DNA from: Microcoleus sp. Aus8_D1
Lineage (GTDB): Bacteria > Cyanobacteriota > Cyanobacteriia > Cyanobacteriales > Microcoleaceae
DNA: 64,000 bases
Assembly (NCBI RefSeq): GCF_036702645.1
Contig: NZ_JAUBUO010000016.1
Coordinates: 28,186-92,185, forward strand
Reading direction: 5' to 3'
Part shown: positions 1 through 64,000 of the stretch, one piece after another
Numbering within the stretch: the stretch's first letter is position 1
Layout: the number at the start of each line of letters is the position of its first letter
Made by a program: the position numbers and the translations under genes
The notes under the pieces: model-generated
What the model saw: the letters and a program-made list of their open reading frames with translations, nothing else
What the model was told of the DNA's origin: nothing
Database searches by the model: none

Positions 1-1
1 T

Positions 2-544
2 TTGGAATCATTTAAACAGCTTTTAGCAGAATGTGGCTGGATTATTCCATTTCAGAAAGTTTGCTATGTGTGCGATCGCCCAACCAAACTCTCCCTCGAC
101 AGCGAGTACCGCCTGCACGCAGAAGCCGAAAGCGCGATCGAATTTAGCGACGGTTACAAACTCTATTCCTACCACGGCGTAACTTTGCCCGAAAAATACG
201 GACAAGTTCACCCCAGTCAATGGGAAGCTACCTGGATTTTAGCAGAAGACAATGCTGAATTAAGGCGAGTCTTAATTCAGGGAATTGGCTACGCCCGAAT
301 TTGCCAAGAATTGCAAGCAACAGATTTAGATACTTGGCAAGAATACACGCTGCTAAGAATTGATGTTGATATTGATGGCTTCAATCCACAGGAAAAAGAG
401 CCAATTTATCTGTTAAAAATGACTTGTCCGAGCACCGGATTCATTCACGCTTTGCGGGTTCCGCCTGATATGCAATCTGCAAGGGAAGCGATTCGCTGGG
501 TAAATTGGGATGTCGATTATGAGGAGTTTTCGGTGCAAACTTGA
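2..544 (+). CDS. Partial (5'-truncated by window) member of a local paralog family; shared ~175-aa C-terminal domain of unknown function (CGWIxPxxxVCxVCxxP ... MTCPSTGFIHALRVPPD ... AIRWVNW)
   Basis: C-terminal 175 aa are nearly identical in motif order to the C-termini of ORFs 1274..2410 and 2580..4691; conserved Cys pairs; same strand, tandem. Confidence 0.6.
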   Translation: MESFKQLLAECGWIIPFQKVCYVCDRPTKLSLDSEYRLHAEAESAIEFSDGYKLYSYHGVTLPEKYGQVHPSQWEATWILAEDNAELRRVLIQGIGYARICQELQATDLDTWQEYTLLRIDVDIDGFNPQEKEPIYLLKMTCPSTGFIHALRVPPDMQSAREAIRWVNWDVDYEEFSVQT

Positions 545-876
545 AGTTTGGGGCGATAATAGTCACCAGTTTAAACCGCGATTCAAATTAACCGTAATTC
601 CTGTAGGGGCCCGTGAGCCAACAACCTCCAACTCCCACCGACAATCTACATAAACCCGCCCCCACCCAGCCGACTTTCTCGAAACTGGCATCAATTATAG
701 CATTTCTGTTTCCGTCGATCGCACTTTCACCCTCGAACCAAACCCCTGTCACTGTACCAAACAGTTATGGAATATGGTTTCTAGATCCCCTTGACGCTCC
801 TGTATTACCAATGTAGTATAAAATGGTGGTAGAAAAGCCCGATCGACAATACCAATCTCGGACGCACCAACAGGCC

Positions 877-943
877 TAGAAACCGGGTTTTTATCGAGAT
901 TAAAGGCTCGAATCGAGTATTTTCTCCAAAAACCCGGTTTCTG
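877..943. repeat. MITE-like hairpin element, family A (AGAAACCGGGTTTTT ... AAAAACCCGGTTTCT termini, ~67 bp)
   Basis: Seven copies in the window, in both orientations. Confidence 0.8.
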
Positions 944-993
944 ACTGCCCGTGCATCCCAGACAAACCAGCAAACAAAAATTAGAAAAAACCT

Positions 994-1287
994 ATGCAAC
1001 CGATCCGACAAGGCGACGTAATTCTCACCCCGGTACAGCAAATCGCAGGAGACAAAAAACCTCACCTCACCCTCGCCGAAGGTGAAGTCACGGGACATTC
1101 TCACCGCATCATTGAGGGACAAGCTGAACTTTACGAAAAAGACGGTACTCTGTACTTGCGAGTGCTTTCGCCCACAGCTTTATTGAGTCACGAAGAGCAC
1201 CGCGCGATCGCCATTCCTGAAGGTAATTGGATGGTGCGAATTCAGCGGGAATACGAGCCACAAGGTTGGCGGTATGTCTCAGACTAA
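994..1287 (+). CDS. Small hypothetical protein (97 aa), overlaps start of next gene by 14 nt (ATGTCTCAGACTAA)
   Basis: Clean ORF, protein-like composition, translational-coupling-type overlap with 1274..2410. Confidence 0.4.
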   Translation: MQPIRQGDVILTPVQQIAGDKKPHLTLAEGEVTGHSHRIIEGQAELYEKDGTLYLRVLSPTALLSHEEHRAIAIPEGNWMVRIQREYEPQGWRYVSD

Positions 1288-2410
1288 GGTTAAAAAACTT
1301 ACGCCAGCACAAGAAACTCAGATTCCAGTTTATCGCGAAAAGTGGAGGGCGAGATCGCTTTCCACAGGCCCGATCGCTCGATCGCACGCTGCGGAAACCA
1401 TTAAACTAGCTTACAGGGCGATCGGCTTCCCAGCACCAGAAATCATTTTTGTCGATCGTCCTTACCAAGCTGCGAATATCATCGCCAGCCACGCAGACAA
1501 ACCGAGAAGTCACCTCCGCAGCCAATTAGAAAGCAAACTGCGCTGCGAACTCGAAAAACAACTGCTAAGTTGTCTGCGCGGACAACTAGAAAGCCAGCTA
1601 AAACGTCAGCTACAAAATCAACTCGAAAATGAACTTTACACCCAACTGCAAAGCCAACTGTGGAGTCCCCTGCGCGAGCATTTAGCGATGGAAATAGCGA
1701 GCAAATTACCGAACGATTTGAGCGGACAGCGGGCGCGATATTTGCAGTACGCCCATCTCAACAAACAACTAGATAATTGCATTCAACCAGAGTTATGGGC
1801 TGGTAGCGGCAGTTTGTTAGATTTTTGCATTTCCGTGTTGAATTGCACCCACTCCTACGGCAATATCTGGACAATCTTTCAATCCCTTGTTAAGACTTGC
1901 GGCTGGATTTTTCCCTATGACAAAGTTTGTGTTGTGTGCGAAAAGCCGATCGTACTTTCCGCAGACAGCAACCACCGCCTCCACGCAGAAGCAGCACCAG
2001 CCGTACAATTTGCCGACGGTTTTGCAATTTACGCCTATCACGGCGTGATTTTACCCGAATGGTACGGCCGCCTGCACCCCCACGAGTGGCAGTCTAAATG
2101 GATACTCAAGGAACACAACGCAGAGGTTCGGCGGGCGTTAATTCAGGGCATCGGGTGCGATCGTATTTGTCAAGAACTAGCAGCCACAGAATTAGACACT
2201 TGGCAGGAATATACCCTATTAAAAATGGATTTTGAGGACGATTTCGATACCGCTGGGAACCCATTACCAGTTGTTTTGTTAAAAATGACCTGTCCGAGCA
2301 CAGGATTCATTCATGCGCTGCGAGTGCCTCCTGATGTGCGATCGGCTAAAGAAGCAATTCGCTGGGTAAATTGGGGAATAGAGCCTGACGAATTTTCTGT
2401 GCAAACTTAA
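1274..2410 (+). CDS. Paralog family protein: unique N-terminal region plus the shared C-terminal domain
   Basis: C-terminal ~175 aa alignable to 2..544 and 2580..4691 (VCVVCEKP...HAEAAPAVQFADGF...MTCPSTGFIHALRVPPDVRSAKEAIRWVNW). Confidence 0.65.
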   Translation: MSQTKVKKLTPAQETQIPVYREKWRARSLSTGPIARSHAAETIKLAYRAIGFPAPEIIFVDRPYQAANIIASHADKPRSHLRSQLESKLRCELEKQLLSCLRGQLESQLKRQLQNQLENELYTQLQSQLWSPLREHLAMEIASKLPNDLSGQRARYLQYAHLNKQLDNCIQPELWAGSGSLLDFCISVLNCTHSYGNIWTIFQSLVKTCGWIFPYDKVCVVCEKPIVLSADSNHRLHAEAAPAVQFADGFAIYAYHGVILPEWYGRLHPHEWQSKWILKEHNAEVRRALIQGIGCDRICQELAATELDTWQEYTLLKMDFEDDFDTAGNPLPVVLLKMTCPSTGFIHALRVPPDVRSAKEAIRWVNWGIEPDEFSVQT

Positions 2411-2460
2411 AACTCCCCAACCCTGTTTAACAAGTACAGTCCTCGACTCACCAAGATCCA

Positions 2461-2527
2461 AGAAACCGGGTTTTTTCGTTAATCTGCCGGCTGCATCGAA
2501 TAATCTTCGTAAAAAACCCGGTTTCTG
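2461..2527. repeat. Family A hairpin element
   Basis: agaaaccgggttttttcgttaatctgccggctgcatcgaataatcttcgtaaaaaacccggtttct. Confidence 0.8.
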
Positions 2528-2579
2528 GCCACCCGTGCGTAAGTCCTAGTCTGATATTCTCCTAATTTACAACAATTTT

Positions 2580-4691
2580 ATGTCAGAACAACAACCAAAA
2601 CCATCGATAACTTTCAACAGCTTTGCAGACTGGTGCTTGCACAAAGATAGCCTTTGTGAAGCAGCCAAACATACAGTTGAGGAACTGTTAAAGTGGGCGG
2701 GCACTTCTGACATTAATGAAGCGAACCAGATACTATCAAGTAAGAATAAACTAGACCTGCATGGCAATAAAATATCAGACCTCGCACCCCTGCAATCTTT
2801 GACTCATTTAGTTTATCTGGATCTGCATGGCAATAAAATATCAGACCTCACACCGCTGCAATCTCTGACTAATTTGACTTCGCTGTCTCTAAACCACAAT
2901 CAAATATCAGACCTTACATCCCTGCAATCTCTCACGAATTTGACTTCTCTGACTCTGTACAACAATAAAATATCAGACCTCACACCGCTGCAATCTCTGA
3001 CTAATTTGACTTCGCTGTCTCTAGACCACAATCAAATATCAGACCTCACATCCCTGCAATCTTTGACTAATTTGACTTCTCTGACTCTGGGCGAAAATAA
3101 AATATCAGACCTCACACCCCTGCAATCTTTGACTAATTTGATTTTGCTGTTTCTGAACCGCAATAAAATATCAAGCCTCACACCACTACAATCTCTCACG
3201 AGTTTGACTTCTCTGACTCTCGGCCACAATCAAATATCGGACATCACACCCCTACAATCTTTGACTAATTTGACTTTTCTGTCTTTGGGGCGCAATCAAA
3301 TATCAGACATCACGCACTTGCAATCTCTGACTAATTTGACTCGTCTTAATCTGGGCCAAAATCAAATATCAGACATCACAGACTTGCAATCTCTGACTAA
3401 TTTGACCGATCTGGTTCTCGATAGCGATCAAATATCAGACATCACGCACTTGCAATCTCTGACTACTTTGACTCGTCTTAATCTGGGCGAAAATCAAATA
3501 TCAAACATCACATTCCTGCAATTTCTGACTAATTTGACCGATCTGGAACTGCGCGAAAATCAAATATCAGATATAACATCCCTGAAATATCTGACTAATT
3601 TGACTTATCTGAATTTGGCAAACAATCCAATATCAGATATCGCACAGCTACAATATCTCACTCGTTTGAAGGATTTGACTTTAAACCTTACATCCCAACA
3701 CCAAGCTATCATCGAAATTTGCCGTCAAAAGTGGGGAATTCTCGCCAACTCTACCGAACCAATAAAGCACTCCAAAGCCTCAAATGCCCTTAAAACAGTC
3801 TGCGATTGTCTGGATTTAAAAACCCCAGAAATAACTTTTTGCAGTAGCCCGCATGAAGCGTACTTGCGATTAGAAAGGTCTAAACAAAAAGATAATGAGT
3901 TTAAAATACAACTCGATCGACGGCTCGATTCTGCTTGTTTTCCATTTACATTAATAACAGAATTATGGTTGGGACTTTCACGATCGCTCGAATGGGAAAG
4001 ACAGCTAGAACAACAATTGAAATCGATATTCCCCGACTTGTGGCGCGACTATCGGAGATACTCAACAATGTCGATCGTTACTCCAAAATACTTGGCTGAA
4101 GATCTAGCTATGGCTGAATTCTGTGTTTCTGCTTTGGGCATGATTCTTAAACCAGAGTCAGAAAAATTTTTTGAATCTCTAAAGCAGCTTTTAGTAGAAT
4201 GCGGCTGGATTTTTGCGTTTGAGAATGTCTGCTATGTGTGCTCGCGCCCCATCAAACTTTCCCTCGATCGCGAATACCGCCTCCATGCAGAAGGGGAAAG
4301 CGCGATCGAATTTGCCGACGGCTACAAAATCTATTCATATCACGGTGTAACATTACCTGAAAAATACGGACAAATTCACCCCAAAATTTGGGAAGCAAAA
4401 TGGCTTTTAGAGGAAGAAAATGCTGAACTCAGGCGAGTATTAATTCAAGGTATTAGTTATGCTAGAATTTGCTCCGAATTGCAAGCAACCGAATTAGATT
4501 CGTGGCAAGAATACACTTTACTACAAATCGAAAATGCTGATGTTGAGCCGATTCATCTGTTAAAAATGACTTGTCCGAGCACGGGATTCATTCATGCGTT
4601 GCGAGTGCCGCCGGATCTGACATCCGCCCGCGAGGCAATTCGCTGGGTAAATTGGGACATTGACTCAGACGAATTTTCCGTGCAAACTTGA
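2580..4691 (+). CDS. Leucine-rich-repeat protein (~20 tandem 22-aa LRRs, consensus NKISDLTPLQSLTNLTSLxL) fused to the shared C-terminal paralog domain
   Basis: 66-bp periodicity visible in DNA 2750..3660; internalin-like LRR consensus; C-terminal 175 aa match the paralog domain. Confidence 0.8.
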   Translation: MSEQQPKPSITFNSFADWCLHKDSLCEAAKHTVEELLKWAGTSDINEANQILSSKNKLDLHGNKISDLAPLQSLTHLVYLDLHGNKISDLTPLQSLTNLTSLSLNHNQISDLTSLQSLTNLTSLTLYNNKISDLTPLQSLTNLTSLSLDHNQISDLTSLQSLTNLTSLTLGENKISDLTPLQSLTNLILLFLNRNKISSLTPLQSLTSLTSLTLGHNQISDITPLQSLTNLTFLSLGRNQISDITHLQSLTNLTRLNLGQNQISDITDLQSLTNLTDLVLDSDQISDITHLQSLTTLTRLNLGENQISNITFLQFLTNLTDLELRENQISDITSLKYLTNLTYLNLANNPISDIAQLQYLTRLKDLTLNLTSQHQAIIEICRQKWGILANSTEPIKHSKASNALKTVCDCLDLKTPEITFCSSPHEAYLRLERSKQKDNEFKIQLDRRLDSACFPFTLITELWLGLSRSLEWERQLEQQLKSIFPDLWRDYRRYSTMSIVTPKYLAEDLAMAEFCVSALGMILKPESEKFFESLKQLLVECGWIFAFENVCYVCSRPIKLSLDREYRLHAEGESAIEFADGYKIYSYHGVTLPEKYGQIHPKIWEAKWLLEEENAELRRVLIQGISYARICSELQATELDSWQEYTLLQIENADVEPIHLLKMTCPSTGFIHALRVPPDLTSAREAIRWVNWDIDSDEFSVQT

Positions 4692-4757
4692 AAGCAAGCA
4701 GCAGCAATATAATTTCCGATTGTTAGTTCATGAGGATGATTTTAGGAGTTCTGATTT

Positions 4758-5321
4758 ATGGTAGTTGCAGCCAAGTTAACGATTTCTATTGCAGAGTTTT
4801 TGCAGTTGCCAGAAACTAAACCGGCAAGCGAGTACATCGACGGTCAAATTTCTCAAAAACCCATGCCGCAAGGAAAACATAGCAAACTTCAAGATGAGTT
4901 ATTGTCCGGGATTAATCGGGTGGGAAAACCTGGCAAACTAGCTCATGCTTTTCCCGAGTTGCGCTGTACGTTTGGGGGTCGATCGATCGTTCCCGATATT
5001 GCTGTTTTTGAATGGTCGAGAATTCCTCTTGATGAAGATGGAGAAATTGCCAACCGTATTGAAGTTGCACCGGATTGGATAATAGAAATTCTGTCACCAG
5101 ACCAATCTCCGAATCAGGTAATTAAGAAAATTGTTTTTTCGATTAATCACGGCACTAAATTGGGTTGGTTTGCAGATCCGGGCGATAAATCAGTAATAGT
5201 TTTTCAGCCGAATCAACTGCCTGAATTTAAATCAGATACCGATATTTTACCTGTTCTCAGCGTATTGGGTGATTGGCAGTTATCCGCAGCCGAGTTGTTT
5301 AGTTGGTTGAAGATTAATTGA
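4758..5321 (+). CDS. Uma2-family (DUF820) putative restriction-endonuclease-like protein
   Basis: N-terminal ISIAEFLQLPETKPASEYIDGQI and PD-(D/E)xK-like PDIAVF...EIxEILSP core typical of cyanobacterial Uma2 proteins. Confidence 0.75.
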   Translation: MVVAAKLTISIAEFLQLPETKPASEYIDGQISQKPMPQGKHSKLQDELLSGINRVGKPGKLAHAFPELRCTFGGRSIVPDIAVFEWSRIPLDEDGEIANRIEVAPDWIIEILSPDQSPNQVIKKIVFSINHGTKLGWFADPGDKSVIVFQPNQLPEFKSDTDILPVLSVLGDWQLSAAELFSWLKIN

Positions 5322-5334
5322 TTTAATAAGCCTC

Positions 5335-5660
5335 GCGCCGGACACGGCAGTGCCGTTTCCCTACTCGATTATGTTGTTAAAAGCAGAACTCCACGCCGGA
5401 CGCGGCAGTGCCGTTTCCCTACCCGATTATGTTGTTAAAAGCAGAACCCTACGCCGGACACGGCAGTGCCGTTTCCCTACCCGATTATGTTGTTAAAAGC
5501 AGAACCCCACGCCGGACGCGGCAGTGCCGTTTCCCTACCCGATTATGTTGTTAAAAGCAGAACCCTACGCCGGACACGGCACTGCCGTTTCCCTACCCGA
5601 TTATGTTGTTAAAAGCAGAACCCCACGCCGGACATGGCAGTGCCGTTTCCCTACAGAAAC
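5335..5660. repeat. Tandem direct repeat, ~60-bp unit x ~5.5 (cgccggacacggcagtgccgtttccctacccgattatgttgttaaaagcagaaccccA)
   Basis: Read directly; units abut with no spacers; a few point differences between copies. Confidence 0.9.
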
Positions 5661-6027
5661 TGCTATCTTGGCAAAAATCTTAATCCATAAAACTCTAATC
5701 AATATTCGCCCTGTGCCAGTTAAAATGGTGGAATGCCCAAACCATCAATTTAGCAAAAACTGTTAATAACATAAGAAAGAAGCCCACCTTCAGTCAAAGG
5801 TGAGCTAAATTCATGCCAGCTTACCGAAAGCTAGGCAATCGGGTCTCTAAGCCGATTGACGTAAAAGTTGAGAAAAAGATCCAAATCTTCCGGAAAAACT
5901 TATCCCCAACAATTAAGCTTCAGTTTACCCAAGCAGATCGGGAAAATTTCGCACACAGCGATGTTCCCCTGAAAGTGGGGAAATGCTGGGGCTTTATTTT
6001 GGCCAGCAATCCCCAATCTCAAAGGGT

Positions 6028-6873
6028 TTAAGCATCGTGATCGTGAGCGAAGCGGCGGAAGAGGAAGTCTAGGGCGTAGTTCCGCAAGTTGTAATATTCG
6101 GGATCTTCCATCATTTGTACCCGATCGCGCGGACGAGGAAAAGGAATCTCCAGAACCTCGCCAATCGTTGCTGACGGGCCGTTGGTCATCATCACGAGTC
6201 GATCGGCCAAAAACAGCGCTTCGTCAATATCGTGAGTAATCATCAACACCGTACAGCGGTGATCGTTCCAGATTTTCAGCAACTCTTCCTGCAATTCTTC
6301 CTTGGTAATTGCGTCCAAAGCACCGAAAGGTTCGTCTAAAATCAGCACCTTGGGGCGAATTGCTAAGGCGCGGGCGATGGACACCCGCTGCTTCATCCCC
6401 CCAGAAATTTGCGGAGGTCTTTTCTCAGAAGCTTCTGTCAGTCCCACCATCGCCAAATGCTCTTTGACGATCTCATTTTTCTCGGCCTGCGACTTCTCAG
6501 GAAATACAGCGTTAACGGCAATATAAACATTCTCAAACACCGTGCGCCAAGGCAGCAAAGCGTAACCCTGAAACACTACCATGCGATCGGGGCCCGGCTT
6601 CACAATCCGCTGCCCGTTAATCGACACTGTGCCGTCGCTGGGATGGCTAAAACCGGACACCATATTTAATAGTGTGGACTTCCCACAGCCCGAGTGTCCG
6701 ATCAGAGTAATAAACTCTCCCTCAGCTACGGTCAAGTTAACGTTTTCTAATGCCCTGTAACCGTTTGGATAGACTTTATAAACATTGTCCATCACCAAAA
6801 AAGGCTGGCGGCGATCTTTCTTAGACTTGATTTGGGTTTTGGTGCTTGTCTGGTTGACAGAAGTATTAATCAT
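6028..6873 (-). CDS. nrtD/cmpD: Nitrate/bicarbonate ABC transporter ATP-binding subunit (NrtD/CmpD type)
   Basis: Walker A GHSGCGKST, signature ISGGMKQRVSIARAL, Walker B ILILDEPFGALD; last gene of the A-B-C-D operon. Confidence 0.85.
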   Translation of the reverse strand: MINTSVNQTSTKTQIKSKKDRRQPFLVMDNVYKVYPNGYRALENVNLTVAEGEFITLIGHSGCGKSTLLNMVSGFSHPSDGTVSINGQRIVKPGPDRMVVFQGYALLPWRTVFENVYIAVNAVFPEKSQAEKNEIVKEHLAMVGLTEASEKRPPQISGGMKQRVSIARALAIRPKVLILDEPFGALDAITKEELQEELLKIWNDHRCTVLMITHDIDEALFLADRLVMMTNGPSATIGEVLEIPFPRPRDRVQMMEDPEYYNLRNYALDFLFRRFAHDHDA

Positions 6874-7087
6874 GGGTTTAGGAAATTGTTAGTGGGTGAT
6901 TAGCGATAGCAAATAATCGAGTTTTGAATGGTTAGTTTGTCGCCAGTGCTAAAGAGTAGACTTGAATTGCATAAATCTTTGATTGATAGATTAACCGCAT
7001 ATCTAGCAACCGATGAAAGTAGATTAGGACAAATTGTAGCGATCGTACATTTTTATTTGTGGTGGGGTTCGCGTCACAAATAAATAT

Positions 7088-7285
7088 CCCAAAATCCTGT
7101 AGGGGCGGGTTCACCAACTATCTATGAAACCCACAAACAATCTCATAAACCCGCCCCATCCACGCCATTATTTACATCAACATTTTACCAATAAATTCAC
7201 CGTACATTTTTATTGTTGGTGGGTGGGGGCGGGTTTATGAGCTCATTTATTTTTACCATAAATTGTTGGCGAACCCGCCCCTACC
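7088..7285. repeat. MITE-like element, family B (~195 bp, TIR GTAGGGGCGGGTTCACC ... GGCGAACCCGCCCCTAC), inserted between transporter genes C and D
   Basis: Near-identical full copy at 22162..22368; partial copies at 594..690, 17545..17650, 47700..47775. Confidence 0.8.
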
Positions 7286-7493
7286 AATTGGGTCTATCGT
7301 AATATCATAACTACCTTTCCGGTTGCTATGTAAGGCAGATGCAACACAAATTAACGCAGATGCATTTCAAGAAGAGCGATCGAATGAATGCAATTGCTCG
7401 TCTAGTTTTTTGTAGGTGGGATTTAGGGACTCAACCCAACCTACAAATTACTTTTTTCTACCTCAAAACTGGCCACTCAAAATAACACACTTC

Positions 7494-9494
7494 CTAAGCA
7501 GCTCTGCGACGCGCATCCAGTACCACTTCAGCCATCGTGAAATCGCGTTTAATCGCCAGATTGTTGAGATAGCCGATCGGATCTTCAGCATTAAACACCG
7601 AGCCGTCAAACAAACGCAGAGAACCCCGATTGTAAGTAATGTCAGACATCCCCAACTCTCGCGCCGCCGTGCTGAAAGCGCCAACTCGTACCACCCGCTC
7701 CAGAATTTCCACCCAGTTGCGGGGGAACACAGTATCGCCCCAACGCGCCATCTGCACCATGTGCCATAGTTGTTCGGTGCGACTTGGGCGGTTCACCCCG
7801 TCTCCGGAAAACAAGTGGTGGGCGTATTCCCGCATTGGAGAATCCAGGTTGCAAACAGTAGTGCTGGGATCGCCGAGTTGGATGAAACTCTTATCAGTAG
7901 CGACGTATTCCCGTCCCGCGACAATCTCCGCAACCTCTTGGGAGTGGCTCGGATCGGCGCAATAGTGGGAAGCTTCCAGCAAAGCTTTGACTAGAGCAAT
8001 GTGAGTGTTGGGATAAGCATTCGCCCACTCTTCCCGAACTCCGAGAATTTTTGCAGGGTGTCCGGGCCACAGTTCCAAATCCGTCGCCACGGTAAAGCCG
8101 ACTCCTTCCATCGAGGCCCGCAAGTTCCAAGGTTCCCCAACGCAGAACCCGTCAATCGTGCCGCCTTGCAAGTCCACGATCATCTGGGCCGGAGGGAGGT
8201 TTTTGAGCAACACATCGCGATCGGGGTCAATGCCGCCGGAAGCTAGCCAGTAGCGCAGCAGCAGGTTGTGCATCGATGAAGGGTGAACGATGCCCATGCG
8301 GTGGGTTTGCGCGGGGGTTCTGCGCAGCATTTCTTTGAAATCTGCCAGAGTGTAAATCCCTTGGTCGTAAAAGCGCCGAGCTAGGGTAATTCCGTTGCCG
8401 TTGCGGCTCATGGTGAGGGCTGTAACGGTCGGTATCGGTTGCTCTTGGTGGCCTCCCAAGCTCAACCACATCGCCATCCCAGAGGGCATTTGCGCTGCGT
8501 CTAAGTAACCTGCGGCGATGCCGTCTACGATGCCGCGCCAGCTTGTTTCCCGCACGAGGTGGACTTCATCGAGTCCGTGTTTGGCAAATAAGCCTTTTTC
8601 TTTGGCGATCGCTAGGGGAGCGCAGGCTGCTAGGGGGATAAAGCCGAGTTCCAGGTTGACTTTTTCTAGGCCGTGGCGGGCGATCGCCGGTACTTTCCGC
8701 GCCCGCAGTTTTTTGACTCGTTTCTGCTGGTTGAGGAAGTAAATCATTTCGCTGCGCAGGGCGTAGTAGCTGGGGTGCGATACTACATCCATGCGTATGC
8801 GCGGGCGGGGGATGTCTACTTCGAGGATGCCGCCAATCTTCGATTCTGGGCCGTTGGTGAGCATGACGATGCGATCGCTCAGCAGCACCGCTTCATCCAC
8901 ATCGTGCGTTACCATCAGGGCGCTGATTTGGTACTCTTGGCAGATTTCCATCAACTTTTCTTGCAAGTTGCCGCGAGTCAAAGCGTCTAGGGCGCCGAAG
9001 GGTTCGTCTAAGAGTAACAGTTTGGGGCGCAGGGCCAAAGCACGGGCGATCGCCACGCGCTGTTTTTGTCCGCCGGAGAGGAGTGCCGGTTGCTTCTCGG
9101 CGTGGGGCGTCAAGCCCACCATGTCGATGTGTTTTTGGATGATGTCGAGGCGTTCGGCTTTACCTAAGCCGCTCATTACTGAGTCTACGGCGAGGGTAAT
9201 ATTTTCTCTGACAGTCCGCCAAGGTAGCAGCGAATAGTTTTGGAATACTACCATGCGATCGGGCCCGGGCTGGGTGATTCTTTGTCCGTCGATCGTCACC
9301 AATCCTTCTGTGGGCAAATCCAAACCTGCCACCATATTTAGGAGCGTAGATTTGCCGCACCCCGAGTGTCCGACTAAGGAGATGAATTCTCCTTTTTCAA
9401 TTTCTAAGTCGATGCCTTTGAGGGCTATGTATGTGCCGCCGTCTGATAAATTAAATGTTTTTCCGACTTGATCTACCGCAATCAAAACTGACAT
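7494..9494 (-). CDS. nrtC/cmpC: Nitrate/bicarbonate ABC transporter ATPase with C-terminal NrtA-like solute-binding domain (NrtC/CmpC type)
   Basis: N-terminal ABC ATPase (GHSGCGKST, LSGGQKQRVAIARAL, LLLLDEPFGALD) plus ~380-aa C-terminal domain homologous to the periplasmic binding protein. Confidence 0.85.
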   Translation of the reverse strand: MSVLIAVDQVGKTFNLSDGGTYIALKGIDLEIEKGEFISLVGHSGCGKSTLLNMVAGLDLPTEGLVTIDGQRITQPGPDRMVVFQNYSLLPWRTVRENITLAVDSVMSGLGKAERLDIIQKHIDMVGLTPHAEKQPALLSGGQKQRVAIARALALRPKLLLLDEPFGALDALTRGNLQEKLMEICQEYQISALMVTHDVDEAVLLSDRIVMLTNGPESKIGGILEVDIPRPRIRMDVVSHPSYYALRSEMIYFLNQQKRVKKLRARKVPAIARHGLEKVNLELGFIPLAACAPLAIAKEKGLFAKHGLDEVHLVRETSWRGIVDGIAAGYLDAAQMPSGMAMWLSLGGHQEQPIPTVTALTMSRNGNGITLARRFYDQGIYTLADFKEMLRRTPAQTHRMGIVHPSSMHNLLLRYWLASGGIDPDRDVLLKNLPPAQMIVDLQGGTIDGFCVGEPWNLRASMEGVGFTVATDLELWPGHPAKILGVREEWANAYPNTHIALVKALLEASHYCADPSHSQEVAEIVAGREYVATDKSFIQLGDPSTTVCNLDSPMREYAHHLFSGDGVNRPSRTEQLWHMVQMARWGDTVFPRNWVEILERVVRVGAFSTAARELGMSDITYNRGSLRLFDGSVFNAEDPIGYLNNLAIKRDFTMAEVVLDARRRAA

Positions 9495-9761
9495 GGTTTT
9501 CTTGCCTTTTTTGTAGGTTTGTCCTTGATTTTTTGATTAATGATTCTTGACTGTTGACTCTTAGCTGTTATCTTAGTGCCGATCGCTCAACTGCCATAAT
9601 AATATTGGTTCTATCGTTCGGACTTCAGTCTTCTTTAAAGACTGAGGAACCGTTTTTCGATAGCGAGGAATTCAGTTCTCTTACAAAGGTTAAGGACTGA
9701 AGTCATGACTGCGAACCAAATTGCAGTTATTTTACCGGACTTGATCTTAGCTTTTAGCTAA

Positions 9762-9873
9762 CAACTGACAACTGCCAACTGACAACTGACAACTGACAAC
9801 TAACAACTGACAACTGCCAACTGCCAACTGACAACTGACAACTGTCAACTGACAACTGTCAACTGACAACTGT
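9762..9873. repeat. STRR heptamer array (CAACTGA/CAACTGC/CAACTGT x ~16)
   Basis: Read directly; same heptamer family again at 52833..52947. Confidence 0.9.
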
Positions 9874-9876
9874 TAG

Positions 9877-10722
9877 TTATTTGCCTTGAGAGGGAGCAAT
9901 CTTTTGCTGCAACCACGCCATCAGGCGATCGAGCATCAAACCAACCGCCCCAATGTAGAACACCGCTAATAGAATTTCACTGATGTAGTTTTGCTGGTAA
10001 GCATTCCAAATAAAGAAGCCAATACCTGTAATCCCCGACATCACGATTTCTGCTGCAATAATCGCCAGCCAAGCCAAACCGATCGCAATTCTCAATCCGG
10101 TGAAGATATAAGGAAGCGCCGACGGAAACAAGATATTGATGTAATATTCCTTCTGAGTCAGTTGCAGCACTTTCGCTACGTTATTGTAATCGTCGGGAAT
10201 TTGACGGACACCTTCAGCCGTGTTGATCAAAATCGGCCAAACTGAGGTAATAAAAATCACGAACAAAGCAGCAGGTTCGTTTTGTTGCAATGCAGCTAGG
10301 GCGATGGGAACCCAAGCCAGAGGCGCCACCATCCGCAAGAACTGGAAAATCGGGTCTAAAGCCTTGTTTAAAAAGGGATTCGTACCTACCAGAACCCCGA
10401 CGCTAATGCCCACAGCGGCCGCGAGAGTGTAGCCTTTTGCCACCCGCTCCAAACTAGCCAAAGTCTGCCAAAATAAGCCGACTCCGTAGGTTTTGGAGTT
10501 CATGAAAGGATACATCAACAAAATCCGCGTCCGTTCATCCGTCCAAACGCTAGTCGGAGGTGGCAACTTGATGATTCCAGTACCCGAGAGGAATTGCCAA
10601 ACGAACAGAAATCCCAAAAGTCCTAAAATTGGCGGCAATATATTGGCGGAATTCTTCTTCCAAAACTCGCCAAGGACTCCTTGGACATCGACTCCGCCTC
10701 TCCGATTTGTGCTGACAGCCAT
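9877..10722 (-). CDS. nrtB/cmpB: Nitrate/bicarbonate ABC transporter permease (NrtB/CmpB type)
   Basis: 281 aa, multiple TM segments, BPD-transport permease signature region (AAEIVMSGITGIGFFI). Confidence 0.85.
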   Translation of the reverse strand: MAVSTNRRGGVDVQGVLGEFWKKNSANILPPILGLLGFLFVWQFLSGTGIIKLPPPTSVWTDERTRILLMYPFMNSKTYGVGLFWQTLASLERVAKGYTLAAAVGISVGVLVGTNPFLNKALDPIFQFLRMVAPLAWVPIALAALQQNEPAALFVIFITSVWPILINTAEGVRQIPDDYNNVAKVLQLTQKEYYINILFPSALPYIFTGLRIAIGLAWLAIIAAEIVMSGITGIGFFIWNAYQQNYISEILLAVFYIGAVGLMLDRLMAWLQQKIAPSQGK

Positions 10723-10913
10723 GTTGCTAATCTCCTGTGTTTATGCTGTTTTTTTTCGACACTAATACCATTTTTACAAAGTTTTGGCATAGGTGCGTCG
10801 CTGTGAGATTGTCGATCTTTAATTAGGGATTTTTTATGGATCCGCACCCTACGACTAATCTCCGATGTTTCTGCTGTTTCTTTTGAGACTAAGTTATGGG
10901 AAGCTTCTACCCA

Positions 10914-12311
10914 TCACACTTTTTTAATTGCCATACTCTTAAGGTAATCTTCTGGCTTGTCCGGGTGAAATTCTTTGCCATCAAAGAACTTCTCTACGCC
11001 GCGAGACGTATTTTTGGGAATGTCAGCATCAGCAACTCCGGCTAATTTAGCCGCTGCTTTCCACAAGTCTTCGCGGTTGACTTTGCCGATAATTGCCTTA
11101 GAATCTGCCAAGGTTTTTGTGGGCAAGAAACCCCAGCGCACACTTTCGGTTAAGAACCACAAATCGTGGCTCTTGTAAGGATAGGAAACGTTACCGACTC
11201 CATCATTCCAGTAGAGCGTACTCATTTTGAAGTCGTTAATTTCTGGTTTGCCGTCGCCCATGACATACTTGCCTTCGTAAGGAGGAAGCAAAACTTCCTG
11301 CTTTACGTCAAAGAAGTTTTTGCCAGATACAATGGACACCAATTCGGCGCGATTTTCTGGTTTGTCGCACCACTGCTGTGCTTCAATTATTCCTGCTAAC
11401 AGGGCTTCGGTAGCTTTCGGGTGTTTGTCTACCCAGTCGCCGCGAATTGCGAGGTATTCTTCTGGATGTCCTTTCCAGATTTCGGCAGTTAGGGCGGACA
11501 AGAAGCCAATTTTTTCTTTGACAATCCGTAGGGGCCACGGGTCACCTGTACTGAAACCGTCCATGCTGCCGGTTTTCATGTTGGCCACGGTTTGGGCGGC
11601 TGGTACTGTTAGCAACTCGACATCTACGTCGGGATTGATGCCGTTAGCTGCTAGCCAGTAGCGAATCCACAAATCTTGATTGGCTTTGGGAAATGTGTAG
11701 GCTGCTTTAAAGGGCGTGCCTGCTTTCTTGAGTCCGAGGATGTAGTCTTGGGCGGATTTTTCTAGTTTGAGTCCGAGGCCTTTACCTTCATGTTTGGCTG
11801 CGATCGCAATTCCATTTCCCTGAGTGTTTAGCTGTAACAGCACGTACATCGGGATTTGGGTGCTGTTTTTGGTGATCAGGCCTTGGCTAATCAAGTAGGG
11901 CATCGGCATTTGCCACTGGCCGCCGTCAATGCCGCCACCAGCGGAGCCGATTTCTACGTTGTCTCTTGCCGAACCCCAGTTGGCTTGTTTGGCAATTGTC
12001 ACCTCGGTCATGCCATATTTGGCAAAGAAGCCTTTTTCTTGGGCAATAATTAAAGGTGCTGATTCGACGATCGGGATATATCCCAATGTAATCTTCGTGC
12101 TTTCGATGCCTTCTACTCTTTTCTCGTTGGCCACAGCAACTGCTGATGTGGCAGCAGGGACTGCGCCGCCGGCACCTGAACCACCGCCAGCACTAGCACT
12201 CGGTTCGGGGGGATTTCCCAAACAGCCTTTGAGCAGTATGGAACTGACGGCAGATGCACCTGCTGTCACGATAAATTTGCGCCGCGAAAAATTTTCTGAA
12301 AATTTTGTCAT
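10914..12311 (-). CDS. nrtA/cmpA: Nitrate/bicarbonate ABC transporter periplasmic substrate-binding lipoprotein (NrtA/CmpA family)
   Basis: Tat-like RRKF plus lipobox LKGC; Gly/Ala linker; conserved [38 protein letters not shown] blocks. Cannot decide nitrate versus bicarbonate from sequence alone. Confidence 0.85.
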
Positions 12312-13044
12312 AGCCTAGCCTCGCTCCAATACATAATCTTCTGTAACGACATCACTGAAGTTTATCAAAGCACTTTTTTGTTGTTCGCTAATTGGCCTTT
12401 AGCAAACTATTTTTAGCGCAGGGAAAGCAGGAGGGATCAAAAGATTTATTGCTAGCATAAGTCTTTCAACTATCCCTGCTGATTTTACACTTTTGATTAA
12501 CTTGATATTGCGATCGGCCAAGTTGCGTTAACTCGCCAACAGCGAGCTCCACGTTTTCCAGGCTTGATTATTCAGTTTACCGTACTGTAGCTGTAATTAT
12601 AAAACAAATATTAAATTTAAATGATAAGTATATGTTGTAGGATGTTGCGTTTTATTAAGTAGTCCTTGGTATTGGTGGTTTGTTTGACCCGAGCGGGAAT
12701 ATTTCACAAAAAGCTTACACTGCAAGCTTTTGGGCAGTTTCCCCCTGCCGGCATTCTCATTGTTGTCAATGAGTTTGCAAATCTCATACTTTTGGTATAT
12801 TGACCATATTTCAAAAATATTATATAAGCGGTTGAGGTGCTGCCGATCGAGCGATCGCCCGTGAATGCGGGGCTTATATGAGAAAAAAATCAAGTTTTGA
12901 ATGTTTTGCTGAGAGACAGGCTCCCAGCAAAACACTCAAAACTCATAATGGTCAAGTATTCCATTGTCGGTAAGTAGAAGTCCGATGGAAGTCGTCAAGC
13001 GTTAAGTCGTCAAGCGTGAAGTCGAAAGAACAACCATAATCAGA

Positions 13045-13262
13045 TTGGTTCGAGCGTTCCGAATGCGAGTCCTTGATGGATGCGGACGCTCAGTCCTCAG
13101 GAGCGAACCTTTTTTGTTCGAGCGTTCCGAATGCGAGTCCTTGATGGATGCGGATGCTCAGTCCTCAGGAGCGAACCTTTTTTTGTTCGAGCGTTCCGAA
13201 TGCGAGTCCTTGATGGATGCGGACGCTCAGTCCTCAGGAGCGAACCTTTTTTGAATGCGGAA
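13045..13262. repeat. Tandem direct repeat, ~72-bp unit x 3, each ending in a T6-7 run; immediately 3' of the ATPase gene
   Basis: Unit gttcgagcgttccgaatgcgagtccttgatggatgcggacgctcagtcctcaggagcgaacctttttt read three times. Confidence 0.9.
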
Positions 13263-13267
13263 TCCAG

Positions 13268-16036
13268 TTAGTTGGGGGGATCGAAGCGGTTGACAGACAG
13301 CGCAACGCCAATCATCGGTAGCGCGACGCCGAAGCAAATGAGCCACTGATCTAGGTTCATGGGAGCTGTCTCGAAGATGCGATTGATAAACGGAGAATTA
13401 GCAAAGATAATCTGCAAAATTACAGCTACGACAATTCCGACACCGAGGGCGGGAGCTCCGCTAACTTTTTCCTGAGAACCGCTAAATTTAGCCATCAAAG
13501 AAGGCAACAATTGGCTGAGACTCAGCAGGTAAAAAATTCTGCCCATTACTAAAGCTTGAATCGCCATTGTTCGGGCTAGCGGCAAAGTTCCCCAATCGGC
13601 TTGACGCACCCATTCAAACATTCCGAAAATTATCGTCCAATTGTACAGAGAAATAGCTAAGATCCGCTTGATCCGATTTTCTGTGAGGAAAGGTTCGTTG
13701 ACTGGGCGCGGCTGCTGTTTCATCACTCCGGGAGACTTGGGCTCGAAAGCGAGGGGCACAGTCATGGTGATCGAGTTGAGCATATTCAGCCAGAGGATTT
13801 GTAGCGACAAAATCGGCAATTCTCGCCCGAGTAGGGTGCTGAGCAAGATTGTCATTGATTCTCCGCCGTTGACTGGGAGAATGAAGCTGATGGATTTAAG
13901 TAGGTTTTTGTAGACCGATCGCCCTTCTTCTACCGCAGACTCGATCGACGCAAAGTTATCATCGGTCAAAATCATGTCGGCGGCTTCCTTAGAAACCTCT
14001 GTACCGCTACCCATTGCGATGCCGATATCCGCTTGTTTCAGGGCGGGGGCGTCGTTAACGCCGTCTCCTGTCATGGCGACAATTTCGCCTTTTTGCTGCA
14101 AAGCTTCTACGAGGCGCAGTTTTTGTTCTGGGGCGACGCGAGCAAAAACTGAGCCGGCTTCTACGGCTTCGGCTAGTGTGTTTTTGTCCATTTCGGCGAG
14201 CTGGGCGCCGGTGTAGGCTACGAGTTCTCTATTGTGTTTGGTTTTGCGGAATCCCATCCGGCGGGCGATCGCCCTAGCGGTAGCGATGTGGTCGCCGGTA
14301 ATCATTTTAACTTGGATGCCGGCGGTTTGGCAGGCTTGGACGGCGGCGATCGCAGAGGCGCGCGGCGGATCGATCATTCCTTGGAGTCCTAGGAAAATTA
14401 GCCCTGATTCTATGTCTGAGTGAGCAACGGAGTTCTGTTCGTCGGGAACGACTTTTTTAGCCAAAGCTAGGACGCGCAAGCCTCGATCGGCCATTGCATC
14501 GACTTGGTGGTGAATTTGTTCGCGATCGACTGCTGTCGGATTTCCTTCTGTGTCGAGACTGGAACCGCAGCGCATCAGAATTGATTCGACGGAACCTTTG
14601 ACATATAAAATTTTGTGGCTTGTCGGAGTTCGGTGCAGTGTCGCCATGTATTGAAACTGAGATTCAAAGGGAATTGAATCGAGGCGCGGCATTGACTTGG
14701 ACAAGACTTGCTGGGTTAGTTCTGCTTTTTTGGCGACAGCAATTAAAGCTCCTTCTGTCGGATCGCCGACGACAATCCAATCATTATCTTTGAATTCCAG
14801 TTGAGAGTCGTTACAAATCATTCCGGCTTGCAAACATTCTTGCAAAGTTGGAGATTGACTGACACTAATTGGGAGTTGGTTGAGTTGAATTTCACCTTCG
14901 GGGCTGTATCCCGTACCTGTAACTGAGTAGGATTTGCCGCCAGAATAGATTTCTTGCACCGTCATCTGATTTTCTGTCAAAGTTCCGGTTTTGTCGGAAC
15001 AGATGACTGTGGCGCCGCCGAGGGTTTCTACGGCGGGGAGTTTGCGGACGATCGCGTGTTTGGCCGCCATTCGGGAAACACCGACGGCTAGGGTGACGGT
15101 GATGACGGCGGGGAGGCCTTCGGGAATGGCGCCGACGATGAGGGCGACGGCGGGTTCGACTGCTTCTTTAAAGGCTGAAACTCCGGCTGGGACTGGTCGT
15201 CCTAAACGCACTGCAAAGGTCAATGTTGCCATTGCTAGGACGAATAAGAGCCAATTTTGACTGAATTGGTTAAATTTGCGGGTGAGGGGTGTGGTGAGGT
15301 CGATGTGGCGATCGAGTAATTGGGAAATTTTGCCGGTTTCGGTGTTGTTGGCGATCGCAATTACGATACCGCTACCTTGGCCGAAGGTAACGAAACTACC
15401 CGCGTAAGCCATGTTATCGCGTTCTGCGAGGGGAGTTTCTTGCGGCAAAACTAAGTCTCCCGACTGTCCGAGTTCTTTTTCGACAGCAAGGGATTCGCCT
15501 GTAAGTCCCGATTCATCAATTTGTAAGTCGCGCACTTTCACCAAGCGCAAATCGGCGGGCACTTTGTCGCCGGAAGTTAGAGTTACTAAGTCGCCGACAA
15601 CAAGTTCTTTTGAGGGAACTCTTAATTTTTTGCCGCCCCGAATGACTGTAGCTTCGGTGGTGACTGCTTGGGCTAGGGCTTCAATTTTTTTCTCAGCGCC
15701 TGCTTCTTGGATGAAACTAATAGTAGCGTTGGTGGTTGTGACTCCCCAAATGACGCTGGCGTTGAGCCATTCTCCGATTACTGCTTTGATTAAACCTGCA
15801 CTCAGCAAGATAATTAGCAAAGGTTGGTTGAATTGCAGGATGAATTTTAACCAAGCTGGTTTCCCGGCTCTGACTGTTAGTTCGTTTGACCCAAATTTCT
15901 GTTGGCGGCTGGCTGCTTCTGCTGGATCTAAACCGTTTTCCAGATTGGTTTCTAACGTACTTGCAACTTTGGATCTTTCTAAGTAGTGCCAATATTGCTC
16001 TGCTACGTCTACATCGTTGGCGGCTTTTGCTGGCAT
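13268..16036 (-). CDS. P-type cation-transporting ATPase (P2-type, PacL/Ca2+-ATPase-like)
   Basis: DKTGTLT phosphorylation motif, [31 protein letters not shown] hinge; 922 aa with N- and C-terminal TM bundles. Confidence 0.9.
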
Positions 16037-16515
16037 GATTTTTCCTATTTTTTGCTGTGGTGAGATTTGATCGAGCTTTGATCGGCGCGTTCAATACAAC
16101 TCCTAGCTTGTTGGAGCGTGAATATATTGACCGACTATGAGGTTTGTTGATTGCCTTAATGCGTTGTGAGTTAGATCGATTTTACGACAGATGTGTCTGT
16201 TTTTGGCAATTAGGTTTGGGAAATTCTTTTCGGTGCTAAATCTTTTTGGGGAGTTTTACAAATTGGTAAAAAAAGTTACTCAAATCCTTGACATTTGACA
16301 AGTTTTAGGCTGTATAGAGTCCTGATCCCTTTAGCATAAACGGTTTGATTCCCGTACTCTGCAACTGTCAATTGTCAACTGTCCACTGCTATATGTCTTC
16401 CTTGTCTTGTTAATTGGGCAATTTGCTGCTGTGCCATATTTTCACTATTCTATTGCCCCACGGTCGATCGCGAGTGCGTGTTAAAACCTAGGTTAAACAA
16501 CAAAATTTTGAGCTC

Positions 16516-17541
16516 ATGGAAATAGTGGTAACGCTGCTGCTGGGTTCGGCGCTGTTTGTCTGGGGAATGCGGTTGGGAAGGGCGTTAGTGCGATCGGGTG
16601 TGACGGCTAAGGATCTGTTTAAGGGCCGAAATTCGATCGCCCTGCTGTTTTTGGGTTTTTATATTGGCTTGCTGCTGCTGGCGTTAAATCTGCCTCAAAT
16701 GCCTGTTTTGCCGATCGAGTGGCGATTCCACGGGATGCGAGTAACTTGGACTCTGCTGCGGGTGATGCTGATGGGAGTCTGCGGGATTGGGTTTACTGTA
16801 AGTTGGTTGACGGCGCGATCGCAAGTAATAGCAGTAATTTTAATTGGCTTGTTGGGCTTGGGAGGATTTACAAGCGCTGAATCCTATTTTATGGCACCAA
16901 TTTATGCTGATTTAATCGATAATTTGCAACCGAATGGCGTGTTTCGCCAAACATCTGACAGCAGTTGCGCGCCGGCGGCTTTAGCAACAGTTTTGAAGCG
17001 TTGGGGAATGGATGCGACGGAATCGAGTGTGGCGCGTTTTGCCGGCACAAGTCGTTTGGGAACTTCGATGCCGCAGTTAATTGTAGCAGCAAGAGCTTTG
17101 GGAATGCAGGGAATTGAACTAACTCCGAGTTGGGAACAAATGCAGCAAATCAATCGCCCCGGAGTGCTGTCAATTTCGCTGGCTACTGGGGCTATCAAAC
17201 GGCCGCACGCGGTGGCTTTGCTGGGGATAAATGACAGTGTAGCTATGATTGGCGATCCGGCGCGGGGGAAGATTTTTTATTTCGACAGGCCAACTTTAGC
17301 TCGATTTTGGCTGAATAATGAATACGTGCCGATTTTTCGCGCGACTGATATTTTATTAAGTGACAAGCAAGCTGTTGATTATTTGACTAAATTAGGATAT
17401 AACTCTGGTAATTTGCCAGCAGATATCGAGCGCTTTCAAACAGACAAACAAATGAAAGTCAGCGGCAAATTAGATAGGATGACTGAGTTAATGTTGAGCG
17501 GCCCTTTCTTGGAAGGCGTGCCGAGGTTGGATGGGAAATAA
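16516..17541 (+). CDS. Membrane-anchored peptidase C39-like domain protein with C-terminal peptidoglycan-binding-like domain
   Basis: 4-5 N-terminal TM helices; DSSCAPAALATVLKRWG (C39 catalytic Cys motif), downstream His (RPHAVALLG); C-terminal AVDYLTKLGYNSGNLPADIERFQ resembles PG_binding_1. Confidence 0.6.
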   Translation: MEIVVTLLLGSALFVWGMRLGRALVRSGVTAKDLFKGRNSIALLFLGFYIGLLLLALNLPQMPVLPIEWRFHGMRVTWTLLRVMLMGVCGIGFTVSWLTARSQVIAVILIGLLGLGGFTSAESYFMAPIYADLIDNLQPNGVFRQTSDSSCAPAALATVLKRWGMDATESSVARFAGTSRLGTSMPQLIVAARALGMQGIELTPSWEQMQQINRPGVLSISLATGAIKRPHAVALLGINDSVAMIGDPARGKIFYFDRPTLARFWLNNEYVPIFRATDILLSDKQAVDYLTKLGYNSGNLPADIERFQTDKQMKVSGKLDRMTELMLSGPFLEGVPRLDGK

Positions 17542-17725
17542 GCCAGGAAATGTAGGGGCGGGCGATGCCCTGAGCCTAGTCGAAGGGTTCACCAACCACA
17601 AACGCCAATAATTGCTGGCATCAAAAATCCGCCCCCACCAAACAAAAAATCAAAATGTACATTATTAGAAATAAGGTACTTTTTTTGAGTGTTCAAATTA
17701 ATCATATTTTTTTCTACCAAATTAG

Positions 17726-18094
17726 CTATTTCTTAAGGCTAAACTCAGCAGGCAATGGTTGTAATTTTTTAGCAATATCTAACAGATAATCTTTGGCTAA
17801 GCTATCGAGATTTGTGCTGTTTCTTGATAAATATGAACTTAAAAATATAGGTTTAGAAAGCCCTTTAAGTGTGACCCCTGCTATCTCATAATTTAATAAA
17901 TATGGATAAATATCTTGAAAAACGGCATCTGCTAAATTGCAATCGAATAGCTCGACAAATGCAAAAATAACTTGTCTAGTATCAAAAAAATAACAACTTC
18001 CTAGGAGTTCCTGTTCTGGACTGATGTAAAAAGTTTGCTTTGTACGGTGGCCAGAACTTTTCCATAACAGTTCTCCCATATTTTGCCTGCACAA
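17726..18094 (-). CDS. Hypothetical 122-aa ORF in the same frame as, and separated by a single TGA from, the upstream GIY-YIG ORF
   Basis: Minus-strand frame continuity checked: TGA (18098..18100), GTT, TTG ...; may be the C-terminal part of an interrupted gene. Confidence 0.35.
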   Translation of the reverse strand: MCRQNMGELLWKSSGHRTKQTFYISPEQELLGSCYFFDTRQVIFAFVELFDCNLADAVFQDIYPYLLNYEIAGVTLKGLSKPIFLSSYLSRNSTNLDSLAKDYLLDIAKKLQPLPAEFSLKK

Positions 18095-18097
18095 AAC

Positions 18098-18589
18098 TCA
18101 AATATGTAACTGCTGGTTTTCATATACACCAGCAACAAAACCCCGAAATAAATCGTAGGGTTCTCTGGGAATCGTTTGACCATTAAGCGATTTGTATTTT
18201 ATTGAAGGAAAAAGAGGCTGGCTGGGAAGCTTAAGCAATCGCTGCAACTCAGAAAACCGGGTAATGGTTTTGGGCAAATATTTTTTGACTCTCCCATAGT
18301 TCAGTAAGGGATTAAGTTCTTCGATATATTGACACTCTAACTCGTTCAATTCAGAAACGGAAGCTAGAATATATTTAATAACAATTTTATCCAATCCTTT
18401 TCTAGCAAGTTGCTTGTAGCGGTGATGGCTCGCTCCTGCCCAACGTTTGCGTAAGTTCTTGGCTTGACCAATATAAAATAATTGTTCGCGTTCACCGACC
18501 ACGAAATAAATACCTGGATGGTCAGGAAGCTGGTGGCGAAGACGTAGGGTTAACTGCCCAGACATAGGATCTAGACTACTTGGATTCAT
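18098..18589 (-). CDS. GIY-YIG nuclease family protein (start chosen at MNPSSLDP to avoid overlap with upstream gene)
   Basis: GIYFVVGEREQLFYIGQAKNLRKRW... E...N motif order typical of GIY-YIG. Confidence 0.6.
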   Translation of the reverse strand: MNPSSLDPMSGQLTLRLRHQLPDHPGIYFVVGEREQLFYIGQAKNLRKRWAGASHHRYKQLARKGLDKIVIKYILASVSELNELECQYIEELNPLLNYGRVKKYLPKTITRFSELQRLLKLPSQPLFPSIKYKSLNGQTIPREPYDLFRGFVAGVYENQQLHI

Positions 18590-18611
18590 AATTTTATTCC
18601 CTGTTGCTAAG

Positions 18612-19643
18612 TTATCTTGATTGTACCTGAAACTCAGTAGATTTAACCACATTCATCCCCGCCTGCGCGAATCTTAAAAAAGCCGCATCTGCTTGTTCAG
18701 TAAAATCAACAACACCAGGAACAACCACCGGCGAAGTACAATCTTCCAACAAATAAACCTTCCTAGCCAACATAGAATCCCGCGCCACAATTTCAGTCAA
18801 CAAATCATCAATCGTCCAAGCAACACAGTGACTCTTCGCTTGTCCCGCAATAATTACCGCATCAAACTCTAACAACTTATCAATAAACGCAGCATTTTTA
18901 TGAGCAATCGGATTTCCGTCGGCCCCATCTAACACTTCCGGCTGCAAAACCGAATAGTTTTCAGTTAAGGGATTCCCACCTTTAATCTCAAAAAGTGCTT
19001 GACTGTTGCGCGCCATACTGTGAAAAAATATCGCTTCTTCCACGGCGGAAACCAGGGCGTGTCCGATGCCGCCCAACATCGAGTGATAGGGCCAAATTGT
19101 CAAGGGAAATTTGCCATTGTCGCTGAGTTTCTGCACGTAGTGAAGGCAGTGTTTTTGTAGTTCCGCATAATTCCCGCCCGCGATGCTATCGGCGACGGCT
19201 GGGTTGACTTTCCAAATTCCTTGCTGCACATCTTCTAGAGTAATTAATGTGGCGGCGGGAATGGGGTTTTCGCCTGCATCATCGATCCAAAATATGGGAT
19301 GGAAAATTTGCATAGCGGTGTGCGTATCCATCGTCGGCGCAATCGTGGTAATTGCGTTTAAGTTGCGATAGATGAATTCGCACAGCCGCAAGTTGTCATC
19401 AACAGCACCGCTACCGGAACGCCCGCCGACAAATAGTTCAAATTCCGGTACGCAAAATGTATTTTGGGCATCAATTATTAGCAAACAAATTCGCTTTTCG
19501 TCGCTAGCTGCTGGCTGAATACTATGTTTCCAGGCCCAATTATTAGCTTCAGTCGCTCTTTCTTGATAGGGAACTCGCCAGATTTCACTGATTTTATGGG
19601 CGTCGAAATATTCTGGAATTGGGAGTTGTGCTTTTGTGGTCAT
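18612..19643 (-). CDS. Isochorismatase-family / cysteine hydrolase-like protein with N-terminal extension
   Basis: CLLIIDAQNTF (DxQxxF) and a C-terminal catalytic-Cys region (AKSHCVAWTIDD) characteristic of isochorismatase-like hydrolases. Confidence 0.6.
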   Translation of the reverse strand: MTTKAQLPIPEYFDAHKISEIWRVPYQERATEANNWAWKHSIQPAASDEKRICLLIIDAQNTFCVPEFELFVGGRSGSGAVDDNLRLCEFIYRNLNAITTIAPTMDTHTAMQIFHPIFWIDDAGENPIPAATLITLEDVQQGIWKVNPAVADSIAGGNYAELQKHCLHYVQKLSDNGKFPLTIWPYHSMLGGIGHALVSAVEEAIFFHSMARNSQALFEIKGGNPLTENYSVLQPEVLDGADGNPIAHKNAAFIDKLLEFDAVIIAGQAKSHCVAWTIDDLLTEIVARDSMLARKVYLLEDCTSPVVVPGVVDFTEQADAAFLRFAQAGMNVVKSTEFQVQSR

Positions 19644-19840
19644 GGTTGATATCGTAAGTTAACAACGGGTGCATCTGGTTTTTGAATAGGGCTATAGCAT
19701 GACCGCAGATCAGTTATTAGTTATAATCTCATATTGAATGCGGTCATGCTTCCCCCCTACACATATATTTGCTTGCGCATGAGATGCACCCGTTAACAAC
19801 TGCTATATAATGCTGGTATCTATCTATTTATCGGTCAATT

Positions 19841-20572
19841 ATGGAGCCAGAAGCAAATCAGATTTCTAGCAGGTATACTTTTAAACGCAGATTGTTGTTT
19901 TTGTCGATCGCCCTTGCAGTCCCTCTTTTAATTGTAGCAACTAGATCCGCCTACGTTCAAGGACTGTTAAGAGCTGTTTTAATCCAAATCGAGCATTTAG
20001 GCGTCTGGGGCCCGATCGCCTTTATCGCTACCTACAACTTCGCTACGATACTATTTATACCTGGTTCCGTGCTGACCTTGGGAGGCGGAGTGCTGTTTGG
20101 GCTGTGGTGGGGTTCGATATACGTGTTAATCGCCGCCACCTTAGGGGCGACCTTTGCTTTTCTGATCGGGCGATACCTGTCGCGCGATCGCGTGCTAAGA
20201 TATATGGAAGCTCACCCAAAGTTCAAAGCCCTCGATCGCGCCGTTGCTAAAGAAGGATTAAAAATAGTCTTTTTGACTCGTCTTTGTCCTTTATTTCCTT
20301 TCAATTTATTGAATTACGCTTTGGGGATTACTCAGGTTTCTTTGAAAGATTATGTATTAGGTTCTTCCGGCATGATTCCGGGAACCGTGATGTACGTTTA
20401 CTCAGGTTCTTTGGTAGGAAATATTGCAGCTATATGTACGGCAAATCAGCCTGCAAATCCTCAAGCCGAACTTGTAAAATGGTTGATTAATACCATCAGT
20501 TTTACGGCTGCTGTCGCCGTCACCCTCTATATAACTCGGATTGCTCGCAAGGCTTTAGATGAAACTATTTAA
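19841..20572 (+). CDS. TVP38/TMEM64 (DedA-related) family membrane protein
   Basis: Multi-TM; VLTLGGGVLFGLWWG...FLIGRYLSRDRV motif typical of TVP38 family; forms a conserved pair with the downstream oxidoreductase. Confidence 0.7.
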   Translation: MEPEANQISSRYTFKRRLLFLSIALAVPLLIVATRSAYVQGLLRAVLIQIEHLGVWGPIAFIATYNFATILFIPGSVLTLGGGVLFGLWWGSIYVLIAATLGATFAFLIGRYLSRDRVLRYMEAHPKFKALDRAVAKEGLKIVFLTRLCPLFPFNLLNYALGITQVSLKDYVLGSSGMIPGTVMYVYSGSLVGNIAAICTANQPANPQAELVKWLINTISFTAAVAVTLYITRIARKALDETI

Positions 20573-20582
20573 TTAGGAACAT

Positions 20583-22124
20583 TTGCTCATGTCGCAGTCA
20601 AAAGTCGATCGCGTAACAGTCCCCCCGATGGACGAATACAACCAAAAATTAGTCTCCTACTTGCATCCGCCAGATTGGGTAAACCCGCAGCCCGCTAGCA
20701 GCTACAACTTAGTAGTAATTGGCGCGGGCCCCGCCGGATTAATTGTAGCTGCGGGCGCCGCAGGTTTGGGTGCAAAAGTTGCTTTAATTGAAAAACATTT
20801 GATGGGTGGCGACTGTTTGAATGTCGGTTGTGTCCCGTCAAAGGCTTTAATTCGATCGGCTCGGGCTGTCGGCGAGATCTGGAATGCGAGTAAATTTGGG
20901 ATTAATGTTTCTAACAGTGCAGAAGTGGATTTTGCTGCTGTCATGGAAAGGCTGCGCCGGATTAGGGCCCGAATCAGCGATGTTGATTCTGCCGATCGCT
21001 ACCAGCACAAATTAGGAGTCGATGTTTTCCTAGGTTCCGGTCGCTTTACTAGCAATTCTACCATAGAAGTTGCAGGTCAAACTCTTAAATTCAAAAAAGC
21101 AGTAATTACCACAGGCGCAAGGGCGCTAGAACCGCAAATTCCTGGTTTGCAGGAAGCTGGATATTTGACAAATGAAACTGTATTTAACCTCACAGAAAAA
21201 CCTCAGCGTTTGGCGGTAATTGGCGGTGGGCCGATCGGCTGCGAATTAGCTCAAGCCTTCCGCAGGCTGGGTTCGGAAGTCGTGCTGCTGCACAAAAATG
21301 CTCAGATTTTGGACAAGGAAGATGTCGATGCTGCTAACATCGTGCAGCAGGCTTTTGTGACAGAAGGAATTCAGGTAATTCTAGAATCCAAAATAGAGCG
21401 CGTTGAGCAAACAAATGCAGGCAAAGTCATTTATTATCAATGCCAGGGTAAGGAAGCATCGGTAACAGTAGATGAGATTATTGCGAGTGCGGGACGATCG
21501 CCCAATGTGGAAGGATTGAATCTGGAGGCTGTGGGCGTTGAATACGATACAGGAACCGGCGTAGTTGTCAACGACAACTTGCAAACAACTAATCCCCGCA
21601 TTTACGCCGCCGGTGACATTTGCATGAAGGATAAATTTACCCATGCTGCTGATTTTGCCGCCAGAATGGTCATCCAAAATACGCTGTTTTTAGGGCGCAA
21701 AAAGCTCAGCGCTTTGACGATACCTTGGTGTACTTATACTAGCCCAGAGGTAGCGCGTGTCGGCATGGGCGATCGCGAATTGCAAGCCGCGGGGATTGAT
21801 TTCGATACGTTTTTGATTCCTTTCGATACAGTCGATAGAGCAATTATAGACGGCGAAGAAGAAGGATTTGTGAAAATCTACGTCAAGAAAGGCAGCGACA
21901 AAATATTAGGTGCAACTATTGTAGCACGACACGCTGGCGATATGATCGGTGAGATTACTATGGCAATGGTTAACAATATTGGTTTGGGGAAAATTGCGAG
22001 TGTAATTCACCCATATCCGACGCAAGCAGACGCGATTCGCAAAGCTGGGGATGCCTACAATCGCACTCGTTTGACACCGTTTGTCAAGAATTTATTCAAT
22101 CGCTGGCTGGCTTGGACGCGATAG
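20583..22124 (+). CDS. FAD-dependent pyridine nucleotide-disulfide oxidoreductase (dihydrolipoyl dehydrogenase / mercuric-reductase-like, class I)
   Basis: GAGPAG FAD motif, redox-active GGDCLNVGCVPSKAL, second Rossmann GGGPIGCE, C-terminal dimerization domain. Confidence 0.85.
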   Translation: MLMSQSKVDRVTVPPMDEYNQKLVSYLHPPDWVNPQPASSYNLVVIGAGPAGLIVAAGAAGLGAKVALIEKHLMGGDCLNVGCVPSKALIRSARAVGEIWNASKFGINVSNSAEVDFAAVMERLRRIRARISDVDSADRYQHKLGVDVFLGSGRFTSNSTIEVAGQTLKFKKAVITTGARALEPQIPGLQEAGYLTNETVFNLTEKPQRLAVIGGGPIGCELAQAFRRLGSEVVLLHKNAQILDKEDVDAANIVQQAFVTEGIQVILESKIERVEQTNAGKVIYYQCQGKEASVTVDEIIASAGRSPNVEGLNLEAVGVEYDTGTGVVVNDNLQTTNPRIYAAGDICMKDKFTHAADFAARMVIQNTLFLGRKKLSALTIPWCTYTSPEVARVGMGDRELQAAGIDFDTFLIPFDTVDRAIIDGEEEGFVKIYVKKGSDKILGATIVARHAGDMIGEITMAMVNNIGLGKIASVIHPYPTQADAIRKAGDAYNRTRLTPFVKNLFNRWLAWTR

Positions 22125-22161
22125 ATTGAAATGTATTCAACCAACACCAGGTACAATTGAA

Positions 22162-22368
22162 CCGTAGGGGCGGGTTCACCGAAATCTCGAACGCAAATCC
22201 AACAATCTGATAAACCCGCCCTGCCCCCGCCCAATTTTACATCAACATTTTATCCAATAAATTAAGGGTAGATTTGTATTTGCGATCGGGTGGGGGCGGG
22301 TTTACGAGATGATTCATTTTCGCCATAGAGGGTTGGCGAACCCGCCCCTACGCGGATTGCGGTTTTCG
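22162..22368. repeat. MITE-like element, family B, full copy
   Basis: About 85 percent identical over ~195 bp to 7088..7285, same 17-bp terminal inverted repeats. Confidence 0.8.
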
Positions 22369-22378
22369 ACATTCCCAT

Positions 22379-22972
22379 TTACGTTTCTGTTTCTGTTTCT
22401 GTTTCAAATTGAACGCCTTCATACAAAAGTTCGATCGGCAAATCAAACCCAATACTTGATAAAGTAATAATCTCCCCAGCAGTGTAAGCATAGTAAAGCC
22501 ACATTCTGCCCTCTCCGCGACAGTAACGTTCAGCGGAGATTTTTTCTGAGTCAATCAAGATATACTCTTGCAAGCTCGGAATTTTCAGGTAACAAGTGAA
22601 TTTTTCATCCCGATCTTTAGCACTTGTACTGGGGGAGAGAACTTCCACAATGATTTTAGGATTCTGAATAAACTTGCGGGAATTCAAGTCTTGAGAATCG
22701 CAACTGACTATGACATCAGGATAGTAGTAACGGCTTTGAAAACTGACTTGCAATTTCACATCTGACACGTTCATCCGACAACCTCTGGAACGCAGATGCG
22801 GGCGTAATGCAGTATAAAAGTTAAGTGCAAGATCGTTATGGGGAATTGTACTTCCCGTCATGGCAAAAACTTCGCCGTTGACATATTCGTGGCGAATCTC
22901 TTGTTGAGCTTCCCATTCGAGATATTCCTCAACGGTCATTTTTTGGGGTGCTTGGGGAATAGCTATCATCAC
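22379..22972 (-). CDS. Uma2-family (DUF820) putative endonuclease
   Basis: MTVEEYLEWEAQQEIRHEYVNGEVFAMTGSTIPHNDLALN typical Uma2 N-terminus; C-terminal ETETETET comes from a GTTTCT hexamer run. Confidence 0.75.
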   Translation of the reverse strand: MMIAIPQAPQKMTVEEYLEWEAQQEIRHEYVNGEVFAMTGSTIPHNDLALNFYTALRPHLRSRGCRMNVSDVKLQVSFQSRYYYPDVIVSCDSQDLNSRKFIQNPKIIVEVLSPSTSAKDRDEKFTCYLKIPSLQEYILIDSEKISAERYCRGEGRMWLYYAYTAGEIITLSSIGFDLPIELLYEGVQFETETETET

Positions 22973-23023
22973 AAAATTTTTGTTAATGTTACTTTGATTA
23001 TAGCATTAGATATTGCTGTAGCC

Positions 23024-23443
23024 TCACCCGCACTCACTTGACCGATCGATTAAATTCAATCTATTTTCATACCCCCGCATTATCTTCTGTAATACGTACC
23101 TTAACCTTTCAAAGTCAGCATCTTCTAAAGAGAAAGTAATTGCAACCTCATCGCATTCTAGAAGAGTTATAGTATCGGAACCAAAGCGAACAGTAAATCC
23201 CTCGCGACTAAGAGTAACCCAATCGATGCCTACATCTTCTGTCCAGTATTCATCGTCGAATTCTGCATAGATGTTTTTTCTGTTAGGAACAGTCTCTTCT
23301 TCAGATTCTTCTTGTCGTGTCAGGATGAAATAATGTTCGCCCCCCTTAGCTTCAGAAAAACCCACATACAAATTGGCTTCAATAGCCTCAACGCAAGGGG
23401 CAAAAAATTCAGTTTTCATAATTTTAAAAATCCCCTTCATCAA
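23024..23443 (-). CDS. Hypothetical acidic 139-aa protein, 20-nt overlap with pnkp 3' end (possible third cassette gene)
   Basis: ORF directly downstream of pnkp on the same strand with overlap; no recognisable motif. Confidence 0.45.
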   Translation of the reverse strand: MMKGIFKIMKTEFFAPCVEAIEANLYVGFSEAKGGEHYFILTRQEESEEETVPNRKNIYAEFDDEYWTEDVGIDWVTLSREGFTVRFGSDTITLLECDEVAITFSLEDADFERLRYVLQKIMRGYENRLNLIDRSSECG

Positions 23444-24428
23444 CTTGAAATACAGTCAATCCCAACGACCTCCACATATCAACAACTTGCTGGCGATCGT
23501 CCAATACAAACTTAACATTATATTGTCCTGCAATATGCTGCTGATAGATTTCCTCCTTCATAATCGCATCCTTCCTCATATCCCCAGTTTTCCGCATATA
23601 GAGGCCTGCATAATTGACCTCGTATTGCCGCAACCATTGTTCAGTCTGAGGTTGACAGTCATCGGTTCTACCCGATACTACGATAATATTAACGCTAGAC
23701 TGCCACTTGCGGACGGTATCTAAGACGGGCTGATTCGGTAAATCGCGATCGCACTTTGAAGCATCAAAAGGATTTCTACCATTGAGAAGCGCTAATGTAC
23801 CGTCCATATCCACAAGAATTGCATCCGGCAAATCCGGGTTGTATTCCGGCGGCGCAACCGGAACCCGCACGTACTTATTGTACATTTTCATTATCACATC
23901 TTTACCCACCGAATTAAGTCTTTTCAAATCCCGTTTAATACACTCCTCCACCGGAACTTGCAGGAAAGAATCATTAACTTCCACGATGGCTTTACCCTTA
24001 ACCAACTCCTTGATATGCTCGATGTGAGGCCCGAAATTAGTATCATCAACAATCACGTGCTTGCCACTTTCCAAAGCCATCAGAATAATCGTATCTCTCA
24101 ACTGCACAATAAACTTTTCATTCGCCGGAGACCAATGAGAAGCGTGAGCCATTTCTCGAAGTAAATCTTTATTGCTACGCACCCACCGTGCAGGTTCAGA
24201 CAGCAGCAATTCTCTCGCAAATTGAGATTTTCCAGAAGCAGGTAAGCCGACAAGTACAATAACTCTTTTCATGGTAAATTGGTAATTGGGCATTGGGCAT
24301 TGGCTTGCGCAGGGCATTGGCTTGCGCAGGGCATTGGGCATTGGGAATAGTATTTCACCGTAGGGTGCGTCGCCGCCGAAAAGCTCTAAATCAAGCTCGA
24401 CAATCTCATAGCGACGCACCTTAAACAA
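23424..24428 (-). CDS. pnkp: Polynucleotide 5'-kinase/3'-phosphatase, phage T4 Pnkp-like
   Basis: N-terminal P-loop kinase (VLVGLPASGKSQFA) plus C-terminal HAD phosphatase (LVDMDGTLA ... MRKDAIMKEEIY ... VLDDRQQVVDMWRSLGLTVFQVDEGDF); strong similarity in order and wording to T4 Pnk, including the terminal GDF. Confidence 0.85.
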   Translation of the reverse strand: MFKVRRYEIVELDLELFGGDAPYGEILFPMPNALRKPMPCASQCPMPNYQFTMKRVIVLVGLPASGKSQFARELLLSEPARWVRSNKDLLREMAHASHWSPANEKFIVQLRDTIILMALESGKHVIVDDTNFGPHIEHIKELVKGKAIVEVNDSFLQVPVEECIKRDLKRLNSVGKDVIMKMYNKYVRVPVAPPEYNPDLPDAILVDMDGTLALLNGRNPFDASKCDRDLPNQPVLDTVRKWQSSVNIIVVSGRTDDCQPQTEQWLRQYEVNYAGLYMRKTGDMRKDAIMKEEIYQQHIAGQYNVKFVLDDRQQVVDMWRSLGLTVFQVDEGDF

Positions 24429-24480
24429 TAGTTCGCTTGGAGTTCTACTTTATATGACTGCAAACCATCGATTAGTGTAT

Positions 24481-25566
24481 TTACAAACCTAAATTGATAT
24501 AATCCAAACCCAATAACTCCTCTATCTTATGAATCGTAACATCGCGGAGAGCTTCTTTCACTCCGGCAACCCTGCGAGCCCGCAAAGAAAACAAAATCCC
24601 AGAATACGGCAAATGCTTGACAGCTAACGCAAAATCTTTCTGAACTTCGATATGTTCGTGCTGTCGGTAAACCTCCTCGATTTCTTGAACTAACAATTCA
24701 TATTTACTCTTAACTTTTTGATACAAGTCAATCCACTCGGGAAAATAAGCTAAAAACTCTTCTCCTTCATTAGTCAAAACAATTTCGATCATCCGCCGCG
24801 TCGAAAACCCTTCGCGAAGGTGGGAAATCGCCACATATTGCGGAGACTTAACCTTAACTCGGTTGAAGTTAGCATCGCAGATAATATACCCTTCCGAATC
24901 CATCGGATCTAAATGTTGAGCCGCTTCGATAACTTCTTTCCAGCTAGTTAAAGGATAGGATGCTACCAACTCCCAGCCATATTTATTTGCCCAGATACTG
25001 GGGTCAGTTTCTAGAAGTGTTTGAGTGTTGCGAACCCCGTGCAGGACAATTTGATTATTTTTTTGCTGCACAACTATTCTATTGTAAGGCGTCATCAACT
25101 CAAAGATAAAACACTCGTCGGTGGCTTCCGGTAATTGATATCCCAATTCTTGCCAGACTTTCCAAAATAGTTCGGCAAAGCTGAATCCAAAACCGTTAAC
25201 TTCACCCGCTGCATCGGGAGTGCCGCTAGATTGCACTCTCCATTCTCCGTTATAAAAATACAGTACAGTTAGAGAACCGTCTAGTTTTTCGTAAACTTTG
25301 GCGCGACTCCAATCAATTGCTGCGGCGTGGCCTTCCCCGTAGTTAAAAAATTTGTCGTAGGGATAAGAAACAATCTGCCAATCTTGAGACTCATCTAAAA
25401 TAATGCCCCGGCACTGCTGGACTATTTTTTCGCCCAGCGGGGATTCTATCTGCGAGTATTTCAGACAGACTAAATCGGGATATTGGCGGTGGCGGGTAAC
25501 TTTGATATGATAAGTTTCGCACAAAGTTTCTAATCCGTGCTGGCGTAAATACTCTTGCAGTTCCAC
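24481..25566 (-). CDS. rnl: ATP-dependent RNA ligase, T4 Rnl1 family
   Basis: Nucleotidyltransferase motif I KLDGSL at ~residue 94 (T4 Rnl1 KEDGSL at 99), CRGIILDE, DKFFNYGEG, EGYIICD...VKVKSPQYVAISH matching Rnl1 motifs; 361 aa (T4 Rnl1 374 aa). Confidence 0.8.
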   Translation of the reverse strand: MELQEYLRQHGLETLCETYHIKVTRHRQYPDLVCLKYSQIESPLGEKIVQQCRGIILDESQDWQIVSYPYDKFFNYGEGHAAAIDWSRAKVYEKLDGSLTVLYFYNGEWRVQSSGTPDAAGEVNGFGFSFAELFWKVWQELGYQLPEATDECFIFELMTPYNRIVVQQKNNQIVLHGVRNTQTLLETDPSIWANKYGWELVASYPLTSWKEVIEAAQHLDPMDSEGYIICDANFNRVKVKSPQYVAISHLREGFSTRRMIEIVLTNEGEEFLAYFPEWIDLYQKVKSKYELLVQEIEEVYRQHEHIEVQKDFALAVKHLPYSGILFSLRARRVAGVKEALRDVTIHKIEELLGLDYINLGL

Positions 25567-25743
25567 GTTCGACTCCTAAATTACTCGCCTTCTCTATCTT
25601 ATCTCTTACTGCATATTTCCGTGCATTTGTAAATAAAATTTAAACTGGCTTTTTTCCTGAATGCCTGTTGTGGCTTTTGTATTTTGGAGTTGTGTTGTAA
25701 ATTAAGTGAACACGGTTCAGTGCAAAACTAGACTGTTTCGACA

Positions 25744-26319
25744 TTGAGGACAAAAATAGTGAACAATAAATTATTACTTTTGGCGACTTCTGCCTGCGTA
25801 TTGACTGCTTTGGTACCTGTATCGCAAGTTTTTGGTGCGGGATCATTGCCGCAGATGCTGGCGGAAACAAAGCCTGTTGCTCAAGCTGATGCTGCTGTGC
25901 CGGTCAGTGAAATTTTGCCAAAGTTAAAAGGTAAAACACAAGTGCCAATTTTTATCCCCAGCTTGGTTCCTGTTTCGCAGAAACTTTACTATCAAACCCA
26001 AAGTAAACCCGACAGCTATAGTGTTTCTATGGAGTTTACAGCAGATTGCAAAGGTACGGGAGCTTGCACTCTTGGGGAAATTAGAGGTCAAAAAGGTGGT
26101 GAGTTTTCTACTAAAATGGAAGGGGTAACTAAGACGTTAAAAACTGTTCAACTTGCGGGCGGAGTGAAAGGAAATTTTCACAACGGTTGCGGGGCTTACT
26201 GTACGGCAAGTCTTGAGTGGAAAACTCAGGGTTTTATGTATACTGTAGCCCTTAAAAACGGACTGGAAGCAGATGTAATTAAGATTGCAAATTCTGCTAT
26301 TCAAGCTGGGAAACGCTAA
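25744..26319 (+). CDS. Secreted hypothetical protein (signal peptide) with Cys-containing C-terminal domain
   Basis: N-terminal signal-like LLLLATSACVLTALVP; C-terminal ~140 aa homologous to C-terminus of 26491..27525 (KGKTxVPIFxP ... CxGxxCT ... NxCGAYCTASxEW ... VxxIxNSAxQAG[KQ]R). Confidence 0.55.
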   Translation: MRTKIVNNKLLLLATSACVLTALVPVSQVFGAGSLPQMLAETKPVAQADAAVPVSEILPKLKGKTQVPIFIPSLVPVSQKLYYQTQSKPDSYSVSMEFTADCKGTGACTLGEIRGQKGGEFSTKMEGVTKTLKTVQLAGGVKGNFHNGCGAYCTASLEWKTQGFMYTVALKNGLEADVIKIANSAIQAGKR

Positions 26320-26490
26320 GAGGATTTTCGTTTTTTGATTGGGTATTTTTTACTCGTTTAATCACAAGTATCCGAAGAGAGGAACGAAGCAATCTTAGTC
26401 TTGACGATTGCTTCGTTCCTCTCTTGGGACAGACAATATATATTTTTGTAGCCGGGAAGTTAACCAGTTAAAGAATGTACTATAGTTTTT

Positions 26491-27525
26491 TTGCGCTTAC
26501 CTACTGAGAGGGAAATTAGGATGAGGGGAAGATGGCTATTTGGGGCGATTTTTGCTGGTGTGGGGACTGCTTTGACGATCGCACTTTTGACGCCCAACTC
26601 CGCGCTAGCACGTCCAGAAGTGTCTGTGACCGAAATTCGCTGGTTTAATTATACCTCCAAAGATGGCTGGCAATCCATCCAATTTATTGTGCCCGATCGC
26701 AATACTGCACAATCTGTTAGCAGCCGCAAGCTGCGCCCCTACGACGTTCATATTGCCAAGATGTTTGAGATTTCGCGTTTTTTGTGCGATCGCGATCGGA
26801 CTTCTGAAGGTTACAATTGGTCTTACCAAGCCGAAAATGGCAACATTGACATGGGAAGCTTCAAAATTAGCTGCCAGAGAGCCCGCTCCACAGCCGCAAC
26901 TTACGGATTAGGCAAACCGGAAAATACAGTCATTCGCCGCAACTTCGACCTTAACAAGGGTCGCCCTTCTATTGCCGTAGAAAAATATTATATTCCCACT
27001 CTGAACGTTAGTAAAAATAGAGTTTTGCAGTGGATAGATTTTGTCCAAAAGTTCCCCCCAATTCCCGATAAGTCAGGTGCAAATCAAGCTAAAAATCGTT
27101 TTCCTGCGAACAACATCTTTCAGCAAATCAAAGGCAAAACGCGAGTCCCTATTTTCCTCCCCAATATACTGCCTTTATCTGACACTCAGCAACTAGATTT
27201 TGATGTGCAAGCGGGTTCCCACGGCTACATTGTTGAAATGTATTTAGGCAAAGGATGCCGTGGAGGAGCCTGTACTTTTGGCAGCATCGAAGCGAAAAGA
27301 GATGAACCGTTTTCGCCTCCTTCACAATTGCCCAGAGATATTTATAGAAGCATTGAATTGGCAGGCGGAATCAGAGGAATTTATTTCAATAGTTGCGGTG
27401 CTTACTGCACTGCTTCTGTGGAGTGGCAAAGGCTGGGGGTGCTGTATCGAGTAAGTGTCAAAAATGGACGGCAGTCAGATGTTGTTGCGATTGTAAATTC
27501 TGCACTTCAAGCAGGACAACGTTAA
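26491..27525 (+). CDS. Secreted hypothetical protein, paralog of 25744..26319 in its C-terminal domain
   Basis: TM/signal segment WLFGAIFAGVGTALTIALL; shared C-terminal domain with conserved Cys residues. Confidence 0.55.
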   Translation: MRLPTEREIRMRGRWLFGAIFAGVGTALTIALLTPNSALARPEVSVTEIRWFNYTSKDGWQSIQFIVPDRNTAQSVSSRKLRPYDVHIAKMFEISRFLCDRDRTSEGYNWSYQAENGNIDMGSFKISCQRARSTAATYGLGKPENTVIRRNFDLNKGRPSIAVEKYYIPTLNVSKNRVLQWIDFVQKFPPIPDKSGANQAKNRFPANNIFQQIKGKTRVPIFLPNILPLSDTQQLDFDVQAGSHGYIVEMYLGKGCRGGACTFGSIEAKRDEPFSPPSQLPRDIYRSIELAGGIRGIYFNSCGAYCTASVEWQRLGVLYRVSVKNGRQSDVVAIVNSALQAGQR

Positions 27526-28136
27526 TACTATTTTCGATTGGCGATTCCAGTTGATGTACAATTAAAGTGTACCGAAAAAACCAATAAGATGCCTGCGATT
27601 AGCGTTGAAGAAGCCAAGCAGAATCTGCAAGCTATCTTGGAAAAGGAAGAGAAATGGTATCGCCTGCTTCTCGATCGACACGACATAAAAAGTAACGGGC
27701 TACATCAAGAGCATTTTTCAGGGTTTTAGGACTTTAGTAATTTGACCAATTAACTTTTGATGGTACTCTATTAGCCTGGTTGAGAAGTTCGATCGCAATT
27801 ACATCGCCCTTTTCCCCTCCTGTCTATATTTCTCTCTCCAAATCCCGCCACCTTTGAGCTAACTCTGCCGCCGGCTTCTACCGCATTCATCCGCATTAAC
27901 TATACGAAAATCATACATCCTCGGCTGCCTTTGGCTCGGAATGCCGATCGGCTCAAGCCACCCAAGCCAACGCAAAATTGGAAACACCCTCAAAGCTCGC
28001 TGCTGCTACGGGTCAATATCTGGTATTGCTATTTGATCGCCCGAATTGTCCCAACCAGCAATTAAAGTCCCCACCTGCGGTACGCTAGATCAGGTGAATA
28101 TACTGGCTCATTTCAAGCTATCCTGCGATCGATCTT

Positions 28137-29108
28137 ATGTCCCCAACCACATCTGCCCCTTCCCGAACCGTCCGCATCGGTTCTCGCAAAAGCCAACTCG
28201 CCCTCGTTCAAACCCACTGGGTGCAAGCAGAGCTACAGAAACACTTCCCGGAACACACTTTTGAAGTCCACACCATGTCCACCCAAGGGGACATAATTCT
28301 TGATGTCGCCCTCGCTAAAATTGGCGATAAAGGACTTTTCACCAAAGAATTAGAAACGGGAATGCTGAACAACGAAACGGACTTTGCCGTTCATTCCCTC
28401 AAAGATTTGCCTACCAATTTACCCGAAGGTTTAATTTTAGGATGCGTCACCGAACGGGAAAATCCCGCTGACGCCCTCGTAGTTCACTCCAAGCACAAAG
28501 ACAAGCAACTCGACACCCTCCCAGAAGGTTCCGTAATCGGCACTTCTTCCCTGCGCAGGCTGGCTCAACTGCGGCACCATTTCCCTCATTTTGTATTCAA
28601 AGATATTCGCGGCAATCTCAATACTCGACTCGCTAAATTAGATGATGGCGGTTACGACGCGATTATTCTAGCAGTCGCCGGACTCGAAAGATTGGGAATG
28701 GGCGATCGCATCCACCAAATTATCGCTCCTGAAATCTCCCTCCACGCCGTCGGACAAGGTGCTTTGGGCATCGAATGCCGCGCCGGAGACACAGAAATCA
28801 TGGCAGTAATTAAAGCTCTCGAACACTCCGAAACCGCCCAAAGATGTTATGCTGAACGCGCATTTCTGCGGGAATTAGAAGGCGGCTGTCAAGTACCCAT
28901 CGGCGTCAATACCAAAATAGAAAACGGTCAATTAACCTTAACCGGCATGGTATCCAGTCTCGACGGCCAGCGATTCGTCAAAGATACTGTTTCCGGCGCA
29001 GCCGAGACTGCTGAAATGCTGGGAATAGACCTCGCCCACCGCCTGCGCGCCCAGGGAGCCAGTGCAATTTTAGAGGAAATATTTGTCGAAGTTCAACGCG
29101 GTTCATAA
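28137..29108 (+). CDS. hemC: Porphobilinogen deaminase (hydroxymethylbilane synthase)
   Basis: [18 protein letters not shown], Tx[10 protein letters not shown], dipyrromethane cofactor Cys region ([10 protein letters not shown]). Confidence 0.9.
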
Positions 29109-29305
29109 ATGCGATCGGCATCTATTTGTCAATGCTTTGAGACCCGAAACATCGCCTTTTGTAAAATAAAAATAATTGGCGGTTTTCTTTTGCTTTCACA
29201 GGTACAATAGCAGTCTGATTGTAGATTTTAGATAGATGGTGATTTAAAATAAAATTGCCGATTTCACAAATATCTGACTAATTTAGGACGCTCCGCACGG
29301 GTGTT

Positions 29306-29375
29306 GAGAAACCCGGTTTATGGATGGATGCCTTGCTGTAAAGCCCAGGATTTTTCGTAGAAACCGGGTTTCTTT
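29306..29375. repeat. Family A hairpin element (variant termini)
   Basis: gagaaacccggtttatgg...tagaaaccgggtttcttt. Confidence 0.65.
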
Positions 29376-29455
29376 GCATCACCCCGATAGTCAATATACC
29401 AACCCAAAATCTACAATCAAACCTCGACAATAAACCAGCAACCTATTTCAGGGAA

Positions 29456-30295
29456 ATGCAAAATATGAGCGCTCAGGAAACTCAATTAAAGCTAGAATTG
29501 GCAAAATTTCAGCAACTTTATCGCAAAATGCAGGCAGATCGAAAAGCTTTGCAGCAGCAATTGAAAGAGTTTAAAAGCCAGACGGGAAACTTTTCCGATG
29601 TAGTCGAGCAAGTCTTGCCCTCGGTAGTTTCAGTTTACGTGATGGATTGGGATACAGGAGAAGAGATTTCCTCCGGAAGCGGCTTTTTTGTATCCCCCGA
29701 CATAATTGTCACTAACTATCACGTTGTCGAAGATATTGCCGATGAAGATTACTTCTACGAGGAAGATGAAGTCGAACAGGTTTTAGTCGAAACTCACGAC
29801 GGAAAGTTGAGAATGGCAGAGGTGGTATTTACTGGTAATGCGGAAGAGGATTTAGCATTGCTTTTGATTACTGGTTTTATCATCGATCCGAAAACAGGAG
29901 AACAAGTAGAATCTCCCGAAGAATATCCTCCCCTAGAGTTGTCTTTTGATGTGAAAGTTGGCGATCGAGTAATTGCTGTGGGAAATCCTTTGGGCCAGTT
30001 GGCGGCAACGGTAACTCAGGGTATTATTAGTGAAATTCGCGAACCCGATGAGTATGAGGAAGGCGACGAAGATGATGATGATATTGCTGAGGTGAAGGTG
30101 TTGCAAACTGATGCGGCGATTAATCCGGGAAATTCGGGCGGCCCGTTGATTAATATGGCCGGTCAAGTTGTTGGGGTGAATACGTGGGGGTTGGAAGATG
30201 CTGATAGTATTAATTTGGCGATCGCCTCCGTTGCTTTGGATGACTTTTTAGCTGGATTTGAAGAAACTTTTGAGGGTGAGCCTGATGAGGAATAG
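29456..30295 (+). CDS. Trypsin-like serine protease domain protein (S1C/HtrA-like catalytic domain, no PDZ) with acidic insert
   Basis: His region TNYHVV, Asp region EEDLALL, Ser region GNSGGPLIN; N-terminal coiled coil. Confidence 0.75.
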   Translation: MQNMSAQETQLKLELAKFQQLYRKMQADRKALQQQLKEFKSQTGNFSDVVEQVLPSVVSVYVMDWDTGEEISSGSGFFVSPDIIVTNYHVVEDIADEDYFYEEDEVEQVLVETHDGKLRMAEVVFTGNAEEDLALLLITGFIIDPKTGEQVESPEEYPPLELSFDVKVGDRVIAVGNPLGQLAATVTQGIISEIREPDEYEEGDEDDDDIAEVKVLQTDAAINPGNSGGPLINMAGQVVGVNTWGLEDADSINLAIASVALDDFLAGFEETFEGEPDEE

Positions 30296-30327
30296 TCAGT
30301 TATAGCCTTTCCAGCGAAAGATGAGGT

Positions 30328-30378
30328 ACTCATGGCCTCCGTGGCCTCCGTGGCCTCCGTGGCCTCCGTGGCCTCCGT
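30328..30378. repeat. 9-mer tandem (GGCCTCCGT x5) followed at 30415..30480 by TTGACTG/TTGATTG heptamers
   Basis: Read directly. Confidence 0.9.
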
Positions 30379-30691
30379 GGGCATACCTCACTTTTTTGAT
30401 AACGGCTATAATTGTTAATTGTTAGCTATTGACTGTTGACTGTTGATTGTTGATTGTTATCAGCAGTCAGCAGTCATTATTCAATACTTTCAAATTACCC
30501 ATTACCTATTATTAATTTTTGCAGTAGCTTCATTTTTTTACTGCAACATTTTAAAATATATTACAAGTTTTTAACAACTAGCAAAGAGCGATTAGGATCG
30601 ACATAACTTAACGCATCTAAAGTACCGTACTCGTGTCAGTCGCATCTTAATCGGCCGCAAGGCTGCATACACATAGCTAACTATTAAAATC

Positions 30692-41507: not shown

Positions 41508-41574
41508 CAGAAACCGGGTTTTTGGAGAAAATCCTTCGCAGTAGTCCACCGATTAGGTAAAAACCCGGTTTCTT
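41508..41574. repeat. Family A hairpin element (opposite orientation)
   Basis: Interior is reverse-complement-like of the 40638 copy. Confidence 0.8.
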
Positions 41575-41756
41575 TGGCCTTAATGCGTAATACCAAATCC
41601 GGGTTATTCATCCCGTTATTCTTAAGTCCGCGTAGGCGGACTTCGTTTGTATAGACGCGGTTTCAACCGCCGAGTTTTATCGGGTATGAAACACTGTTGT
41701 ATGATTTTTGATAGTTGGTATAAGCGAACAATATTTTTCTGACATCCCCAAGCATT

Positions 41757-42101
41757 TCAGCGCCGAGATTGTCGAGTAACTAAACCGTAAATAAAAGCAT
41801 CCTTAAATGCTAAAAAAATCAACAAAACATGAAGTAAAAATTGCTGAAATCCCAAAATAGGATCTAGCCGCCAACCTTGAAACAATAAAATAAAACCGCT
41901 GACTGGCAACACCCCAACAGCCATGATGCCTTGAATGATGTAAAGTATTATGCCTGTACTGCCGATAATTTGCGATCGCATTCCCGAATTTACTATAGCT
42001 GTCACTAGATAAGCCACCGCCAAAGCTATATCAACTAAGCCCAGAATTGACATCCAATTGATTGCTACATTTATCATCCCTCGAACCCTCTTAACAAACA
42101 C
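41757..42101 (-). CDS. Small integral membrane protein (3 TM helices)
   Basis: Hydrophobic segments throughout; 114 aa. Confidence 0.5.
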   Translation of the reverse strand: MFVKRVRGMINVAINWMSILGLVDIALAVAYLVTAIVNSGMRSQIIGSTGIILYIIQGIMAVGVLPVSGFILLFQGWRLDPILGFQQFLLHVLLIFLAFKDAFIYGLVTRQSRR

Positions 42102-42122
42102 AGTCCAGGACGCACGGGCGGT

Positions 42123-42187
42123 CAGAAACCGGGTTTTTCGCGTCTCCTTCGTTGTAGTCCACAGTAAGGGTCAAAAACCCGGTTTCT
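42123..42187. repeat. Family A hairpin element (opposite orientation)
   Basis: cagaaaccgggtttttcgcgtctccttcgttgtagtccacagtaagggtcaaaaacccggtttcttt. Confidence 0.8.
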
Positions 42188-42214
42188 TTGGGCTGCACGC
42201 CAAGTCATGAAAAC

Positions 42215-42455
42215 AAAAAAAAATCGCGCGCCGCCACTGGTTGCCCCTTCGTAAACCCCTCAGGACTAGACTGCTCAACTCCAGCGGGGCCGGGTACTGT
42301 GGGTCGTTGGCTTCGCAGAAGCCACACCGCAATACCAACAGTACCCGAAGCCCCGCACAGTCAAGAGCAGGCTAGTGATGCTTGTCTAGACTAAGCGCAA
42401 GGACGGCGATCCACCGCCCGGATTGCAAGGCTGTTTACCAATTTAAACGCGCGAT
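42215..42455. ncRNA. Candidate structured RNA or long imperfect palindromic element (~240 bp, GC-rich)
   Basis: Nested inverted repeats: AAATCGCGCG/CGCGCGATTT outermost, GACTAGAC/GTCTAGAC, CAGCGGGGCCGGGTACTGT/ACAGTACCCGAAGCCCCGC, inner GGCTTC-GCA-GAAGCC; no ORF support. Confidence 0.3.
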
Positions 42456-42463
42456 TTATTAAG

Positions 42464-44155
42464 TTATTGACACTGACGTGCGTGTTGCATTCGCAGCGCT
42501 AAAATGTGTTCGCAAGGGCCTTTGTACAGCTTGTTTTGCTGGTGCCAATTACAAGTACATTCTGCCTCAATTATACGCTCATCGGCATCAATTGTCAAGT
42601 GCGGATTCAAGGTTTTTTCCCGGTCTGTGACACTGCCTCGCACGGTGAATGCACCGGAAGAATCGCTGGTAAAATCGGTCACTTGTACCGCATTTTCACT
42701 CAAGAAAAGAGTTGCTTTTGATTCTCTTTCGTTGGCAAATCTCAAACGTTCTAAGGGCAAAGGTTCTCGGCTCAATTCCCGCACTCGGTACACCTGTTTG
42801 TTCAAATCGTAAATTGCCCTTCCCGCTTGCGTGTAGGCACTCAATGCACCCAACACTGACGCCCGATTTAACTTCAGTCTGGCGGCCAAACTGTCAGCAG
42901 TTTCTACCCAATTTTCTTTGAGTGCATCAAAGATTAATTGCTGCGTCCAAGCATCTACATCGGCGCGCGGGGCCATTAAATCAAAGTTACCGGATTGCGA
43001 CCAATCATTGGCACTCCATCCCGACAATCCTAGGGTAAATGACATATCGCCCAAATCGGCGACGTAAAAAGAAGGCATTCCCGTTCCTAACAGGTGAACT
43101 GTGAACTTTTTGGCGACGGGAATCAGTCTTTCGAGAATGTGAAGGCGGCGCCTTCCCCAAACTCGAATTTCCTGTGCTTGCGAACCAGTATAGGGCGATC
43201 GCGCGCAAACAACTTCCGTACCCCACGGATCGAAAATCACCCGCACCGGTTCCCCCGGATTCAGGATGTAGCGCATACTGCGCGGGCCTTGTTTCTCCTT
43301 GTGGCGGCGCAAAACAAAACAAATATTGTGGATGTCCATCGGGTGCAAATCAAACCGCACCGCCGGCAAAGACATCGCCGAACTAACTTGCAAAAATCCT
43401 CTCACCCAACTGTCAGGTAAGTCTATTTTGACTTCTTTAAAAGTCTCTTCATGCACCGTTTGAACTTCAAAACCCGAGGGATCTACTTGCAGCGAAGTAG
43501 TCTTGTAACTGCGGATTTTTTGAAATTCATCATAAAGCGCTGCCGAGTAGTCGATATTAGTCGTGCCGCAAGCAAACTCGCTGATATTTTTAAACACTTC
43601 GTAGCTGGCGCCGAGGCGGCCGTAACTCGACTCATCCTGACTGAAACACTCGAAAAATACCTCATCGGGATGTACTGTAATCACCGGATCGAGGACAAAC
43701 CAAGCATCGCGGTCTTTTTGATAAATGTAGTCAAAGTATTGCTGTTGGGCGCGATAAAAAGGTGCCAGACGTTGGTGTTGACGCCGAGTTAACTCGTTGA
43801 ACTCTGCTTGCAGCGGCTGAACTTTTTGGGCAACTTTTTGTTGGCGGCAGGCGATTAATTGCCAATCGATTTCTTGCTGTTGGGCTGCCCATTCTTTATA
43901 AGCTGTTTTGTCTTTGGGTTTGAAGCGCATATCGGAAACCACGACATCGTGCAAAGCGCTAATTGCTTCGCGAAAAGCGACATTTTGACGCAATTCTCCG
44001 ATAAAATAAGTGGGCGGACGTTTGGTGTCGGGAGAAAAAGACATTTGCGTGCTGCCGCCGCTTTCAGCAACTTCGGTATTTCCTTTGTAAGAGTAGTTAA
44101 ATTCCATAATATTTTTTTCAACTAGGTTCGTAGTGAGGACTTCAGTCCGCATCAA
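42464..44155 (-). CDS. SWIM zinc-finger domain protein (563 aa)
   Basis: C-terminal CxCx(n)CxH: AECTCNWHQQNKLYKGPCEHILAL; partner of the upstream WGR protein (E. coli YehQ-like arrangement). Confidence 0.75.
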   Translation of the reverse strand: MMRTEVLTTNLVEKNIMEFNYSYKGNTEVAESGGSTQMSFSPDTKRPPTYFIGELRQNVAFREAISALHDVVVSDMRFKPKDKTAYKEWAAQQQEIDWQLIACRQQKVAQKVQPLQAEFNELTRRQHQRLAPFYRAQQQYFDYIYQKDRDAWFVLDPVITVHPDEVFFECFSQDESSYGRLGASYEVFKNISEFACGTTNIDYSAALYDEFQKIRSYKTTSLQVDPSGFEVQTVHEETFKEVKIDLPDSWVRGFLQVSSAMSLPAVRFDLHPMDIHNICFVLRRHKEKQGPRSMRYILNPGEPVRVIFDPWGTEVVCARSPYTGSQAQEIRVWGRRRLHILERLIPVAKKFTVHLLGTGMPSFYVADLGDMSFTLGLSGWSANDWSQSGNFDLMAPRADVDAWTQQLIFDALKENWVETADSLAARLKLNRASVLGALSAYTQAGRAIYDLNKQVYRVRELSREPLPLERLRFANERESKATLFLSENAVQVTDFTSDSSGAFTVRGSVTDREKTLNPHLTIDADERIIEAECTCNWHQQNKLYKGPCEHILALRMQHARQCQ

Positions 44156-44300
44156 ATCCGGTTCGTAGTGAGGACTTCAGTCCGCATCAAATTCAGGTTC
44201 GTAGTGAGGACTTCAGTCCGCATAAAATCCAGTTCGTAGTGAGGACTTCAGTCCGCATCAAATTCAGAGGACTAAAGTCCTCACTACGAACACTTTATCA
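44156..44300. repeat. Tandem 36-bp direct repeat x4 (GTTCGTAGTGAGGACTTCAGTCCGCATCAAATYCRG) ending in an inverted partial copy that forms an ~18-bp hairpin
   Basis: Read directly; related single copies of GTAGTGAGGACTTCAGTCC at 37290..37312, 52395..52450, 60405..60440. Confidence 0.85.
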
Positions 44301-44369
44301 AATCTGCCTCCTACATTTAGCATCGATCGCCCTTTCCGACATCCCAATTCCACAAATCTTAACTAAAAA

Positions 44370-47300
44370 TCAACTCCTCACCTCAACCACAGGCTTTACC
44401 TGAATTGGCAAATCTATCTGAGGATAACGCCGGCGAATCTTCAGCATAGTCTCAATAGCCGCTGCTTTATCTGCGATCGCAATTGTAGCCGATTGCCTGG
44501 TTAAAATATCCGCAACAATCCCGGCCGCCGCCTCACTCTTTTGCGCCTCCGCATCCAGAAACGCAAAAACTCGGCGCTTCGCCACCCTTCCCTGATTCAC
44601 CCGCGACAAAACCGCGACCAAAAAAGGCGCTAATTCCCGCAATTTCTCAGGATTGCTTGCAGCATAACTCTCCAAATAATTAGTAGCAAACAACTGCATA
44701 TCCGCCGACGGATGCTCGCTAAACTTCAGCAAATAATCGTGTCCGGACTCATCCTGAAAATAGCGAATTACCAAATCTCTGCCGAATTGCCGCACATCTT
44801 CCCGAATGCTGTCGCAAAGACTAACCATAATTTCCGGAGTCCAATCTGCCTCAGTCAATTCCGTGCGAAAAATCCTGGCGGCAAATTCCCGCGAATCATC
44901 CCATTTTGCCTCCAGCAGCCGCACGGCTGACAGCATTTCTTGAGAATTGGCGCGAATCGCATCTAGCTTTTGCAAAAACATTTGTCTCGCAGATTCTCGC
45001 ACCGAAAAAATCTCGTGACTCGCCAGCTTGACAATCTCAATTGTATCAAACTCCGCCGCCCAATTCGTGCTATTTTTCACCAGCACAAATCCGCCTAATT
45101 CCTGCGCGACAGCAGACTTAGCTTTCAGCAGCAGCCAAGTCTTGTCCTTATCCATCGCCGACATCCACCCCGGAATATCTTGCCGCAGCAAATCGAGCAA
45201 ATAACTGTGTACTCCTTCCTGTCTTTCCGGTATCAGCAACACATCAATCAATTCCCCAGCAACCAGCGCTGCAAATTCGGGATATTCGGCGGCCAAACGC
45301 CGAATTACTGGTTTAATAGAATTGCGGATGTCGGCCAAAGCATTGACTGCCATTCCTACTATCAAACTTGTCTGAGAACTTGTTAGCGATTCGTCCGGTA
45401 ATTGACCGAATAACCTGATGCCAATTCTTCGAATTTGTTCGTAGGGCGACGCAATTAGCGATTCGATTAATTCAGACGGCAAATCAGCCGCACCGATTTC
45501 GTGATTCAGCAAAATTCTCGCCCCCAATTCCTGAACTTCCGGCACCGGATGCCGCAGCAAATCCAGGATAACTCCCAATCCCAAACTCCGCAGTTGTGGG
45601 GTAAAGTTGAGCAGGAGCGTATCGGCGATGTCTTTGGCTACAATTGAGGTATGAGTCGGAATGAATTCTGTTGGTTGAAATGTTAATAAATGGGCTATCA
45701 GTTTGCCAATTAGTAGCCTGACGGTTGCAGGGCTGAGAATTGATGAGTTGAGCAACCTGCGGGCAAATTGCCTGGTGTCTGCGTACAAGCTGGTTACTAG
45801 AGTAACAATTAATTCTGTATCTGATAAAATGCGATCGCGCTGTTCGTCAATCCAGTCAAAAGCTTGGGTTCTCGCTGGCACAAATATGCAGTTAACCAGC
45901 CCTAGAATTACTTCGCGGTGGGCTGGATATCGATGATATCCGTTTTGGACTGCCAAATTGAAACCCAGTTCGGCTGTAACTTCGTAAGGTACAGCAATCA
46001 GTTTGATTGCAGTGTCAGCATCTATCCCAGCTAAAAATTGCGGACAAGCTTTCAGCGCTTTCACAGCGAAATGGTGCACCGGGCGGCAGTTGCTGGCTAA
46101 TAACAATTGCAACAGCGCATCGGGATATTGTTCCCAAAGTTCGGGAAAAGCTTCTTCTCGCACTTCCGGCTCCGGATCTCCTGGTTTGTAACCTTCTCTG
46201 CAGCGCCACGCTTGCGAATTGGTAAAATAAGCATAGCGCGGGCTGTTTTCGTAGAGAATGCGGTTAAATGTTAAGTAACCGGCAAAGATATCCCATTCAG
46301 ATGAATAACTGATTTTATTCCAATTAGAGAAATCCCATTGATAATCAGCATCGCTAGTCCCCTTAGAGCGAATCCACTGATAATAAGTGATCTGCAAAAC
46401 TGCTTCGGCATCGCTATCAACGTATTGCAGCAAAATGCTGACAGCCATTTTTACATAATCAGCATCGCTTTCTTCGCCTAATTGTTTGAGAGTGCGCCAC
46501 ACCCTTTTAATTAAGTAGCTGCGCGTACTGCTGCTGTAGGCAATTCGGCAATTGGGACTCTGCATTTCCTCTAGAAAACTGCTGTTTGCAGTGTATTCAT
46601 TTTTGCCTGTTTGTTCGTTGTACGCCCAGTCTTGCTTTGTCAGATACCCGCCACCAGGAATGTTAATATACCAAGCATTGCTGCGGTACATGGCTTTTTC
46701 GTCCTCAAAGCGGCGGGCCACAATCGCAAATACTTCGGCGTCGCGACGGTATTCCGCCATTTTGAAGATGTGGCGGATTTGTTTAAAATAATGGGGTTTT
46801 AGCGGTGCAGTTTTTAAGATATCCAGTAATGCCGATCGCACAAACTGACTGTCAATCTGGTAAAGTCGATCGAGAACCGCAAAACGACTGCTATCTTCCG
46901 TGTCGAGTTCAACTTTCAATGCTGCTGAAAATTCCTCAGCGCTGCCGTTTGCAGCTAATTCGCGCAACTGTGGGGGTAGCAATTCTATTATGGACGATTC
47001 TAGGTGCGATCGCGCTTCCTCATCCGCCAACTTCAGCAATCCTTCAAAAGCAATTCTCCTCACAAACTCCGCAGTCGCAGCATCCCGATACAGCCGAGTC
47101 AGCGCCTCCACAGCGCCCTCGCCGCCGCACCAACCCAAACTCCAAGCAATACAGTAGTCTCGCAGCGGTTCTCCCGTACCGATTAAGTTAATCAGTCCCG
47201 GCCCGGCTTCGGTAATTTTCAGCTCCCCAGCGCGCCAAATAGCCCGTTCCAGAGGCCATTTAGGATTGCCAGCGCCGGCAAGACGGTTCAAAATAGCTTG

Positions 47301-47594
47301 TTGGCGCGTCTCGGCGCGAGGAAGTTCTGGCGCGGGTGCAACATCAGCAACGCTGGCTGCTTCCTGATAGCCTTTCTTTACCTTTTCCGCGACTAGCTTG
47401 TCGAAAACTTTTTCAGCTTTGGCCAAGGGCACTGGTGTATCGGTTTTTGTGCCTTCCTGGAGATTGGCGCCCCGCCGTCCGTAGCGAAAGTTGACCGAGT
47501 AGAGGTTTTCGCCGGTTTGACACAAATCGACTTCGTATACTTTATCCGATCGACCGTCCTGAAAATAAAGAGCCGTCCGCTTAATCAATTTCAT
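44370..47594 (-). CDS. WGR-domain protein with long HEAT/ARM-like repeat region (MolR-like, 1074 aa)
   Basis: N-terminal WGR: SDKVYEVDL...YSVNFRYGRRG...EKVFDKLVAEKVKKGY; remainder alpha-helical repeats. Confidence 0.75.
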   Translation of the reverse strand: MKLIKRTALYFQDGRSDKVYEVDLCQTGENLYSVNFRYGRRGANLQEGTKTDTPVPLAKAEKVFDKLVAEKVKKGYQEAASVADVAPAPELPRAETRQQAILNRLAGAGNPKWPLERAIWRAGELKITEAGPGLINLIGTGEPLRDYCIAWSLGWCGGEGAVEALTRLYRDAATAEFVRRIAFEGLLKLADEEARSHLESSIIELLPPQLRELAANGSAEEFSAALKVELDTEDSSRFAVLDRLYQIDSQFVRSALLDILKTAPLKPHYFKQIRHIFKMAEYRRDAEVFAIVARRFEDEKAMYRSNAWYINIPGGGYLTKQDWAYNEQTGKNEYTANSSFLEEMQSPNCRIAYSSSTRSYLIKRVWRTLKQLGEESDADYVKMAVSILLQYVDSDAEAVLQITYYQWIRSKGTSDADYQWDFSNWNKISYSSEWDIFAGYLTFNRILYENSPRYAYFTNSQAWRCREGYKPGDPEPEVREEAFPELWEQYPDALLQLLLASNCRPVHHFAVKALKACPQFLAGIDADTAIKLIAVPYEVTAELGFNLAVQNGYHRYPAHREVILGLVNCIFVPARTQAFDWIDEQRDRILSDTELIVTLVTSLYADTRQFARRLLNSSILSPATVRLLIGKLIAHLLTFQPTEFIPTHTSIVAKDIADTLLLNFTPQLRSLGLGVILDLLRHPVPEVQELGARILLNHEIGAADLPSELIESLIASPYEQIRRIGIRLFGQLPDESLTSSQTSLIVGMAVNALADIRNSIKPVIRRLAAEYPEFAALVAGELIDVLLIPERQEGVHSYLLDLLRQDIPGWMSAMDKDKTWLLLKAKSAVAQELGGFVLVKNSTNWAAEFDTIEIVKLASHEIFSVRESARQMFLQKLDAIRANSQEMLSAVRLLEAKWDDSREFAARIFRTELTEADWTPEIMVSLCDSIREDVRQFGRDLVIRYFQDESGHDYLLKFSEHPSADMQLFATNYLESYAASNPEKLRELAPFLVAVLSRVNQGRVAKRRVFAFLDAEAQKSEAAAGIVADILTRQSATIAIADKAAAIETMLKIRRRYPQIDLPIQVKPVVEVRS

Positions 47595-47919
47595 TGCAGT
47601 TTGTCACCATCGCTAAGCTTGTCGGGGCGAGTCCGCGCCCGCAATTCTAACATCCCGCAGACTATCTCATATCCTGGACGATCGATCGACCATAATATCC
47701 TGGCCGGGGCGGGTTTACAGGATCTTGGATTTATGCCCGATATCTGGGCGAACCCGCCCCTACCATATTATGGGCCAAGCGTTGCGGAGGGAATCTGCCC
47801 CCTCTCCCATTCTCCCTCTCTCTCGCCTTTGTCCACCCAATGTAAAAATATGTTGCAATATTTTTACTGCTGTGTTAAGTTTAGTTACATAAGGTTGAAA
47901 TACAACGAGGTTTCTGGTT

Positions 47920-48063
47920 ATGGAAAACAAAGACGCAAAAGTAGGCTTCACAGAGTTCGCTGAAACCTGGAACGGTCGTTTGGCAATGCTGGGCTTCGTT
48001 ATCGGTCTGGCTACGGAATTCCTGACCGGTCAAGGCATTCTCGCTCAAATCGGTTTGATGTAA
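47920..48063 (+). CDS. hli: High-light-inducible protein (HLIP / one-helix CAB-like protein), 47 aa, below the ORF-track size cutoff
   Basis: Manual translation MENKDAKVGFTEFAETWNGRLAMLGFVIGLATEFLTGQGILAQIGLM with the ExxNGRxAMxGF chlorophyll-binding motif. Confidence 0.8.
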   Translation: MENKDAKVGFTEFAETWNGRLAMLGFVIGLATEFLTGQGILAQIGLM

Positions 48064-48109
48064 TCAGCTTAAGTCTATAGAATATACAATAACTGTAATT
48101 TGTGGCGGG

Positions 48110-48192
48110 CGATCGACCCCCTTACAAGTGCGATCGCCCGCCCGCCAATAAGTCCCCTTCATTGATAGTGAAGGGGCTTTTGCATTTTTTAT
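48110..48192 (+). terminator. Two stem-loops after hli: GGCGGGCGATCG...CGATCGCCCGCC, then CCCCTTCA-ttgatag-TGAAGGGG followed by CTTTTGCATTTTTT (rho-independent terminator)
   Basis: Read directly. Confidence 0.55.
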
Positions 48193-48267
48193 TAAAAAAT
48201 CCAACCCATGGTACAATCAAAAAAATTTTCCGTCTCAATATTTATCGTCAGTCCAACTCCAGCTTTC

Positions 48268-48480
48268 CTAAGCAATTCCTACAGAATCCAAAATCCTCAC
48301 TTTAGGAGTTAAAGCTGGAAGCTTCACCAAACCGTCCCGTTTGTGAGTCCGCAGGCTGTTACCTAAAATCATCTCCGACAGATCCGGCATTTCCTGCCAG
48401 CAGCGCGAGCAGAACCAATAAACGCGATTGTGGCGAGCGTGGCGTAACAATTGAGAGGAGCAACAAGGGCAACTATTCAT
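48268..48480 (-). CDS. Small Cys-rich (zinc-ribbon-like CPCC...CSRC) hypothetical protein
   Basis: ORF with two CxxC pairs. Confidence 0.35.
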   Translation of the reverse strand: MNSCPCCSSQLLRHARHNRVYWFCSRCWQEMPDLSEMILGNSLRTHKRDGLVKLPALTPKVRILDSVGIA

Positions 48481-48587
48481 GATATTTTAAACCTTCTTTA
48501 AGATATGGATCGATAAACCAATTCATTACAGAGATTGATGAATGTCGCTGCATCTCTACTCCAGACACAACAATAAAAAAGCTCTTT

Positions 48588-48833
48588 TCACTCCAAACTT
48601 TGAGGGTCTGGCAAGTAGCACTTTTGGAGGCTCAACAGCAACACCACAATCAAAAGCTGAACGCCCCAAGGGGCCCAAGAGAAACCCCAAATAAAACAAC
48701 CCAGTCCGCCCAAAGCCACAAGTACAAAAATATCTTGAGAGGTTTGCCAGTAAATCCAGACGGCTGCCAGAGAAACTATCAGTAGCAAAATGTAAGCTGA
48801 GGGCATTGTCGTCTTCTCCCAAGGTGTCGGCAA
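48588..48833 (-). CDS. Small hypothetical membrane protein (2 TM)
   Basis: ORF with two hydrophobic helices. Confidence 0.35.
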   Translation of the reverse strand: MPTPWEKTTMPSAYILLLIVSLAAVWIYWQTSQDIFVLVALGGLGCFIWGFSWAPWGVQLLIVVLLLSLQKCYLPDPQSLE

Positions 48834-49027
48834 ACAGTCAGGATCGATCCCTGACGATGTGCTTAAACTTAAAACTTAAACCTGAAGAACTTATGAAGAT
48901 GAGCAAGTTGTTACAAAACAAAATAAACTCCTGCCAGATTATATTAAACCTAAAAATCGAGCAGGAAGATTTTGTTTATTTCATTATAGAATTCAGCGCG
49001 ATCCTCTTCGAGGGCTGCGCTAACGAC

Positions 49028-49420
49028 CTATGCTTCCTCCCAGCCCAAAGCTTCAGCCACCTGAGTAGCCAAAGACATCGGTTCAAAAGGCTTAGCAATC
49101 ACACTCACCACCCCCAAATCCGCGAACATCCGCCTGTCGCTAGCGAGAGCCTTAGCTGTCAATAAAATTACCGGAATGTGCTGGGTAGCATGATTAGCTT
49201 GTAACTGTTTAAAAGTAGTAGGCCCGTCTTGGTCGGGCATCATCACGTCCAAGAGAATAGCATCAGGCTGTTCAGCAAGAGCCTTAGCCACACCCTCGCG
49301 GCCAGAACTCGCGGTCAGCACTTCCCAGCCCCCCACCACCTCAAGACTGACTTGAGCGACTTCCCGAATATCTTCCGCATCGTCAATAACCAAGATGCGC
49401 TTAGCATTCAAAATTAACAT
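49028..49420 (-). CDS. Single-domain response regulator (CheY-like receiver); start reassigned to MLILNAKRILVIDD at 49420
   Basis: DD...D(57-equivalent LLDVMMPD)...T...K receiver signature; the upstream ORF extension runs through a MITE copy and is probably not coding. Confidence 0.8.
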   Translation of the reverse strand: MLILNAKRILVIDDAEDIREVAQVSLEVVGGWEVLTASSGREGVAKALAEQPDAILLDVMMPDQDGPTTFKQLQANHATQHIPVILLTAKALASDRRMFADLGVVSVIAKPFEPMSLATQVAEALGWEEA

Positions 49421-49643
49421 CTTTTTTAGGAATGAGAACTGATCACAGACTAGAGGCCAAATGTGAATGTTTTGTAAAGCAAACTGTTTTACCCGATCGA
49501 ACTTTACAGTAAAGCTACAAAACTGTAAAATTTTCCCACCCCAAAAATCCGCTTTTCGACCTCCGAGCGCGATTTTTGCCCGATCGCTGCCTCTAGATCC
49601 CTCTTTGGCAATAATGACAGTCCCGGACGCACTCGCGACTCCT

Positions 49644-49713
49644 CGAAACCGGGTTTTTTTTAGCATTTCAGCAGGCTGCAACGAAGTATTTAGGTAAAAA
49701 AAACCGATTTCTG
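49644..49713. repeat. Family A hairpin element (degenerate right arm) between HK and response-regulator genes
   Basis: cgaaaccgggttttttttagcatttcagcaggctgcaacgaagtatttaggtaaaaaaaaccgatttctg. Confidence 0.7.
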
Positions 49714-49785
49714 CATCCCGGATTGAAGGAAAATTTTTGCATTCATATTTTTTCATAAGTCATGACAAATGAACAATGCCTTCAC

Positions 49786-52386
49786 TTAACTTTGGCCCTC
49801 CCGGAGAACTGGCAGACTTAAGAAAAAAGTGCTGCCCTCCCCCAAAACGCTCTCCACCCAAATCCGGCCCCCGTGCTGCTGCACGATACTGCGACAAATA
49901 GCCAGCCCCAAACCAGTTCCTCCTTTCTGGCGACAATCAGAAGCATTAACCTGTTGAAAGCGTTCAAACACCATCTCTAGCTTGTCCGGCGGAATGCCCC
50001 GTCCTTGGTCTTTGACAGCAATCAGGATCGACGAACTCACTGGTGAGTGCGGATTGACGGCGGCAGGCTCAGGAGACAACAAAGACTGAGACGAGACCAA
50101 CTTCAACCCAGCTTTTTCTGCCAAATCCCGATCGTGAATCAACTCCCCGCTCAGCCAGATCGTAGCACCCGCAGGCGAAAATTTCATAGCATTGCTGAGC
50201 AAATTTGTCAAGGCTTGAATTAGCCGATCGCGAACAGCCAGTAATTGCGCCCCCACAGGCCTCACCGACAGAGTAACTCCCGCCTGCTGAGCCATTCCCT
50301 GCATCTCGTCAGCCGCCTGCAACATCAACTCAGCGACATTACAAGTTTGTTTGATAGCAGTGCTGTAATTAGAATCCATCCGCTCTAAATCCAGGATGTC
50401 GTTGATCAAGCGCACCAAGCGGTCAGTATTAGTGACAGCAATCTCCAGCATCCGCTTGGCTTTCTGGGGGTGAGCCTCAAGCAGGCCGCTGTTGAGGAGG
50501 CCGAGGGCCCCGTGAATAGAGGTCATGGGCGTCCGCAGTTCGTGGCTGACAACAGAGATGAATTCATCTTTCATGTGCTCGATCGCCAGCCGATCGGTGA
50601 TATCTTTAAAAGTCACCACAGCGCCAATAATTTCGCCTCGTTCTCGCATCGGAGCGACAACGTACTCAACCGGAAAACTGCTGCCGTCTTGCCGACAAAA
50701 AACCTCATCCGTGACACGCCGAACCTCTCCGTCAGCCAAGGTGTCTAAAATTTGAGAACTTACTGGGTTCGAGAGTTTTCCCGTCGTTGGTGCGGCGCAG
50801 TCTGGGGCAAGTTCAGAGCCGGAATTGATATCTGTTGCAGGTGACATTTGCTCGATCGCCTTTGAGCATTCTGCCGGAGAACGGTGTAAGCTTTCAGACA
50901 AAGGTCGATCGATCAATTGCTTCGATTCGCAGCCGGCCATTCTCACCGCCGCCGGATTGACAAAAGTTACTTTTCCCAGTTTGTCCAACCCGCAAATTCC
51001 TTCTGCTGCGGAGAACAAAATCATTTCTGTTTGGTGGCGGAGTTGTTCGAGAGCTTTTTCAATTCGCTTGCTGTCGGTGATGTCGCGAGCGATTGTCGAA
51101 ACGCCCGTTACTGCTCCTGTGGCGTCTTTAATCGGAGAAATCGTCAGAGACACATCTATCTGTTCGCCGTCTTTACGCAAGTGTACGGTTTCGTAATGGT
51201 CGATGGTGGCTCCAGCCCGAATATTTTCCAGAATTTGGGGAATTTCCTTGGGGCGTTCGGGAATTGCTAAAATCTCGATCGACTGCCCCTTGACTTCCTG
51301 CGCGCAGTAGCCGTAAATCTTCTCGGCTCCTGCATTCCAGCTTTGAATTGTCCCGGCGAGGGTTTGGCCCACGATGCCGTCATCAGAAGACTCTACAATG
51401 GACGCTAAGCGCACGAGTTCGTCTTGTGCCTGCTTCTGTTCAGTAATGTCGCGACCCAAAATCACCATACTTTTACGTCTGCCGTTGGGGTGAAATACTG
51501 GTACTTTAATCACATCGTAGATTTTTAGAGTACCGTTCGATCGGGGAATCACTTCTTCTCCCCTCGAAAGCGTACCTTTTTCCCACGCTGCTCGATCGCT
51601 CACATCGCAGGCTTGTAGAGCCTCCCGATAAAAACTGCTGAGTTTTCCTAGCTGAGAATCTGTGAGGCCCCGATATTCATCTGCTGATAGCTCGAACAAT
51701 TCCAATATCGCTTGATTTGCCTCCTGCCACCTGCCCTCGCCATCTTTAAAGCAGACAATATCTGGCATAGCATTCATCAGCAAGTCGAGATAGGAGTTTT
51801 CTCGCAGTGCAGCTTCTACCTCGGCCCGCTTGGCGATTTCCCGTTGCAGGTTTTCCTTTGCCGTTTGCAGCGAGTCGATTAACAAATTTTCTGTAAAAGT
51901 GCGTTCTTTAATTACTTCTTGAAGTCTATAGAGTTCTAGCGAGAGCTGCCTGCGGGCCAACAAATTCTCTACCCGCAAGTGCAGTTGGGCGGCATCTACG
52001 GGACTTACTATCAAATCATCAATTCTGCCTTCAAGTTGTTTGGATCTCCGCAAAAACTGCTGCTCGGAAAGAGTCGGCGCTGGGGAGTTTATCAATAGCA
52101 AAAACGGTAAAAAACTAGGCTCCGCCGCAGTTTTAAATGTTTCAACCAGCGGCCCGATACGATCGAAGTTTGCCTCGTCGAGAATGCACAAGTCAAAAGC
52201 TATTTTGGGAAGAATAAATTCTGAGTTCGGTTCGGAAGTCCAATCGAGTAGCATCACCTCATGCTCAGTGTTGAGGTGTGCGATAGGCAAATGTTGTTGG
52301 TGGCGATCGATCGAGAGCAAAATGCGGCTCATTAGTTTGATGATTTCCCAATGACTAATGATTTGATGTCCGGTAAATTCACCCAT
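49786..52386 (-). CDS. Multi-PAS sensor histidine kinase (N-terminal receiver-like domain, 3 PAS, HisKA, HATPase_c)
   Basis: H-box VSHELRTPMTSIHG, N/G1/G2 boxes (LTNLLSNAMKFS, DQGRGIP, GGTGLGLAICRSIV). Confidence 0.85.
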   Translation of the reverse strand: MGEFTGHQIISHWEIIKLMSRILLSIDRHQQHLPIAHLNTEHEVMLLDWTSEPNSEFILPKIAFDLCILDEANFDRIGPLVETFKTAAEPSFLPFLLLINSPAPTLSEQQFLRRSKQLEGRIDDLIVSPVDAAQLHLRVENLLARRQLSLELYRLQEVIKERTFTENLLIDSLQTAKENLQREIAKRAEVEAALRENSYLDLLMNAMPDIVCFKDGEGRWQEANQAILELFELSADEYRGLTDSQLGKLSSFYREALQACDVSDRAAWEKGTLSRGEEVIPRSNGTLKIYDVIKVPVFHPNGRRKSMVILGRDITEQKQAQDELVRLASIVESSDDGIVGQTLAGTIQSWNAGAEKIYGYCAQEVKGQSIEILAIPERPKEIPQILENIRAGATIDHYETVHLRKDGEQIDVSLTISPIKDATGAVTGVSTIARDITDSKRIEKALEQLRHQTEMILFSAAEGICGLDKLGKVTFVNPAAVRMAGCESKQLIDRPLSESLHRSPAECSKAIEQMSPATDINSGSELAPDCAAPTTGKLSNPVSSQILDTLADGEVRRVTDEVFCRQDGSSFPVEYVVAPMRERGEIIGAVVTFKDITDRLAIEHMKDEFISVVSHELRTPMTSIHGALGLLNSGLLEAHPQKAKRMLEIAVTNTDRLVRLINDILDLERMDSNYSTAIKQTCNVAELMLQAADEMQGMAQQAGVTLSVRPVGAQLLAVRDRLIQALTNLLSNAMKFSPAGATIWLSGELIHDRDLAEKAGLKLVSSQSLLSPEPAAVNPHSPVSSSILIAVKDQGRGIPPDKLEMVFERFQQVNASDCRQKGGTGLGLAICRSIVQQHGGRIWVESVLGEGSTFFLSLPVLREGQS

Positions 52387-52832
52387 TATCAGGTTTGTAG
52401 TCAGGACTTCCGTCCTCTGTTTTGGGATGATTGAAGTCCTGAATGCGAACCAATTTTATAGCGGTCGATCGACCGGAGGCGATCCGACCTATCGAGGTAA
52501 AAGGCAGCCGGAGCTGAAGGCAGAAGTCAAGAAAAACTGATAATTCTTGAATTTTAATTGTTTGTTAGGTCAAACAATCACCGATCTCAAATACGGCAAC
52601 ATCGGAATTATACCCTGCAAGCCGTCCCAGCAGATCTCTGTCGATCGCGGGCGAGGGGACGCCAGCACGCGATCGAGCGAAAATTATGATGCCCGCCCAA
52701 ACGCAAACCCGATGATGAGGGCAGGACGTTGGACGTTCGCGGGCGAGGGACAGCAAAACATGATGGCAGGACTAATGACTAACGATCGGGTTCGCGGGCG
52801 AGGGGACGCTCGCACTAACTAATGACGGCAGG

Positions 52833-52947
52833 ACAACTGACAACTGACTACTGACTACTGACTACTGACAACTGACTACTGACTACTGACAACTGACAAC
52901 TGACAACTGACAACTGACAACTGACAACTGACAACTGACAACTGACT
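52833..52947. repeat. STRR heptamer array (CTGACTA / CTGACAA x ~16)
   Basis: Read directly. Confidence 0.9.
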
Positions 52948-52949
52948 CT

Positions 52950-55196
52950 TTATGGCATTCCAATTCCAATCAAAGTATCTTCCGGCATACAGGTAGAATA
53001 GCGCTCCCCGGACGATAAAACCGCAATCAGCCTCATTTGCCAGTCGGGCATAATGTGCAAATCCGCCCAGGGCACAGCTACCTCCAAACATTTATCCAGT
53101 CCCACTTGGGCGCGGCTGATGCGGGGATGCCACTCATCGCGCTCTCCTGCTTCCTGAAACCAAATCGATTTGGTGAGCAAATTAATCTCTAACTGATGGT
53201 GGAAGCGATAGTTTATGGGTGCTTCATCGGGTACACCTGACAGCGGAATCAGACTGTTGTGCATGGTGCGATCGGGATAAAACCAAAACAAATTTAACTC
53301 CGGCGGGCAATCAATGCCCGGCCGCACCCCAGCCTTGAAGTCGGCGCGAAGGTAAAAATTCAAGTGATCCACCCCGTACCAAAGCCGCTGAATTGCCGAA
53401 CTCCGGTGCATGGTACCCCTTGCTCCCCCAACTTCAATCCGGCCGGCTTTGTCCCAATCCTGTTCGTTACCGATACCGTCGATAATCGGGTGAATAAAGC
53501 TCAGCGGTTGGTGGTCGCCTTGAACCTCGTGTGCCTCTACTTGTTGCAGCACATCCGGGGGTACAGGCTCGCCGAGAGCTTCGTAAATTGCAGCTACGTG
53601 TTCGCGGAATAGCCGATCGAACATAGCATCTTGATTCGACGTATGGCCTTCGCCAAACCACCAGAACCAGTCGGAACCTTCCGCCGCATAAAGCGCTTCC
53701 CAAGCTTCGGGATTGCTCTCTTCCGTAGCTTCTGGATGGTTCGCCAGCATTTGTCTCGCGGGCCCTAACAAGTCCCAAGCGCGATTTTTCGCGGGATCGC
53801 CGATCCAAGTTGTCAGGGAACCGTCTACCCAGGAACCGGTATGCAGTTGGGCGGCGGGTATTGTTTCGGTGGCTGGGAATTTGTCGAGAAATTCCGAGAC
53901 AGTGACTAATTTGATATCGGGATTGTGACTGAGAGTTTCATAGAGGGATTCTAAGAAGGGTTTGCCATCTTGGGGATAGAATTCCCAGCAATTTTCGCCG
54001 TCTAGGGCGATCGTCACCAACCACGGATTTTCTAAAGATGTTTTGCCGTCCGGTTGTCGGTGTTTGAGAGTTCTGCCGATCGCCTCCAAGTGTCCCACCA
54101 AATCCGACGCTGCCTTCTTCGGTTCCATCGAACCGTAGGTAAAACCAATCAAATCAGACAATCTGTGGTCTCTAAATACGATCGCCAAATCACCGTCAGG
54201 AGTTTCTAAACGATAAGGGCGATATAACAATTCTGGTTCGCAAACATTCCCCGCCCCATCGCGGTGAAAAAAGTGTTTAATTGTCCACCCCAATACCGCC
54301 TCATCCGACACTATCCATTTAAAGCCTTGTTTAGCAATGTAGGGCAAAATTTCCGGGCTAACTGCCTGTTCCGACGGCCACAAACCGCGCGGTTGGCACT
54401 CAAATCTGTCTTGATACATATCCCAGGCTTTTCTCAAATGTCTCGGAATATCTTCAGCCCACTGGAACCTATGTTCTGGCAGAGTCATGTTAGGAATCGC
54501 TATGCGGCCGCCGTTAGTGTCAGCCAGCAGCGGTAAAATCGGGTGCGTGTAGGGGGTCGTGGAGACTTCCAACTGTCCCTGGGCTTGCATTTTACGGTGC
54601 TGGGGAATGATTCTGGCGAGGATTTCTTTTTGTTTTGAATAGATCTTTTTGCGGTCTGCCAGATTGAAATTTTGTCCTTGTTTCAGCCACCCTGCAATCT
54701 CGGGGTCGTCCCAAAACAGCGGGTCAATCCAAGCTAAATTGTGCCACGCCAGCAAGTCGCTAAAATCCTGCACTTTCCAGTTTGTCAAGCACCACTGAAT
54801 GCCTTTTTCTTGCCGCTGAGTGTAGAGTTGAGCGTAGCGCGGATGTGGCTGAATCAGGGTGTGGTAGTTGGCATCAAAGAAGTGCTGTAAAATGAACTCT
54901 TGTTCTGCGATGTTTAAAGTTTCGGCTGCCTTGAGAGTTACCGCCAAGTAAGGGTCTAATGCTTGGTCGGCGATGCAGTCTTCTATCTGCAAAATCAAGG
55001 ACGGAACCAGGTTTACTGTTTGATGCAGTTTCGGGTATTTTTCCAGAATCAGCACTAAATCCAAGTAGTCTTTGACTCCGTGCAAGCGCACCCAAGGCAG
55101 TCGATACTCGGATGCTCCGGCGCTAGTTAACGATCTTGATTTGTAGAGGGGTTGGTGTTGGTGCCAAATGAAGGCTACGTAAAGTGGATGAGACAT
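52950..55196 (-). CDS. Glycoside hydrolase family 57 protein (alpha-glucan branching/amylase-type)
   Basis: 748 aa; GH57 blocks YVAFIWHQHQP, HGVKDYLD, TTPYTHPILPLL, WxGDPAKN, SDWFWWFGEGH. Confidence 0.85.
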   Translation of the reverse strand: MSHPLYVAFIWHQHQPLYKSRSLTSAGASEYRLPWVRLHGVKDYLDLVLILEKYPKLHQTVNLVPSLILQIEDCIADQALDPYLAVTLKAAETLNIAEQEFILQHFFDANYHTLIQPHPRYAQLYTQRQEKGIQWCLTNWKVQDFSDLLAWHNLAWIDPLFWDDPEIAGWLKQGQNFNLADRKKIYSKQKEILARIIPQHRKMQAQGQLEVSTTPYTHPILPLLADTNGGRIAIPNMTLPEHRFQWAEDIPRHLRKAWDMYQDRFECQPRGLWPSEQAVSPEILPYIAKQGFKWIVSDEAVLGWTIKHFFHRDGAGNVCEPELLYRPYRLETPDGDLAIVFRDHRLSDLIGFTYGSMEPKKAASDLVGHLEAIGRTLKHRQPDGKTSLENPWLVTIALDGENCWEFYPQDGKPFLESLYETLSHNPDIKLVTVSEFLDKFPATETIPAAQLHTGSWVDGSLTTWIGDPAKNRAWDLLGPARQMLANHPEATEESNPEAWEALYAAEGSDWFWWFGEGHTSNQDAMFDRLFREHVAAIYEALGEPVPPDVLQQVEAHEVQGDHQPLSFIHPIIDGIGNEQDWDKAGRIEVGGARGTMHRSSAIQRLWYGVDHLNFYLRADFKAGVRPGIDCPPELNLFWFYPDRTMHNSLIPLSGVPDEAPINYRFHHQLEINLLTKSIWFQEAGERDEWHPRISRAQVGLDKCLEVAVPWADLHIMPDWQMRLIAVLSSGERYSTCMPEDTLIGIGMP

Positions 55197-55337
55197 TAAT
55201 TTTGGTAATGGGTAATGAGTAATTATAATTGGTAATTGTAATTGGTATTTTGTAATTCTGTCTGGGAGTCATAACTTCTATCTTTAGGGTGATGCACAGC
55301 GCACCTTGTCGGGTGCATCTCAGTTTTGCTTTTAATA

Positions 55338-55390
55338 GTGCTGTCCCCGCTCGCTTAGTTCTATAAGCAAGCGAGCGGGGACAGCACTGT
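55338..55390. promoter_or_regulatory. Perfect 20-bp stem hairpin (AGTGCTGTCCCCGCTCGCTT ... AAGCGAGCGGGGACAGCACT) followed by A8/T6
   Basis: Read directly; lies between divergent or convergent genes, possible terminator or attenuator. Confidence 0.4.
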
Positions 55391-55749
55391 AAAAAAAATG
55401 TTTTTTGCAAAAATCAGATGCTCCCCAACTTTTCCCTATTAAGTAGCGCTTCCAACCTCTCAATTACAGGTTGATGCTGCACACATTACCACCATCGAGT
55501 AGCACATAGAACTACTTTTTGGATCTAGGGCTTTCATTCAATTGATAGTTGACCGCTTGAGGGCGACCTCTAACTGGAAGGAAGAGGATTGGAGTAATGA
55601 ATAGTCTTCTTTTAATTTTTCCTTACAAGGGAGAGGCTTTCAACCAATTCTTTCTGGTAATTGATAAATAGTAGGTAAAAGTCAATAGCCAACATTCAAT
55701 AGTCAAGATTAAACTAACTAATGACTAATGACTGCTGACTATTGACTAA

Positions 55750-55989
55750 TTACATTACCTGTTCGACTTCGGCAATTTCTGGGATGGCCTCGCGCAGGCG
55801 GCGTTCAATGCCCATTCTCAGAGTCATTGTGGAACTGGGACAAGAGCCGCAAGCTCCTTGCAGTCTCAGGTGTACTACTGGGCCGTCGATTTCTACGAGT
55901 TCGACGTTGCCACCGTCGGATATCAGGTAGGGGCGCATTTCATCCAGAACTGTTTCGACGTTATCTCTGGTTAGTGCTAGTGTCGTCAT
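55750..55989 (-). CDS. nfuA: NifU-like (Nfu) Fe-S cluster scaffold protein
   Basis: 79 aa, CGSCPSS (CxxC) motif of Nfu domain. Confidence 0.8.
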
Positions 55990-56175
55990 ATTTTTGCCTC
56001 AAAAATTATTCGTACAATTGACTTAGTTCGATCGTACCGTTACTTGCGGCTAAATCAAGTTGAGTCCGATACACTAATCGCAAAACCCGCTTTCTCCAAC
56101 AAAACGGATTTTGCAATTAATACCCGTTCCAAAAATTAATGCAATCGAAAATCACCAACCAAAAAGGGTATAACC

Positions 56176-56826
56176 TTAGACTACTGCTGGTTCTAGCAGT
56201 TTAACGTTCGAGTAGTTAAACTCGGTTGTTGTCAGTTGGCCTTTTTCTTTCGATCGCACTACTTGCTTGGTCATGACATAATAGTCGCCTATCTTGTCAA
56301 AGGTGTCTTCAAATTCCAGTTCTCTGATGATTTCGTTGGTTTCTGGGTTGCGGAAAACGGCATCGTAGTGGCTGGCCAAAGAACCTTCGGGTGTCTCTAA
56401 GCTTTTGTGCGTGTCTATGACGAAAGCCATGCGGCCCATCACCCGGCTGACTTGACAAATGGACAGACCTCGGATTTTGTAATTAGATCCCATGGAGTCG
56501 CCTTGCACTAAAATATCCACAGCCTCGGTACTGTCCTTCTCGCCGAGGGTGAAGCTGTTTTTGCCGTGGGATTTTTCAAATGTCGATCGCTTGCGGTGGG
56601 TAACAATGTCCCGCATTTGGGTGTAAACGCTCTGCTTGACTTCCTCGTCTGCTATGCCGCTGACTTCCACTGTCATGTCTGGAGAAATGGAAACATGACC
56701 CGTATATACTTCGTCGCCTTGTTTGAGTTCAATATCGGCGCTGTAACCGGGAAAGTTGGCATCCCAGGTGTAACGGTGTTCGTAAGCAGCGCGAAACAAA
56801 TCGCGAGCGTTGGCTGGCTCTGTCAT
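56176..56826 (-). CDS. Conserved cyanobacterial hypothetical protein (216 aa)
   Basis: Clean ORF; no catalytic motif recognised. Confidence 0.5.
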   Translation of the reverse strand: MTEPANARDLFRAAYEHRYTWDANFPGYSADIELKQGDEVYTGHVSISPDMTVEVSGIADEEVKQSVYTQMRDIVTHRKRSTFEKSHGKNSFTLGEKDSTEAVDILVQGDSMGSNYKIRGLSICQVSRVMGRMAFVIDTHKSLETPEGSLASHYDAVFRNPETNEIIRELEFEDTFDKIGDYYVMTKQVVRSKEKGQLTTTEFNYSNVKLLEPAVV

Positions 56827-57199
56827 AAATCTCTCTTTCTATTTACACCCATCTAGTTTAGCTTAACCTCTCCTGTGCCCTGCATTCACCGCATAGGCGG
56901 GTTCCCGACTCTCGCGATCGCCCTCTGAGAGGGTGCTGCGGGGCTGGCCATGCGATCGCCACAAAAATTTAGCCAAAACCGCCGGAATCCCCACAGCATA
57001 TCGGTACTCCGATTGGTGTTGGGATGGATAGGCGGACTGAGATCCCCAACGGAGTCAGTCAATAGATGTATTGGACAGACGATCGATCCACTCTTCTACC
57101 ATCTGAGCGATCGTTTTTTCGCTTTGCACTAGCTATAGTCCGCTGTCTGGTTGAGCCTTTGCTCAAATAGTCGAATATGCAGGTTTTTGTCTGTGATGT

Positions 57200-58560
57200 T
57201 GTGTTGCCATTGCCAATACATTAATGCTACCATCATCAGCAAGGAGACAAGCAAATGAGAACAGCTTACCAGTACAAACTTCGACCAACAAAATACCAAA
57301 CCACAGAGCTAGACAGGTGGTTGTCAATGTTGTGCGCCCAGTACAATTACTTGTTGGCCGATCGATTCAACTGGTACGAGCAAAATCGCTCTCCTGTTAA
57401 CGCTTGTCCATTGGTTTGTCATCTTCCTGAGTTAAGGGACAACCCAGACTATTTCAGCCAGAAAAAGACTCTACCCCAACTCAATAAAACTCATCCTTGG
57501 TACTCCCAAATCAATTCACAAGTACTTCAGGATGCAGTCAAACGAGTTAAGGTAACATTTGACAGATTTCTCAAAGGCGACAGTAACGGTAAACGCAGTG
57601 GCCAACCAAGGTTTAAATCTCGCAACCGCTACAAAACCTTTACCTATCCCCAGATGAAAGAGGGATGCTTGCAGGGTAATCGGATTAACTTACCGATGTT
57701 CGGTAAAGTCAAGGTAGTTCTACATCGCCCCATACCAGACGGGTATCAGGTGAAAACGGCTTCCGTTACCAAAAAAGCTGATGGATATTACGTAACGCTT
57801 TCACTCGAAGATAAAGCAGTACCGGAAATCAAGCCAGATTTCAATCCAGATAACATTACTGGGATTGATATGGGTTTGAAAGAATTATTGACAACTTCTC
57901 TTGGTGAAACCGTTGCTATTCCCCAACATTACCGTAAAGCTCAAAAACGCTTGCGAACGATCCAGAAGCGCGTGTCACGCCGTAAAAAAGGCAGTGCCCG
58001 CAGGCAGAAAGCAGTCAAGCAACTGGGGAAACAACACAAAAAAGTTGCAGACAAACGGAAAGATTTTCACTTCAAGACAGTGAATTGGTTGCTATCAAAA
58101 TATGACGTAATTGCACATGAGAATTTAAACGTCAAAGGGCTAGCTCGAACCCGATTGGCTAAATCTGTGTTGGATGCTGGGTGGTCAAGCTTTCTGTTGA
58201 TACTGGCCAGCAAAGCCGTAAATGCTGGTTTGTCGGTAGTCCCAGTCAGCGCTCACAATACCTCACAAAATTGCTCTGATTGTGGCGAGAAAGTACCCAA
58301 AAAACTGCATATTCGTTGGCATGACTGTCCTCATTGTGGGTGCTCTCTTGACCGCGATCGTAATGCAGCTATTAATATCAAAAACAGAGCGGTAGGGCAT
58401 TCCGTTCTTAAAGCTCAGTTAACGTCCGTTAGCGAAGCGTCTCCGAAGGAGATAGCAATCGCTGGAGTCACTGAGAAGCCCGCATCATATCTGTACTCAG
58501 ATTGATGTGGGAGTATGTCACTTATAGGTTATCTAGAAAAAACTTGTGTCCGCTTTTGAG
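57200..58560 (+). mobile_element. Solo-TnpB insertion sequence (approximate ends); 3' ~150 nt expected to encode the omegaRNA/right end
   Basis: Inferred from TnpB gene; ends not defined by sequence reading. Confidence 0.4.
57255..58505 (+). CDS. tnpB: IS200/IS605-family TnpB (OrfB, IS1341-type RNA-guided endonuclease)
   Basis: RuvC-I ([11 protein letters not shown]), RuvC-II ([10 protein letters not shown]), zinc finger CSDCG...CPHCG, RuvC-III (RDRNAAINI); no tnpA adjacent. Confidence 0.85.
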
Positions 58561-60141
58561 AATTTGCACCTGTGGCAACTATCAGATTCCCTCATTAATA
58601 AAATGCTAGAAACAGTCTACAAACACTTAGAAAATTTGCAAGAACAAGCTAGCAAATTGCCACCGCCGCAACAGGCAATTTTGACAAAAGCCGTGGAAGA
58701 TTTATCAAATTGTTTGCAAGAACTGGCAGCCAGCCGCCAGTTTGAAAGCGCGACACATAATGCTGCAAAGTTAGTTGAGGCGGAAAATTTAAATCGCCTT
58801 TTAGAACGCACTGTCACCCAGCAAGTGGCGCAACTCAGAAAGCTACAAGAGCAGTTGAACGAAGAAATCCGCCAGCACCGCAGGGAGAATCAAGCATTAA
58901 CTAAAAGCGAAGCGAAACTTCAAGCTACGCTTCGCAATTCCCCCGATCTAATTACCATTGTCGGCTCCGACGGGCGAGTCCGATATCACAGCGCAGCCCT
59001 AGAGCGAGTTTTGGGTTACAAGCCAGAAGAGAGAATTGGCAAGTTTCACGGCGAGTTAATGCATCCAGACGATTTGCTGAATTGGAAGGCATATTTTGGC
59101 AAGTTGCTAGAATTTCCTGGAGTTGGGGGTAAAATTGAATATCGCAAACGTCATGCTGAGGGTTCTTGGATCTACTTTGAGGCGATCGGCAACAGTTTGC
59201 TTCACGATTCTACCGTGCAGGGAATTATGATTGTTTCTCGGGAAATTGGGGAACGCAAGCAAGCAGAAAGCGCAGTCCTGGAGTCGCAACGGCACTACCA
59301 AATTATGTCACAGATTACTTCGGATTTTGCCTATTCTTTTCAGGCACTTCCCAACGGTAACTTTGTTTGTGAGTGGGTAACGGAAGCTTTGGCGCGCGTC
59401 AGCGGTCATCTTCCTGAAGAGTTAATTGCGTCGGGCTGGTGGAGCTCAAATATCGTTCACCCTGATGACAGGGAAATGTTAATTAAACAATTAGAAGGGT
59501 GTACTTCTAGAAGTATGGGGGTCAATGAGTATCGCATTGTTAACAAAAATGGTGGTGTGCGCTGGGTGCGGGACTCCTGGCAAGCGGTTTGGGACAAAAC
59601 TGAAGGGCGGGTTGTCCGTTTGTGGGGCGCTTGTCAGGAAATTACCGATCGCAAGCAAGTAGAGTTGAAACAGCAACTTGTTAATGAAGTTTTGCAAGCG
59701 CAGATAGCATCGGCACCCTTGGCGATTAATTGTACCAGCAATGACGGCAGCACCCTGGTCTGGAACCGCGCCGCCGAAGAACTTTTTGGCTGGACTGCTG
59801 CTGAGGTTTTGGGGCAACCATTGCCGAATATTCCTGAAGGACAAAAGCAGGATTTCTACGCGCTGCTGAAGTCTGTGGGTAATGGCAAACCGGAAAACGG
59901 TTTGGAAGTATCTTTGTTGAAAAAAGATGGTAGTTCGATCGATCTTTGGCTTTGGGCCACACCCGTACAAGATGCAGGTGGCGAGACACTAGGCAGTATC
60001 AACATATTTTCTGACCTTTCAGAACGCAAGCGCATAGAGGAGGAGCGCCAAAAACTAGCATCGTTGAAAAATATGGAAGAACCTTTTTGGGCGCGCTATG
60101 TCAGCCGCCCGCCAACCCAGAAAAAAAATGGCGATCGGTAA
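58546..60141 (+). CDS. Multi-PAS domain signalling protein (no transmitter domain)
   Basis: Coiled-coil N-terminus then 3 PAS-like modules (RNSPDLITIVGSDGRVRYHS..., vwdktegrvvRLWGACQEITDRK). Confidence 0.7.
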   Translation: MSAFENLHLWQLSDSLINKMLETVYKHLENLQEQASKLPPPQQAILTKAVEDLSNCLQELAASRQFESATHNAAKLVEAENLNRLLERTVTQQVAQLRKLQEQLNEEIRQHRRENQALTKSEAKLQATLRNSPDLITIVGSDGRVRYHSAALERVLGYKPEERIGKFHGELMHPDDLLNWKAYFGKLLEFPGVGGKIEYRKRHAEGSWIYFEAIGNSLLHDSTVQGIMIVSREIGERKQAESAVLESQRHYQIMSQITSDFAYSFQALPNGNFVCEWVTEALARVSGHLPEELIASGWWSSNIVHPDDREMLIKQLEGCTSRSMGVNEYRIVNKNGGVRWVRDSWQAVWDKTEGRVVRLWGACQEITDRKQVELKQQLVNEVLQAQIASAPLAINCTSNDGSTLVWNRAAEELFGWTAAEVLGQPLPNIPEGQKQDFYALLKSVGNGKPENGLEVSLLKKDGSSIDLWLWATPVQDAGGETLGSINIFSDLSERKRIEEERQKLASLKNMEEPFWARYVSRPPTQKKNGDR

Positions 60142-60669
60142 TTCCCTTAAGCATAAGTTATACCAATTTGAAGAAATTTTGCAGAATCAGAAATTAGAAA
60201 TTTTCACCTGTAGGGAAACGGCAGGGCGCCGTGTCCGGCCGAGAGTTAGGCCTGCCGGACAGATAATTTCTATACGGTTAATAACCGTAGCAGCAATTTT
60301 TTAAATTGGTATTAAAAACAATTACAACTGCCAAGCAGCAATCTTCTGCTGCCGATATCATCTCCAGTAAAATAACCGTTATAGCGTTGTAGTAAGGAAG
60401 TCCGTTTTCTGAGTTTTATGAGGACGGACTCCTCACTACAAAGCTATTTGAGCGGTCGATAAATCGCACATAATATAATAAATACACCCTGATGTTACCT
60501 TTATTCGTTACTATGCTGTGCTAGACAAAATCCTAATGACCTAAAAATAATTTAGTAACGTGCCATCGAAGTTATTGAGCAAATCTATAGATGCAAGTGT
60601 CAGATTTTCGAGGCAGAAGACTTGTCTGCATGATAAATATTCAACTTTTTGAATGCGGGAATTAAATCT

Positions 60670-61521
60670 TTACTGGTGTAGAGATTTTTGCTGGCTCCTC
60701 AAAGCGTCTAACTCTACGTGAGCCTGACAAGCTTTACTAGAGTCAATACAATCTAAGACATTACCAATTACCTTAGAAAGGTGCAAAGCCGAACTGTGAG
60801 CTTGCTGGATAAAAGCTCTCTCCTCTATTGGATCGTCCGCCATATCGTCTACAGTTAGTTGTAGATAGCCAATAATGTGATTTAGTGGAGTGCGCAGCTC
60901 GTGGGATGCGGTTGACAAAAACTCCTTTTTGAGCTGGGACAGTTCTTGTGCTCGCTGGCTGCGTTCTTGGTAGAGCGTGGCTAGGGCGATCGCACTTCCG
61001 ACTTGATCGGCAAGTTCTTCTACGAATTCGATCTGGCCTTGAGTCCAAGGTCGATCGGCATTACCATCATTCCCCGACAATCCGCCCTCGCACCGATGCA
61101 AGCTAATTATGCCATTAGGTTGGTTTTGATAAGCCGTAGCCACTACTAGCACCGAGTGCCGATCGAAAGGATCGTTGGCTCCTAACGATTCTACTACCAC
61201 CGGTTTGAGGGTGGCTAGAGCTTCCTTGATATGAGGTGCTGATGTCAGCGAGATTTCCACTCCCAACATGGGTAAAAATGGTTTTTGGCAGTATTCGGCA
61301 GCTACTTTAACTTGCTGGCTAAAACTTGGATAGGGACAAATGGTGCAGCGGCTGACACCTAATGTTTGTCCCAGAGAGTTAACTGTTTGCTGCCAAATGG
61401 TATCGAGATCCAAAGTTCGACGAATCTTTCTGCCAATTTGGAGCAAAAGTTTTTGCGATTGAGCTGATATTTGCTGATTCATAGCAACCCTTTTACTACT
61501 AGACTGGCAAAAGTCTAACAC
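60670..61521 (-). CDS. GAF plus HisKA protein lacking HATPase_c domain; truncated paralog of 62624..64000 (possible gene remnant)
   Basis: H-box STASHELRTPLNHIIGYLQL present; ORF ends ~90 aa after H-box; paralog continues with N/G boxes. Confidence 0.45.
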   Translation of the reverse strand: MLDFCQSSSKRVAMNQQISAQSQKLLLQIGRKIRRTLDLDTIWQQTVNSLGQTLGVSRCTICPYPSFSQQVKVAAEYCQKPFLPMLGVEISLTSAPHIKEALATLKPVVVESLGANDPFDRHSVLVVATAYQNQPNGIISLHRCEGGLSGNDGNADRPWTQGQIEFVEELADQVGSAIALATLYQERSQRAQELSQLKKEFLSTASHELRTPLNHIIGYLQLTVDDMADDPIEERAFIQQAHSSALHLSKVIGNVLDCIDSSKACQAHVELDALRSQQKSLHQ

Positions 61522-62319
61522 TCCACCAACACAGCAGAAATTTACTTAATTTGCCAGGTGCAAACTGTCCAAATAGGGGCTTGCGTAATTACACTTGAAT
61601 GTTGCCACACCCTGTAAAAAAATACTAGGTATTTTTAGTATCTTTACAATATATTTAGAATTCTCACATAAAATTGAATGCGTCAAGTATTTTTAATACA
61701 ACTTTACATTAGGGGCTGTGGAAGTTAAATCAGTCCTATGGGGGGTTTATTCGCAGGTGCGATCCCCAGGAGACAGATCGAGACGATCTGTTATCCTACC
61801 CTCCTCATACCATTGATGCGAATTTTGCGTGGGCTAGGAAGCGGTGGGCGCGATCGGTCTCAGACCAAAACACCGAAGAAGGGATATTGGGTGCGGATAA
61901 AGTAAAAATCGATACTGCGGTGGACGATCGAACTATGTTTGGAGGGAAATTATAAAATATGGATTACTTTTATTCACTAATTGGTACTCAGGGATACACT
62001 GCTCCCGACATTATTAAGCGAGTAATATACAGATTTGTCATGTCATAATTGGTCATTGGTAATTGGTCAGTGAATTGGTAAGACAACTGGCAATACACCA
62101 AAGTTGAGAACAGCTATAGCTGTTTTTTACCTCTTGCTTCTTGCTTATTCCCTCCTTTGGGTGCGGGGAAAAGTTTTGCTTCTTGCTGATTTGCTCTGAC
62201 TTGTTACCTCGAACTTCCGCTCTCAGCATCCATCCGTTAAATCCGTCAAATCCCTGAAACTGGTTCGTGCCGGCGAGCCAATACGCTTGGGATAAGCTGT
62301 ATTGCATTTAGTTTGGATA

Positions 62320-62470
62320 TTTGGGGCCGCCAGGATACCGACCCCACAAGAGTTTTTCTCAAATTAGCCTGTGTTTGGGGCGGGCAGGATGCCCACCCCA
62401 CAAGAGTTTTTCTCAAATTAGCCTGTGTTTGGGGCGGGCAAGATGCCCACCCCACAAAAGTTTTAATAAA
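62320..62470. repeat. Tandem ~60-bp repeat x2.5, each unit carrying hairpin GGGGCGGGCA-AGA-TGCCCACCCC
   Basis: Read directly; hairpin core GGGCAAGATGCCC shared with 37160..37230. Confidence 0.8.
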
Positions 62471-62623
62471 ATGAGGGTTCCTCTCTTCGGACAACCCAGA
62501 ACTGAACCATATTGCCCGATTACCAATGACCAATGACCACCCTTCGACTTCGCTCTGGGTAAAATGACCCATGACCCATGACCCATGACCCATGACCCAT
62601 GACCTATGACCTATGACCGATGA

Positions 62624-64000
62624 TTAATTTTTAAAGAGCGGTTCTTGATAAAGCGGCACAGTAAAAGTAACAGTAGATCCGAGTCCTTCCCCCATACTGT
62701 AAAAATTTACTGTACCCCCCATTGCTTCAATCAGTTTTTGAGAAATAGCCAATCCCAAACCGGTACCGCCGTATTGCCTGGTACGCTCGCCGTCTACCTG
62801 AAAAAATGACTCAAATAATTTATCTTGTTTGTCCAGAGAAACCCCAATGCCCGTATCAGCAACTCGGATTTTCACTATTCCGGGTAACTCCTGGTTGTTA
62901 ACAGTGACTTTTTTCTTAATAACTTCGGCACTGATGCGAATTCCTCCTTCCCCGGTAAATTTAATCGCATTTCCCGTGAGGTTCAAAATTACCTGAAGCA
63001 GGCGTTGGTAGTTGCCGTACAACATAATCTCGTCCTCGGCAGCGGGTGTTTTGATTTGAAATTGCAATCGCTTTTGCTGCACTTGAACTCGCGTAAAATT
63101 CTCAACTTGCTGCAAAAGTTCGCCGAGTTTGACGGGAGCGAAGTCTAACTCCATTTTGCCAGCTTCAATTTTAGCGATCTCCAAAATATCGTTAATCACA
63201 TTCAACAAGTGTAATGCCGATCGATAAGCTTCTTCGATAAATTGGTGCGCTTCTTCGGGGTCATCTGCCATGCCGTCCATAACCAGTTTCAGGAAGCCGA
63301 GGATGCCGTTGAGGGGCGTGCGGAGTTCGTGGGAAGTATTGGCAAGAAATTGACTTTTAAGTTGGGAAAGAGCGACGGCTTCGGCGCGGGCTTGTTCTAA
63401 TTCTTGGTACAGTGTAGCGTGGGCGATCGCGCTGCCGACTTGAGCAACTAACTCGCGGGCGAATTCGAGTTCGACAGGACTCCATTTCGGGGAATTGCCG
63501 CAGCGGTGCAAACTGATTAGTGCATTGGGTTGGTCTTCATAGGAGGTAGCTGCTACGAGTACGGAATGGCGATCGAAGCGATCGGCGATGGGGGAGGCGT
63601 AATCGATTGCTACGGGTTTTAAGGTGGCTAAAGTTTGAATCCACCCCGGCTGTTCGGCTGCGCGCAGTTCTAATCCCAGCATCGAAGAGTAAGCTTCTTG
63701 GCGGTACTCAGCTACTACTTTAAAAGTTTTCGATTGGAGACTTTCAATTTGAGCAGCAGAAAGCGGGGGCGATCGATCGCTGGCAATTGACTGTTGCAAT
63801 TCGGCTGCTGGGGCTGGAGAATTTGGTTGATTTTCCGAGGTAGTGAAGGGGGAGGATTCGAGGTTGTCGCTGTCTTTTTTGGAGGAACAGATGATGCAGC
63901 GGCTCGCGTTCAAAACTTCACCCAAACTGTTGACTGTTTGCTGCCAAATTGTCTCTAAGTCGAGGGTTCTGTGCAGGTTTTGAGCGATTTGGGAGATGAT
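62624..64000 (-). CDS. GAF-domain sensor histidine kinase, N-terminus beyond window end
   Basis: H-box NTSHELRTPLNGILGFL, N box LTGNAIKFT, G1 DTGIGV, G2 GGTGLGLAISQKLI; reading frame continues to 64000. Confidence 0.8.
   Translation of the reverse strand: MISQIAQNLHRTLDLETIWQQTVNSLGEVLNASRCIICSSKKDSDNLESSPFTTSENQPNSPAPAAELQQSIASDRSPPLSAAQIESLQSKTFKVVAEYRQEAYSSMLGLELRAAEQPGWIQTLATLKPVAIDYASPIADRFDRHSVLVAATSYEDQPNALISLHRCGNSPKWSPVELEFARELVAQVGSAIAHATLYQELEQARAEAVALSQLKSQFLANTSHELRTPLNGILGFLKLVMDGMADDPEEAHQFIEEAYRSALHLLNVINDILEIAKIEAGKMELDFAPVKLGELLQQVENFTRVQVQQKRLQFQIKTPAAEDEIMLYGNYQRLLQVILNLTGNAIKFTGEGGIRISAEVIKKKVTVNNQELPGIVKIRVADTGIGVSLDKQDKLFESFFQVDGERTRQYGGTGLGLAISQKLIEAMGGTVNFYSMGEGLGSTVTFTVPLYQEPLFKN

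Follow-up and report, generated by a model that had tools for sequence, protein, structure and literature searches.

DUF6745 genes of Microcoleus sp. Aus8_D1 are copies of a two-gene unit common on phages

The chromosomal DUF6745 genes of Microcoleus sp. Aus8_D1 are copies of an unstudied two-gene unit that is common on phages. The window analyzed here is a stretch of 64,000 nt, at the start of which three consecutive plus-strand genes share one C-terminal domain. ORF1 (2..544, + strand) encodes the C-terminal 180 aa of a DUF6745 protein, its reading frame being open at the window edge. ORF2 (1274..2410, +) encodes the core DUF6745 protein of 378 aa, and ORF3 (2580..4691, +) encodes a 703-aa LRR-DUF6745 fusion (LRR_4 E = 1.3e-58). 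ORF2 is paired with a small ORF (994..1287, +) for a 97-aa partner protein that is His-rich, predicted to be all-beta, and without a Pfam family; the end of the small ORF overlaps the start of ORF2 by 14 nt. No further DUF6745 copies were found elsewhere in the 64-kb window. We read the region as a chromosomal array around a conserved two-gene unit, flanked by LRR-fused DUF6745 paralogs, an explanation that, taken whole, we believe and doubt in about equal measure. The first-pass annotation of this DNA had described three tandem plus-strand paralogs that end alike, the first cut by the window and the second coupled to a 97-aa ORF. That description stands: the three C-termini match one Pfam model, ORF1 runs open to the edge, and the small ORF is conserved alongside ORF2 as well as overlapping it. 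The annotation missed that the 97-aa ORF is the family's conserved partner and that the whole unit is common to phages as well.

The DUF6745 protein and its LRR fusions

The shared domain, described at first as novel, is already Pfam PF20530 (DUF6745; phrog_31813), and close Microcoleus orthologs already carry the annotation 'DUF6745 domain-containing protein'. All three genes pass the curated gathering threshold of 27 bits with scores of 86-100 bits (ORF1, 90.9 bits, E = 8.6e-26; ORF2, 99.5 bits, E = 2e-28; ORF3, 85.9 bits, E = 3e-24). The paralog C-termini are 63-80% identical over ~180 aa, with 100+ invariant columns. An alignment of this length, together with Pfam E-values of 1e-24 to 1e-28, indicates a full alignable domain far beyond chance, and not the scattered short motifs that the first reading had left as a possibility. 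The paralog comparison proposed there gives dN/dS values of 0.15-0.20 and dS values of 0.9-1.8 for the C-domains, which indicates an old divergence of the paralogs and purifying selection on them. In an exhaustive search, the family comprises 7,865 clusters at 50% identity and spans cyanobacteria, actinobacteria, and phages of both. Literature searches with PF20530, IPR046633, and PHROG ids returned no paper on DUF6745 and no function on record, and NCBIfam and PADLOC searches gave no functional assignment. Lenient Pfam scans of 50 C-domains and 55 small proteins returned sporadic cupin or DUF4399 matches only.

The PF20530 model spans only the C-terminal ~200 aa, and its definition includes neither the N-domain and spacer described below nor the LRR fusions and the partner gene. 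BLASTP aligns ORF2 residues 4-378 with ORF3 residues 361-703 at 41% identity (E = 3e-89), cyanobacterial homologs match ORF2 at 100% coverage, and a seven-way alignment across phyla retains all three parts of the protein. The common unit begins with a ~70-aa N-domain and continues through a helical (Lxxx)n spacer of period 4 to the DUF6745 C-domain, a build present both in ORF2 and in ORF3 residues 361-703. The constant part is therefore the whole three-part protein of ~340 aa instead of the ~175-aa C-terminal domain originally proposed, and the N-terminus of ORF2, supposedly variable, is conserved too, in phages as well as in cyanobacteria.

The N-domain of ORF2 (1274..1489, +; about aa 1-72) carries an LTPxQ...W...P...P motif, and residues L9, W24, A39, P55, and P63 are invariant among cyanobacterial, phage, and actinobacterial members. 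The spacer (1502..1717, +) consists of 18 tetrads and is predicted to be helical. Seventeen of the 18 tetrads open with L or I, and one phase has a hydrophobic fraction of 0.94, compared with 0.06-0.11 for the others. The C-domain (1880..2398, +; aa 203-375 in Pfam coordinates) has H237, D248, H256, G257, N282, and R286 invariant across 50 diverse members, and its invariant polar constellation comprises H237, D248, H256, N282, E284, R286, and R287. A Cys/Zn site formed by C209, C219, C222, and C340, an idea prompted by the CxxC blocks noted earlier, was rejected because these cysteines are unconserved outside cyanobacteria. The AF2 model of ORF2 reaches a pLDDT of 86.3 and a pTM of 0.78. No array protein has a signal peptide or transmembrane segment (maximum 19-residue Kyte-Doolittle hydropathy 1.5), which makes the suggested role as an anchor domain unlikely.

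In ORF3, a complete ORF2-like module (3660..4688, +; aa 361-703, with DUF6745 at aa 523-700, nt 4146-4679) is preceded by an LRR solenoid (2765..3689, +), as expected from the earlier idea of a constant module with an added N-terminal solenoid. After an N-terminal cap, the solenoid runs through 14 units, each of 22 aa (aa 63-370), and Tandem Repeats Finder reports 13.3 copies of 66 nt at 2765-3645; the LRR assignment thus holds, and the original count of ~20 repeats falls to about 14. Units 2 and 4 are 98% identical in DNA and units 9 and 11 are 95% identical, which points to recent two-unit duplications. ORF1 is probably an LRR-DUF6745 fusion too: all of its 180 aa align at 89% identity with the C-termini of LRR-DUF6745 genes of 576-580 aa that sit upstream of the pair in three loci (L001, L023, and L007). 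Between none and three extra LRR-DUF6745 copies lie beside the pair in related Microcoleus loci. The census of N-terminal fusions that had been suggested shows that they recur, with LRRs in 10 and pentapeptide repeats in 3 of 34 long members.

The 97-residue partner and its pairing with DUF6745

The window pair, adjacent and on the same strand, is an instance of the small-protein/DUF6745 two-gene unit defined here. A search found 939 homologs of the small protein. Viral contigs found via DUF6745 contain the small gene in 72 of 80 cases. The two genes are immediate same-strand neighbors in 59 of the 80; the small gene lies upstream of DUF6745 in 26 loci and downstream of it in another 33. Viral contigs found via the small protein contain DUF6745 in 72 of 80 cases; it is absent with room on both sides in 2. 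Reciprocal co-occurrence on viral contigs is about 90%, and the two genes are near-obligate neighbors. The two proteins also co-diverge (r = 0.79, Mantel 0/2000), and identity is 73-96% for the small protein versus 45-90% for its DUF6745 partner. The two families are neighbors in prophages and chromosomes of actinobacteria as well: in a Mycobacterium prophage, small gene 37 lies before DUF6745 gene 38, and the pair is also present in Nocardia and Streptomyces loci.

Among cyanobacterial loci, the small gene adjoins a DUF6745 gene in 44 of 80. Where present, it is always adjacent and never occurs more than once per locus, even with 2-5 DUF6745 domain hits. A small gene in cis is not an absolute requirement, since 36 of the 80 loci have a DUF6745 gene but lack a small gene within 8 kb; counted by domain, 46 of 94 classified cyanobacterial DUF6745 domains are without an adjacent small gene. 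LRR-fused, paired, and solitary C-domains fall mostly into separate clusters.

These data bear on the model of the first-pass annotation, in which DUF6745 would be a stand-alone effector or anchor served by LRR-type N-terminal sensors, with the 97-aa ORF as a mere bystander. The model accommodates the recurrent LRR and pentapeptide-repeat fusions, the separate clustering, and an LRR paralog copy number that differs between close relatives, but it does not predict the near-obligate reciprocal pairing on viral contigs. Nor is the N-terminus simply variable, because the N-terminal ~190 aa of ORF2 are conserved and are also found inside ORF3. With membrane anchor and signal peptide both absent, we regard this model as somewhat unlikely.

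Across 55 diverse small proteins, H37, H69, and D97 never vary, and each of Q6, G7, E31, H66, G77, and E86 is present in at least 90% of the members; H37, H66, H69, E31, E86, and D97 make up a polar constellation. The AF2 model is all-beta with 8 strands and contains no HTH or RHH. A pLDDT of 78.6 is reached by one of five models only, which leaves ideas about a metal site and a docking tail weakly founded. No Pfam model exists for the family. The protein is small and of predicted beta structure, and its GHxH motif and other invariant His and Glu residues make the Cupin superfamily a candidate relative; one database member bears the source name 'DUF4437 domain-containing protein'; matches to Cupin_2 or MPI_cupin are weak and occur in 3 of 55 members. 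Both the small protein and the DUF6745 protein are without solved relatives, none being detectable for DUF6745.

A consensus scan located a sigma-70-like element upstream of the small-ORF/ORF2 operon (TTGACG-N17-TAGTAT, 791..819, +), for which we infer promoter function. Its TTGAC and TAGTAT/TATTAT hexamers are kept in 13 of 13 aligned Microcoleus-type loci. The leader contains an insertion of roughly 105 nt (838..945, +) that includes a hairpin element with perfect 15-bp arms (878-892 / 928-942; RNA fold -46.7 kcal/mol, z = -6). This insertion is missing from 12 related loci and lies outside the conserved unit; it is specific to this strain, and for that reason the hairpin was rejected as a conserved regulatory element. 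The hairpin is a member of a family dispersed in the window, and a second copy in the ORF2-ORF3 spacer (2461..2526, no strand assigned) has exact arm matches at 2461-2475 and 2512-2526.

Genomic context on phages and chromosomes

As judged from the alignments, gp175/gp174 of Microcystis phage Ma-LMM01 is a true homologous pair of the window unit. The gp174 protein aligns end to end with ORF2 (378 aa; 26% identity, E = 1e-35), and gp175, encoded directly upstream, is 39% identical to the 97-aa protein. This pair differs in its location in the replication module of a lytic myovirus and in having neither a tetrapeptide spacer nor LRR paralogs. Both are hypothetical proteins, likewise uncharacterized; the Ma-LMM01 transcriptome paper does not mention gp174 or gp175, and a literature search on them found no relevant paper. 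They are surrounded by DNA polymerase, UDG, clamp loader, and exonuclease genes, and the neighboring genes are middle-class replication genes (PMC5780444). On phages more widely, the unit is located in the early replication/recombination region, in the company of YqaJ, RecT, ERF, DnaB, NinB, RusA, methylases, Lar, WhiB, and KilA-N. A dCMP deaminase gene is also among the neighbors, and one pair adjoins a RepA-like initiator and ERF.

Such surroundings, from DNA polymerase and exonuclease to RecT, DnaB, and RusA, would suit an enzyme that assists phage DNA replication, recombination, or nucleotide metabolism and that cyanobacteria kept for a DNA-related housekeeping role, as would the middle-class neighbors in Ma-LMM01 and the adjacency of the pair to topA in Nostoc. 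The invariant His/Asp/His/Asn/Glu/Arg/Arg set of the C-domain might likewise form a phosphate-handling active site. However, the early regions of temperate phages also gather accessory and anti-defense genes, so position alone is indecisive. Hypervariable tetrapeptide spacers and copy-variable LRR arrays would be unusual for core replication factors, and no nucleic-acid-binding or nuclease fold was detected. On balance, an enzyme of this kind is unlikely.

The pair in the window lies among housekeeping genes, those of the nrt operon; in other cyanobacterial loci, the pair is found near topA / ATP-sulfurylase, with stable synteny. Given these neighbors, a cellular housekeeping role in cyanobacteria fits equally well as defense. 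A Uma2-family gene (4758..5321, +; PF05685 E = 1e-33), a putative PD-(D/E)XK nuclease, flanks the array, with which it is only uncertainly associated, and matches candidate PDC-S03 of PADLOC-DB v2. In related loci, 13 of 119 flanking ORFs belong to Uma2, many in orthologous contexts. A conserved third partner gene was considered and rejected, because the neighbor census returned only lineage synteny (ATP-sulfurylase, topA) and the recurrent Uma2. Against PADLOC-DB v2 models, the small protein and ORF3 have no match, and that of ORF2 is spurious and of low complexity (E = 0.002).

The spacers of phage proteins contain exact 12-nt (tetrapeptide) arrays of variable length, with 46 and 29 copies in two cases. 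Exact repeat runs occur in 34 of 51 viral proteins versus 0 of 91 chromosomal ones. The period-4 pattern is retained, in degenerate form, in 72 of the 91 chromosomal proteins, and the ORF2 spacer is of this kind, degenerate and without a 12-nt array.

A candidate role in phage-host conflict

Gp54 of mycobacteriophage Tweety (also Che8 gp57 and PMC gp51) is a counter-defense protein directed against Phrann gp29/gp30. Changes in its tetrapeptide repeat number tune counter-defense (PMC9262239; PMC2884959), a behavior known for Tweety only (PMC9262239). Like the phage DUF6745 proteins, gp54 has unique N- and C-terminal regions around a long 12-nt repeat array, G/W/R-type alternation at one repeat position, a repeat number that differs widely between homologs, and a place close to WhiB genes in the early part of temperate actinophage genomes. 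The repeats are made of different residues (AAGS in gp54 versus DQLG, SSLG, or Lxxx in DUF6745), gp54 has a short C-terminal region only and no small partner, and the cyanobacterial DUF6745 copies, unlike gp54, have degenerate repeats only. Profiles of the N-domain, C-domain, and small protein had no match in the 33-44 kb region of Tweety (E > 0.2). Homology with gp54 was rejected; the one strong match was to the reverse strand of the repeat, a low-complexity artifact. The conflict reading is therefore based on a likeness to gp54 in layout and in position on the genome.

Our favored explanation as a whole, for which belief and reservation are evenly balanced, is a two-gene unit involved in phage-host conflict, by analogy with gp54, with the LRR paralogs as specificity variants. 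The small protein and the DUF6745 protein would form a putative cytoplasmic complex. The small protein is a probable metal binder, and the conserved tail at its C-terminus, unstructured in the model, would probably serve to dock it on the DUF6745 protein. A putative enzymatic or effector site would lie in the C-domain, and the spacer would set the distance of that domain from the N-domain. Phage copies may act in counter-defense or host takeover, and the cyanobacterial copies may be a domesticated, possibly defensive version in which the LRR paralogs would all draw on one small protein in trans and would contribute recognition of targets. A bolder proposal, which we offer tentatively, is that the two proteins constitute a widespread undescribed phage-bacterium conflict system of two folds that have no solved relatives. 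On phages, a hypervariable tetrapeptide spacer would adjust this system to host defenses, as in Tweety gp54; filamentous cyanobacteria would have domesticated it, with LRR solenoids fused on in Microcoleus. The array would then be an expandable set of cytoplasmic receptor-like proteins with one common small catalytic or metal-binding subunit.

It is rather improbable that the unit is a toxin-antitoxin or abortive-infection pair in which the small protein would be the antitoxin to a DUF6745 toxin. In favor of such a pair, the genes overlap in a two-gene operon, and both prophages and chromosomes carry the pair, in multiple copies and frequently close to Uma2 or DUF2887 genes. Against it, both gene orders occur among the viral loci, and conservation of the small protein equals or exceeds that of its partner, unlike typical antitoxins. 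Its model shows no DNA-binding fold of the sort expected in a type II antitoxin, the pair has no PADLOC match, and a toxin could hardly be as frequent without an adjacent small gene as cyanobacterial DUF6745 domains are. Far less probable still is that ORF3 is an internalin-like LRR adhesin, secreted or on the cell surface, with its C-terminal domain as the anchor: it shares the 22-residue unit type of Listeria class 1 internalins and other bacterial 22-aa LRR proteins and matches LRR_4 and LRR_8 strongly and internalin models partially, but it scores 6-40 times under internalin cut-offs (for NF033189 and related class 1 models, at best 248.8 bits versus 1600), has no signal peptide, transmembrane segment, sorting signal, inter-repeat Ig-like region, or LPXTG or GW anchor, and joins its LRRs to a C-terminal DUF6745 module common to cytoplasmic phage proteins.

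The DUF6745 family thus becomes a testable two-protein unit with defined invariant residues, an address in the early region of phages, and a spacer that resembles repeats shown to tune counter-defense in one mycobacteriophage. Tractable homologs of the pair are available in Mycobacterium prophages and Microcystis phages. Because both proteins are without solved relatives, the pair is a well-defined structural genomics target even if the conflict reading is wrong. If that reading is true, the pair would be a new module for phage-host biology, and the LRR gene arrays of bloom- and crust-forming cyanobacteria would be explained.

The DUF6745 gene cluster and its LRR fusions

Five plus-strand genes lie within positions 1-5400 of the window: ORF1 (2..544, open at the window edge), a gene encoding a 97-aa protein (994..1287), ORF2 (1274..2410, 378 aa), ORF3 (2580..4691, 703 aa), and a Uma2-family gene encoding a putative PD-(D/E)XK nuclease (4758..5321). 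The stop side of the 97-aa ORF overlaps the start of ORF2 by 14 nt. The minus strand downstream of the array carries nrtD, nrtC, nrtB, an nrtA-like gene, and then a P-type Ca-ATPase gene. The nearest relatives are Microcoleus/Oscillatoriales genomes, with protein identity of up to 90%, and a predicted sigma-70-like promoter 5' of the small gene (791-819) is kept in 13 related loci.

The C-terminal domain shared by ORF1, ORF2, and ORF3 is real. Their C-termini align with 63-80% identity over ~180 aa, with >100 invariant columns, and each matches a single common Pfam model, PF20530 (DUF6745), with E = 1e-24 to 1e-28. The first-pass annotation regarded this domain as novel, a claim that fails because the domain has an existing catalogue entry and its orthologs already carry the DUF6745 annotation. 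Nor is the shared part confined to the ~175 aa originally described. The homology is far longer, with ORF2 residues 4-378 aligning to ORF3 residues 361-703 (41% identity, E = 3e-89), and ORF2 homologs in other cyanobacteria reach 100% length coverage. Comparison of the paralogs gave dN/dS values of 0.15-0.20 with dS of 0.9-1.8, near saturation; these are old paralogs, and purifying selection acts on them. No further DUF6745 copy was found elsewhere in the 64-kb window.

LRRs are fused ahead of the entire DUF6745 protein. The solenoid of ORF3, previously counted at ~20 LRRs, comprises 14 units of 22 aa and a cap (Tandem Repeats Finder, 13.3 x 66 nt). Within it (2765-3689), DNA identity reaches 98% between units 2 and 4 and 95% between units 9 and 11, as compared to ~61-89% for other pairs, a pattern that indicates two recent events in which a 132-nt block of two units was duplicated. 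All of ORF1 that is visible in the window is 89% identical to the C-terminal end of an LRR-DUF6745 gene of 576-580 aa. In the closest relatives, this gene sits upstream of the small gene and its DUF6745 neighbor, and ORF1 is therefore probably LRR-fused as well. Close Microcoleus relatives carry 0 to 3 extra LRR-DUF6745 copies beside this pair, and paired, solitary, and LRR-fused C-domains cluster mostly separately.

Several features of the surrounding DNA were also recorded. Uma2-family genes sit beside DUF6745 genes in the window and in three related cyanobacterial loci (L001 6586-7167, L004 5115-5927, and L008 12894-13457). The family accounts for 13 of 119 flanking ORFs; because many of these are orthologous contexts, its enrichment is uncertain. 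One locus has a DUF2887 gene in place of Uma2, and the window Uma2 protein matches the PADLOC candidate family PDC-S03. In the closest relatives (L001 9119-9501), a minus-strand DUF6887/DUF6888 gene pair separates the small ORF from the LRR-DUF6745 gene upstream of it, and no such genes are among those listed for the ~450-nt window spacer at 545-993. A hairpin element of ~65 nt (arms AGAAACCGGGTTTTT / AAAAACCCGGTTTCT) is dispersed through the window, at 878-942, 2461-2526, 29307-29373, 40639-40704, 41509-41573, 42124-42187, and 49644-49712 (17 arm matches versus 0.23 expected by chance). It folds strongly as RNA (-46.7 kcal/mol, z = -6), and the element looks like a MITE-like repeat. The first copy belongs to a small-ORF leader insertion of ~105 nt that is absent from 12 related loci, and the second lies between ORF2 and ORF3. 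A 58-nt tandem repeat (5336-5654; 5.5 copies, 95% identity), each unit of which holds a palindromic GGACACGGCAGTGCCGTTTCC core, lies between the Uma2 gene and nrtD; it is not CRISPR-like, as it has no unique spacers.

Three-part architecture and the tetrapeptide spacer

A cross-phylum alignment that includes cyanobacterial proteins along with those of Microcystis phage Ma-LMM01, a Mycobacterium prophage, and an environmental siphovirus resolves the DUF6745 protein into an N-terminal domain of ~70 aa (invariant L9, W24, A39, P55, and P63), a middle spacer of highly variable length, and the DUF6745 C-domain. Across 50 diverse C-domains, H237, D248, H256, G257, N282, and R286 (ORF2 numbering) are invariant, and 90% or more of the domains retain E284, R287, and D231. 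The cysteines earlier listed among the conserved blocks show no conservation beyond cyanobacteria in this alignment.

Of the 18 tetrads in the ORF2 spacer, 17 have L or I as their first residue. Near-perfect tetrapeptide repeats make up the spacer in the prophage (DQLG/DQLR/DQLW; 46 copies of a 12-nt coding unit) and in the siphovirus (SSLG/SSLE/SSLW; 29 copies). Exact tetrapeptide runs of at least 40 aa are present in 34 of 51 dereplicated viral DUF6745 proteins, and runs of at least 80 aa in 23. In contrast, exact runs are found in none of 91 chromosomal cyanobacterial proteins, 72 of which keep the period-4 hydrophobic pattern. In a Streptomyces griseochromogenes locus (L090, CP016279.1), one called gene (5494-5973) holds the N-domain end and an (xQVx/DQIR) period-4 spacer, and the next (6001-6675) holds the C-domain, so that the DUF6745 gene is either split or frameshifted; a small-protein homolog follows downstream at 6745-7149.

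The mycobacteriophage protein Tweety gp54 has unique N- and C-terminal regions around 48 tetrapeptide repeats, with 26 and 15 in its homologs (PMC2884959). This layout, in which terminal regions flank tetrapeptide repeats, resembles that of phage DUF6745 proteins, and Tweety gp54 is the only characterized protein that we found with it. None of the N-domain, C-domain, and small-protein profiles matches the Tweety region, and homology was rejected. By analogy, the likeness suggests how the unit may work, without counting as evidence for a shared family. The full-length DUF6745 profile gave E = 4e-16 against the reverse-strand translation of the Tweety gene 54 repeat array (comparison locus L252, 5979-6653, minus strand), which was treated as a low-complexity artefact. 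This match does show that the Tweety and DUF6745 12-nt repeat families are related in composition at the DNA level.

The small protein as a partner

The family of the 97-aa protein numbers at least 939 members and matches no Pfam model, even at E = 10. In a set of 55 diverse members, H37, H69, and D97 never vary, and 90% or more of the set retain Q6, G7, E31, H66, G77, and E86. The small gene is present in 44 of 80 cyanobacterial DUF6745 loci, adjacent every time and at most once per locus, arrays included. In Ma-LMM01, gp175 is directly upstream of gp174; the M. abscessus prophage prophiGD102-1 carries the pair as overlapping genes 37 and 38, with gene 37 first. The pair also occurs in a prophage-like Nocardia locus and one Streptomyces locus.

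The association holds in both directions among viral contigs. Those found via DUF6745 carry the small gene in 72 of 80 cases, with a same-strand, directly adjacent copy in 59 of the 72 (26 upstream, 33 downstream); in six of the eight that lack the small gene, DUF6745 lies at the contig edge. Those found via the small protein carry DUF6745 in 72 of 80 cases, with six more at contig edges, leaving only two without DUF6745 despite room on both sides. These two (L216 and L235, IMG/VR) have >1.3 kb on either side of the small-protein homolog and no detectable DUF6745 C-domain there; the partner in these contigs may be very divergent or of another kind. Divergence of the small protein tracks that of the DUF6745 protein (r = 0.79; Mantel 0/2000). 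One viral ORF (L170 5770-6855, IMG/VR contig 3300008120_000681) fuses the start of a small-protein homolog in frame to a DUF6745 protein. The first ~75 aa (QGD...HSETGHNH) run into the LTPEQ start, and nothing is left of the small protein's second half. The ORF represents either a natural 'Rosetta stone' or a fusion created by deletion. The tail of the small protein (residues 86-97, window 1249-1284; consensus QREYxPEGxRxVxD) ranks with the best-conserved parts of the protein but has a model pLDDT of <50, a pattern that often marks a partner-binding peptide.

Possible roles of the two-gene unit

Both proteins of the unit contain invariant polar clusters. We infer that they form a complex in which the small protein may bind metal, the C-domain would carry an active or effector site, and the spacer would set the domain spacing. 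The LRR paralogs would be specificity variants sharing the single small subunit. We tentatively place the unit in phage-host conflict, a reading that falls somewhat short of probable. The stand-alone sensor-effector proteins of the first-pass annotation overlap with this reading and are possible, if rather unlikely.

In phages, the unit is located in the early replication/recombination region. Its neighbors include DNA polymerase, exonuclease, UDG, and clamp loader genes in Ma-LMM01; a RepA-like initiator, ERF, and WhiB in the prophage; and YqaJ, RecT, ERF, DnaB, NinB, RusA, methylases, Lar, and KilA-N in metagenomic viral contigs. The cyanobacterial flanks consist of housekeeping genes in lineage-specific synteny, together with the recurrent Uma2. 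An accessory enzyme of replication or nucleotide metabolism is an unlikely reading of the unit, and a toxin-antitoxin pair is quite improbable. Because these proteins contain no secretion signal or membrane segment, they are presumably cytoplasmic, and a secreted internalin-like adhesin is extremely improbable.

Our literature search turned up no description of the partner family, of a phage origin for the unit, of the complete three-part layout of the DUF6745 protein, of the live-versus-fossil contrast in tetrapeptide spacers, or of the LRR arrays. The DUF6745 domain is catalogued and uncharacterized, and both proteins are without solved relatives. Together, their genes constitute a conserved two-gene unit common to phages, cyanobacteria, and actinobacteria.

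What the first reader, a model, noticed from the sequence alone, without database searches (positions are those of the whole stretch)
594..47775. ~195-bp MITE-like element (family B) with 17-bp GC-rich terminal inverted repeats; one copy splits the transporter operon
Full copies at 7088..7285 and 22162..22368 are about 85 percent identical. They share the termini GTAGGGGCGGGTTCACC / GGCGAACCCGCCCCTAC and internal inverted ATAAACCCGCCCC / GGGGGCGGGTTTA boxes. Half-copies are at 594..690, 17545..17650 and 47700..47775. The 7088 copy sits in an atypical 620-bp gap between the C and D genes of the nrt/cmp operon, which are normally adjacent. This suggests an insertion that may decouple or attenuate expression of the D subunit.
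Basis: seen in the sequence. Interest (0 to 1): 0.5.

Follow-up and report, generated by a model that had tools for sequence, protein, structure and literature searches.

The report
Cyanobacterial REP doublet, not a MITE
The ~190-bp "MITE" is a pair of inverted 59-nt GTAG-tagged palindromic repeats (a REP doublet, or REPIN) from a family already catalogued in filamentous cyanobacteria and tied to a RAYT tyrosine transposase, so it is real but ordinary.

Summary
The repeats are real. Full copies lie at 7099-7284 and 22164-22351. Single units lie at 47706-47763, 603-662 (decayed) and 17552-17635 (split by a 24-nt insert).

The basic unit is not a 17-bp terminal repeat. It is a 59-nt hairpin module: GTAG, GGGCGGGTT, a loop of about 35 nt, then AAACCCGCCCC. 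A full copy is two modules in inverted, GTAG-outside orientation around a ~70-nt linker.

The same module occurs in at least 120 loci, almost all from filamentous cyanobacteria. It tightly flanks RAYT (TnpA_REP, subclass 2.4) genes in all 7 RAYT loci examined, at 3.2-5.8 arms/kb against 0.05-0.22 arms/kb in background. Quentin et al. 2018 list the same 58-59-nt sequence as the cognate REP of an Arthrospira RAYT. So it is a REP/REPIN, a new member of a known kind.

The nrtC-nrtD copy is lineage-specific: it is absent from 10 orthologous loci. Those relatives already have 193-324-bp, hypervariable C-D spacers, so "normally adjacent" is wrong for this clade. The spacer has no consensus promoter or terminator. 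Any effect on nrtD is untested.

One side observation: the copy at 22164-22351 is flipped in situ in two relatives and is more conserved than the neighbouring gene.

The parts
7099..7284 (.). Copy 1: REP doublet (REPIN-like, GTAG feet outside) in the nrtC-nrtD spacer. REP on + at 7099-7157, linker 7158-7225, inverted REP (REP on -) at 7226-7284.
   Evidence: (I4: 59-nt arms, 80% complementary, 68 nt apart). The operon-sense RNA folds at -96.8 kcal/mol, z -8.9. ssDNA folds at -45 kcal/mol, z -7.5.
7035..7075 (.). Degenerate partial unit next to copy 1. It resembles the linker-to-arm junction of copy 1 (GTACATTTTTATT..GGTGGGG).
   Evidence: Sequence read directly.
22164..22351 (.). Copy 2: REP doublet between the convergent merA-like oxidoreductase gene (20583-22124, +) and a Uma2 gene (22379-22972, -). 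REP on + at 22164-22222, REP on - at 22293-22351, 70-nt linker.
   Evidence: An orthologous doublet is present but flipped in L134 and L140.
47706..47763 (-). Intact REP singlet (GTAG foot at 47763, on the minus strand).
   Evidence: ssDNA hairpin -16.3 kcal/mol, z -3.3.
603..662 (+). Decayed REP singlet. The 5' arm has mutated to GTAGGGGCCCGTGAGCC. The 3' arm ATAAACCCGCCCC plus its CACCCAGCC tail is intact.
   Evidence: D13. It no longer folds (z +1.4).
17552..17635 (+). REP singlet 11 nt downstream of the stop of ORF 16516-17541. Its 5' arm is split by a 24-nt insert (17563-17586, CGATGCCCTGAGCCTAGTCGAAGG).
   Evidence: The same insert sits at the same arm position in L007.
7494..9494 (-). 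nrtC/cmpC-type ATPase gene (666 aa), upstream neighbour of copy 1 in the operon sense.
   Evidence: TIGR01184, 394.6 bits.
6028..6873 (-). nrtD/cmpD-type ATPase gene (281 aa), downstream neighbour of copy 1.
   Evidence: TIGR01184, 405.7 bits. Closest relatives are 95% and 92% identical; the 92% hit is Microcoleus sp. F8-D3.

Best explanation
Family B is a family of long, GTAG-tagged repetitive extragenic palindromes (REPs) of filamentous cyanobacteria.

One unit is about 59 nt: the foot GTAG, a 10-bp G+C-rich stem (GGGGCGGGTT / AACCCGCCCC) and a loop of about 35 nt with variable sequence. It is often followed by a CACCCAAC-like tail. The two 'full copies' are head-to-head doublets (REP + linker + inverted REP). 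This matches the REPIN of Bertels & Rainey, the BIME of E. coli and the HH dimer of Di Nocera. The 'half copies' are singlets, two of them decayed or disrupted.

Inferred mechanism: the units are non-autonomous. On single-stranded DNA they would be bound at the GTAG foot plus hairpin by a single-copy RAYT / TnpA_REP (Y1 HUH enzyme, subclass 2.4 = Bertels group 4) encoded elsewhere in the genome. The enzyme would cut at C|T dinucleotides, for example inside the CTAC of the inverted unit, and transfer strands. This disperses and rearranges units without target duplications.

Copy 1 is a lineage-specific occupant of an already long and fast-turning-over nrtC-nrtD spacer. It is co-transcribed with the operon and would form a very stable RNA hairpin. 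By analogy with enterobacterial REPs, such a hairpin could change the relative stability of the upstream and downstream mRNA segments.

Shown here: the anatomy, the distribution, the RAYT linkage in relatives, the identity with catalogued REPs, and absence from orthologous spacers.

Inferred only: RAYT catalysis on these units, current mobility, and any effect on nrtD.
For: 1. Anatomy. Every intact unit starts with GTAG. Unit length peaks sharply at 58-60 nt over 332 pattern matches, some palindromic units being counted on both strands. Intact units fold as ssDNA hairpins with z -3.3 to -4.9, except the left unit of copy 2, whose 3' arm carries a mismatch (z -1.65).

2. Distribution. Nearly all are Microcoleus, Oscillatoria, Tychonema, Coleofasciculus, Symploca, Calothrix, Nostoc, Planktothrix, Limnoraphis and similar genera.

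3. Arrangements are those of REPs. Among 220 units there are 107 singlets, 31 HH pairs, 17 TT pairs, 18 HT pairs and 18 double-foot units. HH gaps cluster near 27 nt and 58-78 nt; the window copies have 68 and 70 nt.

4. RAYT linkage.
- ORFs flanked by units in L079 and L076 are Y1_Tnp / REP_Tyr_transpos. L079 scores 81.9 bits against a cut-off of 80.
- A truncated RAYT sits directly behind units in Microcoleus locus L096.
- Five loci were fetched only through RAYT protein homology, not through the repeat: L121 and L190 (Microcoleus), L191 (Coleofasciculus), L192 (a 7.6-Mb genome) and L193 (Oculatellaceae). All five have the units packed against the gene.
- Density is 3.2-5.8 arms/kb within 1 kb of a RAYT gene. 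It is 0.05-0.10 arms/kb in 68 loci not selected for the repeat, and 0.22 arms/kb in the window.

5. The RAYTs carry the subclass 2.4 motifs NH[IV]H, WQ and YIxNNP, and in-frame REP insertions. Quentin 2018 describes exactly this for subclass 2.4 (PMC6006769).

6. Quentin 2018 Table S1 lists GTAGGGGCGGGTTC...ATAAACCCGCCC (58-59 nt) as the REP of Arthrospira platensis RAYT BAI88150.1.

7. Dispersal. A doublet 84% identical to copy 1 lies at an unrelated locus in Microcoleus sp. A006_D1 (L105). There is presence/absence variation at orthologous sites.

8. Stem variants are mostly uncompensated (4 compensatory, 103 unpaired). This fits sequence-specific protein recognition plus decay of copies, rather than a structure-selected RNA.
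Against: - The window holds no RAYT gene (tblastn) and the source genome was not available. The cognate enzyme is therefore shown only in relatives.
- No clean empty site was recovered, so mobility and the absence of target duplication rest on flank inspection and on presence/absence polymorphism.
- No subclass 2.4 RAYT has been tested biochemically as far as I found; the mechanism is transferred from E. coli TnpA_REP (PMC3333891).
- The 35-nt loop is far larger than in classical REPs.
- The orthologous copy 2 is more conserved than neighbouring third codon positions. Simple neutral decay of a selfish element does not predict this.
Confidence: 0.85

Rival explanations
1. It is a classical MITE: an internally deleted derivative of an IS with 17-bp terminal inverted repeats. 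A DDE transposase would move it by cut-and-paste and create target-site duplications.
For: Inverted termini and a size of about 190 bp. It is dispersed, intergenic and non-coding.
Against: - There are no direct repeats at the flanks: copy 1 has ..AATCCT|..|CAATTG.. and copy 2 has ..TGAACC|..|GCGGAT...
- The inverted repeat is the whole 59-nt unit, and that unit also lives alone, in tandem and tail-to-tail.
- In an all-against-all comparison of ORFs from 120 loci, the RAYT was the only transposase-type gene found flanked by the units. The three largest recurrent ORF clusters were not checked with Pfam; their representative sequences look like common signalling and exporter families.
- No IS with these ends was seen.
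Confidence: 0.05
2. It is a host-selected structural or regulatory element whose spread no longer depends on transposition. Candidates are an mRNA-stabilising or attenuating hairpin, a transcription or RNase barrier, or a DNA-binding site.
For: - Units sit just downstream of genes or between convergent genes.
- The doublet RNA hairpin is very stable, -96.8 kcal/mol, z -8.9.
- In the operon sense a UUUU run starts 4 nt after the hairpin (sequence).
- Orthologous copy 2 is 93-94% conserved, against 86.5% for the adjacent gene and 72-74% at its third codon positions.
- The two outer arms of both doublets keep a G-T wobble on one strand only.
Against: - Copy 1 is absent from 10 orthologous nrt operons, which carry unrelated repeats instead. 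No conserved operon function needs it.
- Stems show almost no compensatory change.
- There is no Rfam family; the only sub-threshold hits are generic long hairpins.
- No canonical terminator or promoter was found.
- This reading is not exclusive with the REP/RAYT reading.
Confidence: 0.1

Closest known systems
REP sequences cognate to TnpA_REP/RAYT subclass 2.4 (Bertels group 4), as catalogued by Quentin et al. 2018 (PMC6006769), e.g. Arthrospira platensis BAI88150.1
   Same: - The same sequence: GTAG foot, GGGCGGGTT stem with three G-C pairs at the base, 58-59 nt long, ending in ATAAACCCGCCC.
- 'Double-foot' variants.
- In-frame REP insertions inside the RAYT gene.
- RAYT motifs NH[IFV]H / WQ / YIxNNP.
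   Different: Here it is seen in a Microcoleus-type genome. The ~70-nt-linker doublet is a recurrent unit. There is an orthologous in-situ flip. None of this changes the class.
REPINs (Bertels & Rainey 2011, PMC3116915), BIMEs of E. coli (Ton-Hoang 2012, PMC3333891) and HH dimers of GTAG repeats (Di Nocera 2013, PMC3733652)
   Same: - Two REPs in inverted orientation with GTAG outside, able to form one long hairpin.
- Singlets as probable decayed remnants.
- Clusters around a single RAYT gene (REPtron).
- Extragenic location, mostly downstream of genes.
- No target duplication.
   Different: Each REP is 59 nt with a ~35-nt loop, against 20-40 nt with loops of 2-15 nt. The doublets are about 186 bp, against roughly 70-110 bp spacings in Pseudomonas. 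The RAYT belongs to group 4 / subclass 2.4, not groups 2 or 3. Bertels 2017 found group 4 only weakly associated with abundant 16-mers.
Bacterial MITEs (e.g. Nezha of Anabaena/Nostoc, NEMIS, RUP)
   Same: Small, non-coding, dispersed, with inverted termini, probably mobilised in trans.
   Different: No target-site duplication. The half-units are autonomous repeat units. The associated enzyme is a Y1 HUH transposase, not a DDE transposase.

Membership tests
GTAG-tagged REP / REPIN (RAYT-associated) | Conserved 5' GT[AG]G tetranucleotide at the foot of the hairpin | tested here: met
   All intact window units and 208 of 285 relaxed matches in the loci start with GTAG.
GTAG-tagged REP / REPIN (RAYT-associated) | The unit is a palindrome that folds as a stem-loop in single-stranded nucleic acid | tested here: met
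   A 10-bp G+C stem. ssDNA folds of intact units reach z -3.3 to -4.9, except the left unit of copy 2, whose 3' arm carries a mismatch (z -1.65). The decayed unit 603-662 and the insert-split unit 17552-17635 do not fold better than shuffles. The ~35-nt loop is long but equals the catalogued 'long' REPs.
GTAG-tagged REP / REPIN (RAYT-associated) | Repetitive and extragenic | tested here: met
   Five intact and two degenerate units in 64 kb, all between ORFs. At least 120 loci in other genomes. A whole-genome copy number for the source organism could not be obtained.
GTAG-tagged REP / REPIN (RAYT-associated) | Units flank a RAYT (Y1 HUH) gene (REPtron) | tested here: met
   Seen in 7 of 7 RAYT loci of relatives. 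Five of these were chosen by protein homology only. Enrichment over background is 20-100 fold. It could not be tested in the source genome: the window has no RAYT.
GTAG-tagged REP / REPIN (RAYT-associated) | Inverted doublets are the favoured higher-order arrangement | tested here: met
   HH 31, HT 18, TT 17. HH gaps cluster at 27 and 58-78 nt.
GTAG-tagged REP / REPIN (RAYT-associated) | The RAYT binds and cleaves the single-stranded unit in a GTAG-dependent way and transfers strands | not testable with these tools
   Known only for E. coli and a few other TnpA_REP enzymes (PMC3333891, PMC8266576).
RAYT subclass 2.4 (the associated enzyme) | Motifs NH[IFV]H, WQ and YIxNNP, and REP insertions inside the gene | tested here: met
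   P0001, P0004, P0068 and others show MPNH(I/V)HG, WQR(N/G)YYE and EYI(I/V)NNP. GAG..PAPT insertions occur in P0001, P0009, P0050, P0071 and P0059.
Classical MITE (DDE-IS derivative) | Target-site duplication flanking the element | tested here: not met
   No direct repeat of 2 nt or more at either full copy. No clean empty site was available to confirm this.
Classical MITE (DDE-IS derivative) | A parent IS with the same termini encoding a DDE transposase | tested here: not met
   None was seen among ORFs of the 120 loci. The only transposase-type gene found flanked by the units is the Y1 RAYT. This is a limited sample, and the three largest recurrent ORF clusters were not annotated with Pfam.
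IS200/IS605-derived PATE | Subterminal hairpins in the same orientation on one active strand, with no terminal inverted repeats | tested here: not met
   The two units of a doublet are inverted relative to each other (I4).
Any Rfam RNA family | A match at the gathering score | tested here: not met
   No match in the window. In the spacer there are only sub-threshold matches to miRNA-precursor hairpins (33 bits against 140).

The most novel reading that the evidence does not exclude
REP doublets of this family may not be passive. The copy at 22164-22351 has been held at one orthologous site across Microcoleus lineages. It is more conserved than the flanking gene's synonymous positions, yet it occurs in both orientations. 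This could mean the RAYT repeatedly re-homes or inverts doublets at fixed sites, or that the host selects them as invertible structural or regulatory modules. The copy inside the nrt/cmp operon would then be a recent acquisition that tunes the NrtC:NrtD ratio.
Probability: 0.1. Interest if true: 0.55.

Novelty: new member of a known kind. Interest (0 to 1): 0.25.

Why it matters
Mostly for correct annotation. In Microcoleus-type genomes these ~190-bp elements and their 'halves' should be labelled REP/REPIN units of the RAYT subclass 2.4 system, not MITEs. Long, variable spacers inside operons such as nrtABCD are the norm in this clade.

The family shows that one REP foot-and-stem sequence is kept almost unchanged across several groups of filamentous cyanobacteria together with its RAYT. 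That makes these organisms a usable system for studying group 4 RAYTs, whose activity is uncharacterised. The flipped but well-conserved orthologous doublet is a small lead on how REPINs persist.

Tried and rejected
- A full-text search for the stem sequence found nothing relevant.
- The Elhai 2008 paper on small dispersed repeats is not held. I therefore could not compare the 24-nt insert with the SDR families.
- Exact-protein look-ups of the window's NrtD and of P0047 were not on record.
- Empty-site and target-duplication analysis failed at both full copies. The orthologous spacers are hypervariable and occupied by other repeats.
- The covariation test of the stem gave almost no compensatory pairs, so I dropped the idea of a structure-selected RNA.
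- The promoter/terminator scan of the C-D spacer was empty. That scan cannot see hairpins with loops longer than 8 nt.
- Rfam gave nothing meaningful.
- ORF clustering in 120 loci found three large clusters. From their representative sequences they look like common cyanobacterial families (signalling proteins, C39 peptidase/ABC exporters). I did not run Pfam on them and did not pursue them.
- The Uma2 gene next to copy 2 also recurs next to units elsewhere (L019, L081, L121, L126). I treated this as coincidence, on the understanding (my own knowledge, not tested here) that Uma2 is a large multi-copy family in cyanobacteria.
- A genome-wide census was impossible.


Full report
**Observation**

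The two full copies and their termini are real. GTAGGGGCGGGTTCACC with up to 3 mismatches occurs 6 times in the window against 0.09 expected. The inner box AAACCCGCCCC occurs 13 times against 1.06 expected.

Exact bounds are 7099-7284 and 22164-22351. The copies are 80% identical (154 of 193 columns). The inverted repeat spans 59 nt per arm at 80% complementarity, with 68 nt between the arms (I4).

Each arm is itself a hairpin: GTAG, GGGCGGGTT, about 35 nt, then AAACCCGCCCC.
- 47706-47763 (minus strand) is intact.
- 603-662 has a mutated 5' arm.
- 17552-17635 has a 24-nt insert in the 5' arm.

**Gene context**

On the minus strand lie an nrtA/cmpA-like gene (12311-10914), nrtB (10722-9877), nrtC (9494-7494) and nrtD (6873-6028). 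Copy 1 lies in the 620-bp C-D spacer. Copy 2 lies between a convergent merA-like oxidoreductase gene and a Uma2 gene.

The window is from a Microcoleus-type cyanobacterium. L041 (Microcoleus sp. herbarium2) is syntenic with part of it at 84-95% identity. The best named NrtD hit is Microcoleus sp. F8-D3 at 92%.

**What the unit is**

Nearly all are filamentous cyanobacteria of many genera.

Unit length is sharply conserved at 58-60 nt while the loop sequence varies. A T precedes GTAG in 66% of units.

Across these loci and the window, 220 units comprise 107 singlets, 31 head-to-head pairs (GTAG outside), 17 tail-to-tail pairs, 18 tandem pairs and 18 'double-foot' palindromes. Head-to-head gaps cluster near 27 and 58-78 nt. 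The window's two doublets have gaps of 68 and 70 nt. Doublets with related linkers occur in other Microcoleus genomes. One of them, at an unrelated locus, is 84% identical to copy 1 (L105).

**Link to a transposase**

I clustered all ORFs of the loci. One small family lies between inverted units (L079, L076) or directly behind them (L096). These ORFs are Y1_Tnp / REP-associated tyrosine transposases. L079 scores 81.9 bits against the NCBIfam cut-off of 80.

A protein search returned thousands of homologues. Many are named RayT, and they come from Microcoleus, Coleofasciculus, Roseofilum, Limnoraphis, Planktothrix, Symploca and others.

I then fetched five RAYT loci by protein identity alone: two Microcoleus, one Coleofasciculus, one 7.6-Mb genome and one Oculatellaceae. 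All five genes are packed between family-B units. Density is 3.2-5.8 arms/kb within 1 kb of the gene. It is 0.05-0.10 arms/kb in 68 loci not selected for the repeat, and 0.22 arms/kb in the window. The window itself has no RAYT.

**Comparison with the literature**

- Di Nocera et al. 2013 define GTAG-tagged REP superfamilies, including cyanobacterial ones. They find HH dimers the favoured arrangement and RAYTs the associated enzymes (PMC3733652).
- Bertels & Rainey 2011 define REPINs as inverted REP doublets, with singlets as their remnants (PMC3116915).
- Quentin et al. 2018 describe TnpA_Y1 subclass 2.4 (Bertels group 4). It is abundant in cyanobacteria and has the motifs NH[IFV]H, WQ and YIxNNP. 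Its REPs are 'long' with three G-C pairs at the stem base, and 'double-foot' REPs also occur. REPs are inserted in frame inside the RAYT gene (PMC6006769).
- The RAYTs found here show exactly these motifs and carry the in-frame insertions, seen as GAG...PAPT peptides.
- Table S1 of Quentin 2018 lists GTAGGGGCGGGTTC...ATAAACCCGCCC, 58-59 nt, for Arthrospira platensis BAI88150.1. That is the same unit.

The family is therefore already catalogued. The window adds new members.

**Mechanism**

This part is inferred by transfer from E. coli TnpA_REP. That enzyme binds the single-stranded REP through the GTAG foot and hairpin. It cleaves at C|T dinucleotides in the inverted REP (including CC|TAC) or in the linker, and it transfers strands. 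Both strands of a doublet are substrates (PMC3333891).

The doublets here end in CCCC|TAC, so such a site exists. Stem variants are mostly uncompensated (4 compensatory against 103 unpaired in 274 units). This argues for sequence-specific recognition plus decay of copies rather than a structure-selected RNA.

**The operon claim**

Ten orthologous operons have NrtD 89-95% identical to the window's. Their C-D spacers are 193, 324 or 288-289 bp. None contains a family-B unit. Apart from about 10 nt after nrtC and 40-70 nt before nrtD, the spacers are not alignable, and they carry other small repeats.

So copy 1 is lineage-specific, but C and D are not 'normally adjacent' in this clade. The window's spacer also holds a degenerate unit (7035-7075) and an unrelated GTAG...CTAC palindrome (7412-7444).

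No sigma-70-like promoter and no canonical terminator is present. In the operon sense the doublet folds at -96.8 kcal/mol (z -8.9), and a UUUU run follows after 4 nt. An effect on mRNA processing or read-through is possible but untested.

**Side result**

Among 16 orthologous merA-like loci, L134 and L140 carry the orthologue of copy 2 between colinear flanks, but flipped. Identity to the window copy is 93.6% and 92.6% in reverse orientation, against 68% and 66% in the same orientation. The adjacent gene is 86.5% identical in DNA, and 72-74% at third codon positions. The other loci carry unrelated repeats at this site. In-situ inversion between the arms, or re-insertion at the same site, are both open. 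The excess conservation is unexplained.

**Verdict**

The MITE label is replaced by REP/REPIN of the RAYT subclass 2.4 system. The element is a new member of a known kind. The operon effect is unproven.

Noticed in passing
window 22164-22351; L134 about 4080-4270; L140 about 4065-4255: The orthologous REP doublet is flipped in situ in two related metagenomic Microcoleus contigs while both flanks stay colinear. It is 93-94% conserved, against 86.5% for the neighbouring gene and 72-74% at that gene's third codon positions.
   Followed up: partly
window 17563-17586; L007 about 1481-1504: A 24-nt insert (CGATGCCCTGAGCCTAGTCGAAGG) splits the 5' stem arm of a REP at exactly the same position in the window and in a Microcoleaceae MAG (1 mismatch). 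It is either a propagated REP variant or a tiny element that targets the arm. It could not be compared with Elhai's small dispersed repeats.
   Followed up: partly
P0001, P0009, P0050, P0071, P0059; L079 1554-1615; L076 551-618: RAYT genes of these cyanobacteria contain in-frame REP insertions, translated as GAG...(K/E)PAPT. Hassallia P0009 has two. The intragenic copies in L076 and L079 carry a compensated stem variant, GGGGCAGGTT / AACCTGCCCC. The phenomenon is already described for subclass 2.4.
   Followed up: partly
window 37296-37314, 44130-44287, 52397-52415, 9694-9712: A second GTAG-footed REP family (GTAGTGAGGACTTCAGTCC, 8 hits against 0 expected). It includes a tandem array with a 35-36-nt period at 44089-44265.
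   Followed up: partly
window 37163-37243 and 62320-62481: A short REP family with a GTGG foot (TGTGGAACGGGCATCTTGCCCGTTCC / GGGGCGGGCAGGATGCCCACCCC). It occurs as an inverted pair and as three tandem 54-nt units. The same type fills the merA-Uma2 spacer in L137.
   Followed up: no
window 7412-7444: A single 'double-foot' palindrome, GTAGGTGGG...CCCAACCTAC, in the same nrtC-nrtD spacer. It has no other copy in the window.
   Followed up: partly
window 9719-9914 and 52791-53000; L041 6596-6783: Heptamer (STRR-type) tandem arrays. One lies in the nrtB-nrtC spacer. In L041 a family-B REP singlet sits inside the orthologue of the second array, where the window has only the array.
   Followed up: partly
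   Followed up: no
window 13045-13253, 5273-5712, 2633-3724: Tandem repeats: three 68-69-nt units at 96-99% identity upstream of the P-type ATPase gene, six 58-nt units, and thirteen 66-nt units inside ORF 2580-4691.
   Followed up: no
window 22379-22972; L121 3081-3683; L190 2174-2776; L126 5569-6153: Uma2-family (putative restriction endonuclease-like) genes recur immediately next to family-B units and next to the Microcoleus RAYT gene. I treated this as coincidence for a family I understand to be multi-copy in cyanobacteria; this was not tested.
   Followed up: no

Follow-up and report, generated by a model that had tools for sequence, protein, structure and literature searches.

What kind of element is the short hairpin-forming sequence that recurs at seven sites along a 64,000-nucleotide stretch (hereafter, the window) of Microcoleus sp. 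Aus8_D1 (GCF_036702645.1, NZ_JAUBUO010000016.1:28186-92185), and how did it come to be dispersed? Our reading, to which we would assign a probability of roughly 0.8, is that it is a ~110-bp non-coding MITE with ISPlag1-type ends of the IS701 family and a 5-bp target duplication. When the window was searched for the arms, the paired inverted segments of the element, with up to 2 mismatches allowed, 17 matches were obtained against 0.23 expected, a number reached in 0 of 100 shuffles, and 16 of the 17 were arms of seven cores. An nhmmer profile search returned the same seven copies and none additional. The start coordinates given in the initial annotation agree with the arm search to within 1 nt, and its description of two orientations (plus for c3, c5 and c6; minus for c1, c2, c4 and c7, numbered in order along the window) and of an exclusively intergenic location (seven of seven outside Pfam-supported genes) is borne out as well. 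Recurrence elsewhere, on which that annotation had staked its proposal, is also evident: the two-arm pattern is present in at least 120 stretches of public genomes. Nearly all of these belong to Microcoleus, Tychonema, Oscillatoriales and Microcoleaceae genomes, and plasmids of Planktothrix and Oscillatoria PCC 7112 are among the matches listed. No long match was found between the window and these loci. Across a set of 147 sites, ~87% fall outside crude ORFs, compared with 77% coding sequence overall, and a genomic complement of hundreds of copies is plausible.

The boundaries of the element had to be redrawn. It had been described as ~67 bp long with AGAAACCGGGTTTTT and AAAAACCCGGTTTCT as its termini, but because conserved sequence runs ~20-25 nt past each arm, the real unit measures ~107-113 nt; the supposed termini are internal inverted repeats, and the true ends lie ~20-25 nt further out. 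Alignment of 113 solo copies, a check that the annotation had recommended, extended the consensus beyond the arms to TAGGACTTACGCAC GGGTGGTC AGAAACCGGGTTTTT(T) ~34 nt (A)AAAAACCCGGTTTCT TTGGTC..A GTGCGTAAGTCCTG, past the ends of which conservation equals background. The element in fact terminates in inverted repeats of 13 bp, YAGGACTTACGCA ... TGCGTAAGTCCTR (variant YAGTCCTGGACGCA), and the layout of the unit is YAGGACTTACGCA(C), ~8 nt, arm, 34-36 nt, arm, ~9 nt, (G)TGCGTAAGTCCTR. When a terminus was counted as recognisable at 3 or fewer mismatches in 12, 123 of 244 ends qualified, as against 2 of 244 control positions. The outer termini occur in the window solely beside cores. We considered whether the outer flank might be an independent palindromic target or repeat and rejected this, since it is never present in the window without a core and empty sites lack it. 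The element is non-coding, having no ORF of its own. Its arms are two near-invariant 15-bp near-palindromes (ARAAACC-S-GGTTTYT), set in inverted orientation 34-36 bp apart, and each arm is by itself a 7+1+7 near-palindrome. Both are perfect in five of the seven window copies, the exceptions being c3, which carries a AGAAACCSGGTTTCT variant, and c7, which is decayed. In ~15% of copies, the interior seemed to be inverted with respect to the flanks, as scored with a flank classifier made noisy by their quasi-palindromic sequence.

Individual copies within the window differ in their preservation and surroundings. The full element c1 (853..965, minus strand; core 878-942) has perfect arms and decayed termini and is located ~310 nt past the stop (544) of a DUF6745 gene fragment and 29 nt upstream of an ORF at 994-1287. 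Another full element, c2 (2437..2548, minus; core 2461-2526), with both arms perfect and the termini CAGTCCTCGACTCA ... TGCGTAAGTCCTA, begins 27 nt past the stop of a DUF6745 paralogue (1274-2410), and a gap of 32 nt separates its far end from an LRR-DUF6745 gene (2580). The earlier statement that two copies directly follow the stop codons of paralogous genes is accordingly correct for c2 and not for c1. The variant copy c3 (29284..29392, plus; core 29307-29373) is flanked by hemC (stop 29108) on one side and a trypsin-like gene (start 29456) on the other, and a more decayed orthologue is found in Microcoleus sp. bin38 (L192:20543-20616). Copy c4 (40616..40726, minus; core 40639-40704), a full element with perfect arms and 83% identity to c2 across 87 nt, is flanked by a divergent NYN gene (39722-40222, minus strand) and an ORF at 40816-41160. 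In c5 (41486..41596, plus; core 41509-41573), both arms are perfect and the flanking ORFs are convergent. Its right terminus reads ATGCGTAATACCA, while no left terminus can be recognised, that end overlapping the final codons of an unsupported ORF (41237-41497). Copy c6 (42101..42209, plus; core 42124-42187), with two perfect arms and CAGTCCAGGACGCA as its left terminus, is situated downstream of a SWIM gene, the product of which is identical to protein P0258, and 24 nt upstream of the start of a ycf66-like gene (42077). The decayed c7 (49618..49725, minus; core 49644-49712), with 1 and 2 arm mismatches, does separate a histidine kinase (49786-52386, minus strand; stop 49786) from a response-regulator domain or gene, as had been claimed. 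Its orthologue in Microcoleus PH2017 MAGs (L183:3845-3949) is likewise decayed, and no copy was detected at the corresponding site in L192.

Target duplications were looked for beside the redrawn ends, a check that had also been suggested initially. Of the 40 copies whose two termini could be recognised, 13 have a 5-bp direct repeat abutting the termini with one mismatch or fewer, compared with 1.9 expected from flank shuffling; seven were perfect (0.38 expected) and six had one mismatch (1.5 expected). A filled site (L063:1024-1131) could be compared with empty orthologous sites in L086 and L105, and its filled/empty boundaries coincide with the termini, not with the arms. In this single comparison, the empty-site junction is not a clean one-copy target, as L086 has 8 unrelated nt there. 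At c6, and likewise in the comparison of L001 with L094, homology between related genomes is interrupted at a copy or no more than a few bases from it; within ~5-15 nt of the right end of c6, homology restarts to three other genomes of the Microcoleaceae, two of them named Microcoleus and one a metagenomic contig. A metagenome scan anchored on the ycf66-like gene recovered relatives of just 36-59% identity, which are of no use for empty-site analysis. The segment from c4 to c6 was considered as a MITE-bounded composite transposon and rejected, because it is replaced, not cleanly inserted, relative to L192.

The termini have counterparts in insertion sequences. The published inverted repeat of ISPlag1 is CAGGACTTACGCAAGCACGC... 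(PMC2464740), and short remnants of this insertion sequence were reported in Planktothrix by Christiansen et al. 2008 (PMC2464740). We confirmed its ends on a plasmid of Planktothrix agardhii NIES-204, where they enclose a 337-aa ORF that scores DDE_5/DDE_Tnp_1 in Pfam. Two relatives were identified: an insertion sequence of Nostoc ATCC 53789 with a 61% identical transposase, the same tip and a 5-bp duplication (ATAGT), and a 1531-bp metagenomic relative with the same tip in 10 copies, four of which have perfect 5-bp duplications. All three encode homologous 337-aa DDE transposases, and the terminal nucleotides of the element (CAGGACTTACGCA) are identical to theirs at 13 of 13 positions. In addition to these 13 nt, the element has in common with ISPlag1 its host family, the Microcoleaceae, and the same Planktothrix plasmids, on which the element co-occurs with ISPlag1 ends; a 5-bp target duplication is shared with the ISPlag1 relatives. 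In contrast, ISPlag1 is a 1306-bp member of the IS701 family encoding its own transposase, and its 29-bp inverted repeat runs on as AGCACGCTATATATAG, which is absent from the element. Beyond the 13 nt, the element's interior and 15-mers have no counterpart in the insertion sequences examined; therefore, it is not a simple internal-deletion derivative. A tblastn search of 1.2 Mb of sampled Microcoleaceae DNA and of the window detected no gene for an ISPlag1-like transposase, and none of the best 120 transposase homologues was named Microcoleus. Nor did a motif scan or tblastn reveal, in the sampled DNA, any insertion sequence that could be the parent, and the arms spaced ~1.4 kb apart in L090 were discarded as a parent element, as they merely flank ordinary genes. 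Since no Microcoleus transposase was found, mobilisation in trans in the source genome is something we infer only.

The initial annotation had left the choice between a MITE and a REP-like element undecided, and it is here that the two can be separated. A REP/REPIN would consist of an inverted REP pair moved as single-stranded DNA by a RAYT tyrosine transposase, a description into which the long imperfect hairpin of ~110 nt, its extragenic position and its abundance would fit, as would tandem clusters resembling the BIME clusters of E. coli. However, REPINs create no target duplication. The element has 5-bp duplications, and its ends are identical to those of an insertion sequence of the DDE type. 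When every ORF in 1.2 Mb was crudely scanned for HUH/Y motifs, none was RAYT-like, which is weak negative evidence. On these findings, we rejected the REPIN/RAYT candidate as highly improbable. REPINs and RAYTs are reported from Nostoc punctiforme (PMC3116915). The MITE half of the earlier description is the one that stands, on the strength of the terminal inverted repeats, the 5-bp duplications and the filled/empty site.

Based upon these features, a life history of the MITE can be proposed. An IS701-family transposase supplied in trans would cut at the 13-bp tips and insert the element into AT-rich intergenic DNA, with 5 bp of the target being duplicated, and the internal 15-mer module makes the element fold into a long hairpin. 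Should the element influence its host, whether through the formation of transcript 3' ends, cleavage by RNase III or proteins binding to the 15-mers, this influence would be a side effect or something gained secondarily. After insertion, copies decay, persist at orthologous sites across species and are sometimes lost, and local amplification can yield tandem arrays of a ~83-bp unit that vary in copy number. Such arrays of the internal ~83-nt unit were present at 28 of the 147 sites. Within the window, the termini are 42-55% identical to consensus, compared with 96-97% for the internal arms. That the arms are better conserved than the termini is the opposite of what a simple MITE predicts. A literature search for the arm sequence yielded nothing relevant.

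The state of the arms invites a different reading, in which the MITE carries a core of 65-83 nt, made up of the two 15-mers, their interior and a small number of adjoining bases, as a module with a function or mobility of its own. The core could be a site pair for a dimeric DNA-binding protein or a site-specific recombinase, or else a tiny cassette, mobile or convertible, that is capable by itself of spreading, flipping, tandemising and exchanging its interior. Several observations are suggestive of such a module: 1) arms are 96-100% conserved, compared with 30-68% identity to consensus for termini, in-flanks and interiors, and 178 perfect-arm cores hold 161 distinct interiors, 2) interior length is held tightly at 34-36 nt with no excess folding energy (z ~0), 3) the 15-mer is absent from the insertion sequences examined, and the same termini enclose different cores in other small elements, 4) termini are recognisable at neither end in 42 of 122 copies, about a third of the solo copies with intact arms, and a tandem array of ~83-nt units has one terminus pair for the whole array, and 5) individual loci are peculiar, with arm order swapped in one copy (L092:5302-5400), 9 consecutive right-arm bases replaced in both tandem units of L018, and arms identical at 30 of 30 positions in the orthologous pair L022/L093 despite ~53% identity in the interior and 88% in the flanks. 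However, the core has no target duplication per copy (1 perfect 5-mer in 119 copies), for which reason we also rejected it as an inner MITE with its own duplication, and the covariation signal is weak. In copies lacking termini, the interior and in-flanks have diverged further too, as plain ageing predicts. Moreover, the sample is biased, because most copies were found through their arms; in three orthologous pairs retrieved independently of the arms, arms and interiors had changed at about equal rates (9 of 90 and 13 of 108 positions, respectively). No candidate protein for the 15-mers was identified. On balance, we regard a separate module as unlikely, and it is similarly doubtful that the 15-bp palindromes are recognition sites for a putative recombinase or a nucleoid or regulatory protein, with a self-maintaining core riding on IS701-type MITE carriers. 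Were this the case, the element would be a two-layered one, a cassette-like hairpin module inside a transposon shell, the core of which keeps its arms perfect as the interior is exchanged, inverted or tandemised. The far better preservation of the internal motif than of the ends hints at a second layer of this sort, be it protein binding, recombination or RNA processing, which the evidence does not require. An IS701-family copy with a CAGGACTTACGCAC end in these genomes would confirm the partner of the MITE, and the presence of AGAAACCGGGTTT within that partner's long inverted repeat would explain arm conservation as transposase binding.

A role in host RNA metabolism should also be weighed. 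As initially claimed, every window copy can fold, with an arm stem of 14-16 bp and a loop of 33-39 nt. The fold clearly beats shuffled sequences for c1 (z -7.0) and c4 (z -5.3), does so moderately for c2, c3 and c5 (z -2.3 to -3.4), and is no better than shuffles for c6 (z -1.7) and c7 (z -0.8). The element might then be kept mainly to terminate transcription in both directions, to stabilise 3' ends or to serve as a target for RNase III, and stable folding in most copies is consistent with this. So are the excess of sites between convergent genes (31 vs 22 expected from intergenic length) and the deficit between divergent genes (14 vs 24), the median distance of 55 nt between a core and the stop codon upstream of it, and an arm architecture that presents an A-tract, CCGGG...CCCGG and then UUUCU(UU) on both strands. 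Cyanobacteria are not known to possess the termination factor Rho. Intrinsic terminators, however, have a GC-rich stem, a loop of 3-8 nt and a U-tract directly after it, and here a loop of 33-39 nt is combined with a U-rich run, UUUCU(UU), that belongs to the stem itself; a consensus terminator scan of positions 40000-50000 did not call the element, because its loop is ~35 nt. Furthermore, orientation is unbiased between co-directional genes (26 vs 22), one copy lies within what looks like a kinase-regulator operon and another precedes a start codon by 24 nt, arrays reaching 11 tandem units are unexpected for terminators, and the 3'-end enrichment is equally explained by selection against promoter insertions. 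Retention chiefly for a host RNA function is thus quite improbable. Hardly credible is a structured non-coding RNA gene or, where copies are tandem, a CRISPR-like array, as the conserved inverted repeats enclosing a more variable ~35-nt segment and the regular ~83-nt period of the arrays might superficially suggest. Rfam gave 0 matches at gathering score over the whole window and did not match the element up to E=10 across 40500-42300, the stretch containing c4-c6; strand bias is absent and interior folding energy is at z ~0. The interiors of one array are near-identical and therefore not unique spacers, which led us to reject a CRISPR-like array.

The MITE interpretation has several practical consequences. 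Apart from its unusually well-preserved internal palindromes, the element is ordinary selfish DNA of Microcoleus-type cyanobacteria, and with its family, true ends and 5-bp duplication known, hundreds of intergenic hairpins can be masked or labelled. Some ragged gene ends are explained too, as one ORF takes its stop codon from c5 and c6 sits 24 nt ahead of a start codon. Copies that are polymorphic could serve as strain markers in the large population-genomic data sets available for Microcoleus.

When compared with known systems, the element has parallels in several groups. The SDRs of Nostoc punctiforme, reportedly described by Elhai et al. in 2008, are said to be 21-27 nt long and nested in larger hairpin-containing repeats. 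The mechanism by which SDRs spread is not known. They resemble the 15-mer/core module in behaviour, and their host order (Nostocales) differs. Some classical MITEs contain internal protein-binding sites or give rise to transcripts that RNase III cuts. Correia/NEMIS of Neisseria, RUP of Streptococcus pneumoniae and ERIC of enterobacteria are non-coding intergenic MITEs of ~100-150 bp (reviewed in PMC3184786). Like the element, these three have terminal inverted repeats, short target duplications, hairpin potential and persistence at orthologous sites, but they differ in insertion-sequence family and target duplication. In addition, the best-conserved part of the element, unlike that of classical MITEs, is its internal 15-bp palindrome pair and not its termini, and the element alone has an internal unit that forms tandem arrays. 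REPINs and BIME clusters similarly comprise two inverted conserved segments with a less conserved spacer, fold into hairpins, are extragenic and form tandem clusters, whereas REPINs make no target duplication and lack terminal inverted repeats of the kind found in DDE insertion sequences. Among cyanobacteria, Anabaena and Nostoc harbour the MITE Nezha, which is linked to ISNpu3 and likewise has terminal inverted repeats, direct repeats, a stable fold and AT-rich targets (PMC3184786). Compared by length and direct repeat, Nezha is distinct in its length of 130-170 bp and in the 10-bp direct repeat of its reference copy (PMC6042816), as opposed to 5 bp here. The element family is new, and the kind to which it belongs, the MITE, is already known.

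The short hairpin element occurs seven times in the window, exactly as the initial annotation had claimed. Searching with the arm pattern AGAAACCGGGTTTTT at up to two mismatches yielded 17 matches where 0.23 were expected, 16 of which pair up as the arms of seven cores (arm-interior-arm; c1-c7, from left to right, at 878-942, 2461-2526, 29307-29373, 40639-40704, 41509-41573, 42124-42187 and 49644-49712). An nhmmer profile search of the window returned the same seven copies and no others: c3, c5 and c6 run on the + strand, the remaining four (c1, c2, c4, c7) on the - strand. Both arms are perfect in five of the seven copies; c3 belongs to a variant whose arms read AGAAACCSGGTTTCT; c7 is a decayed copy. 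Consistent with the intergenic location originally described, no copy lies inside any Pfam-supported gene of the window. Every copy folds into an arm stem of 14-16 bp; with z-scores between -7.0 and -0.8, better-than-shuffled folding is not true of every copy. Based upon the matches, orientation, folding and gene context, the original observation stands.

The presumed termini of the ~67-bp hairpin, however, are internal arms. A flanked alignment of the window copies exhibits conservation ~20-25 nt past each arm, and a two-arm scan of public genomes, using one genome per species, identified at least 120 matches, so the element does recur elsewhere; among the matches listed, nearly all are from Microcoleus, Tychonema and other Oscillatoriales/Microcoleaceae. 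From these loci, 208 copies were harvested, 119 of them solo. The solo-copy consensus reads TAGGACTTACGCAC-GGGTGGTC-AGAAACCGGGTTTTT(T), then ~34 nt of interior, then (A)AAAAACCCGGTTTCT-TTGGTC..A-GTGCGTAAGTCCTG, and beyond TAGGACTTACGCAC and GTGCGTAAGTCCTG the information content equals background. Since conservation extends up to these outer ends and then stops, the element is a unit of ~107-113 nt. A second variant of the terminus, YAGTCCTGGACGCA, combines freely with the first, and the outer termini occur in the window solely beside cores. One exact two-arm match (L055:6129-6189) lies on a contig whose label names an uncultured Chloroflexia MAG, with GC-rich flanks and no MITE termini; it could reflect contamination, horizontal transfer or chance.

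A full-text literature search with GGACTTACGCA connected these ends to ISPlag1 of Planktothrix, a 1306-bp member of the IS701 group encoding a single 337-aa transposase and having the inverted repeat CAGGACTTACGCAAGCACGCTATATATAG (Christiansen et al. 2008, PMC2464740). We confirmed an ISPlag1 copy on plasmid 1 of Planktothrix agardhii NIES-204, with ends at ~L189:1348 and 2653 and an ORF at 1522-2535 (Pfam DDE_5/DDE_Tnp_1). A relative in Nostoc ATCC 53789 (transposase 61% identical, end CAGGACTTACGCAACTG) has the 5-bp direct repeat ATAGT on both sides, while a 1531-bp metagenomic relative (transposase 66% identical) exhibits the same tip in ten copies and perfect 5-bp duplications in four of them; the remaining copies look like chimeric assemblies across the repeated element. 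At least 10 copies of this ISPlag1-like insertion sequence, all with an identical transposase, were seen (L200-L209; JGI metagenome 3300041964 and others); upstream of its transposase gene, the opposite strand encodes an 88-aa ORF. Among plasmid annotations, the nearest named relatives are "IS701-like element ISAba11 family". The ISPlag1-type ends also appear common to several MITE families, as YAGGACTTACGCA...TGCGTAAGTCCT termini surround unrelated cores at L141:274-363, L037:7339-7425, L018:1959-2136 and L162:1273-1394, one such core being a GGGTGGGCATTGCCCACCC hairpin.

Target-site duplication was examined in 40 solo copies with both termini recognizable. The 5 nt abutting each terminus were identical in seven copies and differed by one mismatch in six, compared to 0.38 and 1.5 expected from random pairing of left and right flanks; a stricter first pass found exact repeats of at least 5 nt in 4 of 22 copies versus 0.3 expected. 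An all-against-all locus comparison provided one informative orthologous trio, in which L063:1024-1131 is filled and L086 and L105 lack the element. The filled/empty boundaries fall at the outer termini, although the junction in the empty sites is not a clean single copy of the target. Syntenic loci ~85-92% identical to the window, retrieved through an anchoring protein and not through the element, contain decayed c7 in Microcoleus PH2017 MAGs (L183/L185) and decayed c3 in bin38 (L192), which shows that both copies are old; c7 was not detected at the syntenic site in bin38. Taken together, the duplications, the filled/empty trio and the orthologous copies argue for a MITE sharing its ends and duplication length with this IS group.

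Several features do not fit a plain MITE picture: the conservation of arms over termini, the variety of interiors, the terminus-less copies and the arrays. In the window, the arms match the consensus at 96-97%, the interior at 65%, the in-flanks (between arm and terminus) at 56-68% and the termini at 42-55%. The 178 perfect-arm cores contain 161 different interiors, 34-36 nt long and without excess folding energy. Neither end has a recognizable terminus in 42 of 122 good-arm solo copies (a similarly selected set), arrays repeat a ~83-nt unit (in-flank plus core) within a single terminus pair, and one copy has its arm order swapped. The same termini surround other cores in further small elements, and the 15-mer arm sequence is absent from the ISPlag1-type insertion sequences examined; the arms may be part of a longer inverted repeat of an unsampled Microcoleus insertion sequence. 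Each arm alone is a 7+1+7 near-palindrome, and the arms may also constitute a protein-binding or recombination module. Against any such special role, the majority of copies were found via the arms, terminus-less copies show greater divergence in their other parts too, as expected from ageing, there is no per-copy duplication around the core, and three orthologous pairs retrieved regardless of arms changed at about equal rates in arms (9/90) and interiors (13/108). Arm conservation may also reflect ascertainment together with patchy copy-to-copy exchange. Two further observations sit badly with a plain MITE: the orthologous pair L022/L093 agrees at 30/30 arm positions, with identity of ~53% in the interior and 88% in the flanks, and in L018 both tandem units have nine consecutive right-arm bases replaced.

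Of the 147 sites (119 of them solo copies, the other 28 arrays with 2-11 units each), ~87% fall outside crude ORFs; coding sequence makes up 77% of this DNA. The sites are in excess between convergent genes (31 versus 22 expected from intergenic length) and in deficit between divergent genes (14 versus 24), and between co-directional genes the median gap from the upstream stop codon to the core start is 55 nt. This distribution fits insertions being either tolerated or selected at the 3' ends of genes, and the orientation counts relative to transcription (26 versus 22) do not point to any strand-specific RNA function.

Within the window, c4-c6 occupy a 2.5-kb segment (39711-42217) containing an NYN gene (166 aa), c4, two small ORFs, c5, a ycf66-like gene and c6, as well as a ~137-nt inverted-repeat element (40362-40498). 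In other Microcoleus genomes, most of this segment gives way to unrelated sequence with a 263-aa NYN gene, and homology restarts within ~5-15 nt of c6; a comparable break at a copy edge separates L001:2483 from L094:6134. The HemC protein of the window is identical to database entries named "unclassified Microcoleus", in keeping with its origin in a Microcoleus strain. Elsewhere, the gene at 30692-33328 (+ strand) encodes an 878-aa protein homologous to the eukaryotic major vault protein (Pfam Vault 7.7e-64, MVP_shoulder 2e-52, Vault_2/3/4). It is missing from the syntenic loci of other Microcoleus genomes (L183/L185 and L192), where at most a few short ORFs separate the glycosyltransferase gene from the trypsin-like gene that follows it. 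A 465-aa reverse transcriptase (37334-38731, - strand; RVT_1 in syntenic loci) adjoins RNase III, keeps its position in L183 and L192, and at 95% DNA identity to L192 is better conserved than its neighbours (87-91%). Three paralogues share a C-terminal DUF6745 (2-544, 1274-2410 and 2580-4691), the last fused to ~16 leucine-rich repeats (66-nt DNA periodicity, 2633-3724). Further repeat families (44089-44265; 13045-13253; 62320-62481; 35201-35298/62512-62612; 9719-9914/52791-53000; 7221-7284/22288-22351) include 35-nt x4, 68-nt x3 and 54-nt x3 tandem repeats, heptamer runs, 14-nt-period runs and GGGTGGGGGCGGGTTTA...CCCGCCCC hairpin elements; L183 has hicAB genes in place of the 35-nt repeat.

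The hairpin element works like a MITE in its small non-coding size, terminal inverted repeats, fixed 5-bp duplication, insertion-sequence ends and presence/absence polymorphism; a cognate transposase was looked for in 1.2 Mb of sampled loci plus the window, and none was found. Within the searchable literature the arm sequence does not occur and no description of the family was found; the family is new, of MITE type, and should help in annotation and serve as a strain marker. The element does not qualify as a REP/REPIN, a CRISPR array or an intrinsic terminator, a simple terminator scan over 40000-50000 not calling it, nor as a known RNA family, an Rfam search having returned no match. Nezha differs in duplication length, its reference copy having a 10-bp direct repeat (PMC6042816) compared to the 5 bp found for this element.

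Follow-up and report, generated by a model that had tools for sequence, protein, structure and literature searches.

Phage T4 Pnkp and Rnl1 are the textbook example of RNA repair, and they are usually treated as a phage counter-defense. We asked what a T4-like ligase and Pnkp are doing in a cyanobacterial genome, and whether a small open reading frame directly downstream of them, ORF3, belongs to the same system, as an earlier note on this DNA had suggested. The window, that is, the whole stretch of DNA analyzed, is 64 kb long. We think it highly probable that the locus consists of two unrelated parts: a conserved operon of an rnl1-type ligase and pnkp, and an inserted, divergent immunity gene of the Imm10 family.

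The ligase and Pnkp genes

The earlier note had described two adjacent minus-strand genes encoding an Rnl1-family ligase and a kinase/HAD phosphatase, and all three ORFs were found in place (Table 1, with boundaries as defined below).

Table 1 Features of the ligase–pnkp locus in window coordinates
Feature	Position	Strand	Length	Basis
Rnl1-family ATP-dependent RNA ligase	24481..25566	-	361 aa	Pfam PF09511, PHROG 562, T4 Rnl1 structures
Hypervariable ligase–Pnkp spacer, non-coding although a mechanical ORF crosses it	24273..24480			Repeats, locus comparison
T4-type bifunctional polynucleotide 5'-kinase/3'-phosphatase (Pnkp)	23424..24272	-	282 aa	AAA_33, HAD_PNKP, PHROG 505
ORF3, putative accessory orphan immunity gene, divergent Imm10 family	23024..23419	-	131 aa	Homologue starts, Imm10 relatives, Rhs context elsewhere

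The ligase gene is the first of the pair and has a GTG start preceded by AGGAG. Its product matched the Pfam family RNA_lig_T4_1 (E value 6e-21, 75.7 bits, cutoff 28.3) and the T4 RnlA family PHROG 562 (1.5e-44, residues 16-340), and T4 Rnl1 (2c5u/5tt6) was the top solved-structure match (8e-9). Nucleotidyltransferase motifs I (KxDG, with the lysine nucleophile), III, IV, and V were all found. The Rnl1-specific N-terminal elements upstream of motif I are also kept, with R53, K72, and F74 corresponding to T4 R54, K75, and F77, while K94, D96, G97, E156, E225, G226, K238, and K240 align with T4 K99, D101, G102, E159, E227, G228, K240, and K242. These 11 essential residues do not vary across 10 orthologues (56-83% identity), nor do the motifs that had been quoted from the sequence alone (KLDGSL, CRGI, DKFFN, and EGYI...K.K). 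Judged by alignment, the ligase thus carries every essential residue of T4 Rnl1.

Against TIGR02308, the NCBIfam equivalog model for T4 RnlA, the ligase scored 54.6 bits, far under the cutoff of 242.25, and it is therefore a family-level relative rather than an equivalent of T4 RnlA. Its orthologues bear the NCBI name 'T4 RnlA family RNA ligase' despite this sub-cutoff score. The putative C-terminal specificity domain is only moderately similar to that of T4: the pairwise alignment ends at residue 286, and the PHROG 562 match reaches profile position 360 of 377, which is ligase residue 340. The AF2 model of the ligase showed a confident helical domain at residues 250-350; it was poor overall, and the fold search returned no matches. 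Both AlphaFold models were too poor to serve as fold evidence.

The Pnkp matched the AAA_33 P-loop kinase (3.7e-12) and HAD_PNKP (4.8e-53, 179.6 bits, cutoff 27.6) families of Pfam, and PHROG 505 over its full length (2.7e-85, profile positions 1-295 of 295). Its closest solved structures are Capnocytophaga Pnkp1 (4xrp, 3e-51) and T4 Pnkp (1ltq, 2e-43), and residues 1-282 are colinear with 10-312 of the former and 1-301 of the latter, through the GDF terminus. The resemblance to T4 reported for the C-terminal half was borne out by this alignment and by the HAD_PNKP match. The kinase motifs aligned to T4 are the P-loop GLPASGKS, NKD..R (T4 D35/R38), and KR (equivalent of R126); those of the phosphatase are DMDGT (D165/D167), GR (R176), SGR (R213), RKD..K, and DDR (D277/D278).

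The original Pnkp ORF of 334 aa is a mechanical over-extension. Homology begins at M53 (ATG 24272), which gives 282 aa, and the 52 codons upstream are a read-through of heptamer repeats in the spacer. This spacer contains CCCAATG-type heptamers and 17-nt repeats at about 24275-24348, as well as an inverted repeat of 13 nt (24361-24373 and 24411-24423). Across the 75 loci compared, its length ranges from 5 to 389 nt and the heptamer from 0 to 16 copies, and the hairpin arms are exact in only three. Since the spacer is 5-7 nt long in distant lineages, the ancestral state would be a tight operon.

By sequence, the two proteins are a T4-like end-sealing and end-healing pair whose catalytic motifs are intact in both enzymes, and the pair is chromosomal, as had been proposed.

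Distribution and genomic neighborhood of the pair

Orthologues of the ligase are present in at least 146 species-level genomes, and the taxon, where the listed records name one, is cyanobacterial. In 74 of the 80 species-level loci examined, the gene that directly follows the ligase encodes Pnkp, and three others encode a ligase with no adjacent Pnkp (L080, L086, and L087). The ligase and Pnkp are the only genes shared among 14 divergent loci. In Waterburya, for instance, the pair has a histidine kinase gene on one side and DUF212/polyprenyl synthase genes on the other, without a third partner.

The description of the neighborhood as nuclease-rich held for the Uma2 and GIY-YIG genes, which were confirmed with Pfam, and was otherwise overstated: the two signal-peptide paralogues near the pair matched no family, and the remaining neighbors are housekeeping genes. 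Conflict genes do collect in the flanks of the locus, differing by strain: Uma2, GIY-YIG, a YafQ-type toxin-antitoxin (TA) pair, and SocA_Panacea. The suggestion of a cognate ribotoxin was not supported: Pfam and PADLOC scans of the ORFs of the 64-kb window found no PrrC, RloC, or HEPN ribotoxin gene, and only the ligase and Pnkp are kept together in divergent lineages.

Predicted chemistry and role

The chemistry predicted from these active sites is that of the phage T4 tRNA repair pathway. The HAD domain of Pnkp would turn the end of a broken RNA into a 3'-OH by removing its 2',3'-cyclic phosphate or 3'-phosphate, the P-loop kinase domain would phosphorylate the 5'-OH, and the Rnl1-type ligase would join the 3'-OH and the 5'-PO4 via a ligase-(Lys94)-AMP intermediate and then AppRNA. 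We infer that the likeliest targets of the ligase are stem-loops, such as tRNA anticodon loops. Candidate physiological triggers are RNases from the cell's own toxin-antitoxin systems, stress RNases, ribotoxins that competitors deliver, and nucleases set off by phage.

The same chemistry could also serve routine maintenance of RNA or other nucleic acid ends rather than counter a dedicated ribotoxin, for example by recycling the tRNA and rRNA fragments that TA or stress RNases produce in translational stress, or by acting on DNA ends through Pnkp. T4 Pnkp is indeed active on DNA ends too. A role of this kind agrees with the broad and vertical conservation of the pair, its housekeeping contexts, and the absence of a linked nuclease, and also with the Anabaena RNA repair genes rtcB and hen1-pnkP, whose expression rises late in translational stress, at the time of tRNA cleavage (PMC8421152). 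Two observations fit it less well: the pair is scattered patchily among cyanobacteria, as accessory or conflict functions more typically are, and the ligase stands without an adjacent Pnkp in the three loci named above. We consider end maintenance a possible but less likely alternative to a role against a dedicated ribotoxin.

The two-enzyme module known from T4 recurs in at least 146 species-level genomes as a conserved operon whose active sites are intact and to which no anticodon nuclease is linked. Because its enzymes are easy to assay, it offers a tractable entry to the purpose of cellular RNA repair in bacteria rich in TA RNases.

ORF3 as a probable divergent member of the Imm10 family

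ORF3 had been thought to overlap the pnkp stop by 20 nt. However, its homologues begin with MKTEFF, which places the true start at ATG 23419, 4 nt past the stop, with no overlap. Its dN/dS of 0.15-0.41 indicates a coding gene under selection.

Matched alone against Pfam Imm10 (PF15588), ORF3 scored an E value of 0.04 and 14.7 bits, under the cutoff of 28.6, so that it is assigned by transitive homology and by the setting of its homologues elsewhere. Among 12 close relatives, five match Imm10 (best 9e-5), as do 65 of 80 relatives retrieved with an ORF3 profile (E <= 1e-3, best 1e-22). Through these relatives, homology to the Imm10 superfamily is well supported, and ORF3 resembles Imm10 proteins in being small (~125 aa) and cytoplasmic. 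It differs from Pfam Imm10 in that the window copy is sub-threshold and its clade is divergent, found here only in filamentous cyanobacteria (Oscillatoriales).

The context elsewhere points in the same direction. Homologues of ORF3 lie just downstream of giant Rhs-type toxins in three independent loci (L003, L090/L091, and L094), and in L094 the homologue is part of a tandem array beside two Pfam-positive Imm10 genes. The last ~415 aa of these giant proteins are 69-85% identical and contain HAExD...PCxTC. This shared C-terminal tip (HAE...PCxxC) is deaminase-like, and the best tip aligned with positions 5-143 of 146 of the Pfam Toxin-deaminase profile at a sub-threshold E value of 4e-4. We propose that it is the cognate toxin of the ORF3 family in other Oscillatoriales. 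In Zhang et al. (2012, PMC3482391), Imm10 is listed as the immunity protein that partners deaminase toxins of the Pput_2613 type, in heterogeneous polyimmunity loci. The placing of ORF3 family members, which follow Rhs toxins that have deaminase-like tips or sit in Imm10 arrays, agrees with this. Cyanobacteria are not among the taxa given for Imm10 in that paper's passage on the family.

Unlike toxin-linked Imm10 genes, the window copy is an orphan appended to an RNA repair operon, and no toxin for it was found within the 64 kb; it would thus most likely be an orphan immunity gene acting against the Rhs toxins of neighboring filaments. DNA alignment shows ORF3 to be a clean insertion or deletion, with clean borders. 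In a minority of Microcoleus/Tychonema strains, including this one, the small gene would have entered 4 nt past the pnkp stop. Read-through from the repair operon probably drives its expression, and no role in RNA repair is expected of it. These loci identify a cyanobacterial pair of an Rhs toxin and an Imm10-like immunity protein, whose orphan copies would mark inter-strain conflict in mat-forming Microcoleus.

A full-length ORF3 adjoins Pnkp in only four of the 80 loci (L018, L052, L066, and L075), with fragments in two more (L032 and L045). About 95% of cassettes lack it. It is absent from ~70 of the 75 intact cassettes, some of them in strains with a ligase 97% identical to that of the window, and from all of the divergent lineages with the pair that were examined. 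Family members, in turn, also occur without ligase or Pnkp.

This distribution bears on two ways of linking ORF3 to repair. The Rhs tip might damage RNA, such as tRNA that it edits or breaks, so that Microcoleus strains with the inserted gene co-express immunity and repair from one transcription unit against a single toxin. The insertion of an immunity gene exactly at the 3' end of a repair operon would fit such a two-layered defense, as would the conflict genes that the flanks gather across strains. Directed against contact-dependent attack by neighboring filaments, such a defense would for the first time tie an immunity gene of a polymorphic toxin to RNA heal-and-seal repair. We nevertheless regard it as very unlikely: the tip is deaminase-like, and base deamination makes no breaks for Pnkp and ligase to mend; the association is confined to a single shallow clade and probably goes back to one insertion; and most strains with the repair pair lack ORF3, while the toxin-linked copies of ORF3 lack the repair pair.

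Even less credible is the reading, offered as a possibility in the earlier note, of ORF3 as an uncharacterized component of the cassette. On this view it might be a subunit, a specificity factor, or a regulator of the repair machine in the manner of Hen1. The 4-nt junction between pnkp and ORF3 does imply co-transcription, Pnkp1-Rnl sets a precedent by requiring a third protein (PMC4411300), and the same junction is kept in L004/L066, L018, L052, L092, and L093, as a functional partnership would give. The strains that share the junction are closely related, however, and the absence of ORF3 from nearly all cassettes, its copies elsewhere beside Rhs toxins or in Imm10 arrays, and its homology to Imm10 all speak against partnership. 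The distribution largely refutes the three-gene cassette, and ORF3 is not a component of the repair cassette. Correcting its assignment averts a false 'third subunit' annotation.

Origin of the pair

Recent gain of the pair from a T4-like phage, as a remnant of a prophage or mobile element, is the least plausible account of all: PHROG 562 and 505 are mostly phage-annotated families, 1124 (ligase) and 3209 (Pnkp) phage records matched, and one Geminocystis orthologue is labelled 'phage protein', but the best phage identities are only 33-36% for the ligase and 46% for Pnkp, no cyanophage is among the top phage matches listed for either, the flanks contain neither phage structural genes nor an integrase gene, and the GC content of the pair (42-43%) lies inside the range of the surrounding windows. 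Several named cyanobacterial genera have full-length orthologues with 56-93% identity, in housekeeping contexts that are syntenic within Oscillatoriales. The pair is thus a vertically conserved two-gene cyanobacterial operon and not the prophage remnant that had been offered as one explanation. By its sequences, it is a real and well-conserved case of a known kind. Public records already carry correct automatic annotations of the genes, and current understanding is not overturned.

Relation to known RNA repair systems

The enzyme families and domain orders are the same as in the T4 tRNA repair system, in which Pnkp (PseT) and Rnl1 (RnlA) counter the anticodon nuclease PrrC. As in T4 Pnkp, a P-loop kinase is followed by a DxDxT HAD phosphatase, colinear to the last residue, and the ligase, for which every essential residue was found, matches the PHROG 562 profile into its C-terminal part. 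The Pnkp and Rnl1 genes are unlinked in T4, whereas the window ligase and pnkp form an operon, which is cellular, chromosomal, and conserved across cyanobacteria. The ligase aligns only weakly to T4 Rnl1 (8e-9) and scores far under the RnlA equivalog cutoff. Also unlike the system that counters PrrC, this pair has no PrrC/RloC-type nuclease nearby; RloC was likewise absent from 37 cyanobacterial genomes in a 2008 study (PMC2610378).

The Pnkp1-Rnl-Hen1 system of Capnocytophaga, whose Pnkp1 is the solved structure nearest to the window Pnkp, is similar in being encoded by a bacterial two-gene operon of a ligase and a T4-type pnkp (PMC4411300). In the nomenclature of that paper, the Rnl of Capnocytophaga is a relative of the bacterial Pnkp ligase domain (Rnl4-type), whereas the window ligase is of the Rnl1 type. 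Indeed, a PDB sequence search with the window ligase (E <= 1) gave no match to the Capnocytophaga Rnl (4xru chain), and T4 Rnl1 was the sole ligase retrieved. No Hen1 or methyltransferase domain was found among the scanned ORFs of the 64-kb window, although Capnocytophaga hen1 also lies far from its operon (PMC4411300).

The bacterial Pnkp-Hen1 system (Clostridium thermocellum, Anabaena variabilis) is likewise a cellular heal-and-seal RNA repair system and also occurs in cyanobacteria. The window pair differs from it, as bacterial Pnkp unites three functions in one polypeptide, with a phosphatase of the calcineurin type and a ligase of the Rnl4 type, and is accompanied by the Hen1 methyltransferase. 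The sole match to the NCBIfam bacter_Pnkp model was weak (2e-4) and lay in the kinase region.

Enzyme identity and active sites

Three co-oriented minus-strand ORFs were found exactly where the earlier note had placed them, two of them encoding an Rnl1-type RNA ligase and a T4-type polynucleotide kinase-phosphatase (Pnkp), and the third a small protein, ORF3 (see the table). The ligase scored 75.7 bits against the Pfam model RNA_lig_T4_1 (gathering cutoff 28.3), its residues 16-340 matched the T4 RnlA PHROG family (1.5e-44), and among solved ligases a sequence match was obtained only to the T4 Rnl1 entries (E 8e-9). Its residues R53, K72, F74, K94, D96, G97, E156, E225, G226, K238, and K240 align with R54, K75, F77, K99, D101, G102, E159, E227, G228, K240, and K242 of T4 Rnl1, which are essential in that enzyme, and 11/11 of these aligned positions are invariant across 10 cyanobacterial orthologs sharing 56-83% identity with the window ligase. 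The assignment to the Rnl1 family is upheld by the Pfam and PHROG matches and by these residues. The ligase is not a T4 RnlA equivalog, as its score of 54.6 bits against NCBIfam TIGR02308 is far under the cutoff of 242. An AlphaFold2 model built on a 10-sequence alignment (mean pLDDT 58.4) was confident in the C-terminal helical domain only, and a Foldseek search of this poor model against the PDB gave no match at E < 1, which we put down to model quality. An exact-sequence lookup returned no record identical to the window ligase or to Geminocystis P0112.

In Pnkp, a P-loop kinase domain precedes a Pfam HAD_PNKP domain (E 4.8e-53). The protein is colinear over its whole length with Capnocytophaga Pnkp1 (4xrp, 3e-51) and T4 Pnkp (1ltq, 2e-43), and these alignments cover the P-loop, the D35/R38 equivalents, the DxDGT nucleophile motif, R176, R213, D277/D278, and the terminal GDF. 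On these alignments both enzymes look catalytically competent, which confirms the core observation of the earlier note: the T4-like RNA healing-and-sealing pair is real, and that reading of it is right by family identity and active sites.

Features of the ligase-Pnkp locus and its surroundings
Feature	Position	Strand	Description
Uma2-family (PD-(D/E)XK-like) genes	22379-22972 and 4758-5321		two in window
ORF3	23024-23419	-	131 aa; homologs start at MKTEFF
T4-type polynucleotide kinase-phosphatase (Pnkp)	23424-24272	-	282 aa; homology starts at M53 of the mechanical ORF
Ligase-Pnkp spacer	24273-24480		13-nt inverted repeat 24361-24373 / 24411-24423; two perfect 17-nt tandem units; CCCAATG heptamer runs
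Rnl1-family RNA ligase	24481-25566	-	361 aa; GTG start; AGGAG upstream
Two paralogous proteins	25744-26319 and 26491-27525		N-terminal signal/transmembrane segments; common cysteine-rich C-terminal domain of ~150 aa

A conserved two-gene module

With the ligase as query, a database search retrieved 1402 relatives, and the best 120 of these were full-length (~361 aa), 56-93% identical and, where the organism was named, from Microcoleus, Kamptonema, Gomphosphaeria, Spirulina, Waterburya, or Geminocystis, all of them cyanobacteria. These relatives are already named 'T4 RnlA family RNA ligase' at NCBI, and the pair is correctly auto-annotated in public records. The survey of Burroughs and Aravind (2016, NAR 44:8525) probably catalogs cellular operons of Rnl1 with PNK-HAD. 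A survey of one genome per species yielded at least 146 loci, the best 80 of which were examined. Pnkp lay directly 3' of the ligase in 74/80 of them (tblastn); the ligase had no adjacent Pnkp in L080, L086, and L087, and the contig edge was reached in L057 and L060. When the flanking ORFs of 14 divergent loci were clustered, the ligase and Pnkp were the only genes common to them, and in Waterburya a histidine kinase gene lies on one side of the pair and DUF212/polyprenyl synthase genes on the other, no further gene being attached. The spacer between the two genes is short in distant lineages (5-7 nt) and longer in Microcoleus/Tychonema loci (83-389 nt). As the two genes alone are common and their spacing is so short in distant lineages, the ancestral unit was a tight two-gene operon. 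These results show that the ligase and Pnkp form a widely conserved two-gene module, which is a modest addition to what the annotations already convey. One locus, L076 (JBLNEP010000118.1), is labeled as an Actinomycetota MAG; its pair is 77-82% identical to that of Microcoleus and its neighbors are of cyanobacterial type, and it is probably a binning contaminant rather than evidence for the pair in Actinomycetota.

The long Microcoleus/Tychonema spacers are filled by variable heptamer repeats (0-16 units per spacer among relatives, for spacer lengths of 5-389 nt) and a non-conserved hairpin. This spacer is a repeat-expansion hotspot, and it inflates the mechanical Pnkp ORF to 334 aa by an over-extension of 52 codons upstream through the repeats; since homology to every relative starts at M53, the shorter gene was retained. 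A conserved attenuator was considered for the hairpin and rejected, as the hairpin is exact in only 3/75 loci. A promoter and terminator consensus scan of 22300-25800 performed no better than on shuffled sequence and gave no minus-strand terminator within the operon. The CCCAATG-type motif is seen again at 35211-35224.

ORF3, a neighbor of the pair in few loci, has kin beside Rhs toxins

ORF3 had been placed so as to overlap the pnkp stop by 20 nt and had been suggested as a possible third component of the cassette. Neither is supported. As its homologs begin at MKTEFF, its start falls 4 nt past the pnkp stop. Compared with five copies linked to Pnkp and one that is not, it has a dN/dS of 0.15-0.41, which indicates, from codon sequence, that it is a genuine gene; the same comparison with the L090 copy is invalid, because a 2-codon insertion breaks the gapless alignment. 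A full copy beside Pnkp was found only in L018, L052, L066, and L075 of the 80 species loci, L032 and L045 retain stumps of 27-33 codons, and strains whose ligase is 97% identical to that of the window have no ORF3. In DNA alignments it is a clean presence/absence segment that starts immediately after the pnkp TAA and ends just 5' of a conserved TATAAT-containing block upstream of Uma2. Family members also occur without the ligase or Pnkp: in an Aerosakkonemataceae genome a copy adjoins a ParE toxin-antitoxin pair, and in L007 a homolog lies behind a 60-aa ORF, with neither enzyme gene near in either case. By eye, this 60-aa ORF resembles a truncated Uma2 N-terminus, and its interpretation as a Pnkp remnant was rejected. 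It should be noted that the window copy has a 6-residue C-terminal extension, RSSECG (23024-23044); homologs end in ...NLID, with a stop directly after in L018 and L052, where the window has CGG.

The most informative context of the family is next to Rhs proteins. In Desertifilum (L003), L090/L091, and L094, again with no ligase or Pnkp gene close by, the gene directly 5' of the ORF3 homolog encodes an Rhs-type or giant protein (up to 6827 aa). Over their last ~415 residues these proteins are 69-85% mutually identical. All three large proteins have the Rhs PSGY boundary followed by a C-terminal toxin domain, or tip, with HAExD...PCxTC. The best tip matched positions 5-143 of 146 of the Pfam Toxin-deaminase profile at E 4e-4, under the curated cutoff, and as a homolog search with the Desertifilum tip gave no matches, the tip is classed by this motif and sub-threshold match only. 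Window ORF3 by itself matched the Pfam immunity family Imm10 at E 0.04 only, and 5/12 of its close relatives matched it, the best at 9e-5. An ORF3-family profile retrieved 147 proteins from 1.84 billion representatives, and among the 80 of these that were scanned, 65 matched Imm10 at E <= 1e-3 (best 1e-22). An AlphaFold2 model of ORF3 from a 12-sequence alignment (mean pLDDT 46.6) was too poor for a fold search. Zhang et al. 2012 (PMC3482391) pair Imm10, as immunity protein, with deaminase toxins of the Pput_2613 type and also place it in heterogeneous polyimmunity loci. Since neither an HAExD...PCxTC-type Rhs toxin nor a second ORF3 copy was found within the window, the best reading of ORF3 is that of an orphan immunity gene of a polymorphic-toxin system, of the Imm10 type, that came to lie 3' of pnkp at the end of the repair operon in a single shallow clade, where its expression is probably due to read-through. 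This identification, with kin linked elsewhere to an Rhs deaminase-like toxin, also adds modestly to the existing annotation.

Two of these loci are arrays. In Desertifilum sp. SIO1I2 (L003, 1-8327), a classic Rhs array starts with the deaminase-like-tip Rhs gene and its ORF3-family immunity gene, continues with an orphan Rhs C-terminal cassette (3074-4006) whose tip is different and which has a putative immunity gene of its own (135 aa), and ends with a second full Rhs gene. L094 carries at 4763-6176, 3' of the Rhs-type protein, three tandem Imm10-type genes (Pfam-positive, ORF3-family, and Pfam-positive); its tip differs from those of L003 and L090 mainly across the last ~140 residues, and the locus has the look of a polyimmunity array that follows the diversification of toxin tips.

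Chromosomal setting

A prophage remnant had been offered as an alternative origin of the pair, and several observations speak against it. Among 50,697 phage records, the best ligase matches, to phages of Pseudomonas, Pseudoalteromonas, and Vibrio, reached 33-36% identity and the best Pnkp match 46%, and no cyanophage was among the top matches listed for either protein. The window neighbors include housekeeping genes (P-type ATPase, C39 peptidase, hemC, trypsin-like protease, glycogen synthase, ABC transporters, and sensor kinases), the gene order around the pair is shared with other Microcoleus genomes, and GC content at the pair is unremarkable. The prophage reading is not supported. PADLOC recognized none of the ligase, Pnkp, and ORF3.

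The neighborhood had also been described as nuclease-rich, which is incidental. Uma2 is multi-copy and follows Pnkp in about 50 loci of the Microcoleus clade and never in distant lineages. The conserved block CTAATGCTATAATCAAAGTAAC (22988-23009) lies upstream of the Uma2 gene that follows ORF3 and may be its promoter; this Uma2 has an (ET)n repeat at its end and is a match for PDC-S03, a PADLOC candidate system. The two paralogous proteins had no match in Pfam or PADLOC, and nothing indicates that they are nucleases; six more distant Oscillatoriales loci have a homolog of them upstream of the ligase, in divergent orientation. The slot at 17726-18652 with the GIY-YIG gene (18098-18652) differs between strains, holding an unrelated 162-aa ORF in L004 and a 76-aa gene with a YafQ-type toxin in L092/L093, and in L092 a SocA_Panacea gene is also found, upstream of the ligase; small conflict or mobile genes thus accumulate on either side of the repair operon.

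Predicted pathway and possible trigger

Family identity of both enzymes, intact active sites, and operon linkage are established here; by the T4 pathway, the Pnkp HAD domain would convert 2',3'-cyclic-phosphate or 3'-phosphate ends to 3'-OH, the kinase domain would phosphorylate 5'-OH ends, and the ligase, adenylylated at K94, would transfer AMP onto the 5'-phosphate and seal the break. The enzyme composition is that of T4 Pnkp+Rnl1, but the window pair is cellular and operonic. The Capnocytophaga rnl-pnkp1 operon (PMC4411300) resembles it in layout and in the Pnkp protein, whereas its ligase is of a different family and Hen1 is not evident in the window. Unlike this pair, the Pnkp-Hen1 system has a trifunctional bacterial Pnkp.

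Rnl1-type ligases are described as tailored to breaks in the loops of stem-loops, e.g. tRNA anticodon loops (PMC4408790). Pfam and PADLOC scans of the ORFs found no PrrC, RloC, HEPN, or Hen1 gene within the 64-kb window, and RloC was reported in 2008 to be absent from 37 cyanobacterial genomes (PMC2610378). Anabaena turns on other RNA repair genes, rtcB and hen1-pnkP, at a late stage of translational stress, as its tRNAs are being cleaved (PMC8421152), and its rtcB has translational-stress direct repeats upstream. With no such ribotoxin gene in the window, and given the RloC report and the Anabaena induction, the pair could plausibly help the cell to recover from damage by RNases, either its own or foreign ones.

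Other genes in the window

The 878-aa product of a gene at 30692-33328 is a bacterial homolog of the eukaryotic Major Vault Protein; it combines Vault repeats and the MVP shoulder domain with a long coiled-coil tail, and its Pfam matches are all strong. At 37334-40222, a reverse transcriptase gene (RVT_1, 465 aa), which adjoins a low-GC stretch (36-37 kb, GC 0.37), is followed by RNase III and by a NYN-domain nuclease gene. An IS605-family OrfB/TnpB gene with a Cas12f-like TNB domain (57255-58505) is a mobile-element marker ~32 kb from the pair, and two neighboring DUF6745 proteins are encoded at 1274-4691, one of them fused to a long leucine-rich-repeat array (703 aa).

Follow-up and report, generated by a model that had tools for sequence, protein, structure and literature searches.

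What does a gene encoding a WGR-domain protein do beside one encoding a SWIM zinc-finger protein on a Microcoleus chromosome? In public databases the two products are annotated merely as "WGR domain-containing" and "SWIM zinc finger family", and NCBIfam has no model for either. The original prediction, made from the DNA letters, had presented them as a pair without assigned function. We analyzed the 64-kb stretch of DNA in which the pair lies (hereafter the window). The two genes are likely the accessory pair of a chromosomal type XIII retron (Mx162/Mx65 class) contained as a whole in the window, an assignment to which we give a probability of about 0.8. Mx162 was the first retron discovered, in 1984. 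The two genes are:

44370-47594, minus strand: WGR + HEAT/ARM solenoid protein, 1074 aa, type XIII accessory of Mestre cluster 216_1 (PADLOC WGR_XIII, Pfam)
42464-44107, minus strand: SWIM protein, 547 aa, primary type XIII accessory of Mestre cluster 114_1 (PADLOC SWIM_XIII)

A putative type XIII retron with a distant reverse transcriptase

Type XIII includes Retron-Mxa1/Mx162, Mxa2/Mx65, Nex2/Ne144, and Sau1/Sa163, and its accessory proteins fall in clusters 114_1 (SWIM) and 216_1 (WGR-like + HEAT/ARM) (Mestre et al., 2020; PMC7736814). The corresponding PADLOC profiles match both proteins end to end (WGR_XIII, E = 0; SWIM_XIII, E = 2.2e-247). Further downstream on the same strand are three more genes:

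42214-42467, minus strand: retron ncRNA gene (msr-msd), directly 3' of the SWIM stop codon (fold, covariation, conservation)
38856-39629, minus strand: RNase III gene (rnc), directly 5' of the RT gene with a 124-nt gap (TIGR02191, Pfam)
37334-38731, minus strand: retron reverse transcriptase (RT), 465 aa, type XIII / clade 10, 3.5 kb downstream of the ncRNA (PADLOC RT_XIII)

The RT matches RT_XIII with E = 6.5e-199 and 660 bits, against 307 bits for the next-ranked PADLOC model, which places it in clade 10; the best 25 of its 70 PADLOC matches are to retron models only, and in NCBIfam it scores under all curated cut-offs. It is full length and has all the expected motifs (NAQPH of the NAxxH type, YADD, and VTG), and its closest relative in the PDB is the RT of retron Ec86 (3e-45). 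Another ORF of 465 aa (10914-12311) proved unrelated to it. As the WGR_XIII, SWIM_XIII, and RT_XIII profiles all match, the locus appears to be a member of an already known class, the type XIII retrons. With both proteins matching the type XIII accessory models, and an RT and an msr-msd RNA in the same window, the pair has a published system assignment (PMC7736814), and the description "without assigned function" holds for its biochemistry only.

The order on the minus strand is thus WGR-HEAT, SWIM, msr-msd RNA, and then rnc and RT. Between the end of the ncRNA (42214) and the start of the RT gene (38731) are a ycf66-like ORF, an NYN gene, rnc, and repeats. The ORFs scanned around the pair (37.3-55.2 kb) encode a PAS histidine kinase, a response regulator, and a GH57 protein besides the NYN protein, RNase III, and RT. 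In the textbook layout the retron ncRNA is contiguous and co-transcribed with the RT, a layout that this locus departs from because the two are not contiguous. In a comparison set of 80 related loci, WGR, SWIM, ncRNA, and RT are contiguous in 17, while in 27 others the RT lies 0.65-7.5 kb downstream. Pipelines that demand adjacent RT, ncRNA, and accessory genes would miss or mislabel such split retrons.

The msr-msd RNA and a promoter within the SWIM-finger codons

The ncRNA region at 42214-42467 contains the elements that define a retron ncRNA, namely a1/a2 inverted repeats, one to three msr hairpins (one here), and a long msd stem-loop:

42448-42460, minus strand: a1
about 42397-42427, minus strand: msr hairpin
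about 42265-42376, minus strand: msd hairpin
42218-42230, minus strand: a2
42215-42223, minus strand: T-run

Its minimum free energy is -115.9 kcal/mol (z -5.8). RNAalifold gave 45 pairs, 30 of them with compensatory changes; 93.8% of cells were paired, compared with 31-43% in slid controls, and 0 of 500 shuffles reached the observed values. The a1/a2 duplex has a median energy of -30 kcal/mol, compared with -13.7 kcal/mol for shuffles, and z is below -3 in 36 of 42 sequences. Conserved G residues stand behind the a1 arm (TTGGTAAAC), and a T-run follows a2 in 59 of 79 copies. The RNA is kept in 69 places by blastn, and an nhmmer profile matched 71 of the 80 related loci, with E = 5.5e-78 for the copy in the window. 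It is conserved among relatives in sequence as well as in structure, and the window copy is 97% identical to those of close relatives. The same profile found no second copy near the RT, so that the window holds one. Rfam models, run over 34-50 kb at E<=1, gave no retron family, only sub-threshold miRNA-like matches on the hairpins.

Upstream of the RNA, within the SWIM gene, we found a sequence with a perfect match to the promoter consensus:

42570-42598, minus strand: promoter TTGACA-17-TATAAT within the SWIM codons LTIDADERII, about 106 nt ahead of the stop codon (12/12 consensus)

A promoter of at least 10/12 is present at the same SWIM codons in 54 of the 64 loci scored. In a synonymous-site test of 56 loci, the codons under the two boxes were strongly biased: Leu is TTG in 54/56 (21% background), Thr is ACA or ACG in 55/56 (36%), Arg is CGT in 52/56 (20%), and Ile is ATA in 43/50 (13%). 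The codons between the boxes, by comparison, vary freely. The promoter in the SWIM-finger codons is thus held by synonymous-site selection, and it probably drives the msr-msd RNA. Such a dedicated promoter would make the ncRNA an independent gene and could account for the frequent unlinking of the RT in cyanobacteria.

We propose that the msr-msd RNA is transcribed separately, as a unit bounded by the embedded promoter on one side and by the a1/a2 stem and T-run on the other, and that the RT would therefore act on it in trans. The RT would prime from a branching G of the msr and reverse-transcribe the long msd hairpin, giving msDNA of about 150 nt.

RNase III as a recurrent neighbor of the RT

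The rnc product matches the TIGR02191 RNase III equivalog with 224 bits (cut-off 166). The rnc-RT adjacency also occurs in loci L001, L002, L004, L008, L009, L010, L039, L041, and L055, which fall into four or more distinct branches of the RT tree. As a recurrent neighbor of the RT, rnc is a possible fourth component of the retron.

The two accessory proteins

The 1074-aa protein has a Pfam WGR domain at residues 8-80 (E 7e-9), as had been read from its sequence at the outset, and a HEAT_2 match at residues 116-186 (E 6e-8). The helical repeats that the original prediction had placed after the WGR domain are borne out by this HEAT_2 match and by an AlphaFold model (pLDDT 82.5), in which the WGR sheet is followed by helical repeats at residues 93-298 and 484-1056. 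These repeats are broken in the model by an alpha/beta insert at about residues 300-480, for which Pfam gave no match at E<=10. A PDB sequence search with the whole protein returned generic alphaRep and WGR matches only. Its gene precedes the SWIM gene on the same strand across a 262-bp spacer, as is characteristic of cluster 216_1.

The C-terminal SWIM finger recognized earlier in the second protein was confirmed by Pfam (residues 506-538, 20.6 bits against a cut-off of 19.6) and has the motif CxCx12CxH. The length of 563 aa first given for this protein needs correction, as it was counted from a TTG inside a repeat. The start is the ATG at 44107, giving 547 aa, because the 120 homologs are mostly 545-550 aa long (with one of 526 aa) and almost all of them align over 99-100% of the query. 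Together with an acidic DEDE motif and a winged helix, the C-terminal CxCx12CxH is among the features of cluster 114_1, all of which are present. Thus, from the four Pfam families initially suggested for the pair (WGR, SWIM, DUF4132, and HEAT), WGR, SWIM, and HEAT_2 were recovered and DUF4132 was not.

In the structural model, the SWIM protein is predicted to consist of N-terminal helices, a PCNA-like two-domain clamp (about residues 140-370), a winged helix (about 385-445), a beta domain, and the finger (506-538). The predicted clamp has the hallmark of sliding clamps, two topologically repeated beta-alpha-beta domains per monomer. We interpret the "DEDE/transposase-like" region as a likely part of this PCNA-like fold. 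Such a predicted core would replace the earlier idea of a "transposase-derived DEDE" and suggests direct binding to the msDNA hairpin. Unlike PCNA, 9-1-1, and beta sliding clamps, it shares its polypeptide with a winged helix and a SWIM finger and has invariant acidic residues that those clamps lack; Arg residues 267/268 and 319-321 of the SWIM protein are invariant as well. Pfam at E<=10 gave no match over residues of about 115-385 (PCNA, Rad9, Hus1, and DNA_pol3_beta all absent), a PDB sequence search found no solved relative, and our literature search found no link between clamps and retrons. Neither accessory protein has a recognizable toxin or nuclease domain.

Distribution and conservation

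The suggestion that the pair would be co-conserved was upheld: the WGR gene is upstream of the SWIM gene on the same strand in 63 of the 80 related loci. Culturable carriers of the locus include Chlorogloeopsis fritschii PCC 6912, Scytonema hofmanni UTEX 2349, and Calothrix PCC 7716. The SWIM protein is 67-95% identical across these 80 loci and 71-95% among those labeled as cyanobacteria, including Gloeobacterales and Pseudanabaena. It is about 70% identical to its non-cyanobacterial relatives, and Clostridium butyricum has the same three-gene cassette at 32% identity. The SWIM protein is conserved to the same degree as the neighboring RNase III, and the RT tree agrees in broad terms with taxonomy. 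Searches of INPHARED and IMG/VR gave no phage or viral copies, and the plasmid matches are almost all on large non-mobilizable replicons. This pattern of conservation is unlike that of typical defence genes. A correlation with 16S has been noted previously, and domestication suggested (Mestre et al., 2020; PMC7736814). The same study reported co-evolution between the RT and the WGR-HEAT cluster.

The locus and its surroundings have accumulated toxin-antitoxin genes, an arrangement that resembles a defence island.

Phage defence or a domesticated retron

Our proposal for the working of the system is that the SWIM protein and the WGR-HEAT solenoid would bind the msDNA-RT particle as its sensing or output part. 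By analogy with other retrons, phage defence, triggered by a disturbed msDNA particle, may be its most likely single role, although we hold this tentatively and at somewhat less than even odds. Literature searches returned nothing on type XIII function, nor any experimental defence test for a type XIII retron.

The main competitor, which we consider somewhat less probable, is a domesticated retron, inherited vertically on the chromosome and working in DNA or RNA metabolism, with msDNA as the cofactor on which the clamp-like protein and the WGR-HEAT scaffold would act; repair, replication restart, and genome maintenance are examples of such a role. Domestication was already suggested, and the 16S correlation noted (Mestre et al., 2020; PMC7736814), and it would suit a SWIM protein as conserved as RNase III even in Gloeobacterales, an ncRNA kept in sequence and structure, an RT tree that broadly tracks taxonomy, and the near absence of copies from mobilizable plasmids and their absence from phages and viruses. 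Likewise, no toxin domain is present, and the predicted PCNA-like, winged helix, WGR, and HEAT folds are typical of DNA-transaction factors. In contrast, that many loci have lost or unlinked the RT would be surprising if its function were essential. The early Myxococcus mutants deleted for Mx162 reportedly showed no obvious phenotype, which also counts against domestication. The toxin-antitoxin genes gathered around the locus are again more in line with a defence island, and all function-tested retrons are anti-phage (Millman, 2020, and later work).

A more elaborate combination of these ideas, which we regard as rather unlikely as a whole, would have the SWIM partner as a genuine PCNA/9-1-1-like clamp, ringing or capping the msDNA hairpin, and the type XIII retrons of cyanobacteria as an ancient, vertically inherited msDNA-clamp machine whose role is cellular and not primarily anti-phage. 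In this combination, the ncRNA would be autonomous, the RT would act in trans, and RNase III, as a recurrent fourth component, would process the precursor at its a1/a2 duplex. The locus offers three testable handles: the predicted clamp core, the ncRNA promoter in the SWIM-finger codons, and the recurrent rnc-RT pairing.

Alternatively, the WGR-SWIM pair might be an autonomous two-gene module independent of the RT, with the retron split or decaying. A stretch of 3.5 kb with unrelated genes separates the RT from the rest, 14 related loci have no RT within 8-10 kb, so that the pair might also act without one, and a Streptomyces plasmid encodes a SWIM_XIII-like protein together with a DUF6493/DUF7824 protein and no RT. 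We nevertheless consider this improbable. The RT in the window is full length with all catalytic motifs, the ncRNA is nearly identical to those of close relatives, and its dedicated promoter matches the consensus perfectly. Moreover, the ncRNA is still beside the SWIM gene in 11 of those 14 loci, which is intelligible only if it serves an RT located elsewhere. The co-evolution of the RT with the WGR-HEAT cluster likewise argues against an independent pair (Mestre et al., 2020; PMC7736814).

Comparison with other retrons and related gene pairs

The locus resembles the described type XIII retrons in RT clade, in its SWIM protein with DEDE, winged helix, and CxCx12CxH, in the WGR + HEAT/ARM partner, in the HEAT-before-SWIM gene order, in an msr-msd RNA bounded by inverted repeats and containing a long msd hairpin, and in its chromosomal, vertically inherited distribution. 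It differs in that the RT is 3.5 kb from the ncRNA and behind rnc, that the ncRNA has a promoter of its own inside the SWIM gene, that the host is a cyanobacterium, and that its msDNA is a predicted one.

With Ec86 (type II-A) and other solved retrons it shares a homologous RT (3e-45), the same a1/a2-msr-msd logic of the ncRNA, and a predicted msDNA-RT particle holding an effector. However, their effectors (nucleoside deoxyribosyltransferase-like and others) are unrelated to the clamp-like SWIM and WGR-HEAT proteins, their loci are compact and mobile, unlike this one, and our RT has an N-terminal extension of about 130 aa. On the Streptomyces plasmid NZ_CP108069.1, the SWIM_XIII-like protein (9e-49) is homologous over residues 139-540 (27% identity) and is followed by a large helical protein (DUF6493/DUF7824), but there is neither RT nor WGR, and the N-terminal 130 residues of the SWIM protein are missing.

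The original prediction had likened the pair to one in E. coli. The E. coli yehF-yehH(molR)-yehI-yehLMPQ cluster, comprising yehF (WGR), the yehH pseudogene, yehI (DUF4132), yehL (MoxR), yehP (VWA), and yehQ (SWIM), does encode a WGR protein, a large helical protein, and a SWIM-finger protein together, yet the resemblance is limited to the small WGR and SWIM domains. In BLASTP, the SWIM protein aligns with YehQ in the finger motif only (E 0.07), and the finger is N-terminal in YehQ (residues 56-88) but at 506-538 here. The WGR-HEAT protein matches YehI with E 1.5 and YehF in the WGR domain alone (E 4e-5); Pfam detects DUF4132 in YehI (2e-47), whereas the WGR-HEAT protein has only WGR and HEAT_2. 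Neither YehQ nor YehI matches the PADLOC type XIII models, and we reject orthology with E. coli MolR, YehI, or YehQ. The partners also differ, being a MoxR AAA+ ATPase and a VWA protein in E. coli and an RT and an ncRNA here; the MoxR or VWA neighbors anticipated earlier are absent among the ORFs at 37.3-55.2 kb.

A repeat in the WGR-SWIM spacer

The spacer between the two accessory genes is largely occupied by a repeat array:

44124-44291, no strand assigned: four direct 35/36-bp repeats (44124-44267) and one inverted copy (44269-44291), lineage-specific insertion

Tandem Repeats Finder gave 4.1 copies with a period of 35/36 and 91% matches at 44124-44267. The inverted copy has 96% complementarity to the direct copies, and the spacer RNA folds with -91 kcal/mol (z = -6.2). 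The four tandem 36-bp repeats, the inverted copy, and the long hairpin are thus as first described, except that the inverted copy does not end the array but comes first on the coding minus strand. The repeat had also been singled out as an unusual operon-internal element. However, it is absent in 63 of 63 relatives that have the WGR-SWIM spacer, which can be as short as 1-40 bp, so that it is no feature of the system. It is therefore very improbable that this is a MolR/Yeh-like pair akin to yehF-yehQ with the hairpin as a functional operon-internal element: the WGR domains do align, the E. coli cluster is real, and so stable a hairpin could affect read-through or RNA stability locally, but similarity ends at the small domains, DUF4132 is missing, no MoxR or VWA gene is among the ORFs at 37.3-55.2 kb, and relatives lack the repeat in this spacer.

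We searched the literature for the repeat sequence and found nothing. A CRISPR-like reading was rejected, as the repeat units follow one another directly, with no spacers, and lone copies are scattered through further intergenic regions. The WGR-SWIM spacer is an insertion hot-spot where a dispersed repeat landed, and the array itself is a dispersed intergenic repeat of Microcoleus, a species-specific passenger outside the retron system. Its 23-nt core occurs 8 times in the window (0 expected by chance), with further copies of the repeat at 9694, 37296, and 52393, every one intergenic. Among the related loci, the core is found mostly in those of the Microcoleus type, with one copy in L013 (Scytonema).

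Identity of the WGR-SWIM Gene Pair

The WGR-SWIM pair belongs to a type XIII retron, a known system that occurs here with a recurrent split layout. The original prediction correctly noted the two minus-strand genes as a pair, but did not recognize the system, which is identified by the PADLOC type XIII profiles: WGR_XIII is matched by the 1074-aa protein over its entire length (E = 0, 1253 bits), SWIM_XIII by the SWIM protein (2.2e-247), and RT_XIII by an ORF located 3.7 kb downstream of SWIM on the same strand (6.5e-199). This RT contains the retron motifs NAxxH, YADD, and VTG, and its closest solved relative is the retron Ec86 RT (3e-45). The features are as follows:

44370-47594 (-), WGR gene
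42464-44107 (-), SWIM gene
42214-42467 (-), msr-msd RNA gene (ncRNA)
39722-40222, NYN ribonuclease gene, preceding rnc
38856-39629 (-), RNase III gene (rnc; TIGR02191, 224 bits vs. a cut-off of 166), directly 5' of the RT gene
37334-38731 (-), RT gene

Type XIII was defined by RT clade 10 together with cluster 114_1 (acidic DEDE motif, winged helix, and SWIM CxCx12CxH) and cluster 216_1 (WGR-like with HEAT/ARM), and includes the classical retrons Mx162, Mx65, Ne144, and Sa163 (Mestre et al., 2020; PMC7736814). Points of interest in the present locus are the predicted clamp-like fold of the SWIM protein, an embedded promoter, and the linkage of rnc to the RT gene. A second 465-aa ORF (10914-12311, minus strand) has the same length as the RT by coincidence, as it was ruled out as an RT relative (BLASTP E 2.8, no PADLOC match).

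The same HEAT-SWIM-RT cassette is present on a Clostridium butyricum megaplasmid at 32% identity. A plasmid of Streptomyces sp. NBC_00272 (locus L083, 7767-11842) encodes a SWIM_XIII-like protein (27% identity) that lacks the N-terminal 130 residues and lies beside a DUF6493/DUF7824 protein without an RT; this pair is a retron-free relative of the module.

The same pairing had also been claimed for E. coli. A cluster of YehF (WGR), YehH (pseudogene), YehI (DUF4132), YehL (MoxR), YehP (VWA), and YehQ (SWIM) does exist in strain K-12, but the relationship did not hold: YehQ aligns with the SWIM protein at the finger only (E 0.07), YehI does not align with the WGR-HEAT protein (E 1.5), YehF aligns with it only over the WGR domain (4e-5), neither YehQ nor YehI matches the type XIII profiles, and domain positions in the Yeh proteins are unlike those in the window. 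The likeness is one of shared domains, not of membership.

WGR and SWIM Proteins

Pfam places WGR at residues 8-80 and HEAT_2 at 116-186 of the 1074-aa protein, and the AlphaFold model (pLDDT 82.5) agrees with the predicted WGR-plus-helical-repeat makeup, with a WGR sheet followed by helical repeats (93-298 and 484-1056) that are split by an alpha/beta insert at ~300-480. Apart from one WGR protein, the only structural matches to this model are HEAT/ARM solenoids of a generic kind. An NCBI entry from "unclassified Microcoleus" has the identical sequence (100%) and carries no annotation beyond WGR-domain protein.

The SWIM finger is likewise found by Pfam (506-538, CxCx12CxH), but the length of 563 aa originally given to this protein needs correcting, since that reading begins at a TTG within the repeat. 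The actual start is the ATG at 44107 (547 aa), because most of the 120 homologs are 545-550 aa long, with a single one of 526 aa, and almost all of them span 99-100% of the query. The invariant D140, D148, E153, D186, and E225 were read as a transposase-like DEDE motif by Mestre et al. (PMC7736814); they lie in or beside predicted beta-strands of the first domain of a predicted PCNA-like, two-domain clamp-like module (~140-370). Invariant R236, R267, R268, R319-321, K197, and R199 are on the four helices of this module, as would fit putative DNA-facing clamp helices. In the literature searched, no publication connected retrons with a clamp fold.

A Conserved msr-msd RNA and Its Probable Promoter

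Directly after the SWIM stop codon is a pair of 13-nt inverted repeats (42448-42460 and 42218-42230, 217 nt between), and the fold of the region (z = -5.8) comprises a terminal stem plus one short and one long hairpin. Such terminal arms (a1/a2) with hairpins are the standard retron msr-msd architecture (Mestre et al., PMC7736814). No Rfam family covers this ncRNA. It is kept in 69 places among the 80 related loci at 70-97% identity; in a profile search, the window gave a single match (42214-42467, E 5.5e-78), and 71 of 80 loci were positive. RNAalifold (alignment A1, 44 sequences) gave 45 pairs, 30 of them with compensatory double changes. Pairing was found in 93.8% of cells, vs. 31-43% with partners slid by 1-3 columns, and double changes in 267 cells, vs. 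33-59 in the slid controls, and none of 500 shuffles matched the observed values. The arms vary in sequence among lineages and retain pairing in 36 of 42 sequences (duplex median -30 kcal/mol, vs. -13.7 for shuffles).

In the 61 classifiable loci, ncRNA copies always lie immediately downstream of SWIM, immediately upstream of RT, or in both places. Two copies, one in each position, are present in L015, L026, L038, L050, L053, L056, L062, L063, and L080 (handles denote related loci). L065 has four profile matches at 11735-12573, where the blastn matches are partial and msr-like.

A perfect TTGACA-17-TATAAT promoter motif lies on the coding strand at 42598-42570, within the SWIM codons for LTIDADERII and ~106 nt before the stop. 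At least 10 of 12 positions match at the same codons in 54 of the 64 scored loci, Pseudanabaena loci being left out of the scoring. The Leu codon is TTG in 54/56 loci (background 21%), Thr is ACA/ACG in 55/56 (36%), Arg is CGT in 52/56 (20%), and Ile is ATA in 43/50 (13%), while the Asp and Glu codons of the spacer vary freely, a pattern that indicates nucleotide-level selection on the promoter codons. The motif is gone from most of the divergent loci, L064-L080 (Gloeobacterales, Acaryochloris, Chamaesiphon, Tumidithrix, and non-cyanobacterial MAGs), the majority of which lack a SWIM-adjacent ncRNA. Directly beyond the a2 arm, 59 of 79 ncRNA copies have 5-9 consecutive T (42215-42223 in the window), even with the RT gene ≤ ~120 nt away. 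This T-run could be a terminator, or else an element recognized by the RT. We infer that the ncRNA is probably an autonomous transcription unit.

Split Layout and Linkage to RNase III

WGR, SWIM, ncRNA, and RT are contiguous in 17 of 61 informative loci, the RT is 0.65-7.5 kb downstream in 27, and it is absent within 8-10 kb in 14, 11 of which still have the SWIM-adjacent ncRNA. In the window, the ncRNA is beside SWIM and separated from RT by a ycf66-like ORF, three MITE-like hairpins, a small plus-strand ORF, and the NYN and RNase III genes.

Besides the window, rnc is directly 5' of RT in nine loci, namely six Microcoleus/Tychonema-type loci (L001, L002, L004, L008, L009, and L010) and L039, L041, and L055. 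The stretch between ncRNA and rnc differs among these loci, and their RTs fall on at least four separate branches of a neighbor-joining tree. Functional recruitment of rnc, e.g., for cutting the a1/a2 duplex, is thus far a hypothesis only. In L039 and L041, a small HNH-like ORF precedes rnc in place of NYN, and L041 has PIN/VapC-like modules between ncRNA and rnc.

Several small elements were also observed in this region. The MITE-like hairpins (~65 nt; 42124-42187, 41509-41573, and 40639-40704), each made up of AGAAACCGGGTTTTT, 34-35 nt, and AAAAACCCGGTTTCT, are a second dispersed repeat family distinct from the 36-bp repeat. The plus-strand ORF (40816-41160, 114 aa) lies between 24-nt inverted repeats (40787-40810 and 41149-41172), has copies in L001 and L008 (92-94% identity) and no match in Pfam, PADLOC, or NCBIfam, and is perhaps a small mobile cassette. 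Immediately upstream of the NYN gene is an inverted repeat with perfect 32-bp arms around a 49-nt loop (40377-40489), which gives a spurious Rfam plant miRNA precursor match on both strands; a terminator-like hairpin with 33-nt arms just 3' of the RT stop (37164-37235) also gives a spurious miRNA match. The 124-nt rnc-RT gap contains four CAAAATC heptamers (~38735-38765) resembling short tandem repeats of filamentous cyanobacteria.

Possible Mechanism and Role

The components and how far they are conserved, the structure of the RNA, and the signal for the promoter are all shown by the analysis. We propose that the RT would work in trans on an msr-msd that is transcribed separately, and that the long hairpin would yield an msDNA of ~150 nt. 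The SWIM protein, with its predicted clamp-like fold, and the WGR-HEAT scaffold may bind the msDNA particle, and the bound complex could serve as a sensing or output module.

A role in phage defense is favored by analogy with other retrons. A domesticated role, in turn, is favored by several features. SWIM protein identity is 71-95% among cyanobacterial loci, 67-95% when all 80 are counted, and ~70% to non-cyanobacterial relatives. Conservation extends to the sequence of the ncRNA. Copies in phages or other viruses were not found, plasmid matches are almost all on large non-mobilizable replicons, and a toxin fold is lacking.

Tandem Repeat in the WGR-SWIM Spacer

The predicted repeat array of the spacer was recovered as a 35/36-bp unit present in 4.1 tandem copies (44124-44267) with a single inverted copy (44269-44291), and the spacer RNA forms a long hairpin (-91 kcal/mol, z -6.2). 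The 23-nt repeat core also occurs at 9694, 37296, and 52393, all intergenic; the single copy 3' of RT (37294-37318) has counterparts following RT in L002, L004, and L008. Among relatives, the core is found mainly in Microcoleus-type loci (one copy in L013, Scytonema), with ten alternating copies upstream of a histidine kinase gene in L002, and never in their WGR-SWIM spacers. These spacers range from 1 to 6644 bp (63 loci; ≤200 bp in 33), and their inserts vary: HicA/HicB-like toxin-antitoxin mini-genes in L001 (9300-10000) and L002 (9290-10000), a ycf66-like ORF in L006, L008, L009, and L010, and none in the 93-bp spacer of L004. Because the core is absent from relatives' spacers and the inserts vary, the array is a passenger specific to this lineage, located in a hot-spot for insertions. 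It is incidental to the retron, with a possible local effect on read-through. Divergent from the WGR gene is a 47-aa ORF (47920-48063, plus strand) whose ExxNGRxAMxGF motif is that of high-light-inducible (HLIP/CAB-like) proteins.
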